This document shows, one piece after another, positions 1 to 64,000 of a stretch of DNA of 64,000 bases. Made by a program: the position numbers and the translations under genes. The number at the start of each line of letters is the position of its first letter. Position 1 is the first letter of the stretch. The DNA comes from Candidatus Fraserbacteria bacterium (GTDB lineage Bacteria; Bipolaricaulota; Bipolaricaulia; RBG-16-55-9; DRXL01), in assembly GCA_947085185.1 (NCBI GenBank), contig CAMTVK010000007.1, positions 64,001-128,000 of the forward strand. Direction: 5' to 3'. The notes below the pieces were generated by a model. That model was not told the DNA's origin. It was given only the letters and a program-made list of their open reading frames with translations, and searched no databases.

Positions 1-781
1 GGGGCAACCCCGGGCCAACTTCCTCATCGAAGAAGAAGATTTCTAGCTCCTTGCCAAGCTTTCTGTGGTCGCGCCTTTTGGCCTCCTCAAGCATCTGCAA
101 GTGCTTCTCGAGAGCTTCTTTGGTAGCGAACGCCGTGCCGTAGATGCGCTGGAGCATCTTTTTGGTCTCATCGCCGCGCCAATAGGCCCCAGCCACGCTC
201 AAGAGCTTAAAGTGTCGTATCTGCCCTGTGCTCAGCATATGCGGGCCACGACAGAGATCGAGAAAATCCCCGTCGCGATAGAACGAAACTCGCTCGTCGG
301 GGATCTCGTCGAGGAGCTCAAGCTTGTACGGCTCATCTTTGACGAGGTGCCGCGCTTCGTCTTTGGAGACTTCTATTCTCTCGAACTTATAGTCCTCTTT
401 GACGATCTTTCTCATTTCAGCCTCGATCTTCTCTAAGTCTTCAGGGGTGAAGGGGCGCTCGACGTCGAAGTCATAGTAGAACCCGTCTTCGATGGCCGGG
501 CCGATAGCAAGCTTCACCCCAGGGAAGAGCCGCCGCACCGCTTGAGCTAAGATATGCGCATAGCTGTGCCGATAGATCGCTGCCCCCTCAGGGGAATCTA
601 CGGGGATCAACTCCACAACAGCTTCAGCGGGCAGCACTCTATGAAAGTCAATGATCTCACCGTCAAGCTTGGCGCCGACGGTGGTCCAGAGCAGCTCCTT
701 GGCCGTCGTGGCGAGCACATCCTTCAAAGTCGCAGGGCCGTTGTGCTCGAGAGTCCGTCCGTCGGGCAGCTTGACGATCAT
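1..781 (-). CDS. thrS: Threonine--tRNA ligase, N-terminal part (runs off window)
   Basis: Manual translation from ATG at 781 (RBS AAGGAGG): MIVKLPDG...[12 protein letters not shown]...[14 protein letters not shown]...DLCRGPH...AGAYWRGDE...LQRIYGTAF...[10 protein letters not shown]. Confidence 0.97.
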
Positions 782-850
782 AGTTCTCGACCTCCTTGTG
801 TGAAATGGGAGATATACAGCGGGTATTGTACAAGATCGAAGCCAGCGTTG

Positions 851-1288
851 CTACTTAGACCGAGAGCGCTCTCCCTCAATAGCTGAGAAGAGAGCGAGCA
901 CCTTCTCCTCGATCATATCGCGCACCGTTCGATAAAATTCCAAGCCCCGCCCGATGGGGTCGGGAATCCCCCAATCCTCACTGACACCATAAAAGTCCGC
1001 GGGGCAGATATCGTAGCCTAAGCACCCCATCGCGATCACGTAGTCGAAATCACGCAGATCAAACGCAGCTACGCTCTTGGAGCGCTGGTGCGAAATATCT
1101 AGGCCCTTCTCGCGCATGACCGCGATCGCGTCGGCGTGCACATAGCCCGCTGGCTGCGTCCCTGCACTGTGAATCTCCAGATCAAGCTGGCGCTCGTGCG
1201 CGTAATGCTTCGCAAATCCTTCGGCCATCTGGCTGCGACACGAGTTGCCCACACAGACAAAGATGATCTTTTTGCGCGAAGCGTCCAT
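851..1288 (-). CDS. arsC: Arsenate reductase / LMW-PTP family
   Basis: CVGNSCRSQMAEGF P-loop, downstream Cys pair (MGC...ICP), WGIPDP. Confidence 0.85.
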   Translation of the reverse strand: MDASRKKIIFVCVGNSCRSQMAEGFAKHYAHERQLDLEIHSAGTQPAGYVHADAIAVMREKGLDISHQRSKSVAAFDLRDFDYVIAMGCLGYDICPADFYGVSEDWGIPDPIGRGLEFYRTVRDMIEEKVLALFSAIEGERSRSK

Positions 1289-1291
1289 AGC

Positions 1292-1987
1292 TTATGGAAT
1301 GTCTCTCTGTTTCTTACGCTCTTTGCGCCCGGTCACCATATACAGAGTGCGTTCGGCGATGTTGACGGCGTGATCGCCCACGCGCTCCAGATCACGAATG
1401 GACCACAAGACGGGAATGACATCGTCCACGAACTCTTTCGCTTCGGCAGGAGAGTGCGCTTCACGAGCCAGTTCGAGGAGCTTGGCCAACACCCTGCGAC
1501 GCAATTGCCAACACCGTTCGTCCATCTGCGCGTCGCGCTGAATGATCTCCTGAGCGCGTGGGGTGTCTTTGGCCACGAAAGCGCTCACGGAATCGCGCAG
1601 CATCTCGCGGGCAAACTCCCCCAGAGCCGTCAGCTCTTCTTTTGGGACGAGCACGAAGACCCCTACGTCCATCCCATATTGGCCGACGTTCACCGCAAGA
1701 TCTGCGGCGCGCTCCAAGTCCGTGATGATCTTAAAGACGCTCGTGATCACGCGCAGATCTATAGCGACGGGCTGTTGCAGCGCCAAGAGATCCATACACT
1801 CCTTCTCGATGGCGAGATTGAGCTCATCCACTTGGTCATCCCAAGCGTCGAGGCTTTCGGCCAAGGCGCGGTCGTGCTCGCGCAGGGCTTTCAAGCCCAG
1901 ATCGAGCCCTTCTAAGACTTTCTCGCCCATCTCGCGCACCGACTGCGTCAGACGCTCCAACTGCTGCTTATAGCTTTCGCGAACCAT
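1292..1987 (-). CDS. phoU: Phosphate transport regulator PhoU
   Basis: LALQQPVAIDLR, DLERAADLAVN and DLERVGDHAVNIAE motifs; follows pstB; start placed at MVRESY. Confidence 0.95.
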   Translation of the reverse strand: MVRESYKQQLERLTQSVREMGEKVLEGLDLGLKALREHDRALAESLDAWDDQVDELNLAIEKECMDLLALQQPVAIDLRVITSVFKIITDLERAADLAVNVGQYGMDVGVFVLVPKEELTALGEFAREMLRDSVSAFVAKDTPRAQEIIQRDAQMDERCWQLRRRVLAKLLELAREAHSPAEAKEFVDDVIPVLWSIRDLERVGDHAVNIAERTLYMVTGRKERKKQRDIP

Positions 1988-1997
1988 GAGCTCTATT

Positions 1998-2813
1998 TTA
2001 CCCAAATTTGCCCGTGATGTAATCTTCGGTCTCTTTTTTGTCTGGGGTCTCAAAGATTTTTTTCGTGGGCCCGTACTCGATCAGGCGCCCCAGATACAGA
2101 AACGCTGTAAAATCCGAGACGCGCGCGGCCTGCTGCATATTATGGGTCACGATCACGACGGTGTAGCGCTCTTTGAGCTCGAGCATCAAGTCTTCGATCT
2201 TCGCCGTAGCGATGGGATCAAGAGCCGAGCAGGGCTCGTCCATTAAGATCACTTCGGGCTCGATAGCCAACGTGCGCGCGATGCACAAGCGCTGCTGTTG
2301 CCCTCCCGACAGATCATACCCGCTCTTTTTGTGTAAATAATCTTTGACTTCGTCCCACAGGGCTGCAGCGCGCAGCGCGCGCTCGACGTGCTCGTCTAAG
2401 TTCCCCGTAAAGCCGTTAATGCGCAGCCCAAATGCGACGTTCTCGTAGATAGACTTGGGGAAGGGGTTGGGCTTCTGAAAGACCATCCCGATTCTCCTGC
2501 GGACCTCGACGGGGTCCACATCAGGGTCATAGATGTTCTTGCCGTGATAGAGCACTTCCCCACTGAGGCGCACGCCGGGGACGAGATCGTTCATGCGATT
2601 AAAACACCGGATGAGCGAGCTCTTGCCGCATCCTGACGGCCCGATGATCGCGGTGATCTTGTTCTTGGGGATGTCAAGGGTGATCGAATCGAGCGCTTGC
2701 TGTTTGCCGTACCAGAGGCTGAGCTGGCGCACCTGCAGAATAGGCTCCCCAGCGAAGTCGTTGGGGGAGATGCGAGCCTGCGGGCGCGACTGAGAGACTA
2801 TCGTCCTCTCCAT
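1998..2813 (-). CDS. pstB: Phosphate ABC transporter ATPase
   Basis: [49 protein letters not shown]. Confidence 0.97.
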
Positions 2814-2817
2814 CGAG

Positions 2818-4233
2818 CTACCACCTCCTCTGAAATCGTATTCGTAAGAAGATCGCCAGGCCGTTCATCGCCAAGAGAATACTTAAGAGTACTAAAATCG
2901 CCGCGGCGGCGATGGTGGCAAAGCCGTCTTTCGCTTCGCCGATCCACGTGAAGATCTGAATGGGGATGACCGTGAAGTAGTCGCGCAGCCCGGGGATGAA
3001 CGTCAAATACTGAAAAGCTCCAAGCAAGATGAGCAGGGCCGCCTCGCCCATAGCCCGCGAGAGCGCGATAATCAAGCCCGTCAAAATCCCAGGCAAGGCG
3101 TAAGGCAACACGTGAGCGCGCACGACCTGCCAGCGCGTCGCTCCCACCGCATAGGCAGCATGACGGATCGAATCGGGGATGGTGCGCAGTGCCTCGCGAG
3201 CCGCAATGATCACCATCGGCAAGATCAAGAGCGTCATAGTCAGCGCACCGGTGATGAGCACGCGATCCATCTGGAGCGCGCGCGCTAAGATCTCCAGCCC
3301 GATGATCCCGTAGACGACCGAGGGCACGCCTGCAAGATTGACAATCAACAGCTGAATGAGATCGGTCAGCCAATTCTTGGGAGCGTACTCTTCCAGATAG
3401 AGGGCTGCGCCCACTCCCAACGGCAGGGCAAAGAGCGCCGTCAGCCCCACTAAATAGAACGACCCCACGATGGCGCTGGCCAGCCCTGCTTTTTCGGGGG
3501 AGTTGGAGTCGAAGCTCGTGAGAAACTCCCAGATAGCGCGAGCCCAACTGCGCGTGATGGGGATCTGGGCGGTCTGCTCGGCGTCGAGCATAAGTGTCAC
3601 AAGTTCTCCATCGCGCTCAACTTGCACGGTCAACGGAGCTGGCCGGGGCTTCTTCTGGGCCGCGACGATGAGCGCCTCCCAGGCTTGACGTGATCCGGTC
3701 ACGGCAATATCTTCGATCCGGACTAAAAGATCGCCGGGACGCAATCCCGCACGCCATCCCACGCTCTCTTCTGGCAAATAATCTATAGCGATGCGCATGG
3801 CGCCCGTCTGTGGGTCCATCTGGGGCACAAGATCCCCAAAGATCTGTGAGGGATCGCCGGAGATCCAGCCGACCGGGAGAGTATTATGAGGCCAGCGCGC
3901 CATGACATCCCAGACATGCGCTGAGCGAAAGACCGTCTCTGAACCGATATGGATGACCGCGTCGAATTCACTTATCCCTGAGCGGGCCGCTGCGCTCTCC
4001 GGGAGAAAATCCGTCACGATGACGTAGGGGAGATTTTGGGCATCCCATTGGATGACCATGGTGGAGAGCACAAGGCCCGCCCGCGAGGCCGCGCGCATCG
4101 CCATGAGCGGGCGCGCATTGACCAGAATATAGACGATCAGGGCGAGCAGCGCGGCGAAGCTCACGAGAAGTGTGCTGAAGGTGAGCGCGCCAAAGAGCGT
4201 GCTTTTGGTCTTGCGCCACACAAGTGAGCTCAT
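2818..4233 (-). CDS. pstA: Phosphate ABC permease PstA with a ~200 aa insertion of two PDZ-like domains
   Basis: C-terminal PstA motifs ([28 protein letters not shown]); insert [19 protein letters not shown] and [21 protein letters not shown]...VQVERDGE. Confidence 0.92.
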
Positions 4234-5153
4234 TCGTATCGCTCCCGGAAGCGACGCACGATCCCATAGCTCAAGATATTCAAAAAGAGCGTCATCACAA
4301 AGAGCAGCGCGCCGATGGCGAAGATCGTGGCCCAGATGAACGCGCCGGCTTCGGCATCCCCCGTGGCAACGTTGACGATGTGCACGGTCAGGGTCTCCAA
4401 GGGCTTCAGCAGATCCGGGGGCCAGGTGGGCACCCGCCCCGCAGCAATCGCCACGATCATCGTCTCGCCGATGGCTCTGGACATCGCTAAGATAGTCGCT
4501 GCGGCGATCCCTGAGAGCGCCGCAGGCAGCACGACGGAACGAATCGTCTCGTATTTGGTCGCGCCAAGAGCATACGCGCCCTCACGGAGCTCCCGCGGCA
4601 CCGCATAGATAATATCTTCGCTCAGCGACGAGACCAACGGGATGATCGCGATCCCCAGCACGATCCCCGCGCTCAGGGCGTTCCAAAACTGAATCTCCGG
4701 GAGGATCGAGCGCAGAGCCGGCGTCACAAAGAGCAAGGCAAAATATCCATAGACGACCGTGGGGATGCCCGCTAAGATCTCCAAGAGGGGTTTGGCGATC
4801 TTCCGGACGCGCTCTGAAGCGAATTCGCTCAGATAGATGGCGCCAAGCAGCCCGATGGGGAGAGCCACAAGCAACGCGATCCCTGTAATAATCAGCGTGC
4901 CAGCGATCAACGGCAGGGCGCCGTAGGACGGGGTCGAGATATCAGTAGGGGCCCAACGCGTGCCCCATAAGAATTCCCCTAGAGAGACTTTGGCAAAGAA
5001 GATCCCAGAGCCAGAGAGCAGAAGCCAGATGGTGACTCCCGTGACGACCACAGCGAAGAACGCACAAGCGAAGAGCACCCCCTGGATGAGCCGCTCTTTG
5101 AGATACCGTCCTGGGGGCGCGTGCAGCGCGGGCCGGGTCGTTGTCAGCTTCAT
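4230..5153 (-). CDS. pstC: Phosphate ABC permease PstC
   Basis: AIYLSEFA, EILAGIPTVVYG, SRAIGETMIV. Confidence 0.96.
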   Translation of the reverse strand: MKLTTTRPALHAPPGRYLKERLIQGVLFACAFFAVVVTGVTIWLLLSGSGIFFAKVSLGEFLWGTRWAPTDISTPSYGALPLIAGTLIITGIALLVALPIGLLGAIYLSEFASERVRKIAKPLLEILAGIPTVVYGYFALLFVTPALRSILPEIQFWNALSAGIVLGIAIIPLVSSLSEDIIYAVPRELREGAYALGATKYETIRSVVLPAALSGIAAATILAMSRAIGETMIVAIAAGRVPTWPPDLLKPLETLTVHIVNVATGDAEAGAFIWATIFAIGALLFVMTLFLNILSYGIVRRFRERYE

Positions 5154-5167
5154 GGGTGTTCTCGCTT

Positions 5168-5218
5168 CTATATAGTTTTCCCTTAAAAATTATAGCACTG
5201 GGGCTTGGGCACAGTCAA
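5168..5218 (-). promoter_or_regulatory. Internal sigma70-type promoter for pstC with downstream CTATATAG palindrome
   Basis: Minus strand TTGACT-N18-TATAAT (5218-5189), followed by CTATATAG at 5168-5175. Confidence 0.6.
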
Positions 5219-5232
5219 ATTCAGAGAAGGGG

Positions 5233-5268
5233 CTGAGCCCCCCAGCGGGGTCCTTCTGGGGGGCTCAG
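5233..5268 (-). terminator. GC-rich hairpin between pstS and pstC
   Basis: ctgagcccccca ... tggggggctcag inverted repeat. Confidence 0.6.
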
Positions 5269-5282
5269 GGGGTTGGAGCAGC

Positions 5283-6431
5283 TCACTTGCAGTGTTCGCC
5301 GTATTTCTTGCGGATCTCTGGGAGAGACAAGCCGGAGTAGTTGCCGCCGAAGGCCGTGCCGGCAATGCGCTTCTTCCAGCAGGTGCGGGCCTCCTCGCGC
5401 ACCTCGCGTGGGACGGGAAGATATCCGGCTTTGTTGAGCATAAACTGCTGATTGCCCAAACGAGCCTCATCAAGATAGAAGTTAATGAAGTCGTCCACGG
5501 CGGGGCGCTCCCCGCTCTTCTTATTGACATAGATGAAGAGCGGGCGACTCAGCGGCTGGTAGCTGAACGCCAAGATCGTATCTACCGTGGGCAGGACGCC
5601 CTTGCACTGGCCGCCCTTGTTTTCGAGAGGCTTTTTGCCGTTCTTGGCGCGCCGAGCATTGAGCTCTTTGAGGACGTCTTCCGGGGCGCTGATCAGATCG
5701 CGGCGCGGGTCGAGCGCTACAGCTTGCACAAACTGGGTATTGTGCACGAAGAAGTTATACCCAAAGTACGTGAGGGCATAGGGGTTGTTGCCGGTCTGTT
5801 GAGCCAAGAGCTGGTCTTCTTCGGTGCCGAAGTAATCTTGTCTGGTGTCGCCCTCTCTCCCGTTGATCGCCGACGTGAAGAAGTCAAAAGTTCCGGAGGT
5901 TTCGGCGGCGCCGGAGAGCGTGATCTCCGCGTTGGGGAAGGTGCTGCGCACCTGGTTCCATTTGGTGATGAATTTTTCTGATTCTTTGGCCCACAGCAGC
6001 TCCAGCTCCCCCACGGTCATGCAGACGGGAGCGGTGCCGAAGATCTTTGTATCTTTGCTGACGGCCACGGTCAGGCCGTCCAGAGCAATCAGAAGCTCAA
6101 TATACTCGATAGCGTTCTTCGCTGCCGTCTCGATCTCAGATGCTTTGATAGCACGCGAGGCGTTGCTGATGTCGGTCTCGCCGACGACGAAGCGCCGAAA
6201 GCCTCCCGACGTCCCACTGACGGCTACAGTGACGTTGATATCGGGTCGGACTTTTTTGAACGCCTCGGCCATGGCCTTGGTGATTGAGGCGGCGGTGCTC
6301 GAGCCATCGGAGAGTATACTCTTTGAATCTTTGGGGGCCCCAGGCTGCCCCACCACCGACAAGACGACCGAGCCGACGACCAACCACGCGACGAATGCCA
6401 CGCGTCTCACTAGAGATGCGCTAAATTTCAT
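5283..6431 (-). CDS. pstS: Phosphate-binding protein PstS
   Basis: Signal peptide, DGSST, SGTSGGFRRF, DISNASRAIK, SGTFDFF, YQPLSRPLFIYV. Confidence 0.95.
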   Translation of the reverse strand: MKFSASLVRRVAFVAWLVVGSVVLSVVGQPGAPKDSKSILSDGSSTAASITKAMAEAFKKVRPDINVTVAVSGTSGGFRRFVVGETDISNASRAIKASEIETAAKNAIEYIELLIALDGLTVAVSKDTKIFGTAPVCMTVGELELLWAKESEKFITKWNQVRSTFPNAEITLSGAAETSGTFDFFTSAINGREGDTRQDYFGTEEDQLLAQQTGNNPYALTYFGYNFFVHNTQFVQAVALDPRRDLISAPEDVLKELNARRAKNGKKPLENKGGQCKGVLPTVDTILAFSYQPLSRPLFIYVNKKSGERPAVDDFINFYLDEARLGNQQFMLNKAGYLPVPREVREEARTCWKKRIAGTAFGGNYSGLSLPEIRKKYGEHCK

Positions 6432-6461
6432 ACTTTTCCTCCTTTTAGTATAGTTTACTTA

Positions 6462-6513
6462 CGATCTATATAGATCGCACCATAAGTATACACGAGGGGG
6501 AGAGGCGTGTCAA
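6462..6513 (-). promoter_or_regulatory. pstS promoter with 16-bp palindromic operator
   Basis: Minus strand TTGACA-N17-TATACT (6513-6485); perfect palindrome CGATCTATATAGATCG at 6462-6477. Confidence 0.75.
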
Positions 6514-6533
6514 GTCGGGGGAGGCAATAAAAT

Positions 6534-7277
6534 TTACTCGATCAGTTGGACAAGTTCGCGCAGGTCCGCCACGCGCGCGCACGGGTGCTCTTCAGGAGGC
6601 ACCCCCTCAGGAACCCCCAGCCCCAACCGCCCAGGGAAGAAGCGGTCCTTCAGATTGGGCCGCTCGATCCATACCGCATGCAGGCCCGCCCGCCGCGCCC
6701 CACGCACGTCCGTCTCAAAGTCATCTCCCACATGCAGCGCGTCGTGAGGCGCTACACCCGCTCGCTCCAAGAGCACCGCCCAAAAAGCCCGATCCGTCTT
6801 GCCGTGCGCGATCCCCGTAGAATCAGGACTGGCCCGCCAGCGAAAGAATTTTTTGAGCCCATGCTTCTCTAAAGAGCGCTCGATCCCCACGATCGGCCGA
6901 TGCGACACAATCCCTAACTCTATCCCGCGCCGACGCAGCATCTCTAATGCCCCACGCACATCAGGGAAAACCTCATCCACCGGGGCCTCCCAGTATCGTT
7001 GTATCTCTTGGGCGACTGGGGTGAGATCGCCGTCGAGCCCAAGCTCCCCCAAGATCAGTGCGTTCCATGCAACAAACGACTCCGTGCTGAACCCCAAGCG
7101 CGGGCGGACCTCGCGCTGCCATCGCTCTTGCGCCCGATGATACGCCCGAGCAAGCTGATCCCGATCGAGCGCCACCCCCAACTCTGTGAGCTTCTCATAG
7201 AACCAGTCGGCCTGACCGCTGCCAGGCACCCAGACGAGCGTCCCGTCCATGTCGAAAAAGATAGCCCTCACGTGCAT
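6534..7277 (-). CDS. HAD-superfamily hydrolase
   Basis: FFDMDGTL motif I, HVGDDFETDVRGARRAG motif IV; directly downstream of phnE. Confidence 0.9.
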   Translation of the reverse strand: MHVRAIFFDMDGTLVWVPGSGQADWFYEKLTELGVALDRDQLARAYHRAQERWQREVRPRLGFSTESFVAWNALILGELGLDGDLTPVAQEIQRYWEAPVDEVFPDVRGALEMLRRRGIELGIVSHRPIVGIERSLEKHGLKKFFRWRASPDSTGIAHGKTDRAFWAVLLERAGVAPHDALHVGDDFETDVRGARRAGLHAVWIERPNLKDRFFPGRLGLGVPEGVPPEEHPCARVADLRELVQLIE

Positions 7278-7283
7278 ACGTGC

Positions 7284-8855
7284 TCACCCTTCGATGAGTC
7301 TCTTGCGGATGCGCGCGCTCAGAAAATCAATAGCCATCACGGTGGGGATGATCACGACCAGACAGATCCCCACAATGTTCCATGCCCGGTACGATTGCGC
7401 TTCGTTGATGAGCGACCCGATCCCTCCGGCCCCTACGATGCCCAGCACCGACGCGGCCCGAACGTTGATCTCAAATCTATAGAGAAAGAGTGCCAAGAAT
7501 TCGGGAAGCACCTGGGGCAAGACCGCATAGCGAAAGACCTGCACCCGAGATGCTCCCACCGACTGAAGCGCTTCTACGGGCTCTTTGCGAATCTTTTCGA
7601 CGATCTCGGCATTAAATTTCCCCAGCATCCCGATGGAGTGAATGGCGATGGCCAAGACCCCCGGCAGCGGCCCTGGCCCAAACGTCGCAATGAAGAAGAT
7701 CGCCAGGATCAATTCGGGAAAAGCCCGAATGATATTAGGGATCTGCTTCATCCCCATCGCGATGGACTGAGGCACCCCCACATGGCGCCGCGACGCCAAA
7801 AACCCCAAGGGCAACGACAAGAGAAAACTGATCGTCGTGCCCACCAGCGCGATCTGTAAGGACTGCACCATGCGCTGCACAGCTAATTCAAAAAACTCGG
7901 TGGCCGGATCGGTCACGATCGCCCACAGAAGATTTCGAAAATATTCGATCCCGAGAACCAGCCGAGCGAAGTCCACCTCCAGTGACACAAAGGACCACAC
8001 GATCACAGCACCAGCGACACTCGAGCCAAGAAGGCGCAGCGGGCGCGGCAAGACGATCCCATGTACGAACGCATCGCGCATGCGGTTGGCTATGAGGTCA
8101 ATCACGATAACCAGCGCGAAGATCAGCAGCGCGATCGTCAAGACTTGGGGATAGTTGCGCCACTCCATAGCCGTCGTCAGCTGCATCCCCATGCCCCCCG
8201 CCCCAACATACCCCATCACTGCCGAGACGCGCACATTGAGCTCAAAGACATAGATGACATGATCGACAAACGCGGGGATGAGTTGGGGCAGCACGGCATA
8301 GCGAATGACGTGGAGCCTGCCCGCGCCCACGGCTTCGACCGCTTCGATGGGCTTGGGATTGATATTGTCCGCAGATTCGGAAGTGAGCTTGGCGATGATC
8401 GCACAGGCGAAGAACGAGAGCGCCCCAACCCCGGCCGCCGGCCCAAACCCCATAGCCGCCACAAACAAGACCGCATAGAGCAAATCAGGGATGGTGCGCA
8501 GGACGTTCATAATCGTGCGCACCGGCCAATAGATCAGAGCGCTGCGCACGACCAGTTGTGACCCAAAGACGACCAACGGCAAGGCCAGGAGCGCCCCAAA
8601 GAACGTCCCCAAGGTCGCCATCTGGAGCGTCTGCAGCAGCGGACGCACTAACTGCGGGAGCGCTGAAAAATCCGGGGGATACATGCGCCCCAGCAGCTCA
8701 AAGAACCTCCCGCCGTACTTCACTACAGAGAAGAGATCGAACTCGACGCCTTGGAGCGCCCACCCATAGAGGGCAATGAGCAGCGCTATCCCAGCCCATG
8801 CCCCCAGGCGCCTCAACCCAACCGCCCGCCTAGCCCCCTCCGTCCACTGTACCAT
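7284..8855 (-). CDS. phnE: Phosphonate ABC permease PhnE, tandem fused double permease
   Basis: Two PhnE repeats (RTIPDL...FELNVR..VMGYVGAGG; RAFPEL...FEINVR..VLGIVGAGG); start approximate. Confidence 0.9.
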   Translation of the reverse strand: MVQWTEGARRAVGLRRLGAWAGIALLIALYGWALQGVEFDLFSVVKYGGRFFELLGRMYPPDFSALPQLVRPLLQTLQMATLGTFFGALLALPLVVFGSQLVVRSALIYWPVRTIMNVLRTIPDLLYAVLFVAAMGFGPAAGVGALSFFACAIIAKLTSESADNINPKPIEAVEAVGAGRLHVIRYAVLPQLIPAFVDHVIYVFELNVRVSAVMGYVGAGGMGMQLTTAMEWRNYPQVLTIALLIFALVIVIDLIANRMRDAFVHGIVLPRPLRLLGSSVAGAVIVWSFVSLEVDFARLVLGIEYFRNLLWAIVTDPATEFFELAVQRMVQSLQIALVGTTISFLLSLPLGFLASRRHVGVPQSIAMGMKQIPNIIRAFPELILAIFFIATFGPGPLPGVLAIAIHSIGMLGKFNAEIVEKIRKEPVEALQSVGASRVQVFRYAVLPQVLPEFLALFLYRFEINVRAASVLGIVGAGGIGSLINEAQSYRAWNIVGICLVVIIPTVMAIDFLSARIRKRLIEG

Positions 8856-9615
8856 AGATGTCTTCTTCAAAGGTCTCGCGGTTGATCTCGGTGATGGGCT
8901 TGTCGTAGATGACCCGCCCGCCCTTGAGCCCGATGATCCGTCGGCCGTATTTGAACGTCAAGACCGGATCGTGCAAATTCACAATCGTCGTGATGCCCTC
9001 GTCTTCGTTGATCTTCTTAAAAATGCTCATGACGACGTTGGCCGTGATGGGGTCAAGTGAGGCGACGGGCTCATCAGCGAGGATGAGCTTAGGTCTTTGC
9101 AGCAGGGCGCGGGCGATCCCCACGCGCTGTTTCTGGCCGCCCGACAGCCGCGCCGCACGATCGAGATGGCGCAGTTGTGGAATCCCCACGCGCACCAGGG
9201 CGTGGTGCGCTCGCTCGATCTGATCCGCTGGGAACCTCCCCAGCAGAGCGCGCCAAAACCCCACTTGCGTGAGCGACCCCACAAGAGCGTTGGTCAACAC
9301 CGGCAGCCGCTCCACGACGTTATACTCTTGAAAGATGAAGCCGATGCGCGAGCGGATCTCGCGGAGTCTGCGAGAAGAGACACGCAGCACATCGGTGCCC
9401 TCGAAGTAGATCTCGCCCTCGACACGCGCATGATCGTTCTCCGTCAGACGATTGATCGCGCGCAAGAGCGTGGATTTCCCTGAACCTGAGACCCCAGCGA
9501 CGACCACAAACTCTCCTGGATAGATCTCTATATTGACGTTGTCGAGGGCTTGGACGGGGCGCACCCCTGGGTAGATCACGGTGAGGTTGCGTATGCGCAA
9601 GATAGGCGCAGCCAT
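8830..9615 (-). CDS. phnC: Phosphonate ABC transporter ATPase
   Basis: GVSGSGKSTLLRAINRL, LSGGQKQRVGIARAL, ADEPVASLDP, NLH. Confidence 0.92.
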   Translation of the reverse strand: MAAPILRIRNLTVIYPGVRPVQALDNVNIEIYPGEFVVVAGVSGSGKSTLLRAINRLTENDHARVEGEIYFEGTDVLRVSSRRLREIRSRIGFIFQEYNVVERLPVLTNALVGSLTQVGFWRALLGRFPADQIERAHHALVRVGIPQLRHLDRAARLSGGQKQRVGIARALLQRPKLILADEPVASLDPITANVVMSIFKKINEDEGITTIVNLHDPVLTFKYGRRIIGLKGGRVIYDKPITEINRETFEEDIYGTVDGGG

Positions 9616-9653
9616 GTCTCTATTCTAGAGAATCGTGGGAGAAGGAGCACAAA

Positions 9654-9685
9654 AGAGGGGATAGGGCAGACTCCCCATCCCCTCA
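9654..9685 (-). terminator. Hairpin between phnD and phnC
   Basis: gaggggatagggc...ccccatcccctc imperfect inverted repeat followed by T-run on minus strand. Confidence 0.45.
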
Positions 9686-9692
9686 GTCGCAT

Positions 9693-10718
9693 TTACTGAT
9701 TCTCGCACTTGGCCAGGTTCGGCTGGATCTCTTTCGCGACGACGCGCACCGCTTCGAGAGCTTTGAGCATATCATAGCCCTCGGGGACGGGGACAAAATC
9801 GGTCGCGTCGAGCGCGTCCTTGGCGTATTTCTTGCCCTCTTCGGTCTTCATGATCTCGACGAACGCCCGTTTGATCGCCTCGCGCAGCTTGGCATCAAGG
9901 GCTTTGATGGCCACGACGCCATCGTTGGGGATGTCATCGCTATAGCCGATGACACGGACCTTGGTGCTGGGCTCGGGATCACCGGGTTTCCAGCCGAGCT
10001 CTTTTTTGGTCTGCTCGGTGTTGAGGCTCTCGCGCACATCCTCGAAGCCCGCGCCGACGTCCACATCTCTCTTATAGACAGCAATTGCTGAAGCCAAGTG
10101 ATTGGCCGCGCGGATCGTCTTGAAATTCTTGTAATCCCCCGGCAGAATCCCCAAGTCTTTGAGAGTCTTACACGGGAAGAGAAATCCTGATGTCGACGTA
10201 GAGCTGCCGCCGTAGCTGAACCGCACGGGAGCTCCAGACCTCACCAGACTCACTAAATCATCCTTGGGGTCCTGGTTGTCATCCTTGAGGGCTTTGAGGG
10301 GGCTATCTACGTGCACCATGAACTGGGAGCGGAACGTGAGCTTATCGCCGCGCTTGGTGACGCCAATGGGGATCGCTCCGTAGCTATCGATCACCTGAAC
10401 GATCTGAAACGGCCCCAACAACCCAATATGAATCTTTTCTGCACCGATGGCTTCGATGGTCGCGGTGTAGGACTCGGGGATGACGGCGCGCACGCGCTTC
10501 ACTTGCGAGAACCCGTTCTTCTGGACATAGTCGAGGACAAGCTTGGCCAACCCTTCGACTGGGGGCTGCAAGATCGTGGCCGCTCGCGACGGCACCATGC
10601 CCACGACGAGCTCTTCAGGGATCAGCCCCTGCTGCGACGCCCCAGGGAAGCTCACCCCAAAGCTCCCTACCAACACCCCGACCACCACCACCCCCGCCAG
10701 ACCGACAAGACGACGCAT
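9693..10718 (-). CDS. phnD: Phosphonate/phosphite ABC substrate-binding protein
   Basis: Signal peptide, SYTATIEA, STSTSGFLFP, DIPND motifs; first gene of phnDCE. Confidence 0.9.
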   Translation of the reverse strand: MRRLVGLAGVVVVGVLVGSFGVSFPGASQQGLIPEELVVGMVPSRAATILQPPVEGLAKLVLDYVQKNGFSQVKRVRAVIPESYTATIEAIGAEKIHIGLLGPFQIVQVIDSYGAIPIGVTKRGDKLTFRSQFMVHVDSPLKALKDDNQDPKDDLVSLVRSGAPVRFSYGGSSTSTSGFLFPCKTLKDLGILPGDYKNFKTIRAANHLASAIAVYKRDVDVGAGFEDVRESLNTEQTKKELGWKPGDPEPSTKVRVIGYSDDIPNDGVVAIKALDAKLREAIKRAFVEIMKTEEGKKYAKDALDATDFVPVPEGYDMLKALEAVRVVAKEIQPNLAKCENQ

Positions 10719-10753
10719 ACTCCCTACCTCCTCACGAAAGGATATTTATAGTT

Positions 10754-10820
10754 ATGCGCTTTTCTATATATCAAGCGCATTTTCACTATAATTATACCCG
10801 AGAGGGCGCGCTCCTGTCAA
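10754..10820 (-). promoter_or_regulatory. phnD promoter with operator-like inverted repeat
   Basis: Minus strand TTGACA-N18-TATAAT (10820-10791); ATGCGCT-tttCTATATATca-AGCGCAT at 10754-10780. Confidence 0.65.
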
Positions 10821-10932
10821 ATTGGGGGGGAAACGCCAAAATATCGCATAGAATCGGCGTTATTAGCTCGTATCTCTGCCATTGTAATGCCTATCATAGT
10901 CAGCGCCCTGGGGAGCTGATATACTCTGGCCC

Positions 10933-11589
10933 ATGAGGGCATCGACCGCAAAAACGCTCGTCTGTGTGCTCACCGCAATCTGTGTGCTTGGGTGGGGCCA
11001 GGCCGCCCAGAGCCAACCCAAGCGCTTTTTAGTCGTGATTGACGCTGGGCATGGCGGTTGGGACCCCGGCGCCGTGGGCTACTACGGCACCCAAGAGAAA
11101 GAGATCAATCTCAATATCGCTCGATTCATTCGGCTCTTGGGACTCTACGACGACGAGATCTCTATCGTTCTGACGCGCTCCGAAGATATTTATATTCCCC
11201 ATCGGGAGCGCACCGGGCTGGCCAACCGTCTGCGGGCCGATCTCTTTGTGAGTATTCATGCCAACGCCCACCCCACAAGCCCTGCCGCCAACGGCATCGA
11301 AGTCTTAGTCCACGACGATACGACTCTCCCCACCTACCCCCAGAGCCGTTCTCTCGCGTTGTTGTTCCAGCAGCGCCTCACGCGCGCTCTGGGCGTCACC
11401 GACCGAGGGATCAAACACCAACGGCTCTTTATCCGGTGGGCGCAGATGCCCGCCGTACTCATCGAGACGGGCTTTCTCACCAACCCCCAAGAAGAGCTCA
11501 AACTGCGCAGTCTTCTCTATCAGTGGACCGTCGCCCAAGTGATCTTCAACACGATTAAAGAGTATCTACGCACCACGAAGGCGCGCTAA
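10933..11589 (+). CDS. N-acetylmuramoyl-L-alanine amidase (Amidase_3)
   Basis: IDAGHGGWDPGA, EKEINL, FVSIHANA, PAVLIETGFLTN; signal peptide. Confidence 0.93.
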   Translation: MRASTAKTLVCVLTAICVLGWGQAAQSQPKRFLVVIDAGHGGWDPGAVGYYGTQEKEINLNIARFIRLLGLYDDEISIVLTRSEDIYIPHRERTGLANRLRADLFVSIHANAHPTSPAANGIEVLVHDDTTLPTYPQSRSLALLFQQRLTRALGVTDRGIKHQRLFIRWAQMPAVLIETGFLTNPQEELKLRSLLYQWTVAQVIFNTIKEYLRTTKAR

Positions 11590-12384
11590 GACTATACGCG
11601 CTATATTTGCTGCCACAAAGATCCCTAAAGCCACCAAGACGATCGTCGGCCCGGGCTGTGTGTCCAGATAGTATGAACTGACCAGCCCCCCATAGACGGA
11701 GAGCAGGCCACATCCAATCGCTGTGAAAAACGCTTGACGGAAGCTGCGCGCAACCTGCAACGCCGCCGCCACCGGCAAGACCAACAACGCTGAGATCAAC
11801 AACAGCCCAACGATCTGAATGGCCGAGACGACCGTGAGCGCCGCCAACACGACCAATAAAATATTATAAACCCCCACGCGAATCCCCGACGCACGCGCTG
11901 TCTCTTCATCAAACGTGATAAAGAAGAGCTCACGACGCACCAAGAAGAGCATCAGCAAGACCACGGCTGCAATCACGGCGATCTGCATCACATCGTTGAC
12001 CCGAAGGGTGATCACGCTGCCGAAGAGATAGCTCCATAATTGATCCGTAGAACGCCGCGCCACCCGAGCCAAGACCAATCCCAGCGCCAACCCCGACGAG
12101 AGAAAGATCGCGATGGCGACATCGCCACCCAAGCGCCCTTTCGCCCGCAATCGCTCCATCCCCAACGCAGCTACCACCGAACACCCCAACGCCATGAGCA
12201 TGGGGTCGGCCCTCACAAGCTGCCCAAACGCCACCCCGCCAAACGCGATGTGCCCCAAGCCGTCGCCGATCAGGCCGTAGCGCCGCAAGACCAAAAAGAG
12301 CCCGATCGTCGGGGCAAGCACCCCCATGATCGTCCCACCGATAAACGCCAGCCGCATGAACTCAAACGCAAAAATATCCAACAT
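11566..12384 (-). CDS. znuB: Zn/Mn ABC transporter permease
   Basis: IGDGLGHIAFGG, YLFGSV, VGLLLISALLVLP. Confidence 0.9.
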   Translation of the reverse strand: MLDIFAFEFMRLAFIGGTIMGVLAPTIGLFLVLRRYGLIGDGLGHIAFGGVAFGQLVRADPMLMALGCSVVAALGMERLRAKGRLGGDVAIAIFLSSGLALGLVLARVARRSTDQLWSYLFGSVITLRVNDVMQIAVIAAVVLLMLFLVRRELFFITFDEETARASGIRVGVYNILLVVLAALTVVSAIQIVGLLLISALLVLPVAAALQVARSFRQAFFTAIGCGLLSVYGGLVSSYYLDTQPGPTIVLVALGIFVAANIARIVLARLRGA

Positions 12385-12404
12385 CGTCCTCCCGGCTCGC
12401 TTGA

Positions 12405-12492
12405 GAATCACGGAAGGCACGGAATGGCCACGGAGTACACGGAAGAAGGTTTTCAGTGACTTCCGTGGGATCTCCAGTGCCTTCCGTGATTC
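12405..12492. repeat. Inverted array of CACGGA-containing 8-10 mers (REP-like element family A)
   Basis: gaatcacggaaggcacggaa...cacggagtacacggaa / ttccgtgg...gtgccttccgtgattc. Confidence 0.8.
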
Positions 12493-12496
12493 AAAC

Positions 12497-13231
12497 TCAT
12501 CCCCACGGATGCCGATGCCGCACGAGCTTGCGTCCCGTATAGACTCTCTCTAAAAGATCGCTCGCTAAGCACTCTTGCAGCGTCCCGCAAAAGAGCAGCC
12601 TTCTATTCAGACACGCGATCTTCGTCACCTCGGTGACGACCGCTTCAATGTCATGCGAGACCAAGACGATCGTCAAGCCCTGCTCCCGACTGAGCCTTCC
12701 CAAGAGCGCATAGAACTCCGCTTCGGCGTTGGGGTCCACAGAAGCTGTGGGCTCATCCAACAGCACGAGCTCTGGCTCTTGGGCCAGAACGCGAGCAAGA
12801 AAGACGCGCTGTTGCTGCCCCCCCGACAGCTCGCTGATGGGGCGAGCCCGCAGGTCTTCAAGGTGCACAGCGCGCAGGGCCCGCTCCACCGCAGCGCTGT
12901 CGGAGGCGCTCCATCGTCCCCAGCGCAAGCGCGGCACCCGCCCCATGCGCACGATCTCTTCTACTGATGCTGGGAAATTGCGCTCAAAGTCCCAGCTGCG
13001 CTGGCGCATGTAGCCGACCGAAGAGCGCTCGCACAAGACCCAAACCCTCCCACGCTGAGGCTCAAGCACCCCGGCGATGAGCTTGAGCAGCGTGGTCTTG
13101 CCTGAGCCGTTGGGCCCGATCACCCCGAGAATATCTCCCCGCTGGACGGTGAGGGAGACGTCCTCGAGCACCGGCTCTGCGCCATAGCTGAACCAGAGAT
13201 GTTCAATCGAGAGAATGGGCTTCATGAGCAC
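12497..13231 (-). CDS. znuC: Zn/Mn ABC transporter ATPase
   Basis: [31 protein letters not shown], His-containing tail. Confidence 0.9.
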
Positions 13232-14121
13232 TCCAGCCCGATCCGCAGATTTTTCAGATTCTCCTCCATGAGCGTCAGATAGTTCTTCCCGGCGCGCTCT
13301 TCTTCGTCGGTCAGGCCCTCGATAGGGTCGAGAGTCAAGATCTGCGCGCCGAGCTCTCGTGCCAAGACTTCCAGCGCTTTAGGTCTTTCGAGCTTCTCGG
13401 CAAAGAGATACTTGATCCCCAGACGCCTGCCCAATTCGATCAGTTCTCTGAGTCGTTGGGGCGTGGGCTCGCCCGGCTCCAGCCCCGACAGCGCGTGAGC
13501 CGTCAGACGATAGCGCGCGGCAAAGTACTCCAAAAACCGATGCGAGATGATCAGATCACGCAGCCGGCAGTTCGCCAACCCTTGCTCGATCTTTGCGTCG
13601 AGCGCGTCCAGTTTCTCTTGATAGCTTCGGGCGTTCGCCTCATAGACAGATCGACCGGCGCCATCGGCTTGGATGAGCCCATTCTTGATGTTCGTCACCA
13701 TCCCTTTGGCTAAGATGGGATCGAGCCAGACGTGCGGATCGAACGTAAATTCTTCTTCGTCTTCGGGGGCTTTCCGCAGCGGCAGCCCCTGCGTCGCTTC
13801 AATGACGACCAACTTGTCGCGATTTCTGACGGCTCCCAGAATCTCTTGGGCCAACTTGGTGTCCATATCGGCTCCGTTGTAGACGAAGACCTGGGCGGCT
13901 TCGACGGCTCGGATGTCCGCAGGCGTGGGCTCATAATCGTGCGAGTCCGCCCCGGGCGGCACCAAGACCTTCACCGAGACTCGATCGCCCCCGACTTGCG
14001 CAGTGAACTCATAGGGGATATAGAAGCTCGCGACCACATTGACCTTCTGCTGCGCAGCGAACCCCCAGGCTGCAATCGCGGTGAGCAGCCCCATCAACAG
14101 TACAGACTTTTTGAACGACAT
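13222..14121 (-). CDS. znuA: Zn ABC substrate-binding protein
   Basis: DSHDYEPTP, DPHVWLDP, SHRFLEYFA; signal peptide. Confidence 0.92.
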   Translation of the reverse strand: MSFKKSVLLMGLLTAIAAWGFAAQQKVNVVASFYIPYEFTAQVGGDRVSVKVLVPPGADSHDYEPTPADIRAVEAAQVFVYNGADMDTKLAQEILGAVRNRDKLVVIEATQGLPLRKAPEDEEEFTFDPHVWLDPILAKGMVTNIKNGLIQADGAGRSVYEANARSYQEKLDALDAKIEQGLANCRLRDLIISHRFLEYFAARYRLTAHALSGLEPGEPTPQRLRELIELGRRLGIKYLFAEKLERPKALEVLARELGAQILTLDPIEGLTDEEERAGKNYLTLMEENLKNLRIGLECS

Positions 14122-14137
14122 CTGCGTACCTCCTTAT

Positions 14138-14152
14138 TGAAAATTGTTTTCA
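14138..14152. promoter_or_regulatory. Fur-family (Zur) box upstream of znuA
   Basis: TGAAAAttgTTTTCA palindrome; near-identical copy upstream of zur. Confidence 0.7.
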
Positions 14153-14176
14153 TTTGGTGCGATATAAAAAATGCGC

Positions 14177-14599
14177 TCATCTCTTCTTGCAATCAGGGCA
14201 TAACCCCATCACCTCCACCCGATGTTGGCTGATTTGGAAGCCGGTCTCTGCAGAGATCTCTTGCAGGGGCAACGCGCAGTCAGCCAACTCTTCTACTCGT
14301 CCGCAGTCTTGACAGATCACCTGATGATGGTGGCCTTCACCGTTGGTCGAGTCCGTGCGGGCGAAACTATGACACCCGTCGTTCAGATGAACGCGCTGCA
14401 CCAGTCCAAGCTCGTGCAGGAGCGCCAGCGTCCGGTAGACCGTGACCAGCCCGATCTTTCTATAGCGTCGCCGCGCGCGACGGTAGAGCTCCTCTGGGGT
14501 CAGGTGGGCCCGGCTCGATGCTAACGCTTCCAACACGGCGCGACGGGGCTGGGTCACCCTGTAGCCCTTCGCCTGGAGCTGAGTTATGAGATCATCCAT
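14177..14599 (-). CDS. zur: Fur-family regulator, probably Zur
   Basis: GYRVTQPRRAVL, IGLVTVYRTL, HHHQVICQDCG, GLCPDC; heads znuACB. Confidence 0.88.
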   Translation of the reverse strand: MDDLITQLQAKGYRVTQPRRAVLEALASSRAHLTPEELYRRARRRYRKIGLVTVYRTLALLHELGLVQRVHLNDGCHSFARTDSTNGEGHHHQVICQDCGRVEELADCALPLQEISAETGFQISQHRVEVMGLCPDCKKR

Positions 14600-14616
14600 A
14601 AGCTCTCCCTTCTTAT

Positions 14617-14631
14617 TGAAAAGTATTTTCA
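14617..14631. promoter_or_regulatory. Fur-family (Zur) box upstream of zur (autoregulation)
   Basis: TGAAAAgtaTTTTCA palindrome. Confidence 0.7.
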
Positions 14632-14670
14632 GTTTCATTATACCCACCCCCATCCCCCTTGTCAAGGCAC

Positions 14671-14700
14671 TTGACGATCTATATAGCTATATATTACAAT
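14671..14700 (+). promoter_or_regulatory. Promoter of AbrB-PhoU gene with tandem CTATATAG/CTATATAT in the spacer
   Basis: TTGACG-atCTATATAGCTATATAT-TACAAT. Confidence 0.7.
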
Positions 14701-14716
14701 GCAGCAATCACGATAG

Positions 14717-15718
14717 ATGGGAGAAGCTATGGAGACCCGAAGAGTGCAGATCACCGGCGGCGCAACGTTCATGATCACGCTGCCTAAAGAGTGGGCAGAA
14801 GCGCAAAAACTCCATGCGGGCGCGGAGATCGAGCTCCACCCCCACGACCCCGATCTCTTGATCTTACGCCCGCATCGTGACTCCAAACCCACACGGGGGG
14901 TCTTGGCCCTCGACGCCAAGACGGGCGATGCCCTCATGCGCGCGTTCATCTCGATGTACGTCGCAGGCTTCGATATCATCGAGGTGCGCGGCGAGCGCAT
15001 CACCCCAGAACAACGCCAGACCATCAGAAAAGTCACACAAGCCCTCATCGGTCCGGAGATCATGGAAGAATCCCGAGATTCGATCATCATTCACAATCTG
15101 CTCAACCTCGCTGAGCTCTCTGCCCCCAAGACGCTCGAGCGCATCTTCCTGATGGTGCACGACATGTTCGCCGACGCGGTGCGCGCCGCGGCAGAGCACG
15201 ACGCCGAGCTGGCCCACGACATCGTGGCCCGCGATGAGGACGTGGACCGGCTCTATCTCATGCTCTATAGACAGTTTCGCATCGTCCTGCGCGATCTGTT
15301 GGCTGAGGAAGCCGCGGGGGTCAGTCGCCTCAAGCTCTTTGATATCCACACCGTGGCGCGCCAGCTCGAGCGTGTGGCCGATCATGCGGTCAAGATCGCC
15401 CATGTGACGACGTCTCTGGAGGAGGCGCCTCCCCTCAAAGTCGCCGAGGCCTTGCGCAAGGGCGGCGACCAGGTCAACACACTCTTGCGAGAGTCTGTAG
15501 AGGCGTTCCGCACGGCCACCCCCACCCTCGCCAGTCAAGTCATCGACACCGCTTTAGGGATGGAAGAACGCCTGAGAAAGGCCGTCAAACTCCTGTGGAA
15601 CTTGGACCCTCACGAAGCTCAGCTCATCGGGATCGCCTTCGACAGCATCGGGCGCGTCAAAGACTATTCGATCAACATAGCCGAAACGGCCCTCAACACA
15701 TCAGTCCCCATGCCCTAG
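14717..15718 (+). CDS. Archaeal-type phosphate uptake regulator (AbrB DNA-binding domain + PhoU repeats)
   Basis: METRRVQITGGATFMITLPKEW AbrB-like N-terminus; RDEDVDRLY and LERVADHAVKIA PhoU motifs. Confidence 0.9.
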   Translation: MGEAMETRRVQITGGATFMITLPKEWAEAQKLHAGAEIELHPHDPDLLILRPHRDSKPTRGVLALDAKTGDALMRAFISMYVAGFDIIEVRGERITPEQRQTIRKVTQALIGPEIMEESRDSIIIHNLLNLAELSAPKTLERIFLMVHDMFADAVRAAAEHDAELAHDIVARDEDVDRLYLMLYRQFRIVLRDLLAEEAAGVSRLKLFDIHTVARQLERVADHAVKIAHVTTSLEEAPPLKVAEALRKGGDQVNTLLRESVEAFRTATPTLASQVIDTALGMEERLRKAVKLLWNLDPHEAQLIGIAFDSIGRVKDYSINIAETALNTSVPMP

Positions 15719-16767
15719 AACGACTCCCACTCGATAGGCCCACTGAAGTCCGGCAGACTGTCAGCCGTCACAGGCACCGAAGCCCGATAGATCGTAGGAA
15801 TGGGCACCTCCGTCCCAACGCGATAGATATAGACCCGCGCTTGGTCATCGATCGTGTGTCGGAAGTACTCGACGATCAGTTTGAACTTCTGGAGGAGCAA
15901 GGGCTTGCGGCGCTGGCTGCGCGTGATCGCTTCGTTGATATAGAGCTGACTGTCGGCGATATACGCCGAATACGTCACGGCAAAGTCTTCGTATTGATTG
16001 GTCATGGCGTAGAGCGACCGATCGATGGGGTCGCGCGCGAAGTTATCGGGATCTCGTCCGGACTCTTGGAAGAGTTTCTCCCAGCGCTCTCCTTGATCTG
16101 TGGTCGAGCGGGTGAAGTGCACCAGGTGCCCAAGCTCATGAAACGCCACGAGGGTGAAGGTACGGCCGGCGCGCAGGCCGGGAAGCTCAATGAGACCAGG
16201 TGGGAAATACTGCCCATAGAGATAGATATTGGGTTCGCGGGCGCGGATCTCGCGCAGGCGCCTGAGATGGTCGCCAGGGAGCGAGCGCAAGACGCCATAG
16301 AGCTGCTGACAGTGCAGATCTTCGAGCTCCGTGCCGATCTCGTAGCTCACTTTCACTCTATACTGAGCAGAGATCTCTTTACAGAAGCGTCGAGGGTAAG
16401 TGAGCTCGAGGCGTCCTTCCACGGTTTGTTGGCCGAGATTCGTTACGATCAAGCGCCAGGGCCGGCCCACATCAGCTTCGGTGACTTGGGTCTTGGCGGT
16501 AGCTGAGCCCGTTTGGTCTACGACGGCTTTGTTGTCTAAAAAGAGCTGCACTCGGATGGTCATGGAATAGGGGTGCAGGGAGAGCTTCAGAGTAATCTCG
16601 CCCGTCGTAGTTGGGAGAAAATCGTACTCGAACTTCTCTTGGGATCTGAGGGAGAGCTCGCTGGAGCGCGCGGTGATCGTAGCGCTTGTGGGCAGGAGCG
16701 CGCCCCAGATCAAGAGCATAGCAAGCAAGAGCGTGGGAGCAAGTCGAGTCCGTGTCATAAGAGCCAT
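15715..16767 (-). CDS. Secreted putative zinc metallopeptidase
   Basis: Signal peptide, beta-rich N-domain, HELGH (HExxH) and YAMTNQYEDFA. Confidence 0.65.
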   Translation of the reverse strand: MALMTRTRLAPTLLLAMLLIWGALLPTSATITARSSELSLRSQEKFEYDFLPTTTGEITLKLSLHPYSMTIRVQLFLDNKAVVDQTGSATAKTQVTEADVGRPWRLIVTNLGQQTVEGRLELTYPRRFCKEISAQYRVKVSYEIGTELEDLHCQQLYGVLRSLPGDHLRRLREIRAREPNIYLYGQYFPPGLIELPGLRAGRTFTLVAFHELGHLVHFTRSTTDQGERWEKLFQESGRDPDNFARDPIDRSLYAMTNQYEDFAVTYSAYIADSQLYINEAITRSQRRKPLLLQKFKLIVEYFRHTIDDQARVYIYRVGTEVPIPTIYRASVPVTADSLPDFSGPIEWESF

Positions 16768-16896
16768 CTCCTTTCTCGTGAGGTTAGAGTTATCTTAGCA
16801 CAGAGTCTTCGGGAGTGCACGGGGAGAGGGTTCTCAGGGGAGCATGTTTGTGTTATAATGACGCAAGACGAGAAACAGACAAAGGAGCAACACACA

Positions 16897-19800
16897 GTGA
16901 CCCAGAAACTTCAAGCGAACCACATCATTGAATCGGATTTTTGGCCAGAACCGGTCCGGGTGCTGACGATAGAGCCCTTGGGCGATCGCATGAAAGTGGA
17001 GGCCGTGGGCACAAGGACCCAGCGGTTCTATTCGCGCCTCCTCAGTCAGACCGACCTCGCTCTTGTTCGCATTGTCTCAGACACGCAGCGCGATTTCTTA
17101 GGAGATGCTGAGGGCTTTTTTCTCGCCATAGAGGCGCACCGCATCCGCTTCGCCCACCAGTTCGATCCGCTCCTGGCCGTCAACATCTCCCAAGTGGATC
17201 CCTTGCCCCACCAGATCGAGGCAGTTTATCACTACATTCTCCGCACTCCGCAGATCCGGTTTCTGCTGGCGGATGACCCCGGTGCTGGCAAAACCATCAT
17301 GACTGGCCTTGTCCTCAAAGAGCTCAAGTATCGGGGACTCGTGCAGCGGACGCTTATCGTCGTCCCGGGGCATCTCAAGGACCAATGGCTCCGCGAAATG
17401 AAGGAGCGCTTTGGCGAGAGCTTCACGGTGATTGATCGTAGCACCATCCACGCTACTTGGGGACGCAATGTTTGGCAGGAGCATCCCCAAGTGATCACCT
17501 CTATGGACTTTGCCAAACAAGAAGATGTGCTGGCTACTTTGGCCGAGGTCCACTGGGACCTGGCGGTCGCGGACGAAGCCCACAAGATGGCAGCCTATCG
17601 ATACGGAGACAAGACCAGCAAGACCGAACGCTATCGACTCGGCGAATTGCTTTCCCGCACCAGCCAGTTTCTGCTCTTCCTTACGGCGACACCGCACCGC
17701 GGCGACCCAGAAAATTTCCGCCTCTTTCTGGAGCTGCTTGAGCCAGGGATGTTCGCCAATACAGAGCTGTTGCTCGAATCTGTGCAAAACCGGGAGAACC
17801 CTCTGTTCCTACGTCGGCTCAAGGAGGATTTGCGGGACTTTGAAAACCGCCCGCTCTTTCCGCCACGCAGGGTCTTCACCAAGCCCTATCGGCTGAGTGA
17901 TACCGAGAAGCGGCTCTACAATGCCGTCACGGAGTACGTGGAGACGTCCTATAACAAGGCCCTGGCGACCGGAAAGCGCAATGTGGCGTTCGCGCTGCTC
18001 ATCCTGCAGCGGCGCATGGCTTCCAGCGTGCGGGCAGTGCGCCGATCGCTCGAACGGCGCAAGGAGCGCCTCGAAAAGCTCCTCAAGCTCGGGCAGTGGC
18101 TGGCCCAAGGCGAGCGGATTGACGAGGACGAACTCGAAGATGCCCCCGAATCCGAGCGCCTCCGCCAAGAAGAAGAGCTCATCGAGCGTCTCACCTCCGC
18201 CGAAACGCGCGAGGAGCTTCAAGAAGAGATCCGCACGCTAGAGGAGCTGGTCCGCCTGGCCAACGAGGCCGAACGCCAGGAAGTGGAAACCAAGCTCACG
18301 GAGCTTCGCCGCGTCATGGAAGACGAGAAGATTCGTGCCACGGGAGAAAAACTTCTGATCTTCACCGAGTCGCGCGAGACGCTGGAGTACCTGTGCGAGA
18401 AACTCAGCGCCTGGGGCTATTCGGTCGTCCCCCTCCACGGCGGCATGAACCTGGATGCCCGCATTCGCGCCGAGCATGAGTTTCGTGAGAAAGCCCAAGT
18501 CATGGTCTCCACCGAAGCCGGTGGCGAGGGCATCAATCTCCAGTTCTGCGCCCTCATGGTGAACTACGACATTCCCTGGAACCCAAACCGCCTGGAGCAG
18601 CGCATGGGGCGCATCCATCGCTACGGTCAACACAAAGAAGTGCACATCTATAACCTGGTCGCTAGCGACACGCGCGAGGGAAGGGTACTGCATGAGCTCT
18701 TCCAAAAACTCCAAGAGATTCAAGCTGCCATGGGGTCCGACCGCGTCTTCGATGTGATCGGCGAGCTCGTGCCGGAACGCAGCCTGAAAGACCTCATCGT
18801 GGAAGCCATTGCCCATCGGCGGACATTGGACGAGATCGTCGCGGAGATCGCAGCCATCCCTAACGAAGAAGCCCTGCGCAAGGTGCGCGCCGCAGCACTC
18901 GAAGCCCTGGCCACCCGGCACATCGAGTTGCACCGGATTCTCGGGGAAGACCGGAAGGCGCGCGAGCAGCGCCTGGTGCCAGAGTATATTGAGCGCTTCT
19001 TTGAGCGAAGCTGCGCCTTCTTGAACATTCGTCTGGAGCGGCGCCGCGATGGCTTCTGGCGGGTGCCCCAGGTGCCGCTTGAGGTGCGCCATGTCTCCCG
19101 GGAGTTCAAGCACTGCTTTGGGGAACCGTTTCGGGAATACAACAAGCTCGCGTTCGACAAAGAAAAAGCCCGCCGCGGGGATGCTGTCTTTGTAGCCCCT
19201 GGACATCCCTTGTTAGAAGCGATCCTTGAGCGGGTGCTGGCGCAAGGCATCCCCGATGCAAGGCGCGGTGCCATCTTTGCCGACCCCGACGGAAAGCTCG
19301 ACGGCTGGCTGTGGTTCTTGGAGGGCGAGCTGCGCGACGGCACCAACCAGATCGCAGGAAGACGACTCTTCGTCCTCTTGCAACCGCGCCAGGGAGGCCT
19401 GCTCCGGCTGGTCAATAGCTCCATCCTCTGGGACCTCAAACCCTCGATCCCCTCTCAGAGCATAGAACCGTGCCCCCCCGAGGGCGAGATCATCGCTTAT
19501 GCAGCCGAGCATGTGTTGGAAGCTTATCGCCAGGAGCTCCTCGAGGAACGCCAGCGCCAGAACGAGATCAAGAGAAAATACGGTCTGCGCTCGCTGGAGC
19601 AGATGATCCTCGAGTCGGATGCTAAGCTGATCGAATACGAGACGCGCCGTGCCAAGGGCGAGCCGATCCCCGATGCGGAAATCCACAACGAGCAGCGCCG
19701 CAACGAGGAGCTCCGCGCTCGGAAGCACACACTGGAAGAAGAGATCCGCCGGTCCAGCAGCCTCTTACCCTCCGTCCCCAGGGTGCTTGGAGTCGCCCGT

Positions 19801-20211
19801 GTGCTCCCCATGATGTCCCCAGACCCGTCCATGCGCCCCGATGCCGACATCGAAGCCATCGGCATGGAGATTGCCATGAACTACGAACGCTCTCAAGGAC
19901 GCGAGCCCGAAGACGTCTCGCTGCAGAACCTCGGCTATGATATTCGCTCTTACGCGCCCGATGGCACACTTCGCTCTATTGAGGTCAAAGCCCGTGCGAC
20001 CACCGGTGCGATCGTGCTCACGCCCAACGAATGGGTCATGGCACAGCGTCTGGGCGACGAATACTGGCTCTACATCGTGGAGAACGCCGCCACAAAGCCC
20101 AGGCTCCATCGGATCCAGAACCCGGCGGCTCGGCTCCAGCCCGAAATGGAAGTGTCCATCGTCCGCTACATCATTACAGACTGGCAGAAGGGAGTGTCCT
20201 ATGAAGCCTGA
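16897..20211 (+). CDS. SNF2-family helicase with C-terminal DUF3883-type nuclease domain
   Basis: PLPHQ, LLADDPGAGKT, DEAH, LTATP, STEAGGEGINLQ, WNPNRLEQRMGRIHRYGQ; C-term GYDIRS...IEVKA...LTPNEW; GTG start after AAGGAG. Confidence 0.92.
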   Translation: MTQKLQANHIIESDFWPEPVRVLTIEPLGDRMKVEAVGTRTQRFYSRLLSQTDLALVRIVSDTQRDFLGDAEGFFLAIEAHRIRFAHQFDPLLAVNISQVDPLPHQIEAVYHYILRTPQIRFLLADDPGAGKTIMTGLVLKELKYRGLVQRTLIVVPGHLKDQWLREMKERFGESFTVIDRSTIHATWGRNVWQEHPQVITSMDFAKQEDVLATLAEVHWDLAVADEAHKMAAYRYGDKTSKTERYRLGELLSRTSQFLLFLTATPHRGDPENFRLFLELLEPGMFANTELLLESVQNRENPLFLRRLKEDLRDFENRPLFPPRRVFTKPYRLSDTEKRLYNAVTEYVETSYNKALATGKRNVAFALLILQRRMASSVRAVRRSLERRKERLEKLLKLGQWLAQGERIDEDELEDAPESERLRQEEELIERLTSAETREELQEEIRTLEELVRLANEAERQEVETKLTELRRVMEDEKIRATGEKLLIFTESRETLEYLCEKLSAWGYSVVPLHGGMNLDARIRAEHEFREKAQVMVSTEAGGEGINLQFCALMVNYDIPWNPNRLEQRMGRIHRYGQHKEVHIYNLVASDTREGRVLHELFQKLQEIQAAMGSDRVFDVIGELVPERSLKDLIVEAIAHRRTLDEIVAEIAAIPNEEALRKVRAAALEALATRHIELHRILGEDRKAREQRLVPEYIERFFERSCAFLNIRLERRRDGFWRVPQVPLEVRHVSREFKHCFGEPFREYNKLAFDKEKARRGDAVFVAPGHPLLEAILERVLAQGIPDARRGAIFADPDGKLDGWLWFLEGELRDGTNQIAGRRLFVLLQPRQGGLLRLVNSSILWDLKPSIPSQSIEPCPPEGEIIAYAAEHVLEAYRQELLEERQRQNEIKRKYGLRSLEQMILESDAKLIEYETRRAKGEPIPDAEIHNEQRRNEELRARKHTLEEEIRRSSSLLPSVPRVLGVARVLPMMSPDPSMRPDADIEAIGMEIAMNYERSQGREPEDVSLQNLGYDIRSYAPDGTLRSIEVKARATTGAIVLTPNEWVMAQRLGDEYWLYIVENAATKPRLHRIQNPAARLQPEMEVSIVRYIITDWQKGVSYEA

Positions 20212-20267
20212 GCGCTATACGCTTACGAAGCACGGCAACTGTTATCAGTGCCGCAAGAGTAAAATCC

Positions 20268-20687
20268 ATGCGGGAACGTGAAGTCATCAGGACCGTCGCC
20301 GAGCGATTGCGCGCGGAAGGACTGATGGACCTGAAGGTGCGCTACGGGAGCGAACCCGGCCCGGACATCGAGGGGACGCTGCCCCGCTCGCGGCGGCACC
20401 TGTTCGTCGAGGCGAAAGGGGAACGGGCTCGCACCTCGCCGCGCATCACCGTGGGAGAGGCGCTCCTCCAGATTCTCTCCCGCTGGGACAGCGATGTGGT
20501 CTGCGCTCTTGCGGTGCCCTATAACAAGGAATTCGAGGAGGTCCTTCGAACCATCCTGCCCGGCCTGCGCTGCCTGGAACTGCATGTCCTGTTGGCGAAA
20601 GATGGTGAAGTGTGGTATCTTAGCCCTAACAAGGCCGGTTTTCTGGTGGAAAAGCCCCTGTCCATCATTGAGGTGCTCGAAAGATGA
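20268..20687 (+). CDS. Small PD-(D/E)XK nuclease-fold protein
   Basis: GPDIEG...LFVEAKGE...GEALLQ motif; stop overlaps start of next gene. Confidence 0.65.
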   Translation: MREREVIRTVAERLRAEGLMDLKVRYGSEPGPDIEGTLPRSRRHLFVEAKGERARTSPRITVGEALLQILSRWDSDVVCALAVPYNKEFEEVLRTILPGLRCLELHVLLAKDGEVWYLSPNKAGFLVEKPLSIIEVLER

Positions 20688-22288
20688 GCAAAGCACAAAA
20701 AGCTATGACCCGCGTGATCGAAACCGACTTTCCCCTGCGCGCGGTCTCCGAGGAGTCCGTGCGCGAGAAGAACATCCGCCACGGCCACATCTCCACCCTG
20801 CACATCTGGTGGGCGCGCCGACCGCTGGCGGCCTCGCGGGCCACCGCATTGGCCGCACTGTTGCCCGATGACCCCAAGCGGCGCAACCAGTTCCTTGAAC
20901 TCGTCCGAGGCATCGCCCCGTGGGAGGCCGTCTCCGCCAACAGGGCCGATTCAACCCACCTGCTGGAAAATGCCCGCGCCCTCATCCGCGAGGCCTTTGA
21001 CGGCCGCGCCCCGCGGGTGCTCGACCCCTTCGCCGGCGGCGGGAGCATCCCCCTGGAGGCGCTGCGCCTGGGCTGCGAGACCTATGCGCTGGACTATAAC
21101 CCGGTGGCCGTGCTGCTCAACAAGTGCGTGCTGGAATACCCGCAAAAGTTCGGCCAACCCGGTTCGGTGGCGCAGGTCCCTTTGCCGCCCTGTGCGAAGA
21201 AGGACGAGGCGGATCTTTTTGGAGCCCACAGGGATGTTCAGGAGAATCCGCCGGGGCGCAGCGGCGCTGCGCCCCTCCTGGTGGCCGTGCGCGCCTGGGG
21301 CGACTGGGTGCTGGAGGAAGCACGCAAGGAACTGGCGCGTTTCTACCCGCCGGACGCGGATGGTTCCGTGCCCGTTGGTTATATCTGGGCGCGCACGCTG
21401 CCCTGCCAGAACCCGGCCTGCGGCGCCGAAATCCCCCTCATGCGCCAGACCTGGCTGGCCAGAAAGGACAACAAGAAGGTCGCCCTGAAGCTACTGCCGA
21501 ACCGCGCCGCCCGGCGGGTGGACGCGGCGATTGTGGAGGGCGCGGCCATTGACTTCGACCCGGAGGAGGGCACGACGGCCCGCGCCCACGTGCGCTGCCC
21601 GGCCTGCGGCGGGACGATAGACGATAAGACCACGCGCCGGCTCTTCCGCGAGGGCAAGGCCGGACAGCGCCTGATGGCGGTGGTGCTGCACAGGCCCGGC
21701 CGCAGCGGCAAGACCTACCGCCTGGCCACCGAGGCGGACCTGGTGGCCTACCGCGCCGCCGAGCAGGCGCTCGTAGGGGCAAGGCAGCGCCTTGCCCAGG
21801 ACTGGGGCCTGGACCCCGTGCCGGATGAGCCAACGCCTCTGGGTGGTGGCCCCGGCGCTGAAAGAGCCTTCTCTGTGCACAAGTATGGCCTGACCCGCTG
21901 GGGCGACCTCTTCAACCCCCGGCAGAAACTGGCGCTCATCACCTTTGCCGAGAAGGTGCGCCGCGCCCACGCCGAGATGCTCGCCCAGGGCGCCGACCCG
22001 GAATTCGCCCGGGCAGTGACGACTTATTTGGCGCTGGGGGTGGACATGATGGCGGCTTTCTGCAACTCTTTGGCGCGTTGGGAGAATACGTCGGAAGCGA
22101 TAAAACAGCTATTCTCTCGGCAGGCGTTGCCCATGCTTTGGGATTACATAGAACTAAATCCATTCAGTGGCTCAACTGGAAGTTGGGAGGCCGGTTGGGA
22201 GTACTATTTGGAGACGCTCGCCCACCTCATCCAAATCCCGCCGGTATCGGCGGGCGGGTGCGAGGCAGGCACGGAGGGTTTGCCATGA
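20684..22288 (+). CDS. DUF1156 adenine methyltransferase, N-terminal half
   Basis: LHIWWARRPLAASRA, motif I LDPFAGGGSIPLEA, CxxxxC/CxxC Zn sites, FNPRQ, FSRQALPMLWDY; lacks DPPY. Confidence 0.9.
   Translation: MSKAQKAMTRVIETDFPLRAVSEESVREKNIRHGHISTLHIWWARRPLAASRATALAALLPDDPKRRNQFLELVRGIAPWEAVSANRADSTHLLENARALIREAFDGRAPRVLDPFAGGGSIPLEALRLGCETYALDYNPVAVLLNKCVLEYPQKFGQPGSVAQVPLPPCAKKDEADLFGAHRDVQENPPGRSGAAPLLVAVRAWGDWVLEEARKELARFYPPDADGSVPVGYIWARTLPCQNPACGAEIPLMRQTWLARKDNKKVALKLLPNRAARRVDAAIVEGAAIDFDPEEGTTARAHVRCPACGGTIDDKTTRRLFREGKAGQRLMAVVLHRPGRSGKTYRLATEADLVAYRAAEQALVGARQRLAQDWGLDPVPDEPTPLGGGPGAERAFSVHKYGLTRWGDLFNPRQKLALITFAEKVRRAHAEMLAQGADPEFARAVTTYLALGVDMMAAFCNSLARWENTSEAIKQLFSRQALPMLWDYIELNPFSGSTGSWEAGWEYYLETLAHLIQIPPVSAGGCEAGTEGLP
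21253..21275. repeat. In-frame REP-like palindrome in methylase
   Basis: GGGGCGCAGCG-G-CGCTGCGCCCC. Confidence 0.6.
21773..21797. repeat. In-frame GTAG-type REP palindrome in methylase
   Basis: GTAG-GGGCAAGGC-AGC-GCCTTGCCC. Confidence 0.65.
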
Positions 22289-22593
22289 CCAAGCGCGTAC
22301 CAAAGCGGTTGGAGGAAATCCTGGAGACGCTCCGCCAACACAAGACGGAACTGGCGGAGCGCTACGGGGTGCGGGAGATGGCCGTCTTCGGCTCCTATGC
22401 CCGCGGCGAGGCCGGGCCCGAGAGCGACCTGGACATTCTCGTGGAGTTCACCGACCCGCCGGGGCTCATTGGCTTCATCCGGCTGGAGAACGAGCTCAGC
22501 GAACTCCTGGGCGTGCGGGTAGAACTGGTAACACGACAGGCGCTCAAGCGCCATATCGGCGAGCGAATTTTAGACGAGGCGGTGCCAGCATGA
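22285..22593 (+). CDS. Minimal nucleotidyltransferase (MNT/MntA-type antitoxin)
   Basis: VFGSYARGEAGPESDLDILVEF...VELVT...ALK; ATGA overlap with methylase N-half stop. Confidence 0.92.
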   Translation: MTKRVPKRLEEILETLRQHKTELAERYGVREMAVFGSYARGEAGPESDLDILVEFTDPPGLIGFIRLENELSELLGVRVELVTRQALKRHIGERILDEAVPA

Positions 22594-22934
22594 AGCGTGC
22601 GCTGAGGGATTATCTGGAAGATATGCTTTGCTCCGCTCGGGAAGCGCTGGAGTTCACCGAAGGGATGGACTTTGCCATGTTCTGCCATGACCGGAAGACG
22701 TTCAATGCGGTGTTGCGTTCTTTGGAAGTGCTCGGCGAAGCGGCAAAGAAAATCCCGAAGCCGGTGCGCGCCAAATACCCCGACCTGCCCTGGCAGGAAA
22801 TGGCGGGGATGCGCGATAAACTCATCCATGAGTATCACGGCGTGGATGAGCGAATCGTCTGGAAAACGGTTCGCGAGGACATTCCACCGTTGATACCTCT
22901 CTTGGAAAGAATCCTTCGGGAGGAGAGCCAATGA
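22590..22934 (+). CDS. HEPN RNase toxin (DUF86/HepT-type)
   Basis: YLEDML, AVLRSLEVLGEAAK, PWQEMAGMRDKLIHEY (RxxxxH). Confidence 0.92.
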   Translation: MKRALRDYLEDMLCSAREALEFTEGMDFAMFCHDRKTFNAVLRSLEVLGEAAKKIPKPVRAKYPDLPWQEMAGMRDKLIHEYHGVDERIVWKTVREDIPPLIPLLERILREESQ

Positions 22935-22937
22935 GCA

Positions 22938-23024
22938 CTGGAAGTAGATTTGCTCACCCCCGGCTCATTTCGCCGCAAACCTCGCTTATGGGACCAGGTG
23001 AAGGAGGATTTGACCTATGTCTAA
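22938..23024 (+). pseudogene. C-terminal remnant of a second MNT gene
   Basis: Reading frame LEVDLLTPGSFRRKPRLWDQVKEDLTYV* resembles an MNT C-terminus and overlaps the next HEPN start. Confidence 0.6.
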
Positions 23025-23202
23025 GCGCGATTGGACGTTCTTCCTTCAGGATATGCTGGAAAGCGTACAAGTGGGCTTGCGAAACCGTCTTGCCCATGCT
23101 TCCTTCGCTATCGACGACGAAATCGTCTGGGATATCGTGACTAACGAACTGCCCCTACTGAAAGAAAGATTGGAACGTATTCTCCGCGAGGTGCATGGAT
23201 GA
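23017..23202 (+). pseudogene. Internally deleted second HEPN/DUF86 gene
   Basis: MSKRDWTFFLQDMLES joined directly to GLRNRLAH...IVWDIV..ELPLLK; the central helices present in the neighbouring DUF86 are missing. Confidence 0.75.
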
Positions 23203-24473
23203 AGACCCTGCTGCTGCCACAGGTTACCCACGGCACCGCCACCGACCTGCCCTGGCCCGATAACTTCTTCGACGCCGTGCTCACCGACCCGCCCTACTAC
23301 GATAACGTCCCCTACGCCGACCTTTCCGACTTTTTCTACGTCTGGCTCAAGCGCACCGTGGGCGACCTGTACCCCGACCTCTTCGCTACCCCGCTCACGC
23401 CGAAATCACAAGAGATGGTCGCCGACGCCAGCAAGGCGGGCGGTATGGATCAGGCCAAGCGCCGCTTTGAGGAGATGCTCACCCAGTCCTTCCGCGAGAT
23501 CCACCGCGTGCTCAAGCCCGACGGGATCGCCGTGATCGTCTTTGCCCACAAGACGACCGCGGCCTGGGAGACGGTCATTCAAGCGCTCTTGGAGGCCGGC
23601 CTCTACATGACCGCCTCCTGGCCCATCCACACCGAGATGCAGGCGCGCTTGCGGGCGCAGGAGTCGGCGGCGCTGGCTTCTTCCATCTACATGGTCTGCC
23701 GCAAGCGCACTGTAGGGGCGGACGGCCGTCCGCCCATCGGCGAATTTGCCAAAGTGCGGCGGGAGATCGAAGAGCGGGTGCAGCGCAAACTCGCCCAGTT
23801 CTGGGACGAGGGCATCCGCGGGGCGGACTTCTTCATGAGCGCCATAGGCCCGGCGGTGGAAGCCTTCGGCCGCTACGCCCGCGTGGAAAAACTCTCCGGC
23901 GAGCCGGTCACGGTGACAGAACTGTTGGAGTACGTGCGCAAGGTGGTAAGCGAGTTTGCCTTGAGGCGCATCTTGAAAGAGGCGTACCGGGGCGGGGTGG
24001 ATGCGCTCACGCAGTTGTATCTGCTGTGGCGCTGGACGTATAATCACGCGCGGGTGCCCTTTGATGAAGCCCGCAAACTCGCGGCCGGCGTCGGCGTGGA
24101 GCTCTCCCAACAGTGGGGTCCTGGAGGAATCGTGAGCAAACAGAAAGAGTACATCGTGATGCGCACCCCCCAAGACCGCGCCCAAGACGAGCGCTTCGCC
24201 CAGCACACGGAATTCCGCACCATGATCGATGCGCTCCATCGGGCTGTGGCCCTGTGGGAACGCAATCGGCAACGCGAGCTCCAGGAGCACCTAGCGCAAA
24301 CCTATGGGACCAATGAGGCGTTCTGGCAAGTGGCGCAAGCGATCAGCGAGGTGCTCCCCGACGGCGATAAAGAAAAACAAACGCTTCAGGGGCTTCTCTA
24401 TAGGCACAGGTCCTATACCATACCCACCCCTGGCGAAACTCCACTCCCCTTTGAGAAAGGAGAGGCACCATGA
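23199..24473 (+). CDS. DUF1156 adenine methyltransferase, C-terminal half
   Basis: Motif IV TDPPYYDNVPYADLSDFFYVWLKR, RVLKPDG, FAHK, SWPIHTE, ALASSIYMVCRKR. Confidence 0.9.
   Translation: MKTLLLPQVTHGTATDLPWPDNFFDAVLTDPPYYDNVPYADLSDFFYVWLKRTVGDLYPDLFATPLTPKSQEMVADASKAGGMDQAKRRFEEMLTQSFREIHRVLKPDGIAVIVFAHKTTAAWETVIQALLEAGLYMTASWPIHTEMQARLRAQESAALASSIYMVCRKRTVGADGRPPIGEFAKVRREIEERVQRKLAQFWDEGIRGADFFMSAIGPAVEAFGRYARVEKLSGEPVTVTELLEYVRKVVSEFALRRILKEAYRGGVDALTQLYLLWRWTYNHARVPFDEARKLAAGVGVELSQQWGPGGIVSKQKEYIVMRTPQDRAQDERFAQHTEFRTMIDALHRAVALWERNRQRELQEHLAQTYGTNEAFWQVAQAISEVLPDGDKEKQTLQGLLYRHRSYTIPTPGETPLPFEKGEAP
23712..23735. repeat. In-frame GTAG-type REP palindrome in methylase C-half
   Basis: GTAG followed by perfect 20-bp palindrome GGGCGGACGGCCGTCCGCCC. 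Confidence 0.7.
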
Positions 24474-27091
24474 AGCCATGGTATCACACGATCACCCCCC
24501 ATCGGGACATCCGCGAGGGAAAGTTTGACGAATCGGTCTTCGCCGCCGATCTCTCGGACGTCATGGCCGGTCGAGCATCGGTGGAGTATCGCGATCCGGT
24601 CACGTTCTTTCGCAAGACCTACCCGACGCACGGCTTGAGGAACTTGCTTGCCGCGGTGCTGAAGCGGCTCTCCGGCTCAGGCCACGGGGAGAGCGTCATC
24701 CAAATCCAGACCCCCTTCGGCGGTGGCAAGACCCACAGCTTGATCGCGCTCTATCACGTGTTCAAGCACGCCCAAGAGCTTGAGGGTGTGGAGACCGTGG
24801 CGGAGATCCTCAAGGAAGCCCATACAGAAACAATCCCGCAGACACGGGTGGTGAGCTTTGTCGGGACCGCCCTTGATGCGCTTGGGGGCCGGACGCCCTG
24901 GGGCGAACTGGCGCATCAGTTGGAAGAGTACGAACAGCTCAAGGAGCATGATCGGCGGCGCCGCACCCCAGGGAAGGATCTCTTGCACAAGCTCTTGCAC
25001 GGCGAGCCAACCCTGATCCTCATGGATGAGCTCGCTGAATATGCCGTGAAAGCCAAGGACTTCCGCGACCAGGTGGTGGCGTTCATGCAGGAGCTCACCG
25101 AGACCGTGAAGGTGCTGCCCCGCTGCGCACTGGTGGTGACGCTGCCCTCCAGTGCCCCCTACGGTGAAGAAGGCGAACGTGCGCTCCACGAACTGCAGCA
25201 GATCTTCAAGCGCGTGGAGACCATCAAAACCCCGGTGGAAGGGGAGGAGATCTACGAAGTCATCCGCAGGCGACTCTTTGAAGATCACGGGGATGAAAGA
25301 GAGATCAGGCGCGTCGCCGAAGCCTACTGGGAGCTGTACCAACGCTTAGGGGACGATGTGCCCCGCGAGGTGCGCGAGCTGGCATATCGGGAACGGATGC
25401 GCAAGGCCTATCCGTTTCATCCCGAACTGATCGACGTGCTGTTTGAGCGCTGGAGCACCTTTCCCGATTTTCAGCGCACGCGCGGCGTGTTGCGCCTGCT
25501 GGCCCAGATCGTGGCCGAGCTGTACCGGCAGCAGCATCCCGCGCCGCTCATCCAACCCTGCCACATCAACCTGACCGATCCGGCCATACGCGCCGAGTTC
25601 TTGCGACACATCGGCAACGAGTACCAGGGCGTGATCGCCTCGGACATCGGCGGCCCCAACGCCAAGGCTGAGAAGATCGATCGGGAGATGGGCTCGGAAT
25701 ACGCACGGTTCCGCATTGCCAGCGGGGTGGCACGAGCGATCTTCTTTGCTTCCTTCAGCGGCTCAGAGAAGAAAGGCGTCGGGATTCAGCGGCTGCGGCT
25801 TGCGGTACTCACCCCCGAAATACCCCCAGCGATCGTCAGCGATGCCCTGCGCCGCCTGGAAGATGAGCTATGGTATCTGCATACGGAAGGGGGGCTCTAT
25901 TCGTTCTCCAGCCAGCCCAATCTCAACCGGGTGATCATCGAACGAGAGGAAGCGATCAAACCGGAGCAGATAGAAGAAGAGATCGAGAGACGCCTGGAGC
26001 ACCTGGCGGGCAGGGACATAGAGGTACGGCTCTTCCCCCACGATACGCACGATGTGCCCGATACCAAAGAGCTGAAGCTTGCTGTCCTTCCGCTGGACTA
26101 TCCTCGCCAAGCCAGCCAAACGGAAGAATTCGCAAAGAACCTGCTCACCAAGTGTGGACAGACCTTCCGGGTCTATCGGAACACCTTGGTGCTGCTTGGT
26201 GCCGATGACAGAGAGCTCGCTTCCCTGCGCGAGAATGCCAAACGCTGGCTCGCGCTGCAGACTATTGCCGACGACAAGGAGCTGATGCGGCGGCTTTCGG
26301 ATGAGAACAAGAGATGGCTGGAGACCAAGCGCAAGGATGCCGAAGGCAAGACGGGGTTTCAGCTCCTCAGTGCCTTCAGGCATCTTGCGAAAGCCGGTGT
26401 GGAGAGCACAGGCAGCGTGGAGTGGCACGATCTGGGCATTCCCACAGCAGGAGAAAAGACATCCCTGGCGTCTCGGGTGCGTGAGTACCTGCACACCCAG
26501 GAGCTCTTGCTGGAGAAGCTGTCTCCAAGGCGTCTTGTAGAAAAAGCCTGGCCCCCCGAAGACCAAGAAACACCGATCGAAGAGATCATCGAGGCGTTTC
26601 GCAAGTATCCGAACCTCCCCATGATCAGTGGGGCCCATGCCGTTTTGGATGCCATCGTCCAGGGGGTGCAAGAGGGTATATGGGGCGTGCGGGTTGGCGA
26701 GAAGATATACTTCCGTGAGGCCGTTCCCCGCTCGGCACTGGAAGGGGACGCGGTCTTGGTGCGGGCGGGGCATATCCCCGTATCGCCGCCAGCACCGCAA
26801 GAAATCGAATCTTCTACGACCCTACAGCCAACACCCGCCCCGCCGCCCCCTGCACCTCGCCAAGGGATCCAAACCTACTCTTTGCGGGCCAAAGTGCCAT
26901 GGGACAAGCTCTCGGATTTTGTGCGCGGGGTCGTGACCCCCCTGCGGCAGGACGGCGCAGAGCTGGAGATTGAAGTCTCCCTCCAAGCCCACACCCAATC
27001 CCAGGGGATCAAGAATCAGACGCTCGAACAGAAAGTGCGCGAGACACTCAAGCAGATCGGCGCCGAACTCCTAGATGAGTCGCAAGGGTGA
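24470..27091 (+). CDS. DUF499 AAA+ ATPase
   Basis: MKPW...FAADL, QTPFGGGKTHSLIALYH, LILMDE, YPFHPEL, FQRTRGVLRLLA. Confidence 0.92.
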   Translation: MKPWYHTITPHRDIREGKFDESVFAADLSDVMAGRASVEYRDPVTFFRKTYPTHGLRNLLAAVLKRLSGSGHGESVIQIQTPFGGGKTHSLIALYHVFKHAQELEGVETVAEILKEAHTETIPQTRVVSFVGTALDALGGRTPWGELAHQLEEYEQLKEHDRRRRTPGKDLLHKLLHGEPTLILMDELAEYAVKAKDFRDQVVAFMQELTETVKVLPRCALVVTLPSSAPYGEEGERALHELQQIFKRVETIKTPVEGEEIYEVIRRRLFEDHGDEREIRRVAEAYWELYQRLGDDVPREVRELAYRERMRKAYPFHPELIDVLFERWSTFPDFQRTRGVLRLLAQIVAELYRQQHPAPLIQPCHINLTDPAIRAEFLRHIGNEYQGVIASDIGGPNAKAEKIDREMGSEYARFRIASGVARAIFFASFSGSEKKGVGIQRLRLAVLTPEIPPAIVSDALRRLEDELWYLHTEGGLYSFSSQPNLNRVIIEREEAIKPEQIEEEIERRLEHLAGRDIEVRLFPHDTHDVPDTKELKLAVLPLDYPRQASQTEEFAKNLLTKCGQTFRVYRNTLVLLGADDRELASLRENAKRWLALQTIADDKELMRRLSDENKRWLETKRKDAEGKTGFQLLSAFRHLAKAGVESTGSVEWHDLGIPTAGEKTSLASRVREYLHTQELLLEKLSPRRLVEKAWPPEDQETPIEEIIEAFRKYPNLPMISGAHAVLDAIVQGVQEGIWGVRVGEKIYFREAVPRSALEGDAVLVRAGHIPVSPPAPQEIESSTTLQPTPAPPPPAPRQGIQTYSLRAKVPWDKLSDFVRGVVTPLRQDGAELEIEVSLQAHTQSQGIKNQTLEQKVRETLKQIGAELLDESQG

Positions 27092-27104
27092 TCGAAACCT
27101 CGTG

Positions 27105-27347
27105 CTACACACTCTCCGTCAGGGCACGACGCAGTCTCTCAACGTCCACCCGATGCCGACAGAGCTCTCCCCCCTCCAGCACCACCACGGGAATATCATA
27201 CCGATAGCGCTCCAACAGCTCCGCGCTCTGAGTAATATCTTGCAACACCAACTCGAAGGGGATCTCCCTCTGAAGCTCGCGCAGCACCCGCTCGGCCTCA
27301 TGACAGAGATGACAGTCGGGCTTCGTGTAGAGCGTGAGAGTCTTCAT
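27105..27347 (-). CDS. Glutaredoxin-like protein (DUF836 type)
   Basis: YTKPDCHLCHEA, YRYDIPVV. Confidence 0.85.
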   Translation of the reverse strand: MKTLTLYTKPDCHLCHEAERVLRELQREIPFELVLQDITQSAELLERYRYDIPVVVLEGGELCRHRVDVERLRRALTESV

Positions 27348-28312
27348 ACACCCTCCCTCAAAATAATGCGAAAGCGATGGGGCTCGACTTGACTCACTTT
27401 TCCGGCACGCTCAAGCTCCTCTAAATGAGCATAGACCTCTCCGGCTCCCAAGAGCACGTGATAGTCCTTGAGTCGGCCAAAGAGCTTCTGAGCGAGCTCA
27501 AACGCCGTGCGCGCCTGACCGTCGCTCAAGATCTTTACGATGCGCTCGGACCGCTCACGATGATGCTGAAGGATCCTCTCGATGCGCGGGCGGGGGTCGG
27601 TCCACGGGCGCCCATGGCCCGGCCAGATCTCCAGGCTACGGGCACCCGGCAACGCGAGAATCTTCTCCAATGAGCTCAAAAATTTCCCCAACTGCCCCCC
27701 CGACGTGACGTCCGTCCCACCCACGTTCGACGTATACGTCGGCAACAGATGGTCCCCGGTGAAGAGCTTTTCTCCAAGGAGAAAGCACACCGAGCCTTGG
27801 GTGTGGCCGGGAGTGTGCAGGACGTGTAATTCCAGATCGCCAAAGCGCAACAGTTGGCCGTCGCTCATCGTTTGTGCCCCAGGGACGGAGCGGGCAAGCC
27901 CCGCAAGGTGCGCACGAAAGCCCGCGATCTGCCCAATGATCTCGTCGGGAATTCCCCAGCGCCGCATCGCCTCAAGATAGAGCTGGGAGACGAGCTCCTG
28001 GCGCTCCGCAAAGCACGCCACGTCGGCCCAATCGTCGCGGTGCACATAGACGGCGGCTCCGGACTCATCTTGAATGGCGCGGGCGAGCCCGCAGTGATCG
28101 ATATGTTTATGGGTCAGCAAGATCGCCCCAATATCTTTGAGGGAGCAGCCGTGCTGGGCCAGCTCGCGACGCAATAAGTCCAAAGACTCTGCAGTGCCGA
28201 TGCCCGTGTCTATGAGCACCGCGGGGCTGTGCGGGCTGCGAATCAAAAAGACGTTGGACGGATCCTCAAAATACGGGTTGGGAATGGCAATCTGATGGAG
28301 AGCTACGCTCAT
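27344..28312 (-). CDS. MBL-fold metallo-hydrolase with C-terminal wHTH
   Basis: LIDTG, THKHIDHCG, HTPGHT, FTGDH, PGHG. Confidence 0.9.
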   Translation of the reverse strand: MSVALHQIAIPNPYFEDPSNVFLIRSPHSPAVLIDTGIGTAESLDLLRRELAQHGCSLKDIGAILLTHKHIDHCGLARAIQDESGAAVYVHRDDWADVACFAERQELVSQLYLEAMRRWGIPDEIIGQIAGFRAHLAGLARSVPGAQTMSDGQLLRFGDLELHVLHTPGHTQGSVCFLLGEKLFTGDHLLPTYTSNVGGTDVTSGGQLGKFLSSLEKILALPGARSLEIWPGHGRPWTDPRPRIERILQHHRERSERIVKILSDGQARTAFELAQKLFGRLKDYHVLLGAGEVYAHLEELERAGKVSQVEPHRFRIILREGV

Positions 28313-28434
28313 AGCACGTCTATCTTAGCAAGGACCAGAGAAAATCACAACATCCGGGTGGCAGCTTCCCACAAAACTCGATAGAATTTTTATGAATCTG
28401 CCAGAATGAACGAGATCGATGGAGAGGAGCCCTC

Positions 28435-28842
28435 ATGGAACGCGCGTTCGTCATGCTCAAACCCGATGCTGTCCGACGCCGACTGATCGGCGAAATTATT
28501 AAGCGCATCGAAGCGAAAAATCTCACCATCACGGCGATGAAGATGATACGTATAGACAGAGCACTTGCGGAAACCCACTACGGCGAACATCGGGAAAAAC
28601 CGTTCTTCAAAGAGCTTGTAGACTTTGTGACCAGCGGGCCTGCCGTCGCCATGATCGTCGAAGGCCCCCATGCGATCAGCGTGATGCGCACCCTGATGGG
28701 GGCGACCAACCCGTTCACGGCTGCGCCTGGGACGATTCGCGGGGATTTTGGGCTCGATCTGACGCAAAATCTCATCCATGGCTCCGACTCCCCCCAGTCG
28801 GCCCAGCGCGAGCTCGCCCTGTTCTTCCCGGAAGAGACCTAA
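28435..28842 (+). CDS. ndk: Nucleoside diphosphate kinase
   Basis: MLKPDAV, HYGEHREKPFF, GATNP, PGTIRGDF, NLIHGSDS. Confidence 0.98.
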   Translation: MERAFVMLKPDAVRRRLIGEIIKRIEAKNLTITAMKMIRIDRALAETHYGEHREKPFFKELVDFVTSGPAVAMIVEGPHAISVMRTLMGATNPFTAAPGTIRGDFGLDLTQNLIHGSDSPQSAQRELALFFPEET

Positions 28843-28861
28843 TCACCAGAGCAAGCGCCAT

Positions 28862-28890
28862 TTGCACGGTCCTGGACTTTCTGCTATACT
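28862..28890 (+). promoter_or_regulatory. sigma70-type promoter upstream of the zinc-ribbon gene and rpoC
   Basis: TTGCAC-N17-TATACT. Confidence 0.5.
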
Positions 28891-28979
28891 TGTCGGACCG
28901 ATGGCGGTTTGTGGGTTGGACTCCGTGAGAACTCTCTCTCTTCCAGAACTTTGTGCATGAACTCCATGGGGGGATGCGT

Positions 28980-29213
28980 ATGCCGTTGTATCGCTATCTC
29001 TGTGAGACGTGCGGACATAGCTTTAGCGTGCTCGACTCATTCGAGAGCCCCGACCAGCGCGATTGCGAGGAGTGCGGCGCCTCACGAGCCCGCCGTCTCC
29101 CCTCGCGCGTCGGCATCCAATACAAGGGCACAGGGTTTTACACGACCACCTATAGACGGAAAGGCTCGGAATCCAAAGACGCAGCCCAAACGGCCAACCG
29201 AACAGACACCTAG
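28980..29213 (+). CDS. FmdB-family zinc-ribbon protein
   Basis: MPLYRYLCETCGH...CEECG...GIQYKGTGFYTTTY. Confidence 0.88.
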   Translation: MPLYRYLCETCGHSFSVLDSFESPDQRDCEECGASRARRLPSRVGIQYKGTGFYTTTYRRKGSESKDAAQTANRTDT

Positions 29214-29234
29214 CAGCGCGAAGGGGGAGCAGAC

Positions 29235-32200
29235 GTGATCAGCGGGGACGACATCGCCAAACTGCGTATTGGTTTGGCCTCACCTGAGGAGATCAAGAGC
29301 TGGTCTCGCGGGGAGGTCACCGAATCCGAGACGATCAATTACAGGACGCATAAGGCCGAGCGCGGCGGCCTCTTCGCCGAGGAGATCTTCGGCCCGGAGA
29401 ACGACTACGAGTGCGCCTGCGGAAAGTACCGTGGGCGCAAGCACGAAGGGATCACATGCGAAAAGTGCGGGGTGCTCGTCACAAGCTCCGACGTGCGCCG
29501 CTCCAATATGGCCCACGTGGAGCTCGCCAGCCCCGTCGTCCATTTTTGGTATCTGAAGGGGATCTCCTCGCCCTTGAGCACCTTGCTGGGCATCAAGCGC
29601 GCGACCCTCAAAAAGATCGCGTATTACGAAACAACCCCCATCGAAGAAGAGATGTACATCGTCACCCAGTCGGGCTCTGGGGATTTCTCCAAGGGCGACA
29701 TCGTCTACGGGACGCAGTTGCATATCTTGGGGGAGAAGAAGAAATTCACGGCAGAGCGCCTGTACGCCCTCGAGAGCGACTTTACGATCTCCGCTGAGGG
29801 CGACGGGAAGGTCTCGTTTGAGAAGATCAAGCTCGAAAACGGCGAGGAGCTGAAGCTCATCAAGCTCGCCAATGCCACGAAAGCCTTCCCTGTGCCGCTC
29901 AACGCGGAGATGCTTGTGCAGTCCGGCGAGAAAGCCCAGGTCGGCCAGCCCCTGGCACGCCTGCTCAAAGAAGAGTATCTCAGCGAGACGACTTTTAACT
30001 TCCTCAAGAGCGTCTACCCCGACCTCAAGGGCAAAAAAGTCATAGAAACCGTGGACAGCTTGATCTACCTCGTCACGAGCGTCAAGAGCCCCCACGTGCC
30101 TCTCAAAGTTGGGGATCGCCTCTGGGAGCTCGAAAAGAGCGCTTATGAGAAGCTCTACCCGGGGCAGTTTGAAGCCGAGACTGGGGCTGCAGGGATCAAG
30201 GGCGTCTTAGCGAACTTAGACTTAGCTGCTCTGGAAGCTGAACTCCATGCGATGATCGCGCAAGAGCCCACCGAGGGCAAGCGCAAACGCCTCCTCAAGC
30301 GCCTCGAGATCGTCCAGCAAGTGCGCCGCAGCGGCAACCACCCCCAAAATATGGTGCTCAGTGTTATCCCAATCTTGCCCCCGGAGCTGCGCCCCATCGT
30401 CCAATTAGAGGGCGGCAAGTTCGCCACCACCGATCTCAACGACCTCTACCGACGGATCATCAACAGAAATAACAGGCTGAAAAAGCTCTTAGAGATGGGC
30501 GCTCCCGAAGTGATCTTGCGCAACGAGCGCAGAATGCTCCAAGAGGCCGTGGACGCACTCATCCACAACGAGAAGAAAGACAACCCCATCTTAGGACGAG
30601 ACAATCGCCCCTTAAAATCTTTGAGCGAACGCATCCAGGGCAAGCACGGGCGACTGCGAAGAAATCTCCTTGGCAAGAGAGTTGACTACTCTGGCCGCGC
30701 GGTCATCGTCGTCAACCCCAAGCTCAAACTTCATCAGTGTGGCCTGCCCAAGAAGATGGCCTTAGAGCTTTTTAAGCCCTTTATCCTCTCACGCCTGGGC
30801 GTGACGGCCATCTCAAACTTTGACGACGTCAAGAACAAAGCGCTCTCCGGAGAGATGCCCGAGGTCTGGGATATCCTCGAGCAGCTCGTCAAAGAGCACC
30901 CGGTCCTGCTCAATCGCGCTCCCACCCTGCACCGCCTGGGCATCCAAGGGTTCGAGCCGGTCTTGGTCGACGGGGAGTCCATTCAGATTCACCCGTTTGT
31001 CTGCCGCCCCTACAACGCTGACTTCGACGGCGACATGATGGCCGTGCATCTGCCCCTCAGCAAAGAAGCGATCCAAGAGACGCGCGAGATCATGCTCTCG
31101 TCCAAGAATATCCTCTCCCCGGCCAACGGCAAGCCCCTCAGCATCCCCACCCAGGACGCGATCTTCGCCTATTACTATCTGTCCATACTCGATCCAAACG
31201 GCTTGGGCAAGGGCAAGTATTTTGCCAATCTTGCCGAAGCCCAGCGCGCCTACGAAGAGAAACTCATCTCGCTCCATGCCCCCATCAAAATTCGCATAGA
31301 CGGCAAGCTCATAGACACAACCCTTGGACGCGCCCTGCTCAATACGGCCTTCCCCCCGGATCTGCGCGACTACGGAAAAACTTTCGATTCCGATGCCATC
31401 AATGCGCTCATCATGGAATGCTATTTCAAGCACGGCTTAGAGCGCACCGTGCAGCTCCTCGATGACCTCAAAGACTTAGGGTTCTCGTTTGCGACCAGAT
31501 CGGGATTGACCATCTCTGTGCGCGACTGCTTAATTCCCCCTGAAAAAGAAGCGATTCTCGCCGAAGCGCGGCAGCGCGTCGCCAAGATCAACGAGCGCTA
31601 CGAGCGCGGTCTCGTCACCGACGAAGAGCGCAAGACCAAGATCATAGAAGTCTGGATGGAAACCGTGGACAAGATCGCCGACGCCACCATGAAGAACCTC
31701 GCCCAGCACCCATTCAACCCGATCTATATGATCGTGGAGTCTGGGGCGCGCGGCAGCGCCACCCAAGTGAAGCAGCTCTCCGGGATGCGCGGCCCCATGA
31801 GCGACCCCTCCGGACGCATCATCGAGATGCCGGTCATCTCCAACTTCCGTGAAGGGCTGAACGTCATCGAGTACTTCATCAGCACGCACGGCGGACGCAA
31901 GGGCACCGCCGACACGGCCTTGAAGACTGCCGACTCAGGATATCTGACCCGACGCTTAGTGGACGCCACAGAAGAGCTGATCGTGAAGGCTGAAGATTGT
32001 GGGACGACCGAGGGCATCGAGATAGACCCGCTCTATTATACCAAACCTCACGAGGTCATGGAGACTATCGAGGAACGCATCTACGGGCGTGTGCTGGCCC
32101 AAGATCTCGTCTTTCTGGGCCAGACCCTGATGAAGCGCGGTGAGGTCTTCGATCGTGAGAAAGCCCAGCGCATCGGAGGGCTCCAAGCCGAACTCTCCAC

Positions 32201-34187
32201 CAGCGATCGCGCGTTCTACGAGCAGGTAGTGGGCACCAAGGCCGCCCAAGATATTCGCGATCCCAAGACCAACCACGTGGTCGTCTCCCAAGACGAGACC
32301 ATCACGCGGGCACTAGCAGAGAAACTGCGCGCCCTCAAGATCGAGACGATCCGCGTGCGCCCTACGATCGTCGTCCGGTCACCCATGCGCTGCACCGTCC
32401 GACGCGGCGTCTGTCAACAGTGCTACGGCTACGATCTGAGCACCCATAAGTTAGTCGAGCTTGGTACGGCCGTGGGCGTCATCGCCGCGCAGTCTATTGG
32501 CGAGCCCGGCACCCAATTAACCATGAAGACCTTCCACACCGGGGGCGTAGCAGGCATAGATATCACCCAGGGTCTGCCTCGTGCAGAGGAGCTCTTTGAG
32601 GCGCGCAAGGCCGTGCGAAGCTCCCAGAGCGAGATCGCACCGATCAGCGGTGTCGTGACACACCTCACCCAGTCCCCACAGACCGGACGACCGATGGTCA
32701 CCTTGCACGGCGACGAGAGGCGCATCCGACTGCCCAAAACGCTCTGCGCCTCCCCAGGACAGGGCCCAGCCATACAGCTAGGCCAGCTGCTCCAGAGCCA
32801 CAGCCCCCGCAGCGGCACAGTGCGGATCATCGAAACGGAAAAGCTCCGCAAGCTCTATATTCTCGAGGAGCACGATACTCTCTACACCGTGCCGGAGGGC
32901 GTCAAGCCCCTCGTGAGCCACGGCCAGAAAGTCCCTGCAGAGACGCTGCTCGCCGAGCCGTTCCATGAAGAGCCTCTGATCTCGACCGTGGACGGCGTCG
33001 TCGAGGAGGTCATAGAGAACGAGGAACGCGCCATCATCATCAAAGAGAAGGAGACCGGCAACCGCGTGCGCTACAAGATCCCCTACGGGGCACGCCGCTC
33101 CGTCAACCCCGGTGACAAGGTCGTGCAAGGCGAAAAACTCTCCACGAGCTCCAAGCCCATCGAGCTGCGCGCGCGCACCGCAGGCTACGCCATCGTCACC
33201 AAGAACCAGATTATCGTCTATCAGCCCGCCGAGGGCAAGGAGTTCACGCTCACCGAGGACGTCACCGTCTTAAAGGCCGACGGAGACTGGGTCGAAGCTG
33301 GAGAGCCGCTCTTCGCGCTCACCCTGCCCAGCGATGAGCTTGTGCACATTGACTCTATCAGATCTATAGACGACGAGCTCGTCGAGATCGCTTATCACCA
33401 AGAGACAACAGTCGAGCTGACCAACCCCCCAACGGTGCGCGTCGGCGATAAAGTACAAAAGGGCGAACTCCTCTCCAAAGGGGTGATCTCGCCCCATCGA
33501 TTGCTGAGCATCGCTGGGGTGGACAAAACGAGAACATATCTGCTTGAAGAGATCCACAAAGTCTACAAGAGCCAGGGCGTGGATATCAACGACAAGCATA
33601 TCGAGCTGGTCATTCGGCAGATGCTCAACAACGTGCGCATCATTGACCCAGGAGATTCGCAATTCTTGCCCAACGAGCTGGTCCTGCTAGAAGAGTTCCA
33701 AGCGGAGAACAAGCGTCTGCTTGAGGAGAATCGTCAGATTCGTCTCCAGCGCGAGCAGATCATCGGCCTGACGGTGGCTGCGCCGATTACCGATAAGACG
33801 GGAGCGGTCATCGCGGCGAAGGGCAGCACGGTGACGAGCGAGCTGCTCCGTGCGGCGCTGCGCGCCGGGGTGACGGAGATCGTGCTGGAGCGTGGCAAGG
33901 AGAAGGTGACACAGCGCATCGCGGAAAAGCGCCTGCCCAACGGCGAGCGCGTGCTGTTGCGCATCTCCAAAGCAGCCCTGGAGACCAAGTCGTGGCTCTC
34001 GGCCGCGTCGTTCCAGAGGACCACGACTGTGCTGGCCGAAGCGGCGCTCAAGGGCGCTGTGGACCGCTTAGAGAGTCTCAAGCCCGCCGTGATCGTGAGC
34101 AAGAGAATCCCTGCGGGGACGGGCTTCAAACGTCCGGCGCCTCAGCCAACGGCTATGCCCGCCCCTGAAGCGCAGCAGACTGCATGA
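29235..34187 (+). CDS. rpoC: RNA polymerase beta-prime subunit with large lineage-specific insertions
   Basis: CACGKY...CEKCG Zn finger, [63 protein letters not shown]. Confidence 0.98.
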
Positions 34188-34743
34188 GCGCCTCGAGCGC
34201 TCGACGCCTGTGGCTGATGCGATTCTTGACGGTGGGCCCAAGCTCCGCAAGCGTCTGCTCGTAGCCGTCCGGTATGAAGACCGGGTCATAGCCAAAGCCC
34301 GCGGTGCCTCGCGGAGCCGTCGCGATCCGCCCTTCAAGAACTCCTGCACCCATAAGCTCTTTCCCATCGGGCCAGACGAGCACCGCGACGCAGCGAAAGC
34401 GCGCCCGACGATCGGTGCTCCCTTTCAGTGCGTCGAGAAGTTTTTCGATGTTCGCCCGGTCGTCTCTGTGCGCGCCGGCAAAGCGCGCCGACTGCACCCC
34501 AGGTGCCCCACCGAGCGCATAGACCTCCAGCCCAGAATCCTCAGCGAGCACGGGCAAGCCCGTCTGAGCACAGATCTCGTGGGCCTTCTTGCGCGCGTTC
34601 TCCTCAAACGTCCGGCCGTCTTCGAGAACGTCCTCGAAAGGACACTCAGAGAACGTGAGCAGTTTCACATCTGAAACCCCAGCGAAGATCTCCTTGATCT
34701 CTCTGATCTTATTGGGGTTTTTTGTGCCGAGTACGAGGACCAT
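34153..34743 (-). CDS. rdgB: Non-canonical purine NTP pyrophosphatase (RdgB/HAM1)
   Basis: [40 protein letters not shown]. Confidence 0.95.
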
Positions 34744-35778
34744 TCAGCGACGCTCGGCGATCTCGCCCACGCCCTTCAGCTGCAATGTCTTGGCGAAGTG
34801 ACAGCTCACGAAGTGCTCCCCACCGATGTCCACGAACGCCGGCTCTTGCTCCTTACAGACGGGCTGGGCGTAAGGGCAGCGGGGATGGAAGTAACACCCT
34901 GAGGGCGGGTTGACCGGGCTGGGCACGTCGCCTTTTAAGATAATTCTCTCTCGCTGATAATCCGGATCGGGCACCGGAACTGCTGACAGCAGGGCTTCGG
35001 TGTAAGGATGCTTGGGATTCTGAAAGAGCTCTTCGGTCTCGGCCATCTCTACGATCTTGCCCAAGTACATCACCGCGACGCGGTCGCTGATGTGGCGCAC
35101 CACCGAGAGATCGTGCGCGATGAACAGATACGTCAGCCCAAACTCTTTCTGCAGATCCTCCAACAGATTGAGCACTTGGGCTTGGATGGAGACATCCAGC
35201 GCTGAGACGGGCTCATCACAAACGATCAATTTGGGGCCGAGGGCTAAGGCGCGGGCGATCCCGATGCGCTGGCGCTGCCCCCCGGAGAACTCATGGGGGT
35301 AGCGCTTCATATACTGGGGGTTGAGCCCGACGGCTTCGAGGAGCTCTCTCACACGGGCTTCGCGCTCGGCAGGAGTGCCCACACGGTGGACGACCAACGG
35401 CTCCCCAATAATATCCCCAATAGTCATCCTGGGGTTGAGCGAGCTATAGGGGTCCTGAAAGATGATCTGCATCTGGCGCCGCAGGGGCTTGAGCGCACGA
35501 TTGGAGAGCTTCGCTATATCTACGGTGTGTCCGTTGGTGCGAAAGAGGATGCTCCCATCGGTGGGGTCAATCAAGCGGAGGATCGTGCGGCCAGCGGTGG
35601 TCTTGCCACAGCCGGACTCGCCTACCAGCCCCAACGTCTCCCCTTGGCGGATGAAAAAGCTCACGCCGTCCACGGCCTTCACGTGCGCCACAACCCTGCG
35701 GAAGACCCCGCGCCGCACGGGAAAGTACTTCTTCAGGTTGCGTACTTCGAGCAAGATCTCGTTCTGTGTCGTTGCCAT
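34744..35778 (-). CDS. oppF: Oligopeptide/dipeptide ABC ATPase (OppF/DppF)
   Basis: [43 protein letters not shown]. Confidence 0.9.
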
Positions 35779-35785
35779 AGTCACC

Positions 35786-36781
35786 TCAGAAGCGGGCCCA
35801 ACACGCGACCTTGTGCTGCGCTTTGACCTCTTTGAGCTCGGGCATCTGTGTCCGACAGATATCCATCGCTTCGGGGCAGCGCGGCTCAAACGGACACCCC
35901 TTGGGCAGATTGTACGGGTCTGGTACCATCCCTTTGATGGGCTTGAGCCGCTCCTTCTTGCGCGTGAGCGCCGGGATAGACTCCATCAGCCCGATCGTGT
36001 ACGGGTGCAACGGATCGTGATAGATCTCCCGAACGGGAGCCTCTTCGACCACCTTGCCCATATACATAATCACCACGTCATCGGCCATCTCTGCGATCAC
36101 CCCTAAATTATGGGTGATCATCATCAGGGCCATGTGGAACTCACTCTGGAGCTTTCTTATGAGATCTAAGATCTGTGCTTGGATGGTCACATCGAGGGCC
36201 GTCGTGGGCTCGTCGGCGATCAAGAGATGGGGGTTGCAACTGAGCGCCATGGCGATCATCGCTCGCTGTCTCATCCCCCCTGAGAGCTGATGGGGGTATT
36301 CGTCAACGCGTTGCTCTGGGGAGGGGATGCCCACGGCCTTGAGCATCTCGATAGCGCGCGCGCGTGCCTCGCGCTTGCCCACCTTCTGGTGGAGCATGAT
36401 CGCTTCCATGATCTGATTGCCAATCGTATAGACGGGGTTGAGCGAGGTCATGGGCTCTTGAAAGATCATGGCGATCTCGTTGCCGCGGATCTCGCGATAC
36501 TGCTTGCCCTTGGGGTCCAATTTTGTTAATTCGAGCTGTTGGCCATTGCGATAGTAGACGATTGAGCCCGAAAGAATCTTGCCTGGCGGCATGGGGACAA
36601 GCCCCATAATCGAGAGGGCTGTGACCGATTTTCCGCAGCCGGACTCGCCTACTACTCCGAGGGTCTTCTGCCTCTCGATGGAGAAGCTGACTCCGTCCAC
36701 AGCCTTGACGACCCCGTCTTCGGTGTAAAAATACGTCTTGAGGTCGCGCAGCTCGATGAGCTTTTTAGTAGTGATCGCCAT
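35786..36781 (-). CDS. oppD: Oligopeptide/dipeptide ABC ATPase (OppD/DppD)
   Basis: [41 protein letters not shown]. Confidence 0.9.
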
Positions 36782-36787
36782 AGAGTC

Positions 36788-37039
36788 TCACGGGCGAGAT
36801 GCAAAATACGTGAGCACGAACGCGAGCCCTATGAACGCCGCGGCGAGCCACGCCGTGGCGGTGCGCTTGGGATCGGCCTCTTCTTCGCGACCGAAGACCG
36901 TCGAGGTCGCGCCAGCCCCAAAGGCCCCTCCCAACCCCGCGTGCTTGCTCATCTGCAAGAGAATGATCCCGATCAACGCAACGCTCACCAAGACGAATAC
37001 CACCTTGAGAGGGATCTCCAACGCTCTGAGTATCTCCAT
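36788..37039 (-). CDS. secG: Preprotein translocase subunit SecG
   Basis: Two TM helices around IILLQ..K.AGLGGAFGAG..STVFG. Confidence 0.88.
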   Translation of the reverse strand: MEILRALEIPLKVVFVLVSVALIGIILLQMSKHAGLGGAFGAGATSTVFGREEEADPKRTATAWLAAAFIGLAFVLTYFASRP

Positions 37040-37102
37040 AAGTCTCCGTGATCACCTTCACTGTTGGTTGTGGAGAGATTGTATCATGATTTGGGAAATT
37101 CT

Positions 37103-37753
37103 TCAACCGAAACGCTCTCCAAATAGCGTCGTCACCCAGGAGATGACGGGCATGAGCAGATGCTGGAGCACGCCCACATAGAGCAAGAAAAAGATGATCA
37201 CAAAGCCGAAGGGCTCCAGCATCAGAAAGAGGCGCTTGCCCCCTTCAGGGAGCAGATAGAGCAAGACCCGCGAGCCGTCCAACGGCGGCACAGGGATGAG
37301 ATTAAACACGGCCAAGATCAGATTGATCGCGACGAAATAGAACACAAAGAACGAGAGCAGCTCTGGGAAGCTCGCGCCCAGCCCATACCACACTCCCAAG
37401 CCCGCCCCAGCCAAAAGCACATTGGCTATCGGCCCAGCGAGGGCTACCACCATCATCCCTTGATAGGGATGACGAAAATAGACGGGATTGACAGGGACGG
37501 GCTTGGCATAGCCTAAGATCGGGATATTCATCCCGAGGAGAAATCGTAAGGCCGCTATCAGCAAGGGCAAGAGCACCGTGCCGAAGGGGTCAATATGAGC
37601 GAGGGGATTGAGCGTCAAGCGTCGGGCATCGCGCGCCGTGGGGTCGCCCAACGCATAGGCGACGCGCCCGTGCGCATACTCGTGAAAGACCACAGCAGCA
37701 AAGAACGCCACCAACGCCAGCGCTACCTCCACCATCGCTTCGAAAGACATCAC
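37103..37753 (-). CDS. Site-2 protease (M50)
   Basis: HEYAH, GDPTA, TLNPLAHIDPFGT, FNLIPVPPLDGSR. Confidence 0.93.
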   Translation of the reverse strand: MMSFEAMVEVALALVAFFAAVVFHEYAHGRVAYALGDPTARDARRLTLNPLAHIDPFGTVLLPLLIAALRFLLGMNIPILGYAKPVPVNPVYFRHPYQGMMVVALAGPIANVLLAGAGLGVWYGLGASFPELLSFFVFYFVAINLILAVFNLIPVPPLDGSRVLLYLLPEGGKRLFLMLEPFGFVIIFFLLYVGVLQHLLMPVISWVTTLFGERFG

Positions 37754-39405
37754 ACATCTCCTTTGGGAGCGACCATCAGCGTGCCCTCTTCTTGGGTCAT
37801 CAAGACGAGCCCTGGGCGCCCGGCCTTGCGTAAGTACTTCACACGAGTATAGCTCACCGGGACCTTCTTTGCATCCCGACCCTTAGAATAATACGCGGCA
37901 AGCTGCGCAGCTTGCTCTAAGACTTCTTGGGGGATTTCGCGCTGCGCGGGATTTTTGATAATCACGTGCGAGCCAGGACGATCCCGCGCATGGAGCCAAT
38001 AATCTTCGCGAGCGGCGCGACGGACCAGCTCGTCGTTCTGTCTGCTGGACCGCCCTACCCACACTCGATATCCCCTGATGACGAACTCGCGCGGGCCAAG
38101 CGCTTGAGCGTGAGCAAGCTCTTCCCTCGCGCGCGGCAGATACCCCGCAGCACGCAGCTCCTCACGAATCTCCCCAAGATCAGCATCGCTGGCCGCGTCC
38201 TCTAGAGACTGCGCGACGCCCTCAAGATATTCGATCTGTTGGCGTAGTTCTGCCACGCGCGCGGCGAGCTTCTCTTGGGCTCGCTTCAGCTTTTTATAGC
38301 GCTCGAACTTCTGCTGCGCGTTCTCTGCGGGGTCGAGAGCCGGATCGAGCTGTATAGTCTTTCTCGTCCCGTCGAGAAAATCTTCGAGTTCGATCTCGGT
38401 CATGCCCTTGCGCAGCTGCGACAGATGGGCCAAGAGCAGCTGGCCCTCGTGGCGAAGCCGCTCGCAGTCTTGAGATCTCCTCAAGTCTTGGGTGACGCGC
38501 TCCAGGGCGCGGCGCACCCTGACACAGTGTCCTCGCACGAGCTCGTGAAGCCGACGCTGTTCTTGAGCAAAGCTGCTTGGAGCAAGATATCTATCCAGAG
38601 CTTCCGAGAGAGTTGGGTAACGTTCGCAGCGGAGATGGGCATAGAGTTTCAAGGGGATGGGAGCGACATCGTAGGGCCTTTCGCCATCGAAGTACAGACA
38701 CGGGGAGAAGCTGACGCTCTCGAAGAGCTGGCGCGCAAGAGCCCAGAGGGCTGTACGCTGCTGCGCTGGGAGCGCTCGGGCGGGCTGAGTCGGATCGAGG
38801 GCTGCTCGCAGGGCGATCTCTTTGGCCAAGCGCGGTCCGATCCCGTCTACAGTCTGCAAAAGCGCGTGGGTGATGTCCTGACTTGAGAGCTCCAGTCGCT
38901 GAGAAAATTCTTGTTGGGGCATCGTCCGCGGGTCGAGCTTGCTTTGGGAGGGCGGAGCTTGATAGACTTCCCCAGGGCGAAACGATCGCTGCCCCACAGA
39001 AGATTTCAGAGCCCCTAGGATCATGTCGTTGCGCAATAAAATAATATTCGCGTGCTTTCCCAGGAGCTCCGTTCTCAGAATATACTCTTCGCCATGTCGG
39101 ATGTGCACGTCGAGGATGCGCTCCAGGCCCGGCTGGGAAACCCTGAAGATCATGCCGTTGTGCAGGTATTTTCGCAAGAGCATACAGAAGGCCGACGGCT
39201 GTTGGGGATGAGAAAACAGGTGGCGTGTGAGATGGACGCGCGCGTTCTCTCCAGCTTCGATGAGCAAGCGCTGCTCTTCGCCAACCCACAGCTCAAGGGT
39301 GAGGAGCTCGGGCTGGGGGTGAAAGATCTTTTGGATGCGGCTGCCGGGGAGCTGTTCGCCCAACTCGGCGGCAAGCGCGGCGACCGTCAGACCGTCTATA
39401 GTCAT
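37750..39405 (-). CDS. rqcH: NFACT / RqcH (FbpA-like) ribosome quality control protein
   Basis: MTIDGL, FCMLLRKYL, ELLGKHANIIL, ENAQ..F..YKK, VGRSSRQND, WLHARDRPGSHV, AAYYSK. Confidence 0.9.
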   Translation of the reverse strand: MTIDGLTVAALAAELGEQLPGSRIQKIFHPQPELLTLELWVGEEQRLLIEAGENARVHLTRHLFSHPQQPSAFCMLLRKYLHNGMIFRVSQPGLERILDVHIRHGEEYILRTELLGKHANIILLRNDMILGALKSSVGQRSFRPGEVYQAPPSQSKLDPRTMPQQEFSQRLELSSQDITHALLQTVDGIGPRLAKEIALRAALDPTQPARALPAQQRTALWALARQLFESVSFSPCLYFDGERPYDVAPIPLKLYAHLRCERYPTLSEALDRYLAPSSFAQEQRRLHELVRGHCVRVRRALERVTQDLRRSQDCERLRHEGQLLLAHLSQLRKGMTEIELEDFLDGTRKTIQLDPALDPAENAQQKFERYKKLKRAQEKLAARVAELRQQIEYLEGVAQSLEDAASDADLGEIREELRAAGYLPRAREELAHAQALGPREFVIRGYRVWVGRSSRQNDELVRRAAREDYWLHARDRPGSHVIIKNPAQREIPQEVLEQAAQLAAYYSKGRDAKKVPVSYTRVKYLRKAGRPGLVLMTQEEGTLMVAPKGDV

Positions 39406-39714
39406 AACTAAATTATAGCGAGCGCGAGGCTCCCTTGCAGCTGAGCCCCCAGAGCAAAATTATAAAAACTCTCATGGGAAGCTAAGAATCGAACAAAAAC
39501 CGAGCAAAACTGTCAGATGGTGGAGTCCATTTGTTACAATATAGCTGATGTAAAAATGTCCAGACTCAGCAAGAAAGGAGGGATATCGTCGGGGGAAGGC
39601 AGCGCATCAATGTTGGACGCGGTATCGTACTGGAAAGCCATAAACGAAGACCGGCTGGTATGCGCAGCCAGCCGAAAGTCAGTTTGATAATGCACAAAGG
39701 AGGTATCACAGGCT

Positions 39715-42174
39715 ATGAGAAAAGCGTTGGTATTTCTGGTGGCGGTAGCGGTTCTCGTTCCCACAGTGGCTGTGGTTGGCTTTGCTCAGCCCAAATGCGT
39801 CCCCGCTTGTTCGGAGAACCCCAAGGTGATGGATCGCGACCCCATCGAAGCATCGGCGGAGTTCAAGGGTGGTCAAGTCCAAGCTGGAGGCCTCAAGCCT
39901 ATTGACCTGGAGCCCAACCAAGAGCAGACCTTCGGGCTGCCCTCGGGCACCAAGACTGTCGTCATCACTGCTGGGGAGGGCGATCTCACCTATGTGCTCA
40001 CGAAAGTGGTGGGCACGGGCGCGCGCGCAGTGCGCACTAAGATCACCGACGGGGCTGTCCCGGCAAAGCAATCCGTGACCGTGACCGTCCCGGCGTTCGA
40101 TCGTGCCAAGCAGGAAGCTATGGAGCTGACTGTCACGGCTGGCTCTAAGAAGACCTCGGTCTCGCTGGTCTTCCAAGGGGCTCCCGCCGATGAGACCGTC
40201 CTGCCACGCGTTGCGGTAGAATTAGAGATTTCCAACCAGGGGCCTGAGGCCGTCAATTACGAAGTGAAGGACGCGCTCAACAGGACTGTGAAGAACGCCG
40301 GCAAGGATGTGAAGGGCTCTATCGGCAAGGGCGAGAAGGCTGTTGTCGGCATCGAAGAGAGCCTTGGGCCCAATCGCGTCCTGCAGATCAGCACCAAGGG
40401 TGATGCCAAAGTAGATATTAAGATCTACTTTGAGCAGATCCCGCAAGCCCATGAGATCGGCAAAGGCATCTATGCCGCGACGTCGATCGCTCGGCCGCGC
40501 ACCCTCAATCCCATCACTTTAACGGATACAGCAAGTGCGCTCATCGCCGACCGGCTCCATGACACGCTCTTGGATGGGCCGGTGGGCGCGGAGACCGGCG
40601 CGATCGCCGAAGCGTTCGAAGTCACCCCCGATCGCAAGACCGTCACGTACACCCTGCGCAAGGGCGTCAAGTTCTCCGACGGCACGCCCATCACTTCAGA
40701 GGACGTGCGCTTCACCTTCGAGAACTTGGTCTACCCCACGGATATCGCCACCAGCATCCGCGATGTGCTCTACTGCAAAGGCGGGAAAGACCTGCCCACC
40801 GTCAAGGTGATCGATGAGCGCAAGATCAGCTTCACCTGCGCTGCTCCGGCTGCACAGGTGCCCTTCCCCATGACGGGCTTTGTGGAGATCCTCTCCAAGA
40901 AGAACATCTTGAAGCTCGCCCCAAACGTGGAAAAGAGCCCGAAAGACTTCAACAACGTCTATGGGGTGAACACCAAGCCCGAGGACATCGTGGGCGCGGG
41001 GCCGTTCAAACTGAAGAAGCTCGACCCCAACACGATCGCGGAGTTTGAGCGCAACCCCTTCACCTTCCGCGTCGATGAGAAGGGCAATCAACTGCCGTAC
41101 ATCGCGGGCATTCGCATTCTGCTGGCGCCCACCCAAGGGCTAGAGCTGGCGCTGCAGCAGTTCCGTAACGGCCAGACGGACTTCTTGGGTCCGCGCCCGG
41201 CAGATATCGCGATCTTGCAGTCGGACAAGGCCGCCGGACGACTCCCCATCAACGACGACATTGACTCCGGCCAAGCGGTGTTCGGCACGGAGTTCTGGGT
41301 GGTGAGCTGGACCACGAAGAACCCCACGCTGCGCGCGGCGTTTGCCAACAAGCAAGTGCGCTTCGCGTTCTCCCATGCGTCGGATCGCGCTTCGATCGTG
41401 AAGAACATCCGGCTCGGCTTGGGTACGGAGATCTACTCGCAGTACTCGGTTCCCAGCCCCTACCACATCGAGCGGCCCGGCCAGAAAGCGGACGTCCTAG
41501 CCCGCTGGGAGCAAGCGAAGAAGCGCTTTGACTTAAAGAAGGCCGCGGAGATCTTAGATAGCTTGGGGATCAAGGACACGAATAACGACGGCATCCGCGA
41601 GATCCCTGCGAACTTCGCCAACGACTTCGGGCCGCAGACCAACCCCGCAGGGCCGTTCAAGTTTGAATTGAACACCAACGTCGGCAACACCCTGCGCGAG
41701 GAGATGATCAAGCTGCTCGCTTCCGATCTGAAGAAGATCGGCATCGAAGTCACGGCTGTGCCCAAGGACTTCGCGGCTCTTGTTGATCAGTTGACGGTCG
41801 GTGACTACGAGGCGATCTTGATCGGGTTGACGGGTGGTCCAAGCGCTGCCAGCGGGATCAACGTCTACACGTGCGACGGCAACCTGCACTTCTGGAACGT
41901 CAACGCCGGTCCAGGCTGCGCCAACGCCACCGAAGACGAGAAGAAGCTCGATGCGCTCTATCGTCAACTCGCCGATGAGACCGATGAGGAGAAGCTGCGC
42001 CAGCTGGCGGATGAGGCCCAGTTCGTCTTTGCCAATCACCTGCCGTATATCCCGTTGACAGTGGGGAACGGCTTGGCGGCCTTCCGCACGGACACGATCC
42101 GCAATCACGGGCGTGCGCCGTTGGGCAACCAGCTCGTGCTCTTCTGTAAAGGCGGGCGCTGCCGCGGTGGGTAA
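39715..42174 (+). CDS. Family 5 ABC solute-binding protein with ~240 aa N-terminal extension
   Basis: Signal peptide; PRTLNP, YTLRKGVKFSDGTPITSEDVRFTF, GAGPFK, GNQLPYI, TNVGNTLRE. Confidence 0.88.
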   Translation: MRKALVFLVAVAVLVPTVAVVGFAQPKCVPACSENPKVMDRDPIEASAEFKGGQVQAGGLKPIDLEPNQEQTFGLPSGTKTVVITAGEGDLTYVLTKVVGTGARAVRTKITDGAVPAKQSVTVTVPAFDRAKQEAMELTVTAGSKKTSVSLVFQGAPADETVLPRVAVELEISNQGPEAVNYEVKDALNRTVKNAGKDVKGSIGKGEKAVVGIEESLGPNRVLQISTKGDAKVDIKIYFEQIPQAHEIGKGIYAATSIARPRTLNPITLTDTASALIADRLHDTLLDGPVGAETGAIAEAFEVTPDRKTVTYTLRKGVKFSDGTPITSEDVRFTFENLVYPTDIATSIRDVLYCKGGKDLPTVKVIDERKISFTCAAPAAQVPFPMTGFVEILSKKNILKLAPNVEKSPKDFNNVYGVNTKPEDIVGAGPFKLKKLDPNTIAEFERNPFTFRVDEKGNQLPYIAGIRILLAPTQGLELALQQFRNGQTDFLGPRPADIAILQSDKAAGRLPINDDIDSGQAVFGTEFWVVSWTTKNPTLRAAFANKQVRFAFSHASDRASIVKNIRLGLGTEIYSQYSVPSPYHIERPGQKADVLARWEQAKKRFDLKKAAEILDSLGIKDTNNDGIREIPANFANDFGPQTNPAGPFKFELNTNVGNTLREEMIKLLASDLKKIGIEVTAVPKDFAALVDQLTVGDYEAILIGLTGGPSAASGINVYTCDGNLHFWNVNAGPGCANATEDEKKLDALYRQLADETDEEKLRQLADEAQFVFANHLPYIPLTVGNGLAAFRTDTIRNHGRAPLGNQLVLFCKGGRCRGG

Positions 42175-42197
42175 AGCTTAAAAAAGAGCAAGTCGGT

Positions 42198-42238
42198 GCG
42201 AGGGTGCGAAGGTGACTTCGCGCCCTCGCTTGTTTTTG
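42198..42238 (+). terminator. Intrinsic terminator
   Basis: gcgagggtgcgaag-gtga-cttcgcgccctcgc followed by ttgttttt. Confidence 0.75.
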
Positions 42239-42244
42239 TTGCCT

Positions 42245-42540
42245 TACTACTACTACTACTACAGAATATATATTCTATATAGTAGTAGTAGAGGGGGCCA
42301 AACCCTGTGGAAAACTTTTCGACCGACCGGTCAGTCGACGATTTTTCTTTTTCTTAAGAAGAAAAAGAAGAATTACTATACAGATGTCGGGCTGTGGAAA
42401 ACCCTGTGGAAAACCTGTGGAAATCCTGTGGAAAACTCCTGTGGAAAACTCGGCGGGAAAGTTTTCCACAGGCGATTTCCACAGGTTTGGGGGAGTTATC
42501 CACAGGTTTTCCACAGCTTTATCCACAGGTTTTCCACAGG
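42245..42540. other. oriC: Probable chromosomal replication origin oriC
   Basis: 12 DnaA-box-like 9-mers (6 TGTGGAAAA/T, then 6 TTTTCCACA/ATTTCCACA/TTATCCACA), AT-rich palindrome and (TAC)6/(TAG)4 trio tracts; predominant gene strand switches here. Confidence 0.85.
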
Positions 42541-42632
42541 ACTGTGTCCCCTCTTCACGTGATGGCAGCGGTCACTACGAGAGTTCGGTATAATGGTCCC
42601 AACAGAATAAGCAAGAACAAAGGAGGCTTAGG

Positions 42633-44111
42633 ATGCTCTACAAGAACTACATTGACGGCCAGTGGGGCGACTCTGCGACGGGCAAGACGTTCAAGTCTAT
42701 CAATCCTGCGGACACCAGCGACGAGCTTGGGGAATTTCCCGCTTCTGACGCGCGCGACGTCGAACGCGCCGTGGACGCTGCCGATCGAGCCTTCCACGAG
42801 TGGAGCAAAGTGCCCGCCCCCAAGCGCGGCGAGCTTCTCTTTGAGATCGGCGAGCGCCTCAAGCGTCACAAAGAAGATTTAGCACAAATTATGACCCGCG
42901 AGATGGGCAAGGTCCTCAAAGAAGCCCGCGGCGACGTCCAGGAAGCGATCGATATGGCGTACTATATCGCCGCGGAGGGCCGGCGGCTCTTCGGACACAC
43001 GACGCCCTCGGAGCTGCCCCTCAAGCATTGTCTGAGCTTCCGACGCCCCGTGGGGCGCGTCGGGGTGATCACCCCGTGGAACTTCCCCGTTGCTATCCCA
43101 GCGTGGAAGATCTTTCCGGCGCTAGTCGCGGGCAACACAGTCGTCTGGAAGCCAGCGACCGACACCCCGCGCTGCGCCTACGAGCTCGTCAAAATCTTAG
43201 AGTCAGCGGGGCTGCCCAAAGGCGTTGTCAATCTCGTCTTTGGAGGAGGCCGCGACGTCGGTATCCCCTTGGCCCAGCACCCTAAGATCGATATGCTCTC
43301 GTTTACTGGGTCTACTGAGACCGGACGCGAGATCTATCAGTATGGGGCAGCCAAGCTCATCCGGGTGCACTTAGAGATGGGCGGGAAGAACCCGATTATC
43401 GTGCTCGAAGATGCCGATCTCGATCTCGCTGTCGATGGGATTCTCTGGAGCGCCTTCGGCACGACGGGCCAGCGCTGCACCGCGTGCTCGCGCTTAATTG
43501 TCGAAGACGGCGTCTATGAAAGACTTTTAGAGAAGCTCGTCGAGCGCACCAAGAGGCTGCGCTTGGGCAACGGGCTTGATCCCCAGACGGACGTCGGCCC
43601 TGTGGTCAATCGCTCTGCGCTAGAGAAGATCGCGCGCTACGTCGAGCTGGGCATCAAAGAGGGCGCCAAGCTCTTATGTGGCGGCCAGATCGCCAAAGAC
43701 GGGGCTTTAGCCAAGGGCTTCTTCTTCCAGCCCACGATCTTCGCCGACGTCACCCCTACTATGCGCATCTTCCAAGAGGAGATCTTCGGCCCGGTGCTCT
43801 CGGTCGCCAAGGCCAAAGACTACGACGAGGCGATTGCGCTTGCGAATCACACTTCGTATGGGCTCTCGTCGTCCATCTATACGCGCGATGTCTTTAAGGC
43901 CCATCGGGCGATGGACGATCTGGAAGCGGGGATCACGTATATTAACAGCGGGACGATCGGAGCCGAAGTGCACCTGCCCTTTGGTGGGATAAAGAACACC
44001 GGCAACGGCGGGCGGGAGTCGGGCTGGACGGCTATTGAAGAGTACACCGAGTGGAAGACCATTTATATAGACTTTTCAGGGCGCTTGCAAAAAGCTCAGG
44101 GGATCGATTAG
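42633..44111 (+). CDS. NAD(P)-dependent aldehyde dehydrogenase
   Basis: [44 protein letters not shown]. Confidence 0.95.
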
Positions 44112-44230
44112 CGTAATTCACATCACATACAGTGGGGCGCGGCGCTCGGTATAATGGAGCCCAAAGCAAGAGAGCAGTCTGTAGCTTACTGGACTTTGAA
44201 GACCAAGATGTCTTGTGAAGGAGGTTTACC

Positions 44231-46648
44231 GTGAGGTCCGACGCAGCCAGACGCGCAGCACAGGTTTTTTTTCTGGTGATTCTCTCGCTGGTGATGCTGA
44301 GAGGGGGCACGAGCGGAGCGCCCGTTGTGCTCGATATCGCTGACGCCAACCAAGATGTCACGATCTTTGGCGCGAACGCCAAAGACTTTCTGACGGACTT
44401 CAACTCGATAGCTATCGGCGATGTGAACGGGGACGGGGTCAATGATCTGATCTTAGGCGATCCTGCGGCCGATGTCGAAGAGGGCGACCGCCGCGACGCC
44501 GGAAAAGTCTATATTATATTCGGCCGAGCCAGGCTTGAGAAGACGTATGACTTGGCCAAATCCCACGCGGATATCGTCGTGACGGGGGCGCGTGCGGGGG
44601 ATATGCTGGGCACGGCAGTCGCTGTCGGCGACATCAACGGCGACGGTCGGCTCGATTTAATTATTGGCGCATCGGGAGTTGACGGCCCCGATGGGCTGCC
44701 TGAGCGCCGCCGCGACGCCGGAGCGGTCTACGTGCTTTTTGGGCGCCCCACCCCCAACAAAGTGATCGATATCTTTGATGGTGACCAAGATATGACGATC
44801 CACGGCGAGTCTCCTGGGGATCGTCTTGGCGCTGCGGTGGCCGCAGGGGATCTCAACGGCGACGGCATCGCTGATATAATTCTCTCTGCGACCGACGCCG
44901 ATGGCCCGCGCAAGGAGCGAGCCAACGCCGGACAAGTCTATGTGCTCTTTGGCAGCACGAGCCTGCCGCGCACGATCGACCTAGCCCGCCAGAACGCCGA
45001 TATGACGGTCTTTGGCCGCAACGCGACCGATCAGGTGGGCAGCGTCGTGGTGAGCGCCAACGTCAATGGGGACGGCTTTGAAGATGTGATCATCGCGGCG
45101 CCTCAGGCCGACGGCCCCGGCAACGGGCGCAACAACGCCGGGGAGGTCTATATAATTTTTGGGGCGACCACGCTGCCTGCCCGTGTAGACTTGGCCAAGG
45201 ATCGTCCGGACGTGTTGATCTACGGGGCCGACGCGGGGGATACCCTGGGGGTCTCGGTGGCGTTTGGCGACGTTGACGGTGACGGTGTGCATGATGTGAT
45301 TCTTGGTGCTCCTGGGGCGAGCGGGCCCCAAAATAAGCGCTCTGGCGCCGGTGAGGTCTATGTGCTCCTGGGCAGTTCTGTGAGAGGGGGAGTTCATGAC
45401 TTCGCTTTAGGACAATACGATATGATCGTCTACGGTGCGGAGGCTGGGGATCGGCTGGGGCGGGCGGTCGCCTCGGGGCAGATCGGCGGGGCGAGCTTCG
45501 CTGAGCCCTTCTGGGATATGGTGCTTGGTGCAGACTCCGCCGACGGGCCGGAGAACAAGAGATTCAACGCTGGGGAGGCATATCTGATCTTAGGGCAGAG
45601 CCCCTTGCCCAGGACGGTCGATCTTGCGGCCAAGGACGCGCCCGTGACGGCAAGCTTTCTCGGCGCCCAGAGCGATGATCGTCTGGGGAGCGCCGTGATT
45701 GCTGGGGACTTAGACGGCGACGGCTTCGCCGAGGTCATCTTGGGCGCGCTCAACGCTGATGGGGAAGGGAATTTAAAGCCCGATTCTGGCGAAGCGTATA
45801 TCTTTTTTGGGAGTCGCTTTGGCCCGCCCAAGCCACCCAATCAGCCCCCGGTTGCCAACGCCGGAGCTGATCAGACTGTGACCGTCGGGACGCGTGTGAC
45901 GCTCAACGGGACTCAATCGAGAGATCCCGACGGTGATCCCATCGCATTCCAATGGCGCTTCGTCTCGGTTCCTGAGGGGAGCGCGGCTGAATTGACAGAC
46001 GCAGACACGGCCAAACCGACGTTCACCCCTGACGTCGTGGGGGAGTATATTCTTGAGCTGGTCGTGACCGATCCTGACGGGGCCACAGGGTCCGATCAAG
46101 TGAAGGTCACCGCTACGGCAGCGCCGACACGCATGAAGGGCGATGTGAACGGCGACGGCAAAGTTGATATTGTGGACGCCAAGCTCGCGGCCGAATTTAT
46201 CGTGGGCTTGCGCGATCTTGATGGGCCATCTCGCTGGGCCGCGGACGTGCGCGAGCCGTGTCAGCCTGCCCCAGGAAGCCCCCAGAATATTGACGTGACC
46301 GACGTGCGCTGGATCGCGGAGTTTGCTATTGGCGTGCGCACGGAGATGTTCTGTCTTGAGGTGCCCATGCCTACAGCGTCAACGAGGGAGCTGGCGCCGT
46401 TGCGCGTGCGCCCGCTGCATAGAACTGTAGAATTCTCGGCTCCCGCAGGCACCCAGATCTCCGTGAAGATCTTCGACATGCTGGGTCGGGTCGTCTATTT
46501 TGCAGAATCGGCTTCGGGGGTGCTGCGGTGGGCGCTCGACGATGTCGGCGGTCGACCCGTGGCCAACGGCGTCTATCTGGCAGTGCTGGAGCTTTGGGAC
46601 GGGACGTATGGCACGCGCGCGGTGCGCAAGCTCATCGTGCGTCGGTGA
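44231..46648 (+). CDS. Secreted FG-GAP (integrin-alpha-like) propeller + PKD-like + dockerin + T9SS-like C-terminal domain
   Basis: Seven GDxNGDG..D.I.GA...DG...AG.VY..FG repeats; NQPPVANAG..DPDGD; GDVNGDGKVDIVD; IFDMLGRVV...VANGVYL...RKLIVRR. Confidence 0.88.
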   Translation: MRSDAARRAAQVFFLVILSLVMLRGGTSGAPVVLDIADANQDVTIFGANAKDFLTDFNSIAIGDVNGDGVNDLILGDPAADVEEGDRRDAGKVYIIFGRARLEKTYDLAKSHADIVVTGARAGDMLGTAVAVGDINGDGRLDLIIGASGVDGPDGLPERRRDAGAVYVLFGRPTPNKVIDIFDGDQDMTIHGESPGDRLGAAVAAGDLNGDGIADIILSATDADGPRKERANAGQVYVLFGSTSLPRTIDLARQNADMTVFGRNATDQVGSVVVSANVNGDGFEDVIIAAPQADGPGNGRNNAGEVYIIFGATTLPARVDLAKDRPDVLIYGADAGDTLGVSVAFGDVDGDGVHDVILGAPGASGPQNKRSGAGEVYVLLGSSVRGGVHDFALGQYDMIVYGAEAGDRLGRAVASGQIGGASFAEPFWDMVLGADSADGPENKRFNAGEAYLILGQSPLPRTVDLAAKDAPVTASFLGAQSDDRLGSAVIAGDLDGDGFAEVILGALNADGEGNLKPDSGEAYIFFGSRFGPPKPPNQPPVANAGADQTVTVGTRVTLNGTQSRDPDGDPIAFQWRFVSVPEGSAAELTDADTAKPTFTPDVVGEYILELVVTDPDGATGSDQVKVTATAAPTRMKGDVNGDGKVDIVDAKLAAEFIVGLRDLDGPSRWAADVREPCQPAPGSPQNIDVTDVRWIAEFAIGVRTEMFCLEVPMPTASTRELAPLRVRPLHRTVEFSAPAGTQISVKIFDMLGRVVYFAESASGVLRWALDDVGGRPVANGVYLAVLELWDGTYGTRAVRKLIVRR

Positions 46649-46801
46649 CGCGTGCTACTTCTATGCCGTGACTTAAGTTACATACAGGGTGCACGGCATG
46701 GGCTACAATGGCAATGATGAAAACACTGACAAGGCAGGTCATCACTTATGATGAGAGACTCTAGTCGGCGCACCGGTGAAGGGAGGTCCTCAAGCGTGGG
46801 T

Positions 46802-48886
46802 ATGAGAAAGAGAAGCTGGTTGCTCGTGCTGATGCCGATATTCGTGCTGGGGTGGGCGGTGGGAGCGTTGGCCGACGACGAAACCGACGTGTTCAACGCC
46901 AACGCGGGCAACACCGAGCCCAATCCCAACCCAGGAGAGAACTTCGTCGTCATCCAGGACGTCATCGTGGCTGATCCAGGACCCTTCGGGGATACGACTC
47001 CCGATAGCTTCCCCACGGCGATCGAGACGGTGACGGTTCGCAAGGCCGGTGGGACTCTTGAAGATCACTTTGTCTTAGCGTTGCGGCTCTATCTCGATGA
47101 CGGCGATGGGCTCTTTGACCCCACGGTGGACCGACTCTTAGGGGCGGTCAACGCGCCCCGGCTGAGCGCAGGGGTTGTCTTCGGCACCCGAGGGCAGCTC
47201 TTGGTGCTGGTGCCCAACAGCGGCTCAGTGGAGTTCTTCGTCGTTGCTGATTTTGCCAACGACGCGCCCGATGGGGCAACCCTGCGCACCAGTTTTGACT
47301 TGACCGTCGGGGATAGCTTGATCGGCGGGCCGACGACGAGCTCGCGCATTGACAGCGCGACGTCGCTGCCCATCTTAAATTTCGATGCGGGGCTGCCTGT
47401 GCCCGTGGGGTTCATTCGCATCACCGCGGCGACGGGCGACGCCGAAACGGACGTCATTGATGAGACCCCCGCGCGCACGGCCAACCCCGGAGATTCTATC
47501 GTCCTGCAAGAGTTCTTGGTCTCCGATCCCGGCGTGTCGGGCGATGCCGTGCCTGATGGGCTGGGCACGCTCATCCGCACGGTCACGGTCAGAAAAGTTG
47601 GCGGGACGATCTCCAGCGATAAGATCTTGAGATTGAGGCTCTTTCGGGCGAGCCCGCGCACCCCGCCAGGGTGGGATGAGCAAGACGAGCTGTTAGCTGT
47701 TGTGAATGCGCCCAATCTGGAGCGCGGCGTTGTCTTCGGCGACGGCGGCCGACGCTTGGTCCGCATCAACGACAACTCCGAAGAGAGATTGTACGTCGTC
47801 GCCGATCTGGCGCCGGTGGGCTTCGTAGACGGCGACACGCTGCGCACCAGCGTGGAGATCGTGGCCCGCGACGACAAGACCGACCCGGGCGAACAATCTT
47901 CGGCGATCGAGACGCCCATGCCGGTCGCGGCTTCCAATCAGCTTGTCGTGAAAGTTCCCCCGCCGACGCTCATCGTTGGCTCAGCGTCGATCGTGGGCAA
48001 GACGAAGATCCCCATCTCGATCAGATTTGTGCCTGGGCCGGGGCTGGGCGAGCTCCAGATCGGCCCCGACGGCGCCCTGACGTTCGATCCCACAGTCGTC
48101 CAGGTGCTCAACATCAAGGGCGTTGGGCCGTATATCGTTGACTCGGTCAATATTGATTCGATCGAGGGTCGGGCGCAATTTGCGCTCACGCTCAAGCCGG
48201 GACGGACAGCCCTCAACGAAGGGGTCATCGCTGAGATCGAGGTGGACAAAGCCCCCGGGGCTCCCCCAGGCGAGTCCGTGCGCATAGATATCGAAGACAT
48301 CGAGGGCCTTGAGGTCGTCGATGTCTTTCGTGACGCGGCCGGGCGCGATCTGTTGCCCGATATCGTCCCTGGGGTGGTCACGATCAAGCTGCTCAAGGGC
48401 GATGTGGACGGCGACGGGGTCGTGACGGTGAGCGATGCGCGCTTGGCGGCGCGGTTCATTCTGGGCATGGAGACGCTCTCCCCCGAGCAAGAAGAAGCCG
48501 CGGATGTGGCGCCGCCCTTGGGAGTGATCGATGCGACCGATGTGCGCTATATCGCCCAAGCGGCGACGGGCCTGCGCCGGCTGGAGCAGCCAACGAGCGC
48601 GACGCTCACCCCGCAAGCACGCCCGACGCATCGCGTGACGGCGAAGCTGCGCGCCGGCACCCTCGAAGTGCGCGTCGCAAGCCAAGCCGTCGCCGAGACG
48701 ACCGTCAGAGTCTTCACGCTCACCGGAAAGTCTGTGACGACGGTGCAGGCCTCCGGACCGACGGTGCGTCTTAGCGAAGGCGATCTTGCCGGACTGCCTA
48801 ACGGCGTCTATCTCTATACAGTCACGGTCTTAGGCCCTGATGGAGTCTGGCAGAGCGACGTGCGCAAGTTCTTGTTGATACGCTAA
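46802..48886 (+). CDS. Secreted protein: two unknown repeat domains + cohesin-like + dockerin + T9SS-like CTD
   Basis: Signal peptide; duplicated ~140 aa domain; LTFDPTVVQV cohesin-like; GDVDGDGVVTVSDA; VFTLTGK...LPNGVYLY...RKFLLIR. Confidence 0.85.
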   Translation: MRKRSWLLVLMPIFVLGWAVGALADDETDVFNANAGNTEPNPNPGENFVVIQDVIVADPGPFGDTTPDSFPTAIETVTVRKAGGTLEDHFVLALRLYLDDGDGLFDPTVDRLLGAVNAPRLSAGVVFGTRGQLLVLVPNSGSVEFFVVADFANDAPDGATLRTSFDLTVGDSLIGGPTTSSRIDSATSLPILNFDAGLPVPVGFIRITAATGDAETDVIDETPARTANPGDSIVLQEFLVSDPGVSGDAVPDGLGTLIRTVTVRKVGGTISSDKILRLRLFRASPRTPPGWDEQDELLAVVNAPNLERGVVFGDGGRRLVRINDNSEERLYVVADLAPVGFVDGDTLRTSVEIVARDDKTDPGEQSSAIETPMPVAASNQLVVKVPPPTLIVGSASIVGKTKIPISIRFVPGPGLGELQIGPDGALTFDPTVVQVLNIKGVGPYIVDSVNIDSIEGRAQFALTLKPGRTALNEGVIAEIEVDKAPGAPPGESVRIDIEDIEGLEVVDVFRDAAGRDLLPDIVPGVVTIKLLKGDVDGDGVVTVSDARLAARFILGMETLSPEQEEAADVAPPLGVIDATDVRYIAQAATGLRRLEQPTSATLTPQARPTHRVTAKLRAGTLEVRVASQAVAETTVRVFTLTGKSVTTVQASGPTVRLSEGDLAGLPNGVYLYTVTVLGPDGVWQSDVRKFLLIR

Positions 48887-48893
48887 ACCCTCT

Positions 48894-49865
48894 ATGCGAA
48901 AGATTCTTCTCAACGCTCTGCTTGCTCTTGGCATAGCGGTCTTGGTCGTGGGGTGCTTTCCAAAGCCCAGTGGGCCCCAGCCCCCACAGGCCCTCTTTTC
49001 GTTCAATCCCATCACCCCCAAAGTCGGCGATGACGTCGTCTTCGACGCTTCGGAATCGAAGGACCCCGACGGACAGATTATTGAGTATCTGTGGGATTTT
49101 GGCGACGGCTCGCCCACCGAGAGCGGCCCTATCGTCCTTCATGCCTACGAGAGCGCCGGACAATACACGGTCAAGCTCACCGTCACCGACGATCAGGGGC
49201 TGTCGAACAGCTCAGAGAAGAGCATTACGGTCGTGGCCAGCCAAGCGAGCGCCGTGAAGAGATCTCTGCCCGCGCCGGCCCAAGGCCCCGGGGGGATCGC
49301 CTGGGACGGCTCAGCCTTGTGGGTCGTGGACTCCCTCGATTTGATGAATTATAAAATTTACAAAGTAGACCCGCAAAGCGGGAGCGTGCTCAGCTCCTTT
49401 GAGGTGCCCACGATCGAGCCCGATGGGCTGGCGTGGGACGGCAGTCGCTTATGGCTCGTAGACGGTGTCGAAGGGAAGCTCTTACAGATTGATCCGTCGA
49501 GCGGGAAAGTCTTAAAGACGCTCAACGCGCCGGGGCCGTATCCCACGGGGATCGCCTGGGATGGCGCGGCCCTGTGGGTCGCCGACGCCGACACGCTCAA
49601 GATTTACAAGATCAATCCTGTGACAGGGAAAGTGATCGACTCGTTCGACGCCCCAGGGGACTTTCCGACGGGGCTGGCCTGGGATGGGAAGTTCCTCTGG
49701 CACCTAGACGCAGTCAGTATCTATAAGCTCGATCCTAACGGTGGAGCGGTCTTGGCCGAATACGAAGCGCCGCGGGATCGGCTCTCTGACTTGACGTGGG
49801 ACGGGCAGTTCTTGTGGGCCACCGACGAAGAGGGCAAGCAGCTGGTGCAGCTTGGGTTTGAGTAG
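48894..49865 (+). CDS. Lipoprotein with PKD domain and WDG-repeat beta-propeller
   Basis: Lipobox-like VVGC; DPDGQI..YLWDFGDG; five P.G(I/L)AWDG..LW..D-type repeats. Confidence 0.85.
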   Translation: MRKILLNALLALGIAVLVVGCFPKPSGPQPPQALFSFNPITPKVGDDVVFDASESKDPDGQIIEYLWDFGDGSPTESGPIVLHAYESAGQYTVKLTVTDDQGLSNSSEKSITVVASQASAVKRSLPAPAQGPGGIAWDGSALWVVDSLDLMNYKIYKVDPQSGSVLSSFEVPTIEPDGLAWDGSRLWLVDGVEGKLLQIDPSSGKVLKTLNAPGPYPTGIAWDGAALWVADADTLKIYKINPVTGKVIDSFDAPGDFPTGLAWDGKFLWHLDAVSIYKLDPNGGAVLAEYEAPRDRLSDLTWDGQFLWATDEEGKQLVQLGFE

Positions 49866-49871
49866 TATTGT

Positions 49872-49945
49872 TTGAATCACGGAGAGCACGGAAGTGGGGC
49901 ATTCTTCCGTGCTTTTTATATCTCTCCGTGCCTTCCGTGATTCAA
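49872..49945. repeat. REP-like element family A copy
   Basis: ttgaatcacggagagcacggaa ... ttccgtgc...ctccgtgccttccgtgattcaa. Confidence 0.8.
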
Positions 49946-50067
49946 TCCCCCATAGTAACGTAGATTACTGACGTCTGGCCCCTGGCAGGGTATCATAGGT
50001 CCAGCTGGCAGGGAAACGAGCGGACGCGCCAACAGCGCGATCTCCCTGAAAACACAGGAGGTGCCTT

Positions 50068-52221
50068 GTGAGCAAGAGTTCAGTTGTTTTGAGCATAGTC
50101 CTTGTCCTAGGGGCAATGGCGAGCGTAGTAGTAGTGGGGGTGGCCTCCACGTCAGGTAATCCCGAGACGATGGTCTTGAGGGACTTCTCCGGGGCGGTGG
50201 AGCCGGTGGCCCGTCCGGGCCAGACGTTCGTCGTCGCTGGGGCTATCAGAGTGTTCGATCCAGGGGATGACGGAGCGCCTACAGCGATCGAGACGATCTC
50301 CCTCTGCTTAGCGCCAACAAGCACCCTGAGCAGTCGATATATCAGTGGGCTGCGGCTCTACGTTGATGAAGGGTTCAATGGCTTTTTCGATCGGCGCGAG
50401 AGCACACTCTTAGGTTCGGTGGTGCGGCCCAAGCTCGATGACTGTGAGAACCCCGTCACGTTCGGGCGACCGGGGAATCTATTTGTGCTCGTGCCTGATC
50501 GTGGGGCGAAGCTCTTCTTCGTCGTCGTTGATATCGCTTCCGATGCGCCTGATGGCGCAAGCCTTGTGCTGAGCTTCGACGCGGAAGCGTCCGATGGGCT
50601 GCGCGGCGGCCCGGCGATCAGCTCTGGCTTCAGTGCTGATCAAGGCCCGCCAGTATTTACTGATACTATAACAATTCGTGCCACAGGCGGCGACGCCGAA
50701 GCCGACGTCGTCGACGAGACCCCAGCTCTCACAACTCGCCCCGGCACGAGCGTTGTCGTCCAGCAGTTTGTCATCGCTGATCCCGGCTCTGACGGTGATA
50801 CCGAAGATGACGACTTAGCGACTCTCGTGCGCAGCATCACCGTGCAAGCCGTACGCGAAGAGACGACGATAGATCTCTCGCCGGGTGTGGGGCTGATTCA
50901 GAGAGTCAGATTATTCCGGGAGAGCGGGCGCACCGGCCCGGGCTGGCAAGAGGGCGACGAACTTTTAGGAGAAGTCGTGCGGCCCGACTTGGCTGCCGGG
51001 GTGACGTTTGGCAGCGGCGGCCGGAGATTGCTCCGAGTAGGACGGAACAACATCTTCGGCACGGGCGGCGTAGAGCGGCTCTATGTCGTCGTGGATTTGG
51101 CTTCCGGCGGCTTTGCCCACGCTCCTACAGAGAATCTCTTGCGCACGCAGATCACCGTTGTGGCCAGCGACGACAGCTCCGAAGACGGCGAAGAGTCTTC
51201 AGGGATCGAGACCCCTATGCCCGTGATAGCCAATAACGCTATTCAGATTGTGACAGTCAACCCCGGCGGCACGGCGGGGAGTGCTCGAGTCGTCCTGGGA
51301 GACGTGAGCCTGCTACGTGCTGGCAAGGCCGTGATGCGTGTGGAGGGCGTGCCCTTGCCCGGCCTAGCGAGCGTAATGGGCATGGTTAGTTTCGATCCCG
51401 ATATCATTCAGGTAGCCGCGACGAAGCAGGGGGGCTATCGTGTGCGCGGCCTGGGCAATTATCGCGTAGATTTTCTCGATGTGAACAACGAAGGCGGCAC
51501 GATAGAGTTTCTCTTGACTCTCAAGGGGGGGCGCAAGCCCTTGATCGGCGACGGCAGTGTCATGGAGATCGAGTTCGTCTCTGTGGAGGATATAAACCCG
51601 GGAGATGAGTCATATCTTAATGTTGAGATTGAAGACGCGCGGGACGCTCGCGGGGGTGAGCTGGTCTTCGACGAGGTGAGCGGCAGGGTGCGCATTCAGC
51701 TCATCATGGGCGACGTGGACGGCAACGGAGTTGTGACCCGCCGCGATGCCAGGCTGCTGGCGCGCTGGCTCCTGGGCCGTGCCGTGCTTACTCCCCTTCA
51801 AAAGAAAGTCGCCGACGTTGATCACTCCTGTCCGCCTGGCACCGACTGGGCGGCGCTCGCTCCGGGTGGCTGCGTGAACGAGACCGACGTGCGCTGGATC
51901 AAAGAAGCCGCGGCCGGCCTGCGCACCCTCAGCTCGAGTGCGAACTTACAGGCGCTCGGTCGCGGGCTGACGGTCTTGACGCTGCCGTCGGGCGGTCTGG
52001 AGTTCCGAGCCCTGAATGCTGAGCGTCTGAGCGTGCAGGTCTTCGGTCTATCGGGGAGCTTGGTCTTCAATGCCGAGACTACGACCGGAACCCTGCGCTT
52101 CGAGGGCGTCTCCAACAAGGGCGCTCGTCTTGCCAAGGGCGTCTATCTGTACGTGGTGACGCTCTACGGGCGCGACGGAGCCGTGTGGCGCAGTGAAGTG
52201 AGAAAGCTCGTAGTGCGATAG
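50068..52221 (+). CDS. Paralogue of 46802..48886: repeat domains + cohesin-like + dockerin + T9SS-like CTD
   Basis: Shared PTAIET, LRLY.D, TGDAE/GGDAE..V.DETPA, SS.IETPMPV motifs; GDVDGNGVVTRRDA; LAKGVYLY...RKLVVR. Confidence 0.85.
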   Translation: MSKSSVVLSIVLVLGAMASVVVVGVASTSGNPETMVLRDFSGAVEPVARPGQTFVVAGAIRVFDPGDDGAPTAIETISLCLAPTSTLSSRYISGLRLYVDEGFNGFFDRRESTLLGSVVRPKLDDCENPVTFGRPGNLFVLVPDRGAKLFFVVVDIASDAPDGASLVLSFDAEASDGLRGGPAISSGFSADQGPPVFTDTITIRATGGDAEADVVDETPALTTRPGTSVVVQQFVIADPGSDGDTEDDDLATLVRSITVQAVREETTIDLSPGVGLIQRVRLFRESGRTGPGWQEGDELLGEVVRPDLAAGVTFGSGGRRLLRVGRNNIFGTGGVERLYVVVDLASGGFAHAPTENLLRTQITVVASDDSSEDGEESSGIETPMPVIANNAIQIVTVNPGGTAGSARVVLGDVSLLRAGKAVMRVEGVPLPGLASVMGMVSFDPDIIQVAATKQGGYRVRGLGNYRVDFLDVNNEGGTIEFLLTLKGGRKPLIGDGSVMEIEFVSVEDINPGDESYLNVEIEDARDARGGELVFDEVSGRVRIQLIMGDVDGNGVVTRRDARLLARWLLGRAVLTPLQKKVADVDHSCPPGTDWAALAPGGCVNETDVRWIKEAAAGLRTLSSSANLQALGRGLTVLTLPSGGLEFRALNAERLSVQVFGLSGSLVFNAETTTGTLRFEGVSNKGARLAKGVYLYVVTLYGRDGAVWRSEVRKLVVR

Positions 52222-52340
52222 AACCACGGAAGGCACGGAAGTGTCCCACGGAGGGCACGGAAGAACGGCGCTTCCGTGCTTTCCGTGGCCTTTCTGTGTG
52301 CTCCGTGGTTCCAAGCTTGCACGGCTAGGGAGCACCCGCG
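52153..52340 (+). repeat. Direct repeat copy 1 (3' end of CTD gene + REP-like family A element)
   Basis: Near-identical to 54117..54303. Confidence 0.9.
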
Positions 52341-52457
52341 GGGGCGTGTTTTAAAGTCGTACGCAGGGCAATGTAAAGCCCCACCATAAAATCTTCAGTG
52401 AGCTTAGCAGGAACGCTTGAAAGATTCAAACGGCCGAGGGTCTCGCGCACGCCGCGA

Positions 52458-52610
52458 GGCCCTTGGGGAATGTACAGCGTTTGACGAGGCTGTCACTCGA
52501 GCAGTATAATGCTCCAGTGCGCGTTGCCAGCGCTCAGATGAAGAAGAGCAAGAGAAGCCAGCGAATAGTCTACCTCCGCAGCAGCAGAATAGCACCCTTG
52601 AGCTCATGGT
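52458..52610 (+). pseudogene. Collapsed BrnT/BrnA locus retaining its promoter
   Basis: 52458-52531 matches 54367-54440 (TTGACG-N18-TATAAT and brnT start), then jumps to the brnT end/brnA start and then to the sequence after brnA (cccttgagct). Confidence 0.75.
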
Positions 52611-52622
52611 GGAGGGAGAGTC

Positions 52623-52982
52623 ATGCCCAAGGTGACTGTAAGAGGACAGATTCTGTGCCCGGCTCCTATCTTGACGGTCCTGCTGGTCCGGGATGGGGAG
52701 CGGTTCATGGCCAAATGCGTCGAGCTGGATTTGGTCACGGAGATGGACACCCCCCAAGAAGCCTTGCAAGCTATGGTGGAGATGATCCGGGAGTATGCGG
52801 AGGATTATCGCGCCCGCGAGAGCCTGTTTTTGGCCAGCCCCAACCGAGCTCATCATAAGCCCTATGTTGATCGCATCCTAGCCTGCCAAGACGAATGGGA
52901 GCTGTGGGAGCTCCTTGAGGTGCGGCATGGCCGTTTACACCTACCGGCAAGTGCGAAGCGTGCTCCGAAAGCTCGGCTTTAA
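52623..52982 (+). CDS. HicB-like antitoxin
   Basis: FMAKCVELDLVTEMDTPQEALQAMVEMI partial RNase H fold; precedes HicA-like gene. Confidence 0.75.
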   Translation: MPKVTVRGQILCPAPILTVLLVRDGERFMAKCVELDLVTEMDTPQEALQAMVEMIREYAEDYRARESLFLASPNRAHHKPYVDRILACQDEWELWELLEVRHGRLHLPASAKRAPKARL

Positions 52983-53151
52983 GCTGGTGCGCAGTCGCAA
53001 GCACGAGACATGGGAGAAGGTGTTGGAAGATGGCAGTGTGCTGCAAGTGCGGCTTAGTCACAGAGGCGGGCGGGATGTTCCACCAGGAACCTTTGCTGAG
53101 ATGCTGCGGCAAATGGGAATTAGTCGTGAAACCTTCGAGGGATTGGTGTAA
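52927..53151 (+). CDS. HicA-family toxin
   Basis: VRSVLRKLGF..VRSRKHETW...SH...DVPPGTFAEMLRQMGIS. Confidence 0.85.
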   Translation: MAVYTYRQVRSVLRKLGFKLVRSRKHETWEKVLEDGSVLQVRLSHRGGRDVPPGTFAEMLRQMGISRETFEGLV

Positions 53152-53235
53152 GTCAGAGTACCATCGGTGAAAAGCTCCCTCGCTAACCTTTCTGCGTAGG
53201 GAGCATCCTTATCTACTTCGGAGGTGACTGAACAT

Positions 53236-53340
53236 ATGACTTCCGCTATCTGGTTTTTGGTGGCGATCGCGGCGGCAGCAATAGCGATTGGGCTCTTCAC
53301 GTTCGTGCTCGGACGCACGCCTCAGGCACCGCAAAAGTAG
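53236..53340 (+). CDS. 34-aa single-TM peptide
   Basis: RBS GGAGGTGA; MTSAIWFLVAIAAAAIAIGLFTFVLGRTPQAPQK. Confidence 0.55.
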   Translation: MTSAIWFLVAIAAAAIAIGLFTFVLGRTPQAPQK

Positions 53341-53515
53341 ATAGTAGAGCCACTGCGCCGCCCGCCGCCCGTTGTACCCCTCCTCTCTGAGCACTCTGCC
53401 ACAGTCGTGCCCCTGAGAGGATGCCCGCTTTCTTGAGCCATTGCCACACCGCGCAGGGACCATTCGAGCTTGACCAGCGCGCATGTGGAAGGGTAGAATA
53501 ACAAGGTGATGGCGC

Positions 53516-54079
53516 ATGACCTCCAAAGCCCAGATTAAATTCACTTATGAAGACTACAAGAGCCTGCCCTACGTGGAGCGCCAGCGCTATGAGCTGCTCG
53601 AAGGAGAATTGATCCCTATGACGCCATCGCCGGGGGAATCCCATCAGCGCACCTTGGCCAATGTGGGGTTTTACTTGCAGATGTTCGTCCGGCACCACCG
53701 GCTCGGCTCTCTCTATTATGCCCCCTTGGACGTGGTGCTGGGGGAGCCTGGGGAGGAGCAGGTCGTCCAGCCCGACATTCTCTTTGTGGCCAAAGGGCGG
53801 CGCCGTATCATCCGCGAGGAGGAGATTCGCGGGGCGCCGGATTTGGTGGTGGAGGTGCTCTCGGCTTCTACAGAGGAGCGGGATCGGGTCTTCAAGCGGC
53901 GCCTCTACGCCAAGTACGGCGTGAGAGAGTATTGGATCGTTGACCCTGAGGCCAAGACCATTGAGGTTTTGACGTTCAGGGCGCGGGGGTACGAGCGGGC
54001 GGGGCTCTACACCAAGGGCGAGATTCTCCAATCGCCGCTCTTGGCGGGGTTGCAGATTCCCCTCGACGAGGTCTTTTGA
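53516..54079 (+). CDS. Uma2-family (DUF820) endonuclease
   Basis: TYEDY...RYELLEGEL, HQR, VQPDILF, APDLVVEVLS, K..LYA..GV.EYWIVDP. Confidence 0.93.
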   Translation: MTSKAQIKFTYEDYKSLPYVERQRYELLEGELIPMTPSPGESHQRTLANVGFYLQMFVRHHRLGSLYYAPLDVVLGEPGEEQVVQPDILFVAKGRRRIIREEEIRGAPDLVVEVLSASTEERDRVFKRRLYAKYGVREYWIVDPEAKTIEVLTFRARGYERAGLYTKGEILQSPLLAGLQIPLDEVF

Positions 54080-54116
54080 ATCACGGAAGGCACGGGATCG
54101 CGCGGAGAGCACGGAA

Positions 54117-54303
54117 GTGGTGACGCTCTACGGGCGCGACGGGGCTGCGTGGCGCAGTGAAGTGAGAAAGCTCGTGGTGCGATAGAATCACGGGAGGCGC
54201 GGAAGTGTCCCACGGAGGGCACGGAAGAACGGTGCTTCCGTGCTTTCCGTGGCCTTTCTGTGTGCTCCGTGGTTCTAGCTTGCACGGCTAGGGAGCACCC
54301 GCG
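54117..54303 (+). repeat. Direct repeat copy 2 (orphan 3' end of CTD gene + REP-like element)
   Basis: Encodes VTLYGRDGAAWRSEVRKLVVR* without upstream gene; near-identical to 52153..52340. Confidence 0.9.
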
Positions 54304-54425
54304 TGATCGCTGGTATTGACGATCCCGAGCGCCCTTGAGGAGCCGAGGGGGTCTCGCAGGTACGCGGGCCCTTGGGGAATGTACAGCGTTTGACGAGGCT
54401 GTCACTCGAGCAGTATAATGCTCCA

Positions 54426-54688
54426 GTGCGCGTTGCCAGCTTTGAGTGGGATCGTGCTAATATCGCTCTCGGCACCAGGTTCAAGCCCAAGAAGTCGAGG
54501 AAGTCTTCTATGGCAATCTCCGCGTGTTTAAAGGACGTCACCGAAGATTTCTGGCCTATGGGCAGAGTTTCTCCGGAAGATATCTCTTTGTAGTCTTCGA
54601 GCAGCGAGGCCGGGGGAGGATTCGTGTGATCACGGCGCGAGAGATGAGCGCAAAAGAGAAGCGACGCTTCCGACGATGGCTCAGATGA
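54426..54688 (+). pseudogene. BrnT toxin, frameshifted
   Basis: GTG-RVASFEWDRANIA then frameshift to RHQVQAQEVEEVF...GRYLFVVF...IRVITAREMSAKEKRRF. Confidence 0.8.
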
Positions 54689-55005
54689 AGAAGAGCAAGA
54701 GCAGCCAGCGAATAGTCTACCTCCGCTCGGTGGAGGAGATCCCGGAGTTTGAGAGCCTCGAAGAAGAGGCGGCGTTTTGGGATACTCATAGCCCGGTCGA
54801 GATTCTGGATCAGTTGGAGCCGGTCAAGCTGGAGTTGACCAGCGCGCTGCGACGGAAGTTGGAGGAGCGTTATCAAGAGCGGCTGCTTTCCGTATGGCTG
54901 AAGCCGCACCAGATTAAACGGCTCAAGGAGATCGCCAAAGAGCAAGGGATTGATTGCTTCACGTTAGTGAAGCGATGGATTGAAGCGGGGATAGAGACTC
55001 AGTAG
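54685..55005 (+). CDS. BrnA/CopG-like antitoxin
   Basis: IPEFESLEEEAAFWDTH...RLKEIAKEQGI...LVKRWI; ATGA overlap with brnT. Confidence 0.85.
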   Translation: MKKSKSSQRIVYLRSVEEIPEFESLEEEAAFWDTHSPVEILDQLEPVKLELTSALRRKLEERYQERLLSVWLKPHQIKRLKEIAKEQGIDCFTLVKRWIEAGIETQ

Positions 55006-55186
55006 CCCTTGAGCTGATGTTCGCTGTGTTCATTGCTTTTTCGGCGATTAGCAGACACGCTTGAAAGATTCAAACGGCCGAGGGTCTCGCGCACGCCGCA
55101 GGGCTCCCGGATGGTTTTGGGGAAGTGTTGTAGGCATTTGCTCGTTCGTGATGCTCATGCTATAGTAAGGTGTTAGTGAAAAAGCC

Positions 55187-55447
55187 ATGATCACGCGTCA
55201 AGAACTGGCCCAGAAGGTGATTGATTATCTGCAGCATCGTATGGCGCTGGTCGAACTGGTGGACTGGGCCGAGAGGGCGCTGATGGAGAGCGATCTTGAC
55301 GAGCGCGATCTTGACGTTCTGCGTGAGGCTCTGGCGCGCCTGGGCCTAGCCGACGTCAAGGCGTTTGGCTTGAGCTGGGAAGAGTGCGAGCAGCTTCTGG
55401 CGCGCTTGGGGTACCGTATCCACGTAGAGGTCTCACCAGTGCCCTAA
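55187..55447 (+). CDS. Small hypothetical protein (TA-islet associated)
   Basis: Compact 86-aa helical ORF with upstream TATAGT -10. Confidence 0.65.
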   Translation: MITRQELAQKVIDYLQHRMALVELVDWAERALMESDLDERDLDVLREALARLGLADVKAFGLSWEECEQLLARLGYRIHVEVSPVP

Positions 55448-55587
55448 TCCCTAGCGGCGCAGCCGAGGGTCTCACGCACGCCGCAGGGCTCCTTGTGTAA
55501 CATAGATTACAGACACCTGACCCCAAGCGAGATATCATAGCTCCATAGGAAGGTTGGCGAATCCCTAGGGCGTTCAGCACAGGGGTC

Positions 55588-55617
55588 TTGACTTATGGAC
55601 GGAGAAAGTGCTAAGAT
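55588..55617 (+). promoter_or_regulatory. sigma70-type promoter for first RTX-repeat gene
   Basis: TTGACT...TAAGAT with canonical-like spacing. Confidence 0.5.
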
Positions 55618-55746
55618 AACGGACGTCAAAAATACTCTCTTCGCTGCAAAAGGAGGTGTCGGCGCGCGTACAGAATATCGGAGTCACAGTCGTTCAGGCA
55701 GGCGGAAGTCGTTCAACCTAAAAGCTTCACAAAAAAGGAGGATGCG

Positions 55747-56619
55747 ATGAAGCTCAAGAACATTGCAGTCATCGGGTTGGTGTTGGTTGGCGCAGTCGGA
55801 GCGGTCATCAGCTTTATGGTCTTGGCGGCGATCATCAACGGCGGGCCGGGTGACGATACGTTGACGGACACGGGGGGTAACGACGTCATTCGCGGCTTTG
55901 CGGGCGATGACGACATCACCGTGACTGGCGGGAACGATCGTGTGGACGCTGGCGATGACGACGATCAGATCGAGATTCAGGCCGGTGCCGGACGCGTTTA
56001 CGTCGTCGGTGGCGAGGGCAATGACGTCATTGACGCTCAAGGTGGCGCAAACCATCGGATCTTCGGCAACGACGGGGATGACAACATTCTCATTGGGAGC
56101 GCCGTCTCCGGTGCCCGCGTGGATGCTGGCGATGGCGACGATGTCATTGATCTTACCGAAGTGGGCACTGCTGCCGGTGTCACGGCGAATGTCGTGGTCT
56201 ACGGCGGCAACGGCGACGACGAGATCGAAGCGATCGGCTGTGGTACTACTATCGCCTGTAATCTCAAGATTTACGGCGGCCCTGGTGTGGACAACATCAC
56301 GCTCGGCACTGGCCGCTCTTTTGTCGAGCCGGGCGAGGACGCCGACGTGGTCGTGGCTGGTACTGACCCAGATAGCCGTGACATCATCAACATCCGTGTC
56401 GGCGACGTGCCCGCAGGGGAGACTGAGAAAATCACCTGCGCGCAAGAATCTGATGCGGAGACAACCGTGATCCTCAAGCGCAACTCCTTAGGGTTTTTCC
56501 CTCGGGGAACGCCGACGCAGTTTGACACCAGCGGCGTCTTGACGATCATTGACCCACTTACAGGGGGAATCTACGAAATACGGCAAGGAGATGGCATCTG
56601 TCGGGTCGTGCGACGATAG
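55747..56619 (+). CDS. Signal-peptide hemolysin-type Ca-binding (RTX) repeat protein 1
   Basis: Hydrophobic N-terminus, GGxGxDx repeats, C-terminal GDV..E.I.C...DP.TGG.Y.I..G.G.C domain. Confidence 0.85.
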   Translation: MKLKNIAVIGLVLVGAVGAVISFMVLAAIINGGPGDDTLTDTGGNDVIRGFAGDDDITVTGGNDRVDAGDDDDQIEIQAGAGRVYVVGGEGNDVIDAQGGANHRIFGNDGDDNILIGSAVSGARVDAGDGDDVIDLTEVGTAAGVTANVVVYGGNGDDEIEAIGCGTTIACNLKIYGGPGVDNITLGTGRSFVEPGEDADVVVAGTDPDSRDIINIRVGDVPAGETEKITCAQESDAETTVILKRNSLGFFPRGTPTQFDTSGVLTIIDPLTGGIYEIRQGDGICRVVRR

Positions 56620-56767
56620 TCGTTAGCTGTGGGGCACATTGGTATGTGATCTATTTTGTTGGATATGCCAATGTGCCACACGTGCTTTTATGATGAAGGG
56701 GAGGTGATCGTCGTTAATATTGCTGGGGTTTACATCAGGGTCAACCACAAAAAAGGAGGTTTTACCA

Positions 56768-57766
56768 ATGAAGCGAAGCAAATGGCAGGTCTTAGGAAGT
56801 TTGGCGGCCGCAGTAACTTGTTTGGTCGGGCTTGTTGCGCTGGCAGCGGTCATCATTGGCACGCCAAATGATGACGTGATTGTTGGCACTCCTTCAGGAG
56901 ATCTGATCAAAGGCTTGGAAGGGAACGACGATATCTCCGGTGGGTTCGGAAACGACCGAATTGAAGGCGGCCCAGGTGATGACACCATAGACGGTGAAGA
57001 AGGATCTGACCGAATCTCTGGTGATTCCGGGAACGACACTTTGACAGGAGGGGACGGCAGCGATCTCATTGATGGTGGCAGCGATGACGATAGTATTGAT
57101 GGTGGCGATGGAAACGATCGGCTCTTAGGTGGCTCAGATGGTGATGTTATCATAGCTGGTAGTGGTAATGATCGCCTCGAGGGGGGTACCGGCAACGATG
57201 GGCTCAATGGTGGACCGGGCAACGATCTCCTCAATGGAGGAGAGGGTGATGAAGATGCTCTTGCTGGCGGCATCGTTGGCGGCGACGGCAACGATCGGCT
57301 GATCGGTGGGTCAGGTGATGACAATCTAGGTGATACCAACGGAGACTGTACGGACGACGAAGAACCGGGCAACGATCGGCTGGAAGGCGGCGAAGGCGAC
57401 GATGTGCTCTGTGGAGGCAGCGGCAACGATCTGCTGGTGGGCGGGCCGGGCGCTGACGACAATGGGGGCATCACTCCCATTACTGGAGGCTTCGCCGATG
57501 CTCTACCTGAAACCGACACATACTGGATCCGTCAAGGAGACGTGCCGGAGTTAGAAGTAGAGACCTATCTTTGCACTACTGAAGCAGGTGATACCGGGAT
57601 CATCATCTTCTTTGGGCGGCAGTTCAACTTCCCGCCGGGCGTCATTGTGCCCGGGCAGCTCTTCGACAACGCTCCAGGTCCCGATCTCGTCGTTACTGAT
57701 CCTTCGACTTTCGGGATGTACGAGATAGACGCAGGCCCCGGGACGTGCTTAATCAGGAAGCGCTAA
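56768..57766 (+). CDS. Signal-peptide RTX repeat protein 2
   Basis: RBS AAGGAGG; long run of GGxGNDxL nonapeptides; same C-terminal domain. Confidence 0.88.
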   Translation: MKRSKWQVLGSLAAAVTCLVGLVALAAVIIGTPNDDVIVGTPSGDLIKGLEGNDDISGGFGNDRIEGGPGDDTIDGEEGSDRISGDSGNDTLTGGDGSDLIDGGSDDDSIDGGDGNDRLLGGSDGDVIIAGSGNDRLEGGTGNDGLNGGPGNDLLNGGEGDEDALAGGIVGGDGNDRLIGGSGDDNLGDTNGDCTDDEEPGNDRLEGGEGDDVLCGGSGNDLLVGGPGADDNGGITPITGGFADALPETDTYWIRQGDVPELEVETYLCTTEAGDTGIIIFFGRQFNFPPGVIVPGQLFDNAPGPDLVVTDPSTFGMYEIDAGPGTCLIRKR

Positions 57767-57872
57767 CTTCGGCAGTAGATTGAGCTGAGCAAAGATCGGA
57801 TAACACCGGGGGTCTCGCGGGTGCGGGGCCCCCGGAGTGGTTTTAAGACCGTACGAAGGGCCGCGAAAGCAC

Positions 57873-57980
57873 CTATGGATGCCGCGACTCGCGCCAGTCC
57901 TGGATGATCGTGGGGAGCGCTAGGATTAGAGCAACTAGCACAACTCCCCCCAGCAGGACGTAAAGGCCAAGATACTCCAT
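57873..57980 (-). CDS. 35-aa single-TM peptide
   Basis: MEYLGLYVLLGGVVLVALILALPTIIQDWRESRHP, starts 3 nt after the stop of 57984..58181. Confidence 0.55.
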   Translation of the reverse strand: MEYLGLYVLLGGVVLVALILALPTIIQDWRESRHP

Positions 57981-57983
57981 AAT

Positions 57984-58181
57984 TCATTCACTCCTCTTCT
58001 TGGGTCGAGTGAGCATGTAAGCCAGCCAGGCAAGGATACCGTAGGTCAAGATGCCGATTGTCCCCAGCGATAGCCGGAAGCCCTCTGGGCTCAAGATTTG
58101 TCCGAAGACTAACGCTCCCACCGCTATGTTCGCTGTATCCATCAGCTTTTCCGCGAAGAGTCGCCGTTGCTCTGGAGTCAT
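57984..58181 (-). CDS. Small two-TM hypothetical protein
   Basis: EKLMDTANIAVGALVFGQ...two hydrophobic segments. Confidence 0.65.
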   Translation of the reverse strand: MTPEQRRLFAEKLMDTANIAVGALVFGQILSPEGFRLSLGTIGILTYGILAWLAYMLTRPKKRSE

Positions 58182-58350
58182 AGACGCAATTAGCTTAGCA
58201 AGAGAGATTCAAGAATTCAAGGCGGTTGGGCGTGACGCGCGTCACCGACGCTGGGGGCCCTTGTCCCGTATAATAGTGCCATGAGCGATCCATGCGCTGC
58301 GCTGAGAAGCGCGGGCCGGCACAAGCTAACACTTTGGAAGGAGGCATGCG

Positions 58351-59250
58351 ATGACACAACGACAATTTTACCGAACGGCGATCGCAATCTTGGGGATCTC
58401 AGCGCTGGCAGCGCTGGGGATTGTCAGCTATCTGGTGCTGGCGCTGAACTTCACTTGCCCACCCGCTGGAACGAGCGGCACAACAGTCACCCTCTGCCAG
58501 GGAACAGATAGAAGCGATACAATTGTGTTCGCCTCCGGAATTTCTGCCAGTACCATCACAACCATCAATGGTGGAGGTGGCAGCGATCGCATCATTCTAG
58601 ACTCAAGGGGCACAACAACGCTCGCTATCGGTTCCAATCCGCAAGTCAATGGAGGAGATGGCAACGATAGTATCACGGTTGATTCTCGCGTGACCAATAA
58701 TATACAGATAAACGGTGGGGCAGGCAATGATGTGATTTTCGATGGCGGTGGCGGTACTGCAACGCTCCCGTTGAGAGGCGAGGCTGGCAACGATATCATC
58801 CGAGGGAATGGAGGAAACGACACGATTGAGGGGGGAGATGGCAACGATTTCCTGCTAGGTGGAACGGGCACTGACACAATCAATGGTGGACCAGGCAACG
58901 ATATAATTGACCCTGGCCCAGACGGGGATGGAACCACTTTCCCAGCGACAGCCACAGCCGGCCCCATAGATGGCGGCGGAGGCAATGATGTTTTTATTCT
59001 TCGGCGAGGAGATTCCGGTAATGTTCAAGAGAATATCATCTGCACGCGTAACTCGTCAGATCGCAGCGTGGTGAGATTGGTCGGTTACTCCAAAGACGAT
59101 CCAGCCTTAGCGGGGATCGCGCCTAGCGTGTTGCCGCCTGATCCGTCTCCGTTACCGACGATTCCTGGAGCGATTATTCGCGACGGTACAGGAAGCTTCA
59201 GGATCTTCGCTGGGCCGGGCCGTTGTTCGATTGTGGTCGGCACGCGTTAG
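58351..59250 (+). CDS. Signal-peptide RTX repeat protein 3
   Basis: Hydrophobic N-terminus, GGxGND repeats, GDS..E.I.C...G.F.I..GPG.C C-terminal domain. Confidence 0.85.
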   Translation: MTQRQFYRTAIAILGISALAALGIVSYLVLALNFTCPPAGTSGTTVTLCQGTDRSDTIVFASGISASTITTINGGGGSDRIILDSRGTTTLAIGSNPQVNGGDGNDSITVDSRVTNNIQINGGAGNDVIFDGGGGTATLPLRGEAGNDIIRGNGGNDTIEGGDGNDFLLGGTGTDTINGGPGNDIIDPGPDGDGTTFPATATAGPIDGGGGNDVFILRRGDSGNVQENIICTRNSSDRSVVRLVGYSKDDPALAGIAPSVLPPDPSPLPTIPGAIIRDGTGSFRIFAGPGRCSIVVGTR

Positions 59251-59283
59251 ATTTATAACGAAAGCTCTTGAAGGAGGTTCGCA

Positions 59284-60150
59284 ATGTTGGAGCGCTTTAA
59301 GGAGCAAACTAGTCTCGGTCTGGTGCTTGTCTTCGCTCTTGTCGGAGTGATAGGCTTTATCGCTTGGGCTGCCGTGATCAACGGCACTCCGGGGGATGAT
59401 GATATTGAAGGAACGTCTGCGAATGACAACATCAAGGGATTCGCTGGCGACGATGTCATAAGCGGTAAGGGCGGAAATGACTTCATAGACGGCGGTCTGC
59501 ACGATGATATGATCGCCGGTGACTTCGGAAACGATACCATCTTCGGTGGCGACGGCGATGACACCATCTGCGGTGGTGGCTACGAAGATCCTTCCGGTAA
59601 GTCTGGATGCGATTTCACTTCCCCCAATTTCCCGGTTACCAGTGATGTGATCAACGGTGGTCGCGGCAACGACATGATCTTCGGCAGCAGTGGCAACGAC
59701 CGTCTTATGGGCGGCCCCGGCCACGACACGCTCGTCGGCGGGGCCGGGAATGACTATATTGACGGTGGCACCGGCAATGACACCATTGATGAATTAGTGG
59801 ACGATGGCAGTATAAGCGATTGCGGGAACAACACTCTCATCGGCGGAGCGGGCAACGATGTCATCACCGGCGGCTGCGGCAACGACTTTATAGATCCTGG
59901 GCAAGGGCTCGATCAAGTAGACGCCGGCCCGGGCGATGACACGATCATCATCCGTCCTGGGGACGTCACGGGATTCCAGACAGAGATCATCGCCTGTGGC
60001 GAAGGCGACAACGATACGGTGCTGCTCTCCGGCTTCCCGCGAGGGATCCAGCTTCCCACTGGCACCAACCCGCCGGTGACAGTCACCGATCCCTGGACAC
60101 GGGGGACGTATCTTATTGACGCCAGCTGCGAGATCATCGCCCGACGCTAG
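59284..60150 (+). CDS. Signal-peptide RTX repeat protein 4
   Basis: Hydrophobic N-terminus, GGxGND repeats, GDV..TE.I.C...DPWT.GTY.I...C C-terminal domain. Confidence 0.85.
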   Translation: MLERFKEQTSLGLVLVFALVGVIGFIAWAAVINGTPGDDDIEGTSANDNIKGFAGDDVISGKGGNDFIDGGLHDDMIAGDFGNDTIFGGDGDDTICGGGYEDPSGKSGCDFTSPNFPVTSDVINGGRGNDMIFGSSGNDRLMGGPGHDTLVGGAGNDYIDGGTGNDTIDELVDDGSISDCGNNTLIGGAGNDVITGGCGNDFIDPGQGLDQVDAGPGDDTIIIRPGDVTGFQTEIIACGEGDNDTVLLSGFPRGIQLPTGTNPPVTVTDPWTRGTYLIDASCEIIARR

Positions 60151-60183
60151 CCCTAGCGAGGTTGGCAGGAGCGACGCGCATCA

Positions 60184-60241
60184 GAAGTCTGAAGAGTCCA
60201 TAGAGTCTCGGGAGTCGGACTCTATGGACTCTCTTGACTCT
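60184..60241. repeat. Inverted array of GAGTC-containing 9-mers
   Basis: gaagtc tgaagagtc catagagtc tcgggagtc / gactctatg gactctctt gactctc. Confidence 0.7.
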
Positions 60242-60323
60242 CCTCAGGGACCGCCGTGACGTCGAGGAAGGACAGCCGGCCTTGCACCCCGCTCCCTAAA
60301 CACCCTACAATGTGCCACAGCTT

Positions 60324-61622
60324 ATGAGCGGAAAAATACGGCGCGTCATGATCGGCCTCGGCTGGCTCGGCCTCGCCTTGCTCAGCTTGCTCTCTTCTGA
60401 TAAGAATATTCACGCCCAACAGGCCCTCGCCGAAGTCAGCGTCGAGAGCAAAACTCTCGCGCCTAACTCCACCGGCTCCGTCACTATTAGCATCAGCGAA
60501 GGCCCCAACGCCGGCGTCGCCGACATCCAAGGGACCCTGCGGTTCGATCCCAGAGTCCTCAAAGCGACTAAAGTCGAGGGCCAGCAGGACTACGAGGTCT
60601 TCGCTTCTAAGCTCGATAACAACGCCGGCGAAGCGAAGTTCGTCGTCACCAAGCTGCGCGCCCCCTACGCGAAAGCCGGCCCACTTATCAAGATCGAATT
60701 CCAAGCGATCGGCAGATCGGGCGATAGATCAGATCTTCGGCTCACTTTAGATAAGCTGGGCGATCCCACCGATCGCACTATACCCCATAAGATCATCAAC
60801 GGGCTGATCACGCTGGGAATGGTGCAGAATCAGCCGCCCACTGCGAATTTTAGTTTCACCCCCGCCGCGCCCAAGGTGGACGAAGAGATCTCGTTCAAGG
60901 ACGAATCTACTGATCCTGACGGCCCAACAGACATCGTCAGTTGGGAGTGGGACTTCGGCGATGGCACCACGAGCACCGAACAGAACCCCAAGAAGAAATA
61001 CGCTCAGAAGAAAGTCTACGACGTCAAGCTCACGGTGAAGGACAGAGCGGGGCTGCCCAGCTTTGTGGTGAAGAAAGTTCCGGTGGGCATCGTGCCGCCC
61101 AAAGCTGATTTTGTGTTCAGCCCCACAAGCCCCGAAGTCGGCGACGAGGTTCAGTTTACGGATAAGTCTACCGACGACGGCAAGATCGTTGGGTGGCGCT
61201 GGGACTTTGGTGACGGCACCACGAGCACTGAACAAAACCCCAAGAAGAAATACGCTCAGGCGGGAACTTTTAAAGTCAAGCTCACCGCGCGGGATAACGA
61301 TGGCGCCGAGAGCACCGTTGAGAAGAGCATCACTGTGAAGGCTTCAAGTAGGCCGATCATCGGGGTCTTTCCCAATCCGGCGCGCGACAGTGCGACGTTT
61401 GTGTTCACCTTGCCGCCTGGGGCGACCGGCGGGACGTTGCTTGTCTTCAATATCGCTGGGAGGGTCGTGCTGCGCAAGGAGAAGCTGACGGGAACCCAAT
61501 TTGTGTGGGACATCAAGAGGGACGATGTGCCCAGCGGCCCCTATTACTATCTCATGATCGCGTTCAAGGAGAACTCTGTGATAGGCCGCTCGCGCATTGA
61601 GAAACTCATCATTCAGCGTTAG
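60324..61622 (+). CDS. Secreted cohesin-like + 2x PKD + T9SS-like CTD protein
   Basis: GVADIQGTLRFDPRVLK; two WDFGDGTTSTEQNP; VFPNP...VFNIAGRVV...PSGPYYY...KLIIQR. Confidence 0.88.
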   Translation: MSGKIRRVMIGLGWLGLALLSLLSSDKNIHAQQALAEVSVESKTLAPNSTGSVTISISEGPNAGVADIQGTLRFDPRVLKATKVEGQQDYEVFASKLDNNAGEAKFVVTKLRAPYAKAGPLIKIEFQAIGRSGDRSDLRLTLDKLGDPTDRTIPHKIINGLITLGMVQNQPPTANFSFTPAAPKVDEEISFKDESTDPDGPTDIVSWEWDFGDGTTSTEQNPKKKYAQKKVYDVKLTVKDRAGLPSFVVKKVPVGIVPPKADFVFSPTSPEVGDEVQFTDKSTDDGKIVGWRWDFGDGTTSTEQNPKKKYAQAGTFKVKLTARDNDGAESTVEKSITVKASSRPIIGVFPNPARDSATFVFTLPPGATGGTLLVFNIAGRVVLRKEKLTGTQFVWDIKRDDVPSGPYYYLMIAFKENSVIGRSRIEKLIIQR

Positions 61623-61632
61623 GGAGGAGCCG

Positions 61633-62577
61633 ATGCGCCGTGCGTTTTGGCTGCTAGGACTGACTCTTATAGGGCTTGGGGGTGTGGGGCAGGCCCGCCC
61701 GCTCGTCACGGTCTTCGATATTGGCGCGGGGGTGCGCCCGGTGAGCTTGGGCGAGGCGTTCACGGGCCTGGCCGACGACGAATACGCGCTCTTCTATAAC
61801 CCCGCAGGATTAGCTCTGCTCACCGGCGGTCGGGCGAGTCTCTTATATCAGTCGCACTTTGGCGCGTCCACGTATCTCAGCGCATTGGGGAGTTTTGGGA
61901 ATATCGGGGGCGGACTGATATTCTTTGATTTTGGTCAAGTGCCCTGTCTGACGGCGCAGAACCAGCCCTGTAAAGACGCTCAAGGCAAGACGATTAGCTC
62001 GTTCGGGTATTCGAGCTTCGCTCTGGCGGTCGGCTGGGGCGCTCCAATGCGCTCGTTGCCGTTCTTGAGCAATCTTCCCCAAGGGTTGGCGCTGGGGCTG
62101 AGAGTAAAATTCGTCTCGATCACGAGTTTCGATCCCGTCAAGTTTCAGTCTTTAGGGATCAGCGGGTTTGTGTTTGACCCGTCGTTGTTGTGGGAGCTCG
62201 GGGCGTTTGGGCCGGTTGAGGCCGTTCGTGTGGGCGTGGTCTTAGAGAATTTGCTCGGTTTGGCGTTTGGCGCTTCAGCAGAAGAGAATTTCCCGATGGG
62301 GCTGCGCCTGGGGGCCTCGGCACGCGCGCTCGATTTGGTCACGGTGAGCGCGGATCTTTCACTGAATGACGGGTTTCATCTGGGAGCTGAATATACTCTG
62401 ACGAAGCTAGGCCCTCTGGAGAGCTTGAGCATTCGTGCGGGGATGCTCACTCGGACGGGGCTGGGAGTGAGCGTGGGGCTGGGGGTCGTCTTCGGCACGC
62501 TGCAGATAGATTACGCGTTTCTCTTTCATCCCGATTTTGAGGGCTCGCACTGGCTCTCCGCGTCGTTTCGCTTCTAG
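61633..62577 (+). CDS. PorV/UPF0164-like outer-membrane beta-barrel
   Basis: Signal peptide; GVRPVSLGEAFTGLADD..ALFYNPAGL; GAEY, IRAG, IDYAF; C-terminal SFRF beta-signal. Confidence 0.8.
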   Translation: MRRAFWLLGLTLIGLGGVGQARPLVTVFDIGAGVRPVSLGEAFTGLADDEYALFYNPAGLALLTGGRASLLYQSHFGASTYLSALGSFGNIGGGLIFFDFGQVPCLTAQNQPCKDAQGKTISSFGYSSFALAVGWGAPMRSLPFLSNLPQGLALGLRVKFVSITSFDPVKFQSLGISGFVFDPSLLWELGAFGPVEAVRVGVVLENLLGLAFGASAEENFPMGLRLGASARALDLVTVSADLSLNDGFHLGAEYTLTKLGPLESLSIRAGMLTRTGLGVSVGLGVVFGTLQIDYAFLFHPDFEGSHWLSASFRF

Positions 62578-62676
62578 TGCGCGGACGTGATCTCCATCAC
62601 TTCCCCAATGCTTGAGATTCAGTACAATAGATGTGTTCTTATTCGGGCCTGTGTGGCCCGCTGATGAGGAGGTCTC

Positions 62677-63726
62677 ATGAAGCGCACAGAGCGATGGGCG
62701 ATCTTCGTCGTCTTGCTGGGGTGGAGCACGATGGCGTTCGCGCAGGAAGCCGCGGTGCTCACGGTGGAGAGCGTGACCGTGCCCCCAGCGGCCAAGACGA
62801 CCATATCCGTCACGGTAGCACACGTCCCTGCGCCGGGCATCGCCAGCATCCAAGGACGATTCTCATACGATCCGAAAGTGCTCAAAGTCACCGATGTGGC
62901 ATTTCCGCAGATTGTGGGTGCCAACGTCACGGTCTTTAATAATACTCCGGAGTCCGGTCTGGTCCGATTTGCCGCGACGCTTGCCGGCGCAGACATCGCA
63001 GGGATCACCGAGGGGACGCTCTTAGAGTTTTCCGTAGAAGCCGTGGGCAAAAACGGCGACAAGAGCACGCTCACCCTCACCGTCGAAGTCCTGAGCGATG
63101 TCGGGTACAACGCCGTGCCGTATCAGATTATTAATGGGACTTTCGAGATCAAAGAAGTCGTCAATCAGCCACCGGTTGCGGACTTTGAGTTTGCTCCGGC
63201 GCAGCCGGCTGCGGGGCAGACCGTCAAGTTTACCGACAGATCCAAAGACCCCGACGGCCAAGTGAAGTCTTGGCAGTGGGACTTCGGCGACGGCACCACA
63301 AGCACCGAACAGAATCCGTCGCACGTCTATCGCACTGCGGGGACGTTTACAGTAAAGCTCATCGTGACCGACGACAAGGGCGCGCCAAGCCCGCCCACCG
63401 AAAAGAAGATCACCGTGGGGCCGCCGGCGCAGATTGCTGTCACGATCACAAACTTCCCCAATCCCGCGAAAGATCGCACAAAGTTCGTCTACGGCTGGAC
63501 GCTGCCTGCGCCCGCCCGCCAAGCGACCTTGAGAATCTTCACCATCAAGGGCGAATTGGCCTTCACCAAAGACTTAGATACGAACAAGACGGAGTTCATC
63601 TACGATCTGAAAGATAGTGTCGGTCGGCCCTTGCCCAACGGGCCGTACTTCTATGTGCTCTCTGTGACGGCGCAGGACAACAGTATCGTGCGCTCGGCAA
63701 TCGGCGTCTTGGCCGTCCAACGATAA
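62677..63726 (+). CDS. Secreted cohesin-like + PKD + T9SS-like CTD protein
   Basis: GIASIQGRFSYDPKVLKV; WDFGDGTTSTEQNPSH; NFPNP...IFTIKGEL...LPNGPYFY...LAVQR. Confidence 0.88.
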   Translation: MKRTERWAIFVVLLGWSTMAFAQEAAVLTVESVTVPPAAKTTISVTVAHVPAPGIASIQGRFSYDPKVLKVTDVAFPQIVGANVTVFNNTPESGLVRFAATLAGADIAGITEGTLLEFSVEAVGKNGDKSTLTLTVEVLSDVGYNAVPYQIINGTFEIKEVVNQPPVADFEFAPAQPAAGQTVKFTDRSKDPDGQVKSWQWDFGDGTTSTEQNPSHVYRTAGTFTVKLIVTDDKGAPSPPTEKKITVGPPAQIAVTITNFPNPAKDRTKFVYGWTLPAPARQATLRIFTIKGELAFTKDLDTNKTEFIYDLKDSVGRPLPNGPYFYVLSVTAQDNSIVRSAIGVLAVQR

Positions 63727-63737
63727 AGGGGGCTGCA

Positions 63738-64000
63738 ATGAGAGAGTTCCAAGTTCGAAGTTTCAAAGTTTGGGTGAGCCAGGGCTTAGTCTTTATAGCT
63801 CTGCTGGTTGCGATGACAAGCGTTGGGTCAGTTTTTGGGCAGACGCTGCTGTCGCTCTATGAGCTCGAGCGTGGGGCGCGCCCGGCGGCCCTGGGCGGCG
63901 CGTTCACCGGGCTCGCCGATGACGCCTATGCGCTCGTCTATAACCCGGCAGCGTTGGCGTTCTTAGAGCGAGCCAGCGCGCACGCGCTGATCGAATCTCG
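63738..64000 (+). CDS. Second PorV/UPF0164-like beta-barrel, N-terminal part (runs off window)
   Basis: Manual translation MREFQV...GARPAALGGAFTGLADDAYALVYNPAALAFL. Confidence 0.8.
   Translation, partial: MREFQVRSFKVWVSQGLVFIALLVAMTSVGSVFGQTLLSLYELERGARPAALGGAFTGLADDAYALVYNPAALAFLERASAHALIES

Follow-up and report, generated by a model that had tools for sequence, protein, structure and literature searches.

An Hma operon with a two-piece hmaB methylase gene and MNT-HEPN genes between the halves

Organisation of the operon

In a 64 000-nucleotide stretch of a Candidatus Fraserbacteria contig (the window), we identified an Hma operon, a Type-1 BREX-related system not named in the initial annotation, whose methylase gene hmaB is present in two pieces. 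All of the genes described below lie on the forward strand. The hmaA gene (16858..20211), an open frame with an uncertain start codon, encodes an SNF2 helicase with a C-terminal NOV_C (DUF3883) nuclease (PADLOC HmaA, E 1.8e-214; Pfam PF00176, PF00271 and PF13020, the last matched at residues 999-1087). Between hmaA and hmaB lies a gene for a 139-aa product (20268..20687), which is ATGA-coupled to the first piece of hmaB; it matched no family in profile searches, and homologues were found at the same hmaA-hmaB junction in seven other loci. The hmaC gene (24470..27091) is open and encodes an 873-aa DUF499 AAA+ ATPase (PADLOC HmaC, E 6.7e-165; PF04465).

The initial annotation had described a methylase divided into a motif I half and a DPPY half, both open, and the two reading frames were confirmed at 20684..22288 and 23199..24473. 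The N-chain (534 aa; PADLOC HmaB, E 3e-82) carries DUF1156, motif I DPFAGGG (strands 1-2; residue 114, nt 21023) and a target-recognition domain (TRD) insert with CxxC pairs, and ends in HLIQIPPV. Its TRD contains an exchangeable segment (22047..22219) with a GC content of 51% against 69% upstream; in a related contig that shares the window's junction, flanks and MNT gene, 167 different letters take its place. The C-chain (424 aa; PADLOC HmaB, E 4.4e-54) carries strand 3, DPPY (residue 30, nt 23286), strands 5-7 and a C-terminal helical region, and has its own start, MKTLLLPQV, with GAGGTG upstream. The ATGA stop/start overlaps proposed at 22285, 22590, 23199 and 24470 were likewise found, with further ones at 20684 and 22931. 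A promoter and terminator scan of the operon stayed at chance level (2 against 2.1 and 9 against 9.7).

The HmaB profile was covered at positions 5-550 by the N-chain and 571-920 by the C-chain. The break falls in the loop that closes the TRD, directly before strand 3 and DPPY, and no methylase residues are missing, as fused relatives pass directly from the TRD end to strand 3. The N-chain retains 83/83 columns conserved across 61 fused homologues and the C-chain 84/85 conserved columns; no other hmaB copy was found in this genome. In a predicted model of a fused homologue (L029, pLDDT 89.9), the break maps to the loop at 511-518 between the last TRD helix and strand 3, and a large helical region extends the C-half beyond the catalytic core. 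A fold search with this model against the PDB gave nothing at E 0.001 or better and only generic class I methyltransferases, and a PDB sequence search gave only weak Trm11-like matches, in which motif I and strand 3/DPPY flank the TRD insert. The helicase-nuclease, the DUF499 ATPase and all parts of the DUF1156 methylase of Hma are thus present, but we filed the window as a variant of Hma because hmaB is two ORFs 0.9 kb apart and not one polypeptide.

The gap holds one intact MNT-HEPN pair and a decayed second one, as the initial annotation had stated and Pfam matches and motifs bore out. The first pair comprises an MntA-type MNT antitoxin gene (22285..22593, 102 aa; PF01909, E 4.6e-19) with GS-X10-DXD intact at residue 36 and a HepT/DUF86-type HEPN gene for a predicted RNase toxin (22590..22934, 114 aa; PF01934, E 7.4e-29) with R-X4-H-X-Y intact at residue 75. 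It resembles Type VII HepT/MntA Class I in its adjacent PF01909 and PF01934 genes, with MNT upstream and both motifs present, but it scores 45 and 35.6 against an NCBIfam equivalog cut-off of 60 bits and sits inside a methylase gene, and its toxin and antitoxin roles here are predicted from sequence. The second MNT is a remnant of the C-terminal ~30 codons (22935..23019), with 55-61% identity to MNT C-termini at other split sites. The second HepT (23017..23202) follows AAGGAGG and has lost 54 internal residues in frame (61 against 115 aa), and its stop overlaps the C-chain ATG; this pair lacks both GS-X10-DXD and the acceptor Tyr.

Contigs from four runs of a single study, which may be the source of the window itself, bridge both junctions (20892-22878 and 22405-23269). 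The initial annotation had asked for sequence lacking the insert, and no joint skipping it occurred in the contigs of these four runs, from which rare variants drop out. In a run of a second study, a contig of ~90% identity bridges the junction of the N-half and MNT, and another bridges that of the HepT remnant and the C-half. An assembly artefact is therefore an unlikely source of the split.

Recurrence of the split and its cargo

We then surveyed 160 loci, comprising 113 fused, 24 split, 1 IS-disrupted and 22 uninformative ones. Both halves were visible in 17 split loci, the window included, and the C-half restarted after a stop in the other 7. L055, where an IS4 transposase lies near the same loop and the N-half is frameshifted, was taken for an ordinary knock-out and kept apart. 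The initial annotation had suggested looking for homologues split at the same residue with different cargo, and the 24 loci were indeed split at the same site with varied cargo. Foreign genes between the halves spanned 0.2-2.4 kb, and the split allele class extends over several phyla; Thermotogota were left out of this tally, as the phylum of G062 (L051, titled Thermotogaceae) brought up the contigs already seen among the window's relatives. Phylum-wide scans, covering 183 genomes around G062 and 86 around G061, yielded mostly known loci and one new split candidate, L192, which was kept out of the counts.

MNT/HEPN cargo was found at 19/24 split sites, compared with 4/85 hmaA-hmaB and 6/94 hmaB-hmaC junctions, and the cargo at split sites was almost only MNT/HEPN, in two classes (PF01934 and PF05168). 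This enrichment would be expected if the split were functional and its cargo a selected guard, where phage shut-off of host expression or inhibition of Hma would de-repress HepT and cause abortive infection or cutting of the operon mRNA upstream of the C-chain. HEPN is also fused to DUF499 in 1370/2446 Type-1 taxa (PMC12839542) and to either half of hmaB (P0314, P0347 and P0204), and a HEPN defence, HEC-08, lies embedded in Hma (bioRxiv 2024.01.29.577857). On the other hand, the cargo was MNT only in L063, L091 and L137, absent in L035 and unrelated in L131, L132 and L136, and the same pair type occurred at other junctions (L052 and L063). Class II HEPNs lack the RNase motif according to the available part of PMC7641770. 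Cargo was truncated or gone in L001, L031, L035, L063, L091 and L108, where the visible halves were open, and such frequent decay or loss argues for a dispensable passenger; we thus regard the guard reading as unlikely. The long linkers of fused alleles showed no significant match when searched as possible cargo remnants.

Conservation, decay and exchange of split alleles

Stand-alone C-halves starting at the split site made up 58/120 and 96/120 of the 90% clusters listed in protein searches, and DPPY was kept in 154/154 of them among the matches listed. Stand-alone N-halves were 58/119 of the matches listed, with motif I in 58/58 and an IPP-type tail in 52/58. These lists are ranked by score and hold called ORFs only, so that pseudogenes are invisible in them. 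Among the matches listed, C-halves missed 77/4927 and 190/8156 conserved positions and fused fragments 111/3990 and 43/1697, whereas split N-halves missed slightly more than their fused counterparts (68/4813 vs 42/4562, P 0.028). The chain ends were conserved across split alleles as an N tail HLTxIPPVE and a C head MKxLxIPxV, and in six families with a common start peptide the conserved columns differed by 1-2% and the variable columns by 8-32%.

Relaxed selection, which the initial annotation had named as evidence against a working enzyme, was not seen in the C-halves of split sisters, whose dN/dS was 0.12 for L062/L066, 0.083 for L035/L091 (0.043 for the N part) and 0.11-0.14 for L131/L132/L136 (dS 0.14-0.26), all within 0.08-0.14 when rounded, against 0.06-0.30 for fused sisters. 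The N parts of L132/L136 gave 0.50 over 168 codons, mostly TRD. Several dS values exceeded 1, and recombination limits the reading of these ratios in that a split may have arisen after its backbone diverged.

Near-identical backbones were shown to exchange TRD, junction and cargo. Split L063 and fused P0250 match at 342/350 residues, differ over the end of the TRD and return to 97.8% identity in the C-half, and the related contig mentioned above differs from the window in its TRD segment. Split alleles carry 14 TRD types; 11/24 TRD types were found in split as well as fused form, and a single tail type was combined with 9 TRD types. On a FastTree C-half tree of 107 rows (30/137 dropped at <48% identity, with L047 and short rows left out), the split label required 18 changes, at least 9 of them forced by well-supported branches. 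A single origin of the split was unsupported by this tree, which is unreliable under recombination.

These changes mean that many splits could be recent, as would hold if split alleles were dead or dying, with MNT-HEPN repeatedly knocking out hmaB at a recombination hotspot, the wreck held by addiction and its apparent conservation inherited from fused ancestors. The hmaB gene was disrupted in 5/24 split vs 7/113 fused loci (Fisher P 0.037, L055 left out), and hmaA or hmaC in 5/19 vs 8/98 (Fisher P 0.037), although the loci are not independent in either comparison; in the available part of PMC11232893, hmaB stands beside only 85.3% of hmaA. However, 4/5 of the broken split loci also have a broken hmaA or hmaC, and the visible halves are unbroken in 19/24. 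The common start peptides are dedicated, with ribosome-binding sites or ATGA overlaps, constraint holds within the same-start families and within the L131/L132/L136 clade, which has a common odd cargo, split alleles carry the 14 TRD types noted above, and the cargo decays first. We therefore consider the dead-gene alternative of the initial annotation improbable for the allele class, while some split loci are decaying.

It is very improbable, too, that the halves are kept for separate or non-catalytic jobs, with the C-chain a scaffold for HmaA/HmaC through its large predicted helical region and the N-chain a free DNA-recognition subunit. No report of methylation by any HmaB was found in the literature, as far as its text was available, and this activity is unproven there, but the motifs kept in all stand-alone halves among the matches listed, motif I in N-halves and DPPY in C-halves, are meaningful only together. 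A single chain restored by removal of the insert from DNA, RNA or protein, through an excision element, intron or split intein, was rejected as exceedingly improbable, for although some fused alleles contain both junction peptides (IPPVEDLPQV) and real inteins occur elsewhere in hmaB, the contigs of the four runs hold no skipping joint, the insert has no terminal repeats, no Rfam match at E 0.1 and no intein-like or recombinase sequence in profile searches, and the C-half possesses its own start.

A probable two-chain methylase and its relation to known systems

Because the same cut recurs in many relatives and both halves are conserved, hmaB likely works as two chains and is not dead. The functional two-chain methylase at an insertion hotspot proposed by the initial annotation gains support, at the level of sequence, from same-site recurrence, varied cargo, own starts and purifying selection on both halves. 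We consider it probable that the locus encodes a two-chain N6-adenine methylase under selection, with a TRD-plus-junction cassette that recombination swaps and that carries toxin-antitoxin passengers. Both chains would be translated from one mRNA via the ATGA chain and then co-fold, with the SAM site, the TRD and strands 1-2 contributed by the N-chain and DPPY, strand 3 and strands 5-7 by the C-chain. Homologous recombination between the conserved core of the N-half, the short HLTxIPPVE stretch and the head of the C-half would swap TRDs, giving new specificity, and would also interconvert split and fused alleles. MNT-HEPN pairs, common in thermophiles, may gather at the new intergenic site in hmaB because this site moves together with the operon's most frequently exchanged part. 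They may add addiction, in which loss of short-lived MNT activity would free the RNase and so stabilise the locus; new pairs would stack and old ones decay, the last remnant tending to keep a frame that ends on the C-chain start.

The window shares with Hma (PADLOC), the Type-1 DUF499-centred BREX-related system (PMC12839542), the order of helicase-nuclease, DUF1156 methylase and DUF499 ATPase, the TRD inserted after core strand 2 and the embedding of additional genes, but encodes its methylase in two genes, separated at the C-terminal boundary of the TRD insert. The 'guilt-by-embedding' candidates (bioRxiv 10.1101/2024.01.29.577857) likewise include defence-like cargo such as HEPN (HEC-08) nested in Hma operons, but these lie between hma genes, whereas the cargo here is an MNT-HEPN dyad inside hmaB. 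That study kept loci only if each hma gene was single and none was a pseudogene, and a two-piece hmaB would therefore likely be excluded. We did not find an hmaB split described in the literature searched, and the word 'split' occurs 0 times in the main texts of PMC12839542 and the Payne 2024 preprint (supplements aside). In Halomonas, according to the available part of PMC11232893, T4 from HmaB-expressing cells was like wild type and HmaA defended alone. M.AquI and M.EcoHK31I are normally monomeric types of DNA methylase acting as two chains, M.AquI being cut within the variable region, but they are C5-cytosine enzymes and no cargo between the pieces is described in the available part of PMC3404938; the window encodes a predicted amino-methylase (DPPY) whose break lies between strand 2/TRD and strand 3 and is filled by foreign genes.

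If the two-chain reading is true, a natural amino-methylase would join the short list of described two-chain methylases (C5 enzymes in the available part of PMC3404938) and would offer a ready-made split point for targeted, thermostable m6A writers. Split and fused alleles that match in their TRD, together with the 24 TRD types, would be a direct route to HmaB methylation and to the motif of each TRD. Named isolates also make the idea testable, as stand-alone C-halves lie on chromosome-sized contigs of Thermodesulfobacterium sp. TA1 (WP_206202405.1) and Thermodesulfovibrio autotrophicus 3907-1M (WP_353684854.1), for which a search of the methylome literature returned nothing. The embedding of defence cargo would extend from between genes to the inside of a core gene, and loci of this class are likely dropped as fragmented by defence-finding pipelines. 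More tentatively, thermophiles of several bacterial phyla and archaea might possess a natural heterodimeric N6-adenine methylase with a Rossmann sheet built from two chains. In this view the cut would make the TRD an exchangeable subunit for specificity and provide a landing pad inside the gene, selection would favour MNT-HEPN pairs there as guards or as addiction locks on whichever specificity cassette is present, and a single antiviral system would be able to pass between split and fused states of HmaB.

A two-gene hmaB with internal cargo

PADLOC identified HmaA, HmaC and HmaB in the window, the last in two complementary parts. On the forward strand, hmaA (about 16858–20211) and a 139-aa gene without family (20268–20687) are followed by a 534-aa ORF (HmaB N-chain; 20684–22288) covering positions 5–550 of the HmaB profile, and a 424-aa ORF (C-chain; 23199–24473) covering positions 571–920 precedes hmaC (24470–27091). 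The gap holds an MNT antitoxin gene (22285–22593) with GS-X10-DXD and a HEPN toxin gene (22590–22934) with R-X4-H-X-Y, followed by second-pair remnants (22935–23202), namely an MNT tail and a HepT lacking 54 residues through an in-frame deletion. The first pair resembles HepT/MntA in carrying both signature motifs (PMC7641770, available part). The window sequence bore out the initial annotation in placing motif I in the first ORF and DPPY in the second, in the ATGA overlaps, and in reading one intact and one decayed MNT-HEPN pair. A search for a second hmaB in the window's genome found none.

Hma and cargo between hma genes have been published (Payne 2024 preprint; PMC11232893; PMC12839542), as have two-chain C5 methylases (PMC3404938). 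As far as the available parts of these sources extend, the window differs in having cargo inside hmaB and a predicted adenine methylase encoded by two ORFs. In the literature searched, which was mostly outside subscription papers and excluded the supplements of PMC12839542 and the Payne 2024 preprint, where such loci may appear, no account of an hmaB divided into two genes around cargo was found.

The 139-aa gene had no match in Pfam, PADLOC or NCBIfam; by eye, its D...E-x-K pattern is like that of a restriction-type nuclease, and homologues with 43–71% identity lie at the hmaA–hmaB junction of loci L028, L031, L034, L038, L043, L049 and L080. Further downstream, a 1650-aa ORF (29235–34187), which from its motifs we take to resemble RNA polymerase beta-prime, has no obvious beta-subunit gene directly upstream.

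Recurrence of the split and contents of the gap

The census covered 160 loci, comprising 79 genome loci (from the best 80 of 92), the best 80 of at least 598 metagenome loci, and the window. hmaB was fused in 113 and split with both halves visible in 18, while 13 showed a C-half start only (7 with a restart at the shared split site following a stop, 5 at a contig edge and 1 with a different rearrangement) and 16 lacked a C-half start. L055, with an IS4 insertion and a broken N-half, was set aside. Other genomes split at the same site with different cargo, which the initial annotation had proposed to look for, were found: the 24 same-site splits, window included, carried varied cargo and came from Planctomycetota, Atribacterota, Chloroflexota and Bipolaricaulota, as annotated, and from metagenomes. 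An IPP-type tail was present in 15 of 18 split N-halves versus 11 of 112 fused linkers, and split C-halves shared a head of the MKxLxIPxV type.

Protein searches (limited to 0.55–1.75 × query length) returned stand-alone C-halves as 58 of 120 and 96 of 120 matches listed (the 58 omitting the protein of the window itself and 7 whose starts were doubtful) and stand-alone N-halves as 58 of 119, ratios that are not frequencies because the length limits wholly or partly exclude full-length proteins. These C-halves start 20–50 residues, mostly 28, before DPPY. Hosts, known here from the proteins alone, include Thermodesulfobacterium sp. TA1, Thermodesulfovibrio autotrophicus, Caldisericum sp. and the archaeon Ca. 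Methanoxibalbensis.

MNT and/or HEPN cargo (HEPN of Class I PF01934 or Class II PF05168) occupied 19 of the 24 split sites, and such genes occurred at 4 of 85 hmaA–hmaB and 6 of 94 hmaB–hmaC junctions. L035 had a faint MNT trace, L142 no visible cargo, and L131, L132 and L136 small coiled-coil genes arrayed on the opposite strand. The latter are tandem arrays (L131, 1–800; L132, 2591–4990; L136, 515–1935) of up to five paralogues of 120–180 aa with hydrophobic C-termini; by eye, TTGTCA-17-TATAAT lies immediately 5' of the L131 C-half. A decayed last HepT ends in ATGA over the C-chain start in the window, L108 and L114 and overlaps that start in L031, a pattern that, in this small sample, hints that continued translation of the C-chain is under selection.

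Pairs 68–74% identical to the window's first pair also lie between fused hmaB and hmaC in L052 (2297–2919) and upstream of hmaA in L063 (502–1127). Among P0314, P0347 and P0204, HEPN (PF05168) is fused N-terminally to stand-alone N-halves and a deleted HepT to a C-half, unlike the statement, in the available part of PMC3710099, that HEPNs of restriction operons do not fuse with methylases. The cargo might itself be a selected guard or abortive-infection device, a reading compatible with a two-chain enzyme that we hold to be possible but rather unlikely.

Site of the break and selection on the halves

The TRD of these methylases is an insert after core strand 2 (PMC12839542, section 29, as available). 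L029, a fused homologue of 919 aa, was modelled with AlphaFold (61-row alignment; pLDDT 89.9, pTM 0.88), which placed motif I and strand 2 at 108–134 and the TRD insert up to a helix ending at 510, followed by a lower-confidence loop (511–518) and strands 519–523 and 536–541 leading into DPPY. In this predicted fold the split site maps to the loop, and comparison with fused homologues found no conserved residue lost there. Class I methyltransferases have the strand order 3-2-1-4-5-7-6. N-chain strands 2 and 1 would therefore lie between C-chain strands 3 and 4, so that activity would need co-folding of both chains.

Of the columns conserved in 61 fused homologues, the window halves kept 83/83 (N) and 84/85 (C), the fused medians being 2 and 3 misses, respectively. 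Divergence of split C-halves was about 10 times less in conserved than in variable columns (0.038 versus 0.418; fused, 0.041 versus 0.450), also inside families with a common start peptide, and that of split N-halves was 0.025 versus 0.426 (fused, 0.017 versus 0.495). Death of the split alleles would agree with the commoner breakage in split than in fused loci of hmaB (5/24 versus 7/113, P 0.037) and of hmaA or hmaC (5/19 versus 8/98, P 0.037), but is improbable given the dN/dS check suggested initially, which gave 0.08–0.14 for C-halves of split sisters, including a young clade with common cargo (dS 0.14–0.26), and 0.06–0.30 for fused sisters (pairwise Nei–Gojobori). Split N-halves missed a few more conserved sites than fused ones (P 0.028). 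Four of the five split loci with broken hmaB showed decay of the whole operon, as would be consistent with dead loci maintained by addiction or with an allele of lower fitness.

Retention of the halves for a non-catalytic role is very unlikely in view of DPPY in 154/154 stand-alone C-halves and motif I in 58/58 stand-alone N-halves, in lists biased towards intact sequences by gene calling and by ranking on score. Removal of the insert by splicing or excision is highly improbable, as contigs of four runs of one study, possibly from the same source as the window, span both junctions and the insert-free join sought was absent. A run of a second study contained relatives of both junctions at ~90% identity.

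Exchange between split and fused alleles

On the C-half tree the split label required 18 changes, by fission or re-fusion, at least 9 of them forced (shuffled mean 21.9), so split alleles do not form a single clade. L063 (split) and P0250 (fused) were identical at 342/350 positions up to the TRD, at 95/165 over the TRD end and at 97.8% in the C-half, and P0250 clustered with the stand-alone C-half P0003. Both junction peptides (IPPVEDLPQV) are often kept in fused forms. Among 24 TRD types, 14 were found split and 11 both split and fused, and one N-half tail was combined with 9 types. A contig of the second-study run X5 kept the window's flanks, tail and MNT with the GC-poor segment 22047–22219 replaced. 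A TRD end is common to L108 and L117, whose cargo differs, and an MNT type to L063 and L117, whose TRD ends differ.

At a contig end, L058 (1–1700) carries two split N-half ends back to back and inverted, with different TRDs and the same tail and MNT start. This arrangement represents either two strain alleles joined during assembly or a TRD cassette that can invert. An intein-like insert (~1.27 kb, with a LAGLIDADG-type region) lies just after DPPY, between FFY and C, in hmaB C-halves of L058 (2186–4687; open), L047 (599–3137; broken), L048, L053, L054 and L085. Further in-frame hmaB inserts lie near N-half residues 158 and 432, with DUF559 in P0033 and P0049.

A methylation test of HmaB was negative in the available part of PMC11232893; methylation by HmaB is predicted here from its motifs. 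We consider it probable that the N- and C-chains are both translated from one mRNA and co-fold into one methylase, which would methylate a TRD-specified adenine and so mark self for the HmaA/HmaC arm. Recombination would move TRD, junction and cargo, and MNT-HEPN dyads, expanded in thermophiles according to the available part of PMC3710099, would hitch-hike at the junction, where they may addict.

Follow-up and report, generated by a model that had tools for sequence, protein, structure and literature searches.

The stretch analysed here, referred to below as the window, comprises 64,000 nucleotides (contig C7:64001-128000) of a 1.72-Mb genome that is 96.8% complete, and its positions 44231-64000 hold a cargo cluster whose cargo, RTX, lipoprotein, and barrel genes all lie on the plus strand. 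The original prediction had described in this region five signal-peptide proteins with a common C-terminal tail, interleaved with two PorV-like barrels. All five open reading frames were recovered at the predicted starts (44231, 46802, 50068, 60324, and 62677); by inspection each begins with an N-terminal hydrophobic signal-like stretch, the tail motifs (I/V)F...G and G(V/P)Y(L/Y/F) and a terminal Arg occur in every one of them, and both barrels are in place. The first cargo protein (44231-46648) consists of a signal peptide, FG-GAP repeats, a PKD domain, a dockerin-like module, and a sorting tail of the unpaired class (one of two tail classes described below). The second (46802-48886) combines an N-terminal region of no known family, for which the database matches were hypothetical clusters only, with a cohesin, a dockerin, and an unpaired-class tail, and a paralogue with 41% identity to it (50068-52221) likewise carries a cohesin, a dockerin, and an unpaired-class tail. 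Between these two lies the gene for a probable lipoprotein (48894-49865; lipobox-like ..VVG-C by inspection) with PKD and propeller-like repeats and no sorting tail. The cluster ends with two adaptor-barrel pairs: adaptor A (60324-61622), composed of a cohesin, two PKD domains, and a barrel-paired-class tail (VFPNP ... KLIIQR), followed after 10 bp by PorV-like barrel A (61633-62577), the predicted binder of that tail, and adaptor B (62677-63726), with a cohesin, a PKD domain, and a barrel-paired-class tail, followed after 11 bp by PorV-like barrel B (384 aa), which occupies 63738-64000, is cut by the window end, and runs on to C7:128892.

Several further features were observed in and around this cluster. 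Small toxin-antitoxin-like and Uma2-like genes (52623-55005, by inspection) break up the cargo run, and similar genes also stand after barrel B. Four RTX-repeat proteins (55747-56619, 56768-57766, 58351-59250, and 59284-60150; together 55747-60150) share one architecture, with a signal-like N-terminus and a two-cysteine C-terminal cap that is not a T9SS-type tail, and similar genes occur in the cargo runs of several relatives. The ends of these proteins were considered as a second T9SS-type signal and rejected (hhalign probability of 0.12% against the tail profile); the modelled end is a beta-roll with a cap that matches RTX proteins only. The TolC channel on which type I secretion of RTX proteins would depend gave no PF02321 match over the cut-off in the genome, with 7 of 14 control genomes positive. 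Hypervariability of the protein at 46802 through a diversity-generating element, suggested by its many database clusters, was also rejected, because 119 of these clusters are 97.7% identical on average and differ at scattered two-state sites. Elsewhere in the window are a defence-like island (16573-27091) comprising a DrmD-like SNF2 helicase, a DUF1156 methylase in two ORFs, and a DUF499 ATPase; a 1650-aa RpoC with large insertions (29235-34187), which, going by the ORF list, has no same-strand rpoB directly upstream; and an 819-aa Family 5 solute-binding protein (39715-42174) whose N-terminus is extended by about 250 residues.

Judging by the source names attached to homologues (Bipolaricaulia, Bipolaricaulota, and Acetothermia), the host belongs to Bipolaricaulota/Acetothermia and not to the FCB group. 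Searches for a standard T9SS motor were negative, so the tails are not those of an FCB-group organism with a standard T9SS. Adaptor B, when searched against named genomes, gave mostly PKD-only matches, and that search was used only for one Bipolaricaulota label and for the Bacteroidota controls.

The five tails form one family that is related to T9SS type-A sorting domains. A profile built from them matched 14 of 8259 ORFs in the genome (the same 14 on a second search), with 12 matches at the C-terminus, no more than two residues from the stop, two just after the signal peptide, and none in mid-protein. All five window tails scored below the TIGR04183 cut-off of 23 (13.5-22.1 bits), a threshold passed by three tails elsewhere in the genome. 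A tail profile searched against the PDB (built, like the barrel profile below, from a 48-row alignment) found the PorU CTD as its best solved match (1e-10), followed by FlgD (6e-6), with further T9SS CTDs at 1e-4 to 4e-3. Tail B lies above the Pfam FlgD_ig cut-off, which, like the FlgD match of the profile, counts against the export reading favoured below. Cargo that joins a signal peptide to a type-A CTD, one of the hallmarks of a T9SS, is accordingly encoded here. The tails fall into a barrel-paired class with a PNP motif, for which the PorU CTD is the best match, and an unpaired class, a division with support of 96 and one exception that rests on few alignment columns. The tails of the three dockerin cargos at 44231, 46802, and 50068 belong to the unpaired class and have no barrel gene of their own. 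At the position of the near-invariant terminal lysine, K or R stands in 16 of 17 class-A tails and Val in 17 of 19 class-B tails, the latter a further point against that reading.

Variants of the tailed architecture were noted at other loci. Two minus-strand genes (L008:6617-7795 and L009:6047-7405) carry the sorting-tail domain at the N-terminus, directly after the signal peptide, and the second of these proteins ends in a Peptidase_G2-like (tail-fibre chaperone-like) region. At L007:5371-6925 (plus strand), a 437-aa signal-peptide ORF overlaps a 90-aa tail-only ORF in another frame, and the pair is probably a split or frameshifted cargo gene. A second cargo cluster (L002:1474-9797, minus strand) encodes, in this order, a 1060-aa tailed protein, a PorV-like barrel, a beta-helix protein of 1368 aa that carries a tail and an EF-hand dockerin-like pair, and an RTX protein.

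The genome contains five paralogues of the PorV-like barrel, four of which are encoded after a tailed gene; the fifth and most divergent (L003:6281-9067, minus strand) is preceded by the gene for a vWA-PKD protein without a tail. The naming of the two window barrels as PorV-like stood on profile homology to the PorV carrier (3.6e-11 against the PDB) and fell short on the curated model NF033709, where they scored 58 and 73 against a cut-off of 90. The next PDB match after PorV was the FadL-type structure 3dwo at 0.22, so that FadL is not the nearest family. The tails might nevertheless be ordinary FlgD-like Ig domains and the barrels small-molecule channels of the FadL/UPF0164 type, with incidental clustering of their genes, a reading to which the FlgD matches of the tails and the weak UPF0164 and FadL/TodX matches at the N-terminal NPA motif of the barrels lend themselves. 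The Pfam Toluene_X match on the barrel covers only about 30 residues and is below the cut-off. We consider this explanation very improbable, since the tails are strictly terminal, PorV exceeds the FadL-type match by about ten orders of magnitude, the gene pairing is kept across the phylum, a tail-barrel complex is predicted, and a SprA homologue stands in the same operons.

For barrel A and tail A, the predicted complex reached a score of 0.84, against 0.00 for the best of three controls (a mark reached by 116 of 157 solved pairs and by 2 of 215 mismatched pairs), with at least 95% of contacts agreeing between runs and a partner pLDDT of at least 88. In the model, K87 of the tail contacts F79 of the barrel, which by position corresponds to F115 of PorV (own count on the profile alignment); in the cryo-EM structure of PMC10994853, it is F115 that the conserved CTD lysine touches. 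Tail A is thus predicted to bind barrel A through a PorV-type contact, and the barrels, being nearer to PorV and predicted tail binders, do not fit a picture of plain Ig tails beside FadL-type barrels that leave them unbound; the score itself may stem from likeness to solved PorV-CTD structures. On a quick tree, the barrel paralogues group by gene position (4 changes versus 23 when shuffled), and the position-grouped barrels and tails show old, stable paralogues; because kin share labels, the grouping is not read as evidence of co-evolution.

A search of the genome for SprA, the pore of the T9SS, yielded a homologue of 1374 aa outside the window on contig C19, directly after the genes for a tailed subtilase and a PorV-like barrel. 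The first clue was a weak TIGR04189 match (E 0.046), far under the cut-off. Since the whole-length protein matched only propellers among PDB sequences, an N-terminal profile was needed to show the homology, and against solved structures this profile matched SprA only (E 6e-11). A homologue with 29% identity to the host protein was trimmed and modelled (pLDDT 89, pTM 0.71), and the four top Foldseek matches of the model were SprA structures (2e-20 to 6e-13), with TM-scores of only 0.42-0.49. The model has about three dozen long strands (own count) and an inserted propeller. The SprA/Sov translocon expected of a T9SS is therefore represented, by profile and fold, in a shortened form. Curated T9SS cut-offs are reached by none of the window tails, by neither window barrel, and not by the SprA-like protein; tail, barrel, and pore are shown by homology or modelling to be relatives of type-A CTD, PorV, and SprA.

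The pore is encoded in 143 of 151 phylum genomes, including 68 of the 69 high-quality ones, mostly as a single copy, and in the same 151 genomes the tail occurs in 148 and the barrel in 146. The gene order subtilase-tail, barrel, SprA-like pore was seen in 17 of 21 loci (the host genome and 20 chosen across families). Distant SprA-like relatives of 1300-1900 aa were also found, and those with taxon names among the 20 checked were labelled Bacillota (including Limnochordaceae), Aerophobetes, and Elusimicrobiota.

Searches for the remaining T9SS components gave negative results with the models used. GldM (PorM) was absent from all 151 phylum genomes, GldL (PorL) and GldN (PorN) gave no match over the cut-off in 28 phylum genomes (one genome had a weak sub-cut-off match to GldL), and PorP/SprF (PF11751) gave none over the cut-off in 28 genomes, again with one weak sub-cut-off match; the five Bacteroidota control genomes were positive for GldM, GldN, GldL, MotA/ExbB, and PorP/SprF. 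GldK (PorK), searched with a model for which there is no true positive control, had no match in the host genome, and neither the PorU sortase (C25) nor any member of the PorK-N set was found there, C25 being present in 5 of 151 phylum genomes. The PorL/PorM rotary motor, the PorK/PorN hub, and the PorU sortase with anionic-LPS attachment, by which a T9SS is otherwise defined, are thus not represented in these results. The proposal of a divergent or minimal T9SS-like pathway is supported by the pore, barrels, and tails, with no motor found, and we assign a probability of roughly 0.7 to the reading that the locus is the cargo-and-anchor part of a stripped-down, motor-less T9SS-like export pathway.

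The main rival to a motor-less pathway is the same pathway energised by some other machine, or by a motor or track so divergent that the GldK/L/M/N and MotA/ExbB models miss it. Release in Bacteroidota needs energy, and in Flavobacterium johnsoniae without its motor, substrates stall on the translocon (PMC10994853); the core components found here are themselves below curated cut-offs, as a motor could be too; the searches covered the GldK/L/M/N and MotA/ExbB models and were non-exhaustive over the proteome; and one Skp-like gene follows bamA (by inspection). We nevertheless regard a hidden motor as unlikely, because no MotA/ExbB gene was detected in any of 28 phylum genomes, with 5/5 Bacteroidota and 9/14 control genomes positive, and the loci read showed no conserved inner-membrane gene next to the SprA-like one.

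Cohesin and dockerin modules are broadly spread outside cellulosomes. Of the three dockerins originally proposed, those at 46802 and 50068 pass the Pfam cut-off of 22.9 (27.6 and 24.0 bits), whereas the module at 44231 stays below it (16.9 bits), although its first calcium loop is canonical and it can be aligned with the other two. The four cohesin-like domains were all confirmed: those at 60324 and 62677 by Pfam (33.2 and 41.4; cut-off 24.1), and those at 46802 and 50068, which are below the Pfam cut-off, by a profile of 35 cohesins from relatives (E 1e-12 and 6.5e-11). The top PDB matches of these modules are solved cellulosomal dockerins and cohesins, and both module types, as a cohesin-dockerin assembly would require, are present in secreted proteins. 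Across the phylum, dockerins (96 of the 151 genomes) are more widespread than detectable cohesins (42 of 151), which counts against the reading favoured here. Eleven envelope proteins from this region were scanned and gave no match to a glycoside hydrolase family, in agreement with the original prediction, and with at most one cohesin per protein none of them is a multi-cohesin scaffoldin; neither the dockerin-bearing glycoside hydrolases nor the scaffoldin that define a cellulosome were thus seen at the locus. A self-assembling scaffold, as first proposed, is plausible, and the cohesin-dockerin assembly step has about an even chance of being correct. Elsewhere in the genome, a tail-less protein (C1:74689-76857) contains a dockerin as well as a hydrophobic stretch, with a cohesin at its C-terminus.

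The window end represents a recurrent cassette of cohesin-PKD-tail A, barrel A, cohesin-PKD-tail B, and barrel B. Among 20 loci fetched for their cohesin matches, which cover all five families of the order, the complete set of four genes is present in 18 (some of these are truncated at a contig end), the second pair alone in one, and a split version of adaptor B in another. Upstream of the cassette, tailed cargo and RTX genes form a variable run. In 9 of the 20 loci, the cassette directly adjoins the SprA-like gene in head-on orientation, a biased rate given that these nine were picked after the proximity had been noticed.

The genome encodes a single BamA, as a search for it showed, and no match to LpxC, which agrees with the atypical, simple diderm envelope without LPS proposed for Bipolaricaulota in PMC6092417. 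Four paralogous signal-peptide proteins of 430-530 aa (C3:64065-68698 and C3:181655-182950), three of them in tandem, end in an outer-membrane-type Phe motif, and the major outer-membrane protein or the toga protein may be among them; the gene for one of the four comes after those for a stand-alone cohesin lipoprotein and a tailed DUF11/dockerin cargo. Such an envelope also accommodates a reading in which the tails bind the barrels but thereby anchor proteins to the periplasmic face of an outer membrane of the toga-like kind, the propeller-bearing barrel being an uptake or envelope structure and the cohesins and dockerins forming a periplasmic mesh. Besides the atypical LPS-free envelope itself (PMC6092417), the inserted propeller of the pore, which resembles those of two-component sensors, and the lipoprotein and tail-less RTX proteins of the same cluster are consistent with it. 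However, the modelled contacts sit at positions equivalent to the CTD-binding loops of PorV, which are extracellular in PorV, and the cargo domains (subtilases, beta-helix, vWA, FG-GAP, and DUF11) are typical of surface proteins, so this arrangement appears less likely still than a hidden motor.

For the motor-less export pathway, we infer CTD-dependent export across the outer membrane. Cargo would cross the inner membrane by Sec, fold, and then enter the SprA-like pore, where the tail would be captured on a PorV-like barrel, and the cargo would leave the pore sideways together with the barrel. In place of a rotary motor, binding to the barrel and diffusion would power release from the pore, which is the weakest step, because release in F. 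johnsoniae needs energy. As no PorU sortase or LPS was found, adaptors A and B likely retain their tails, each remaining attached to its own barrel, in the manner of PorU and PorZ, which keep their CTDs and remain on PorV and PorQ (PMC5562754, PMC10202324). On the barrel-held adaptors, a PKD stalk would then present a cohesin, and the dockerin cargos at 44231, 46802, and 50068 would be exported on a shared barrel before docking on the adaptor cohesins; those bearing both cohesin and dockerin could also link into chains. More speculatively, the conserved tailed subtilase may process tails.

This proposed system can be set beside several that are known. With the SprA-PorV-type A CTD translocon of F. 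johnsoniae (PDB 6H3I, 8GL6, and 8GL8; PMC10994853), it shares a homologous pore, barrel, and tail, an equivalent predicted tail-barrel contact, signal-peptide cargo, and BamA, while the pore measures 1374 aa with an inserted beta-propeller, compared with 2403 aa in F. johnsoniae SprA, the GldL/M/N motor, GldK, and PorP were not found, and the host lies outside the FCB group. As in the PorU-PorV pair and the PorZ-PorQ pair of Porphyromonas gingivalis (PMC5562754 and PMC10202324), CTD-keeping proteins would be held by a PorV-family barrel; unlike the P. gingivalis attachment complex, however, no C25 sortase or LPS was found, and the held proteins would be cohesin-PKD adaptors and a subtilase instead of PorU and PorZ. 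Type B cargo genes likewise cluster with cognate barrels of the PorP-SprF kind that are proposed as surface anchors (PMC10202324), whereas the tails here are type-A-like and the barrels PorV-like. Cohesin-dockerin systems, as covered in PMC12484212, offer modules whose solved cellulosomal relatives match those found here, a single-cohesin anchor, and, in Archaeoglobus fulgidus, an example of a non-cellulosomal pair; in contrast to cellulosomes, there are no glycoside hydrolases or multi-cohesin scaffoldin here, the second dockerin loop is degenerate, and anchoring would be to a barrel in the outer membrane instead of to the cell wall. The system is therefore T9SS-core-like, departs from the Bacteroidota definition in motor, hub, and sortase, and is not a cellulosome.

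Three reviews restrict T9SS and CTD proteins to Bacteroidota or to the FCB group (PMC10202324, PMC12398890, and PMC13721041), and the T9SS is described in PMC12635249 as derived from gliding. No description of a T9SS-like system in Bipolaricaulota was found in the literature searched, in which subscription papers are sparsely represented. A phylum-wide, mostly single-copy SprA-like pore with carriers and cargo, without the known motor, challenges this restriction, and the relatives labelled Bacillota/Limnochordaceae, Aerophobetes, and Elusimicrobiota add to the challenge. As a tentative suggestion, for which we claim well under even odds, the SprA-PorV-CTD core may be an ancient, motor-independent form of outer-membrane display that predates Bacteroidota gliding and that, in this order, mounts barrel-anchored cohesin adaptors to assemble a dockerin-linked coat in an LPS-free diderm, with the subtilase and the pore-fused propeller replacing PorU and PorZ. 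A three-component system of this kind could be used to test whether carrier binding alone drives export, and a small barrel with a tail-borne cohesin anchor may find use in surface display. For the organism itself, the findings make it likely that a pared-down T9SS serves this bacterium in building a coat of surface proteins, and they point to surface adhesins in a phylum for which PMC6092417 reports none annotated.
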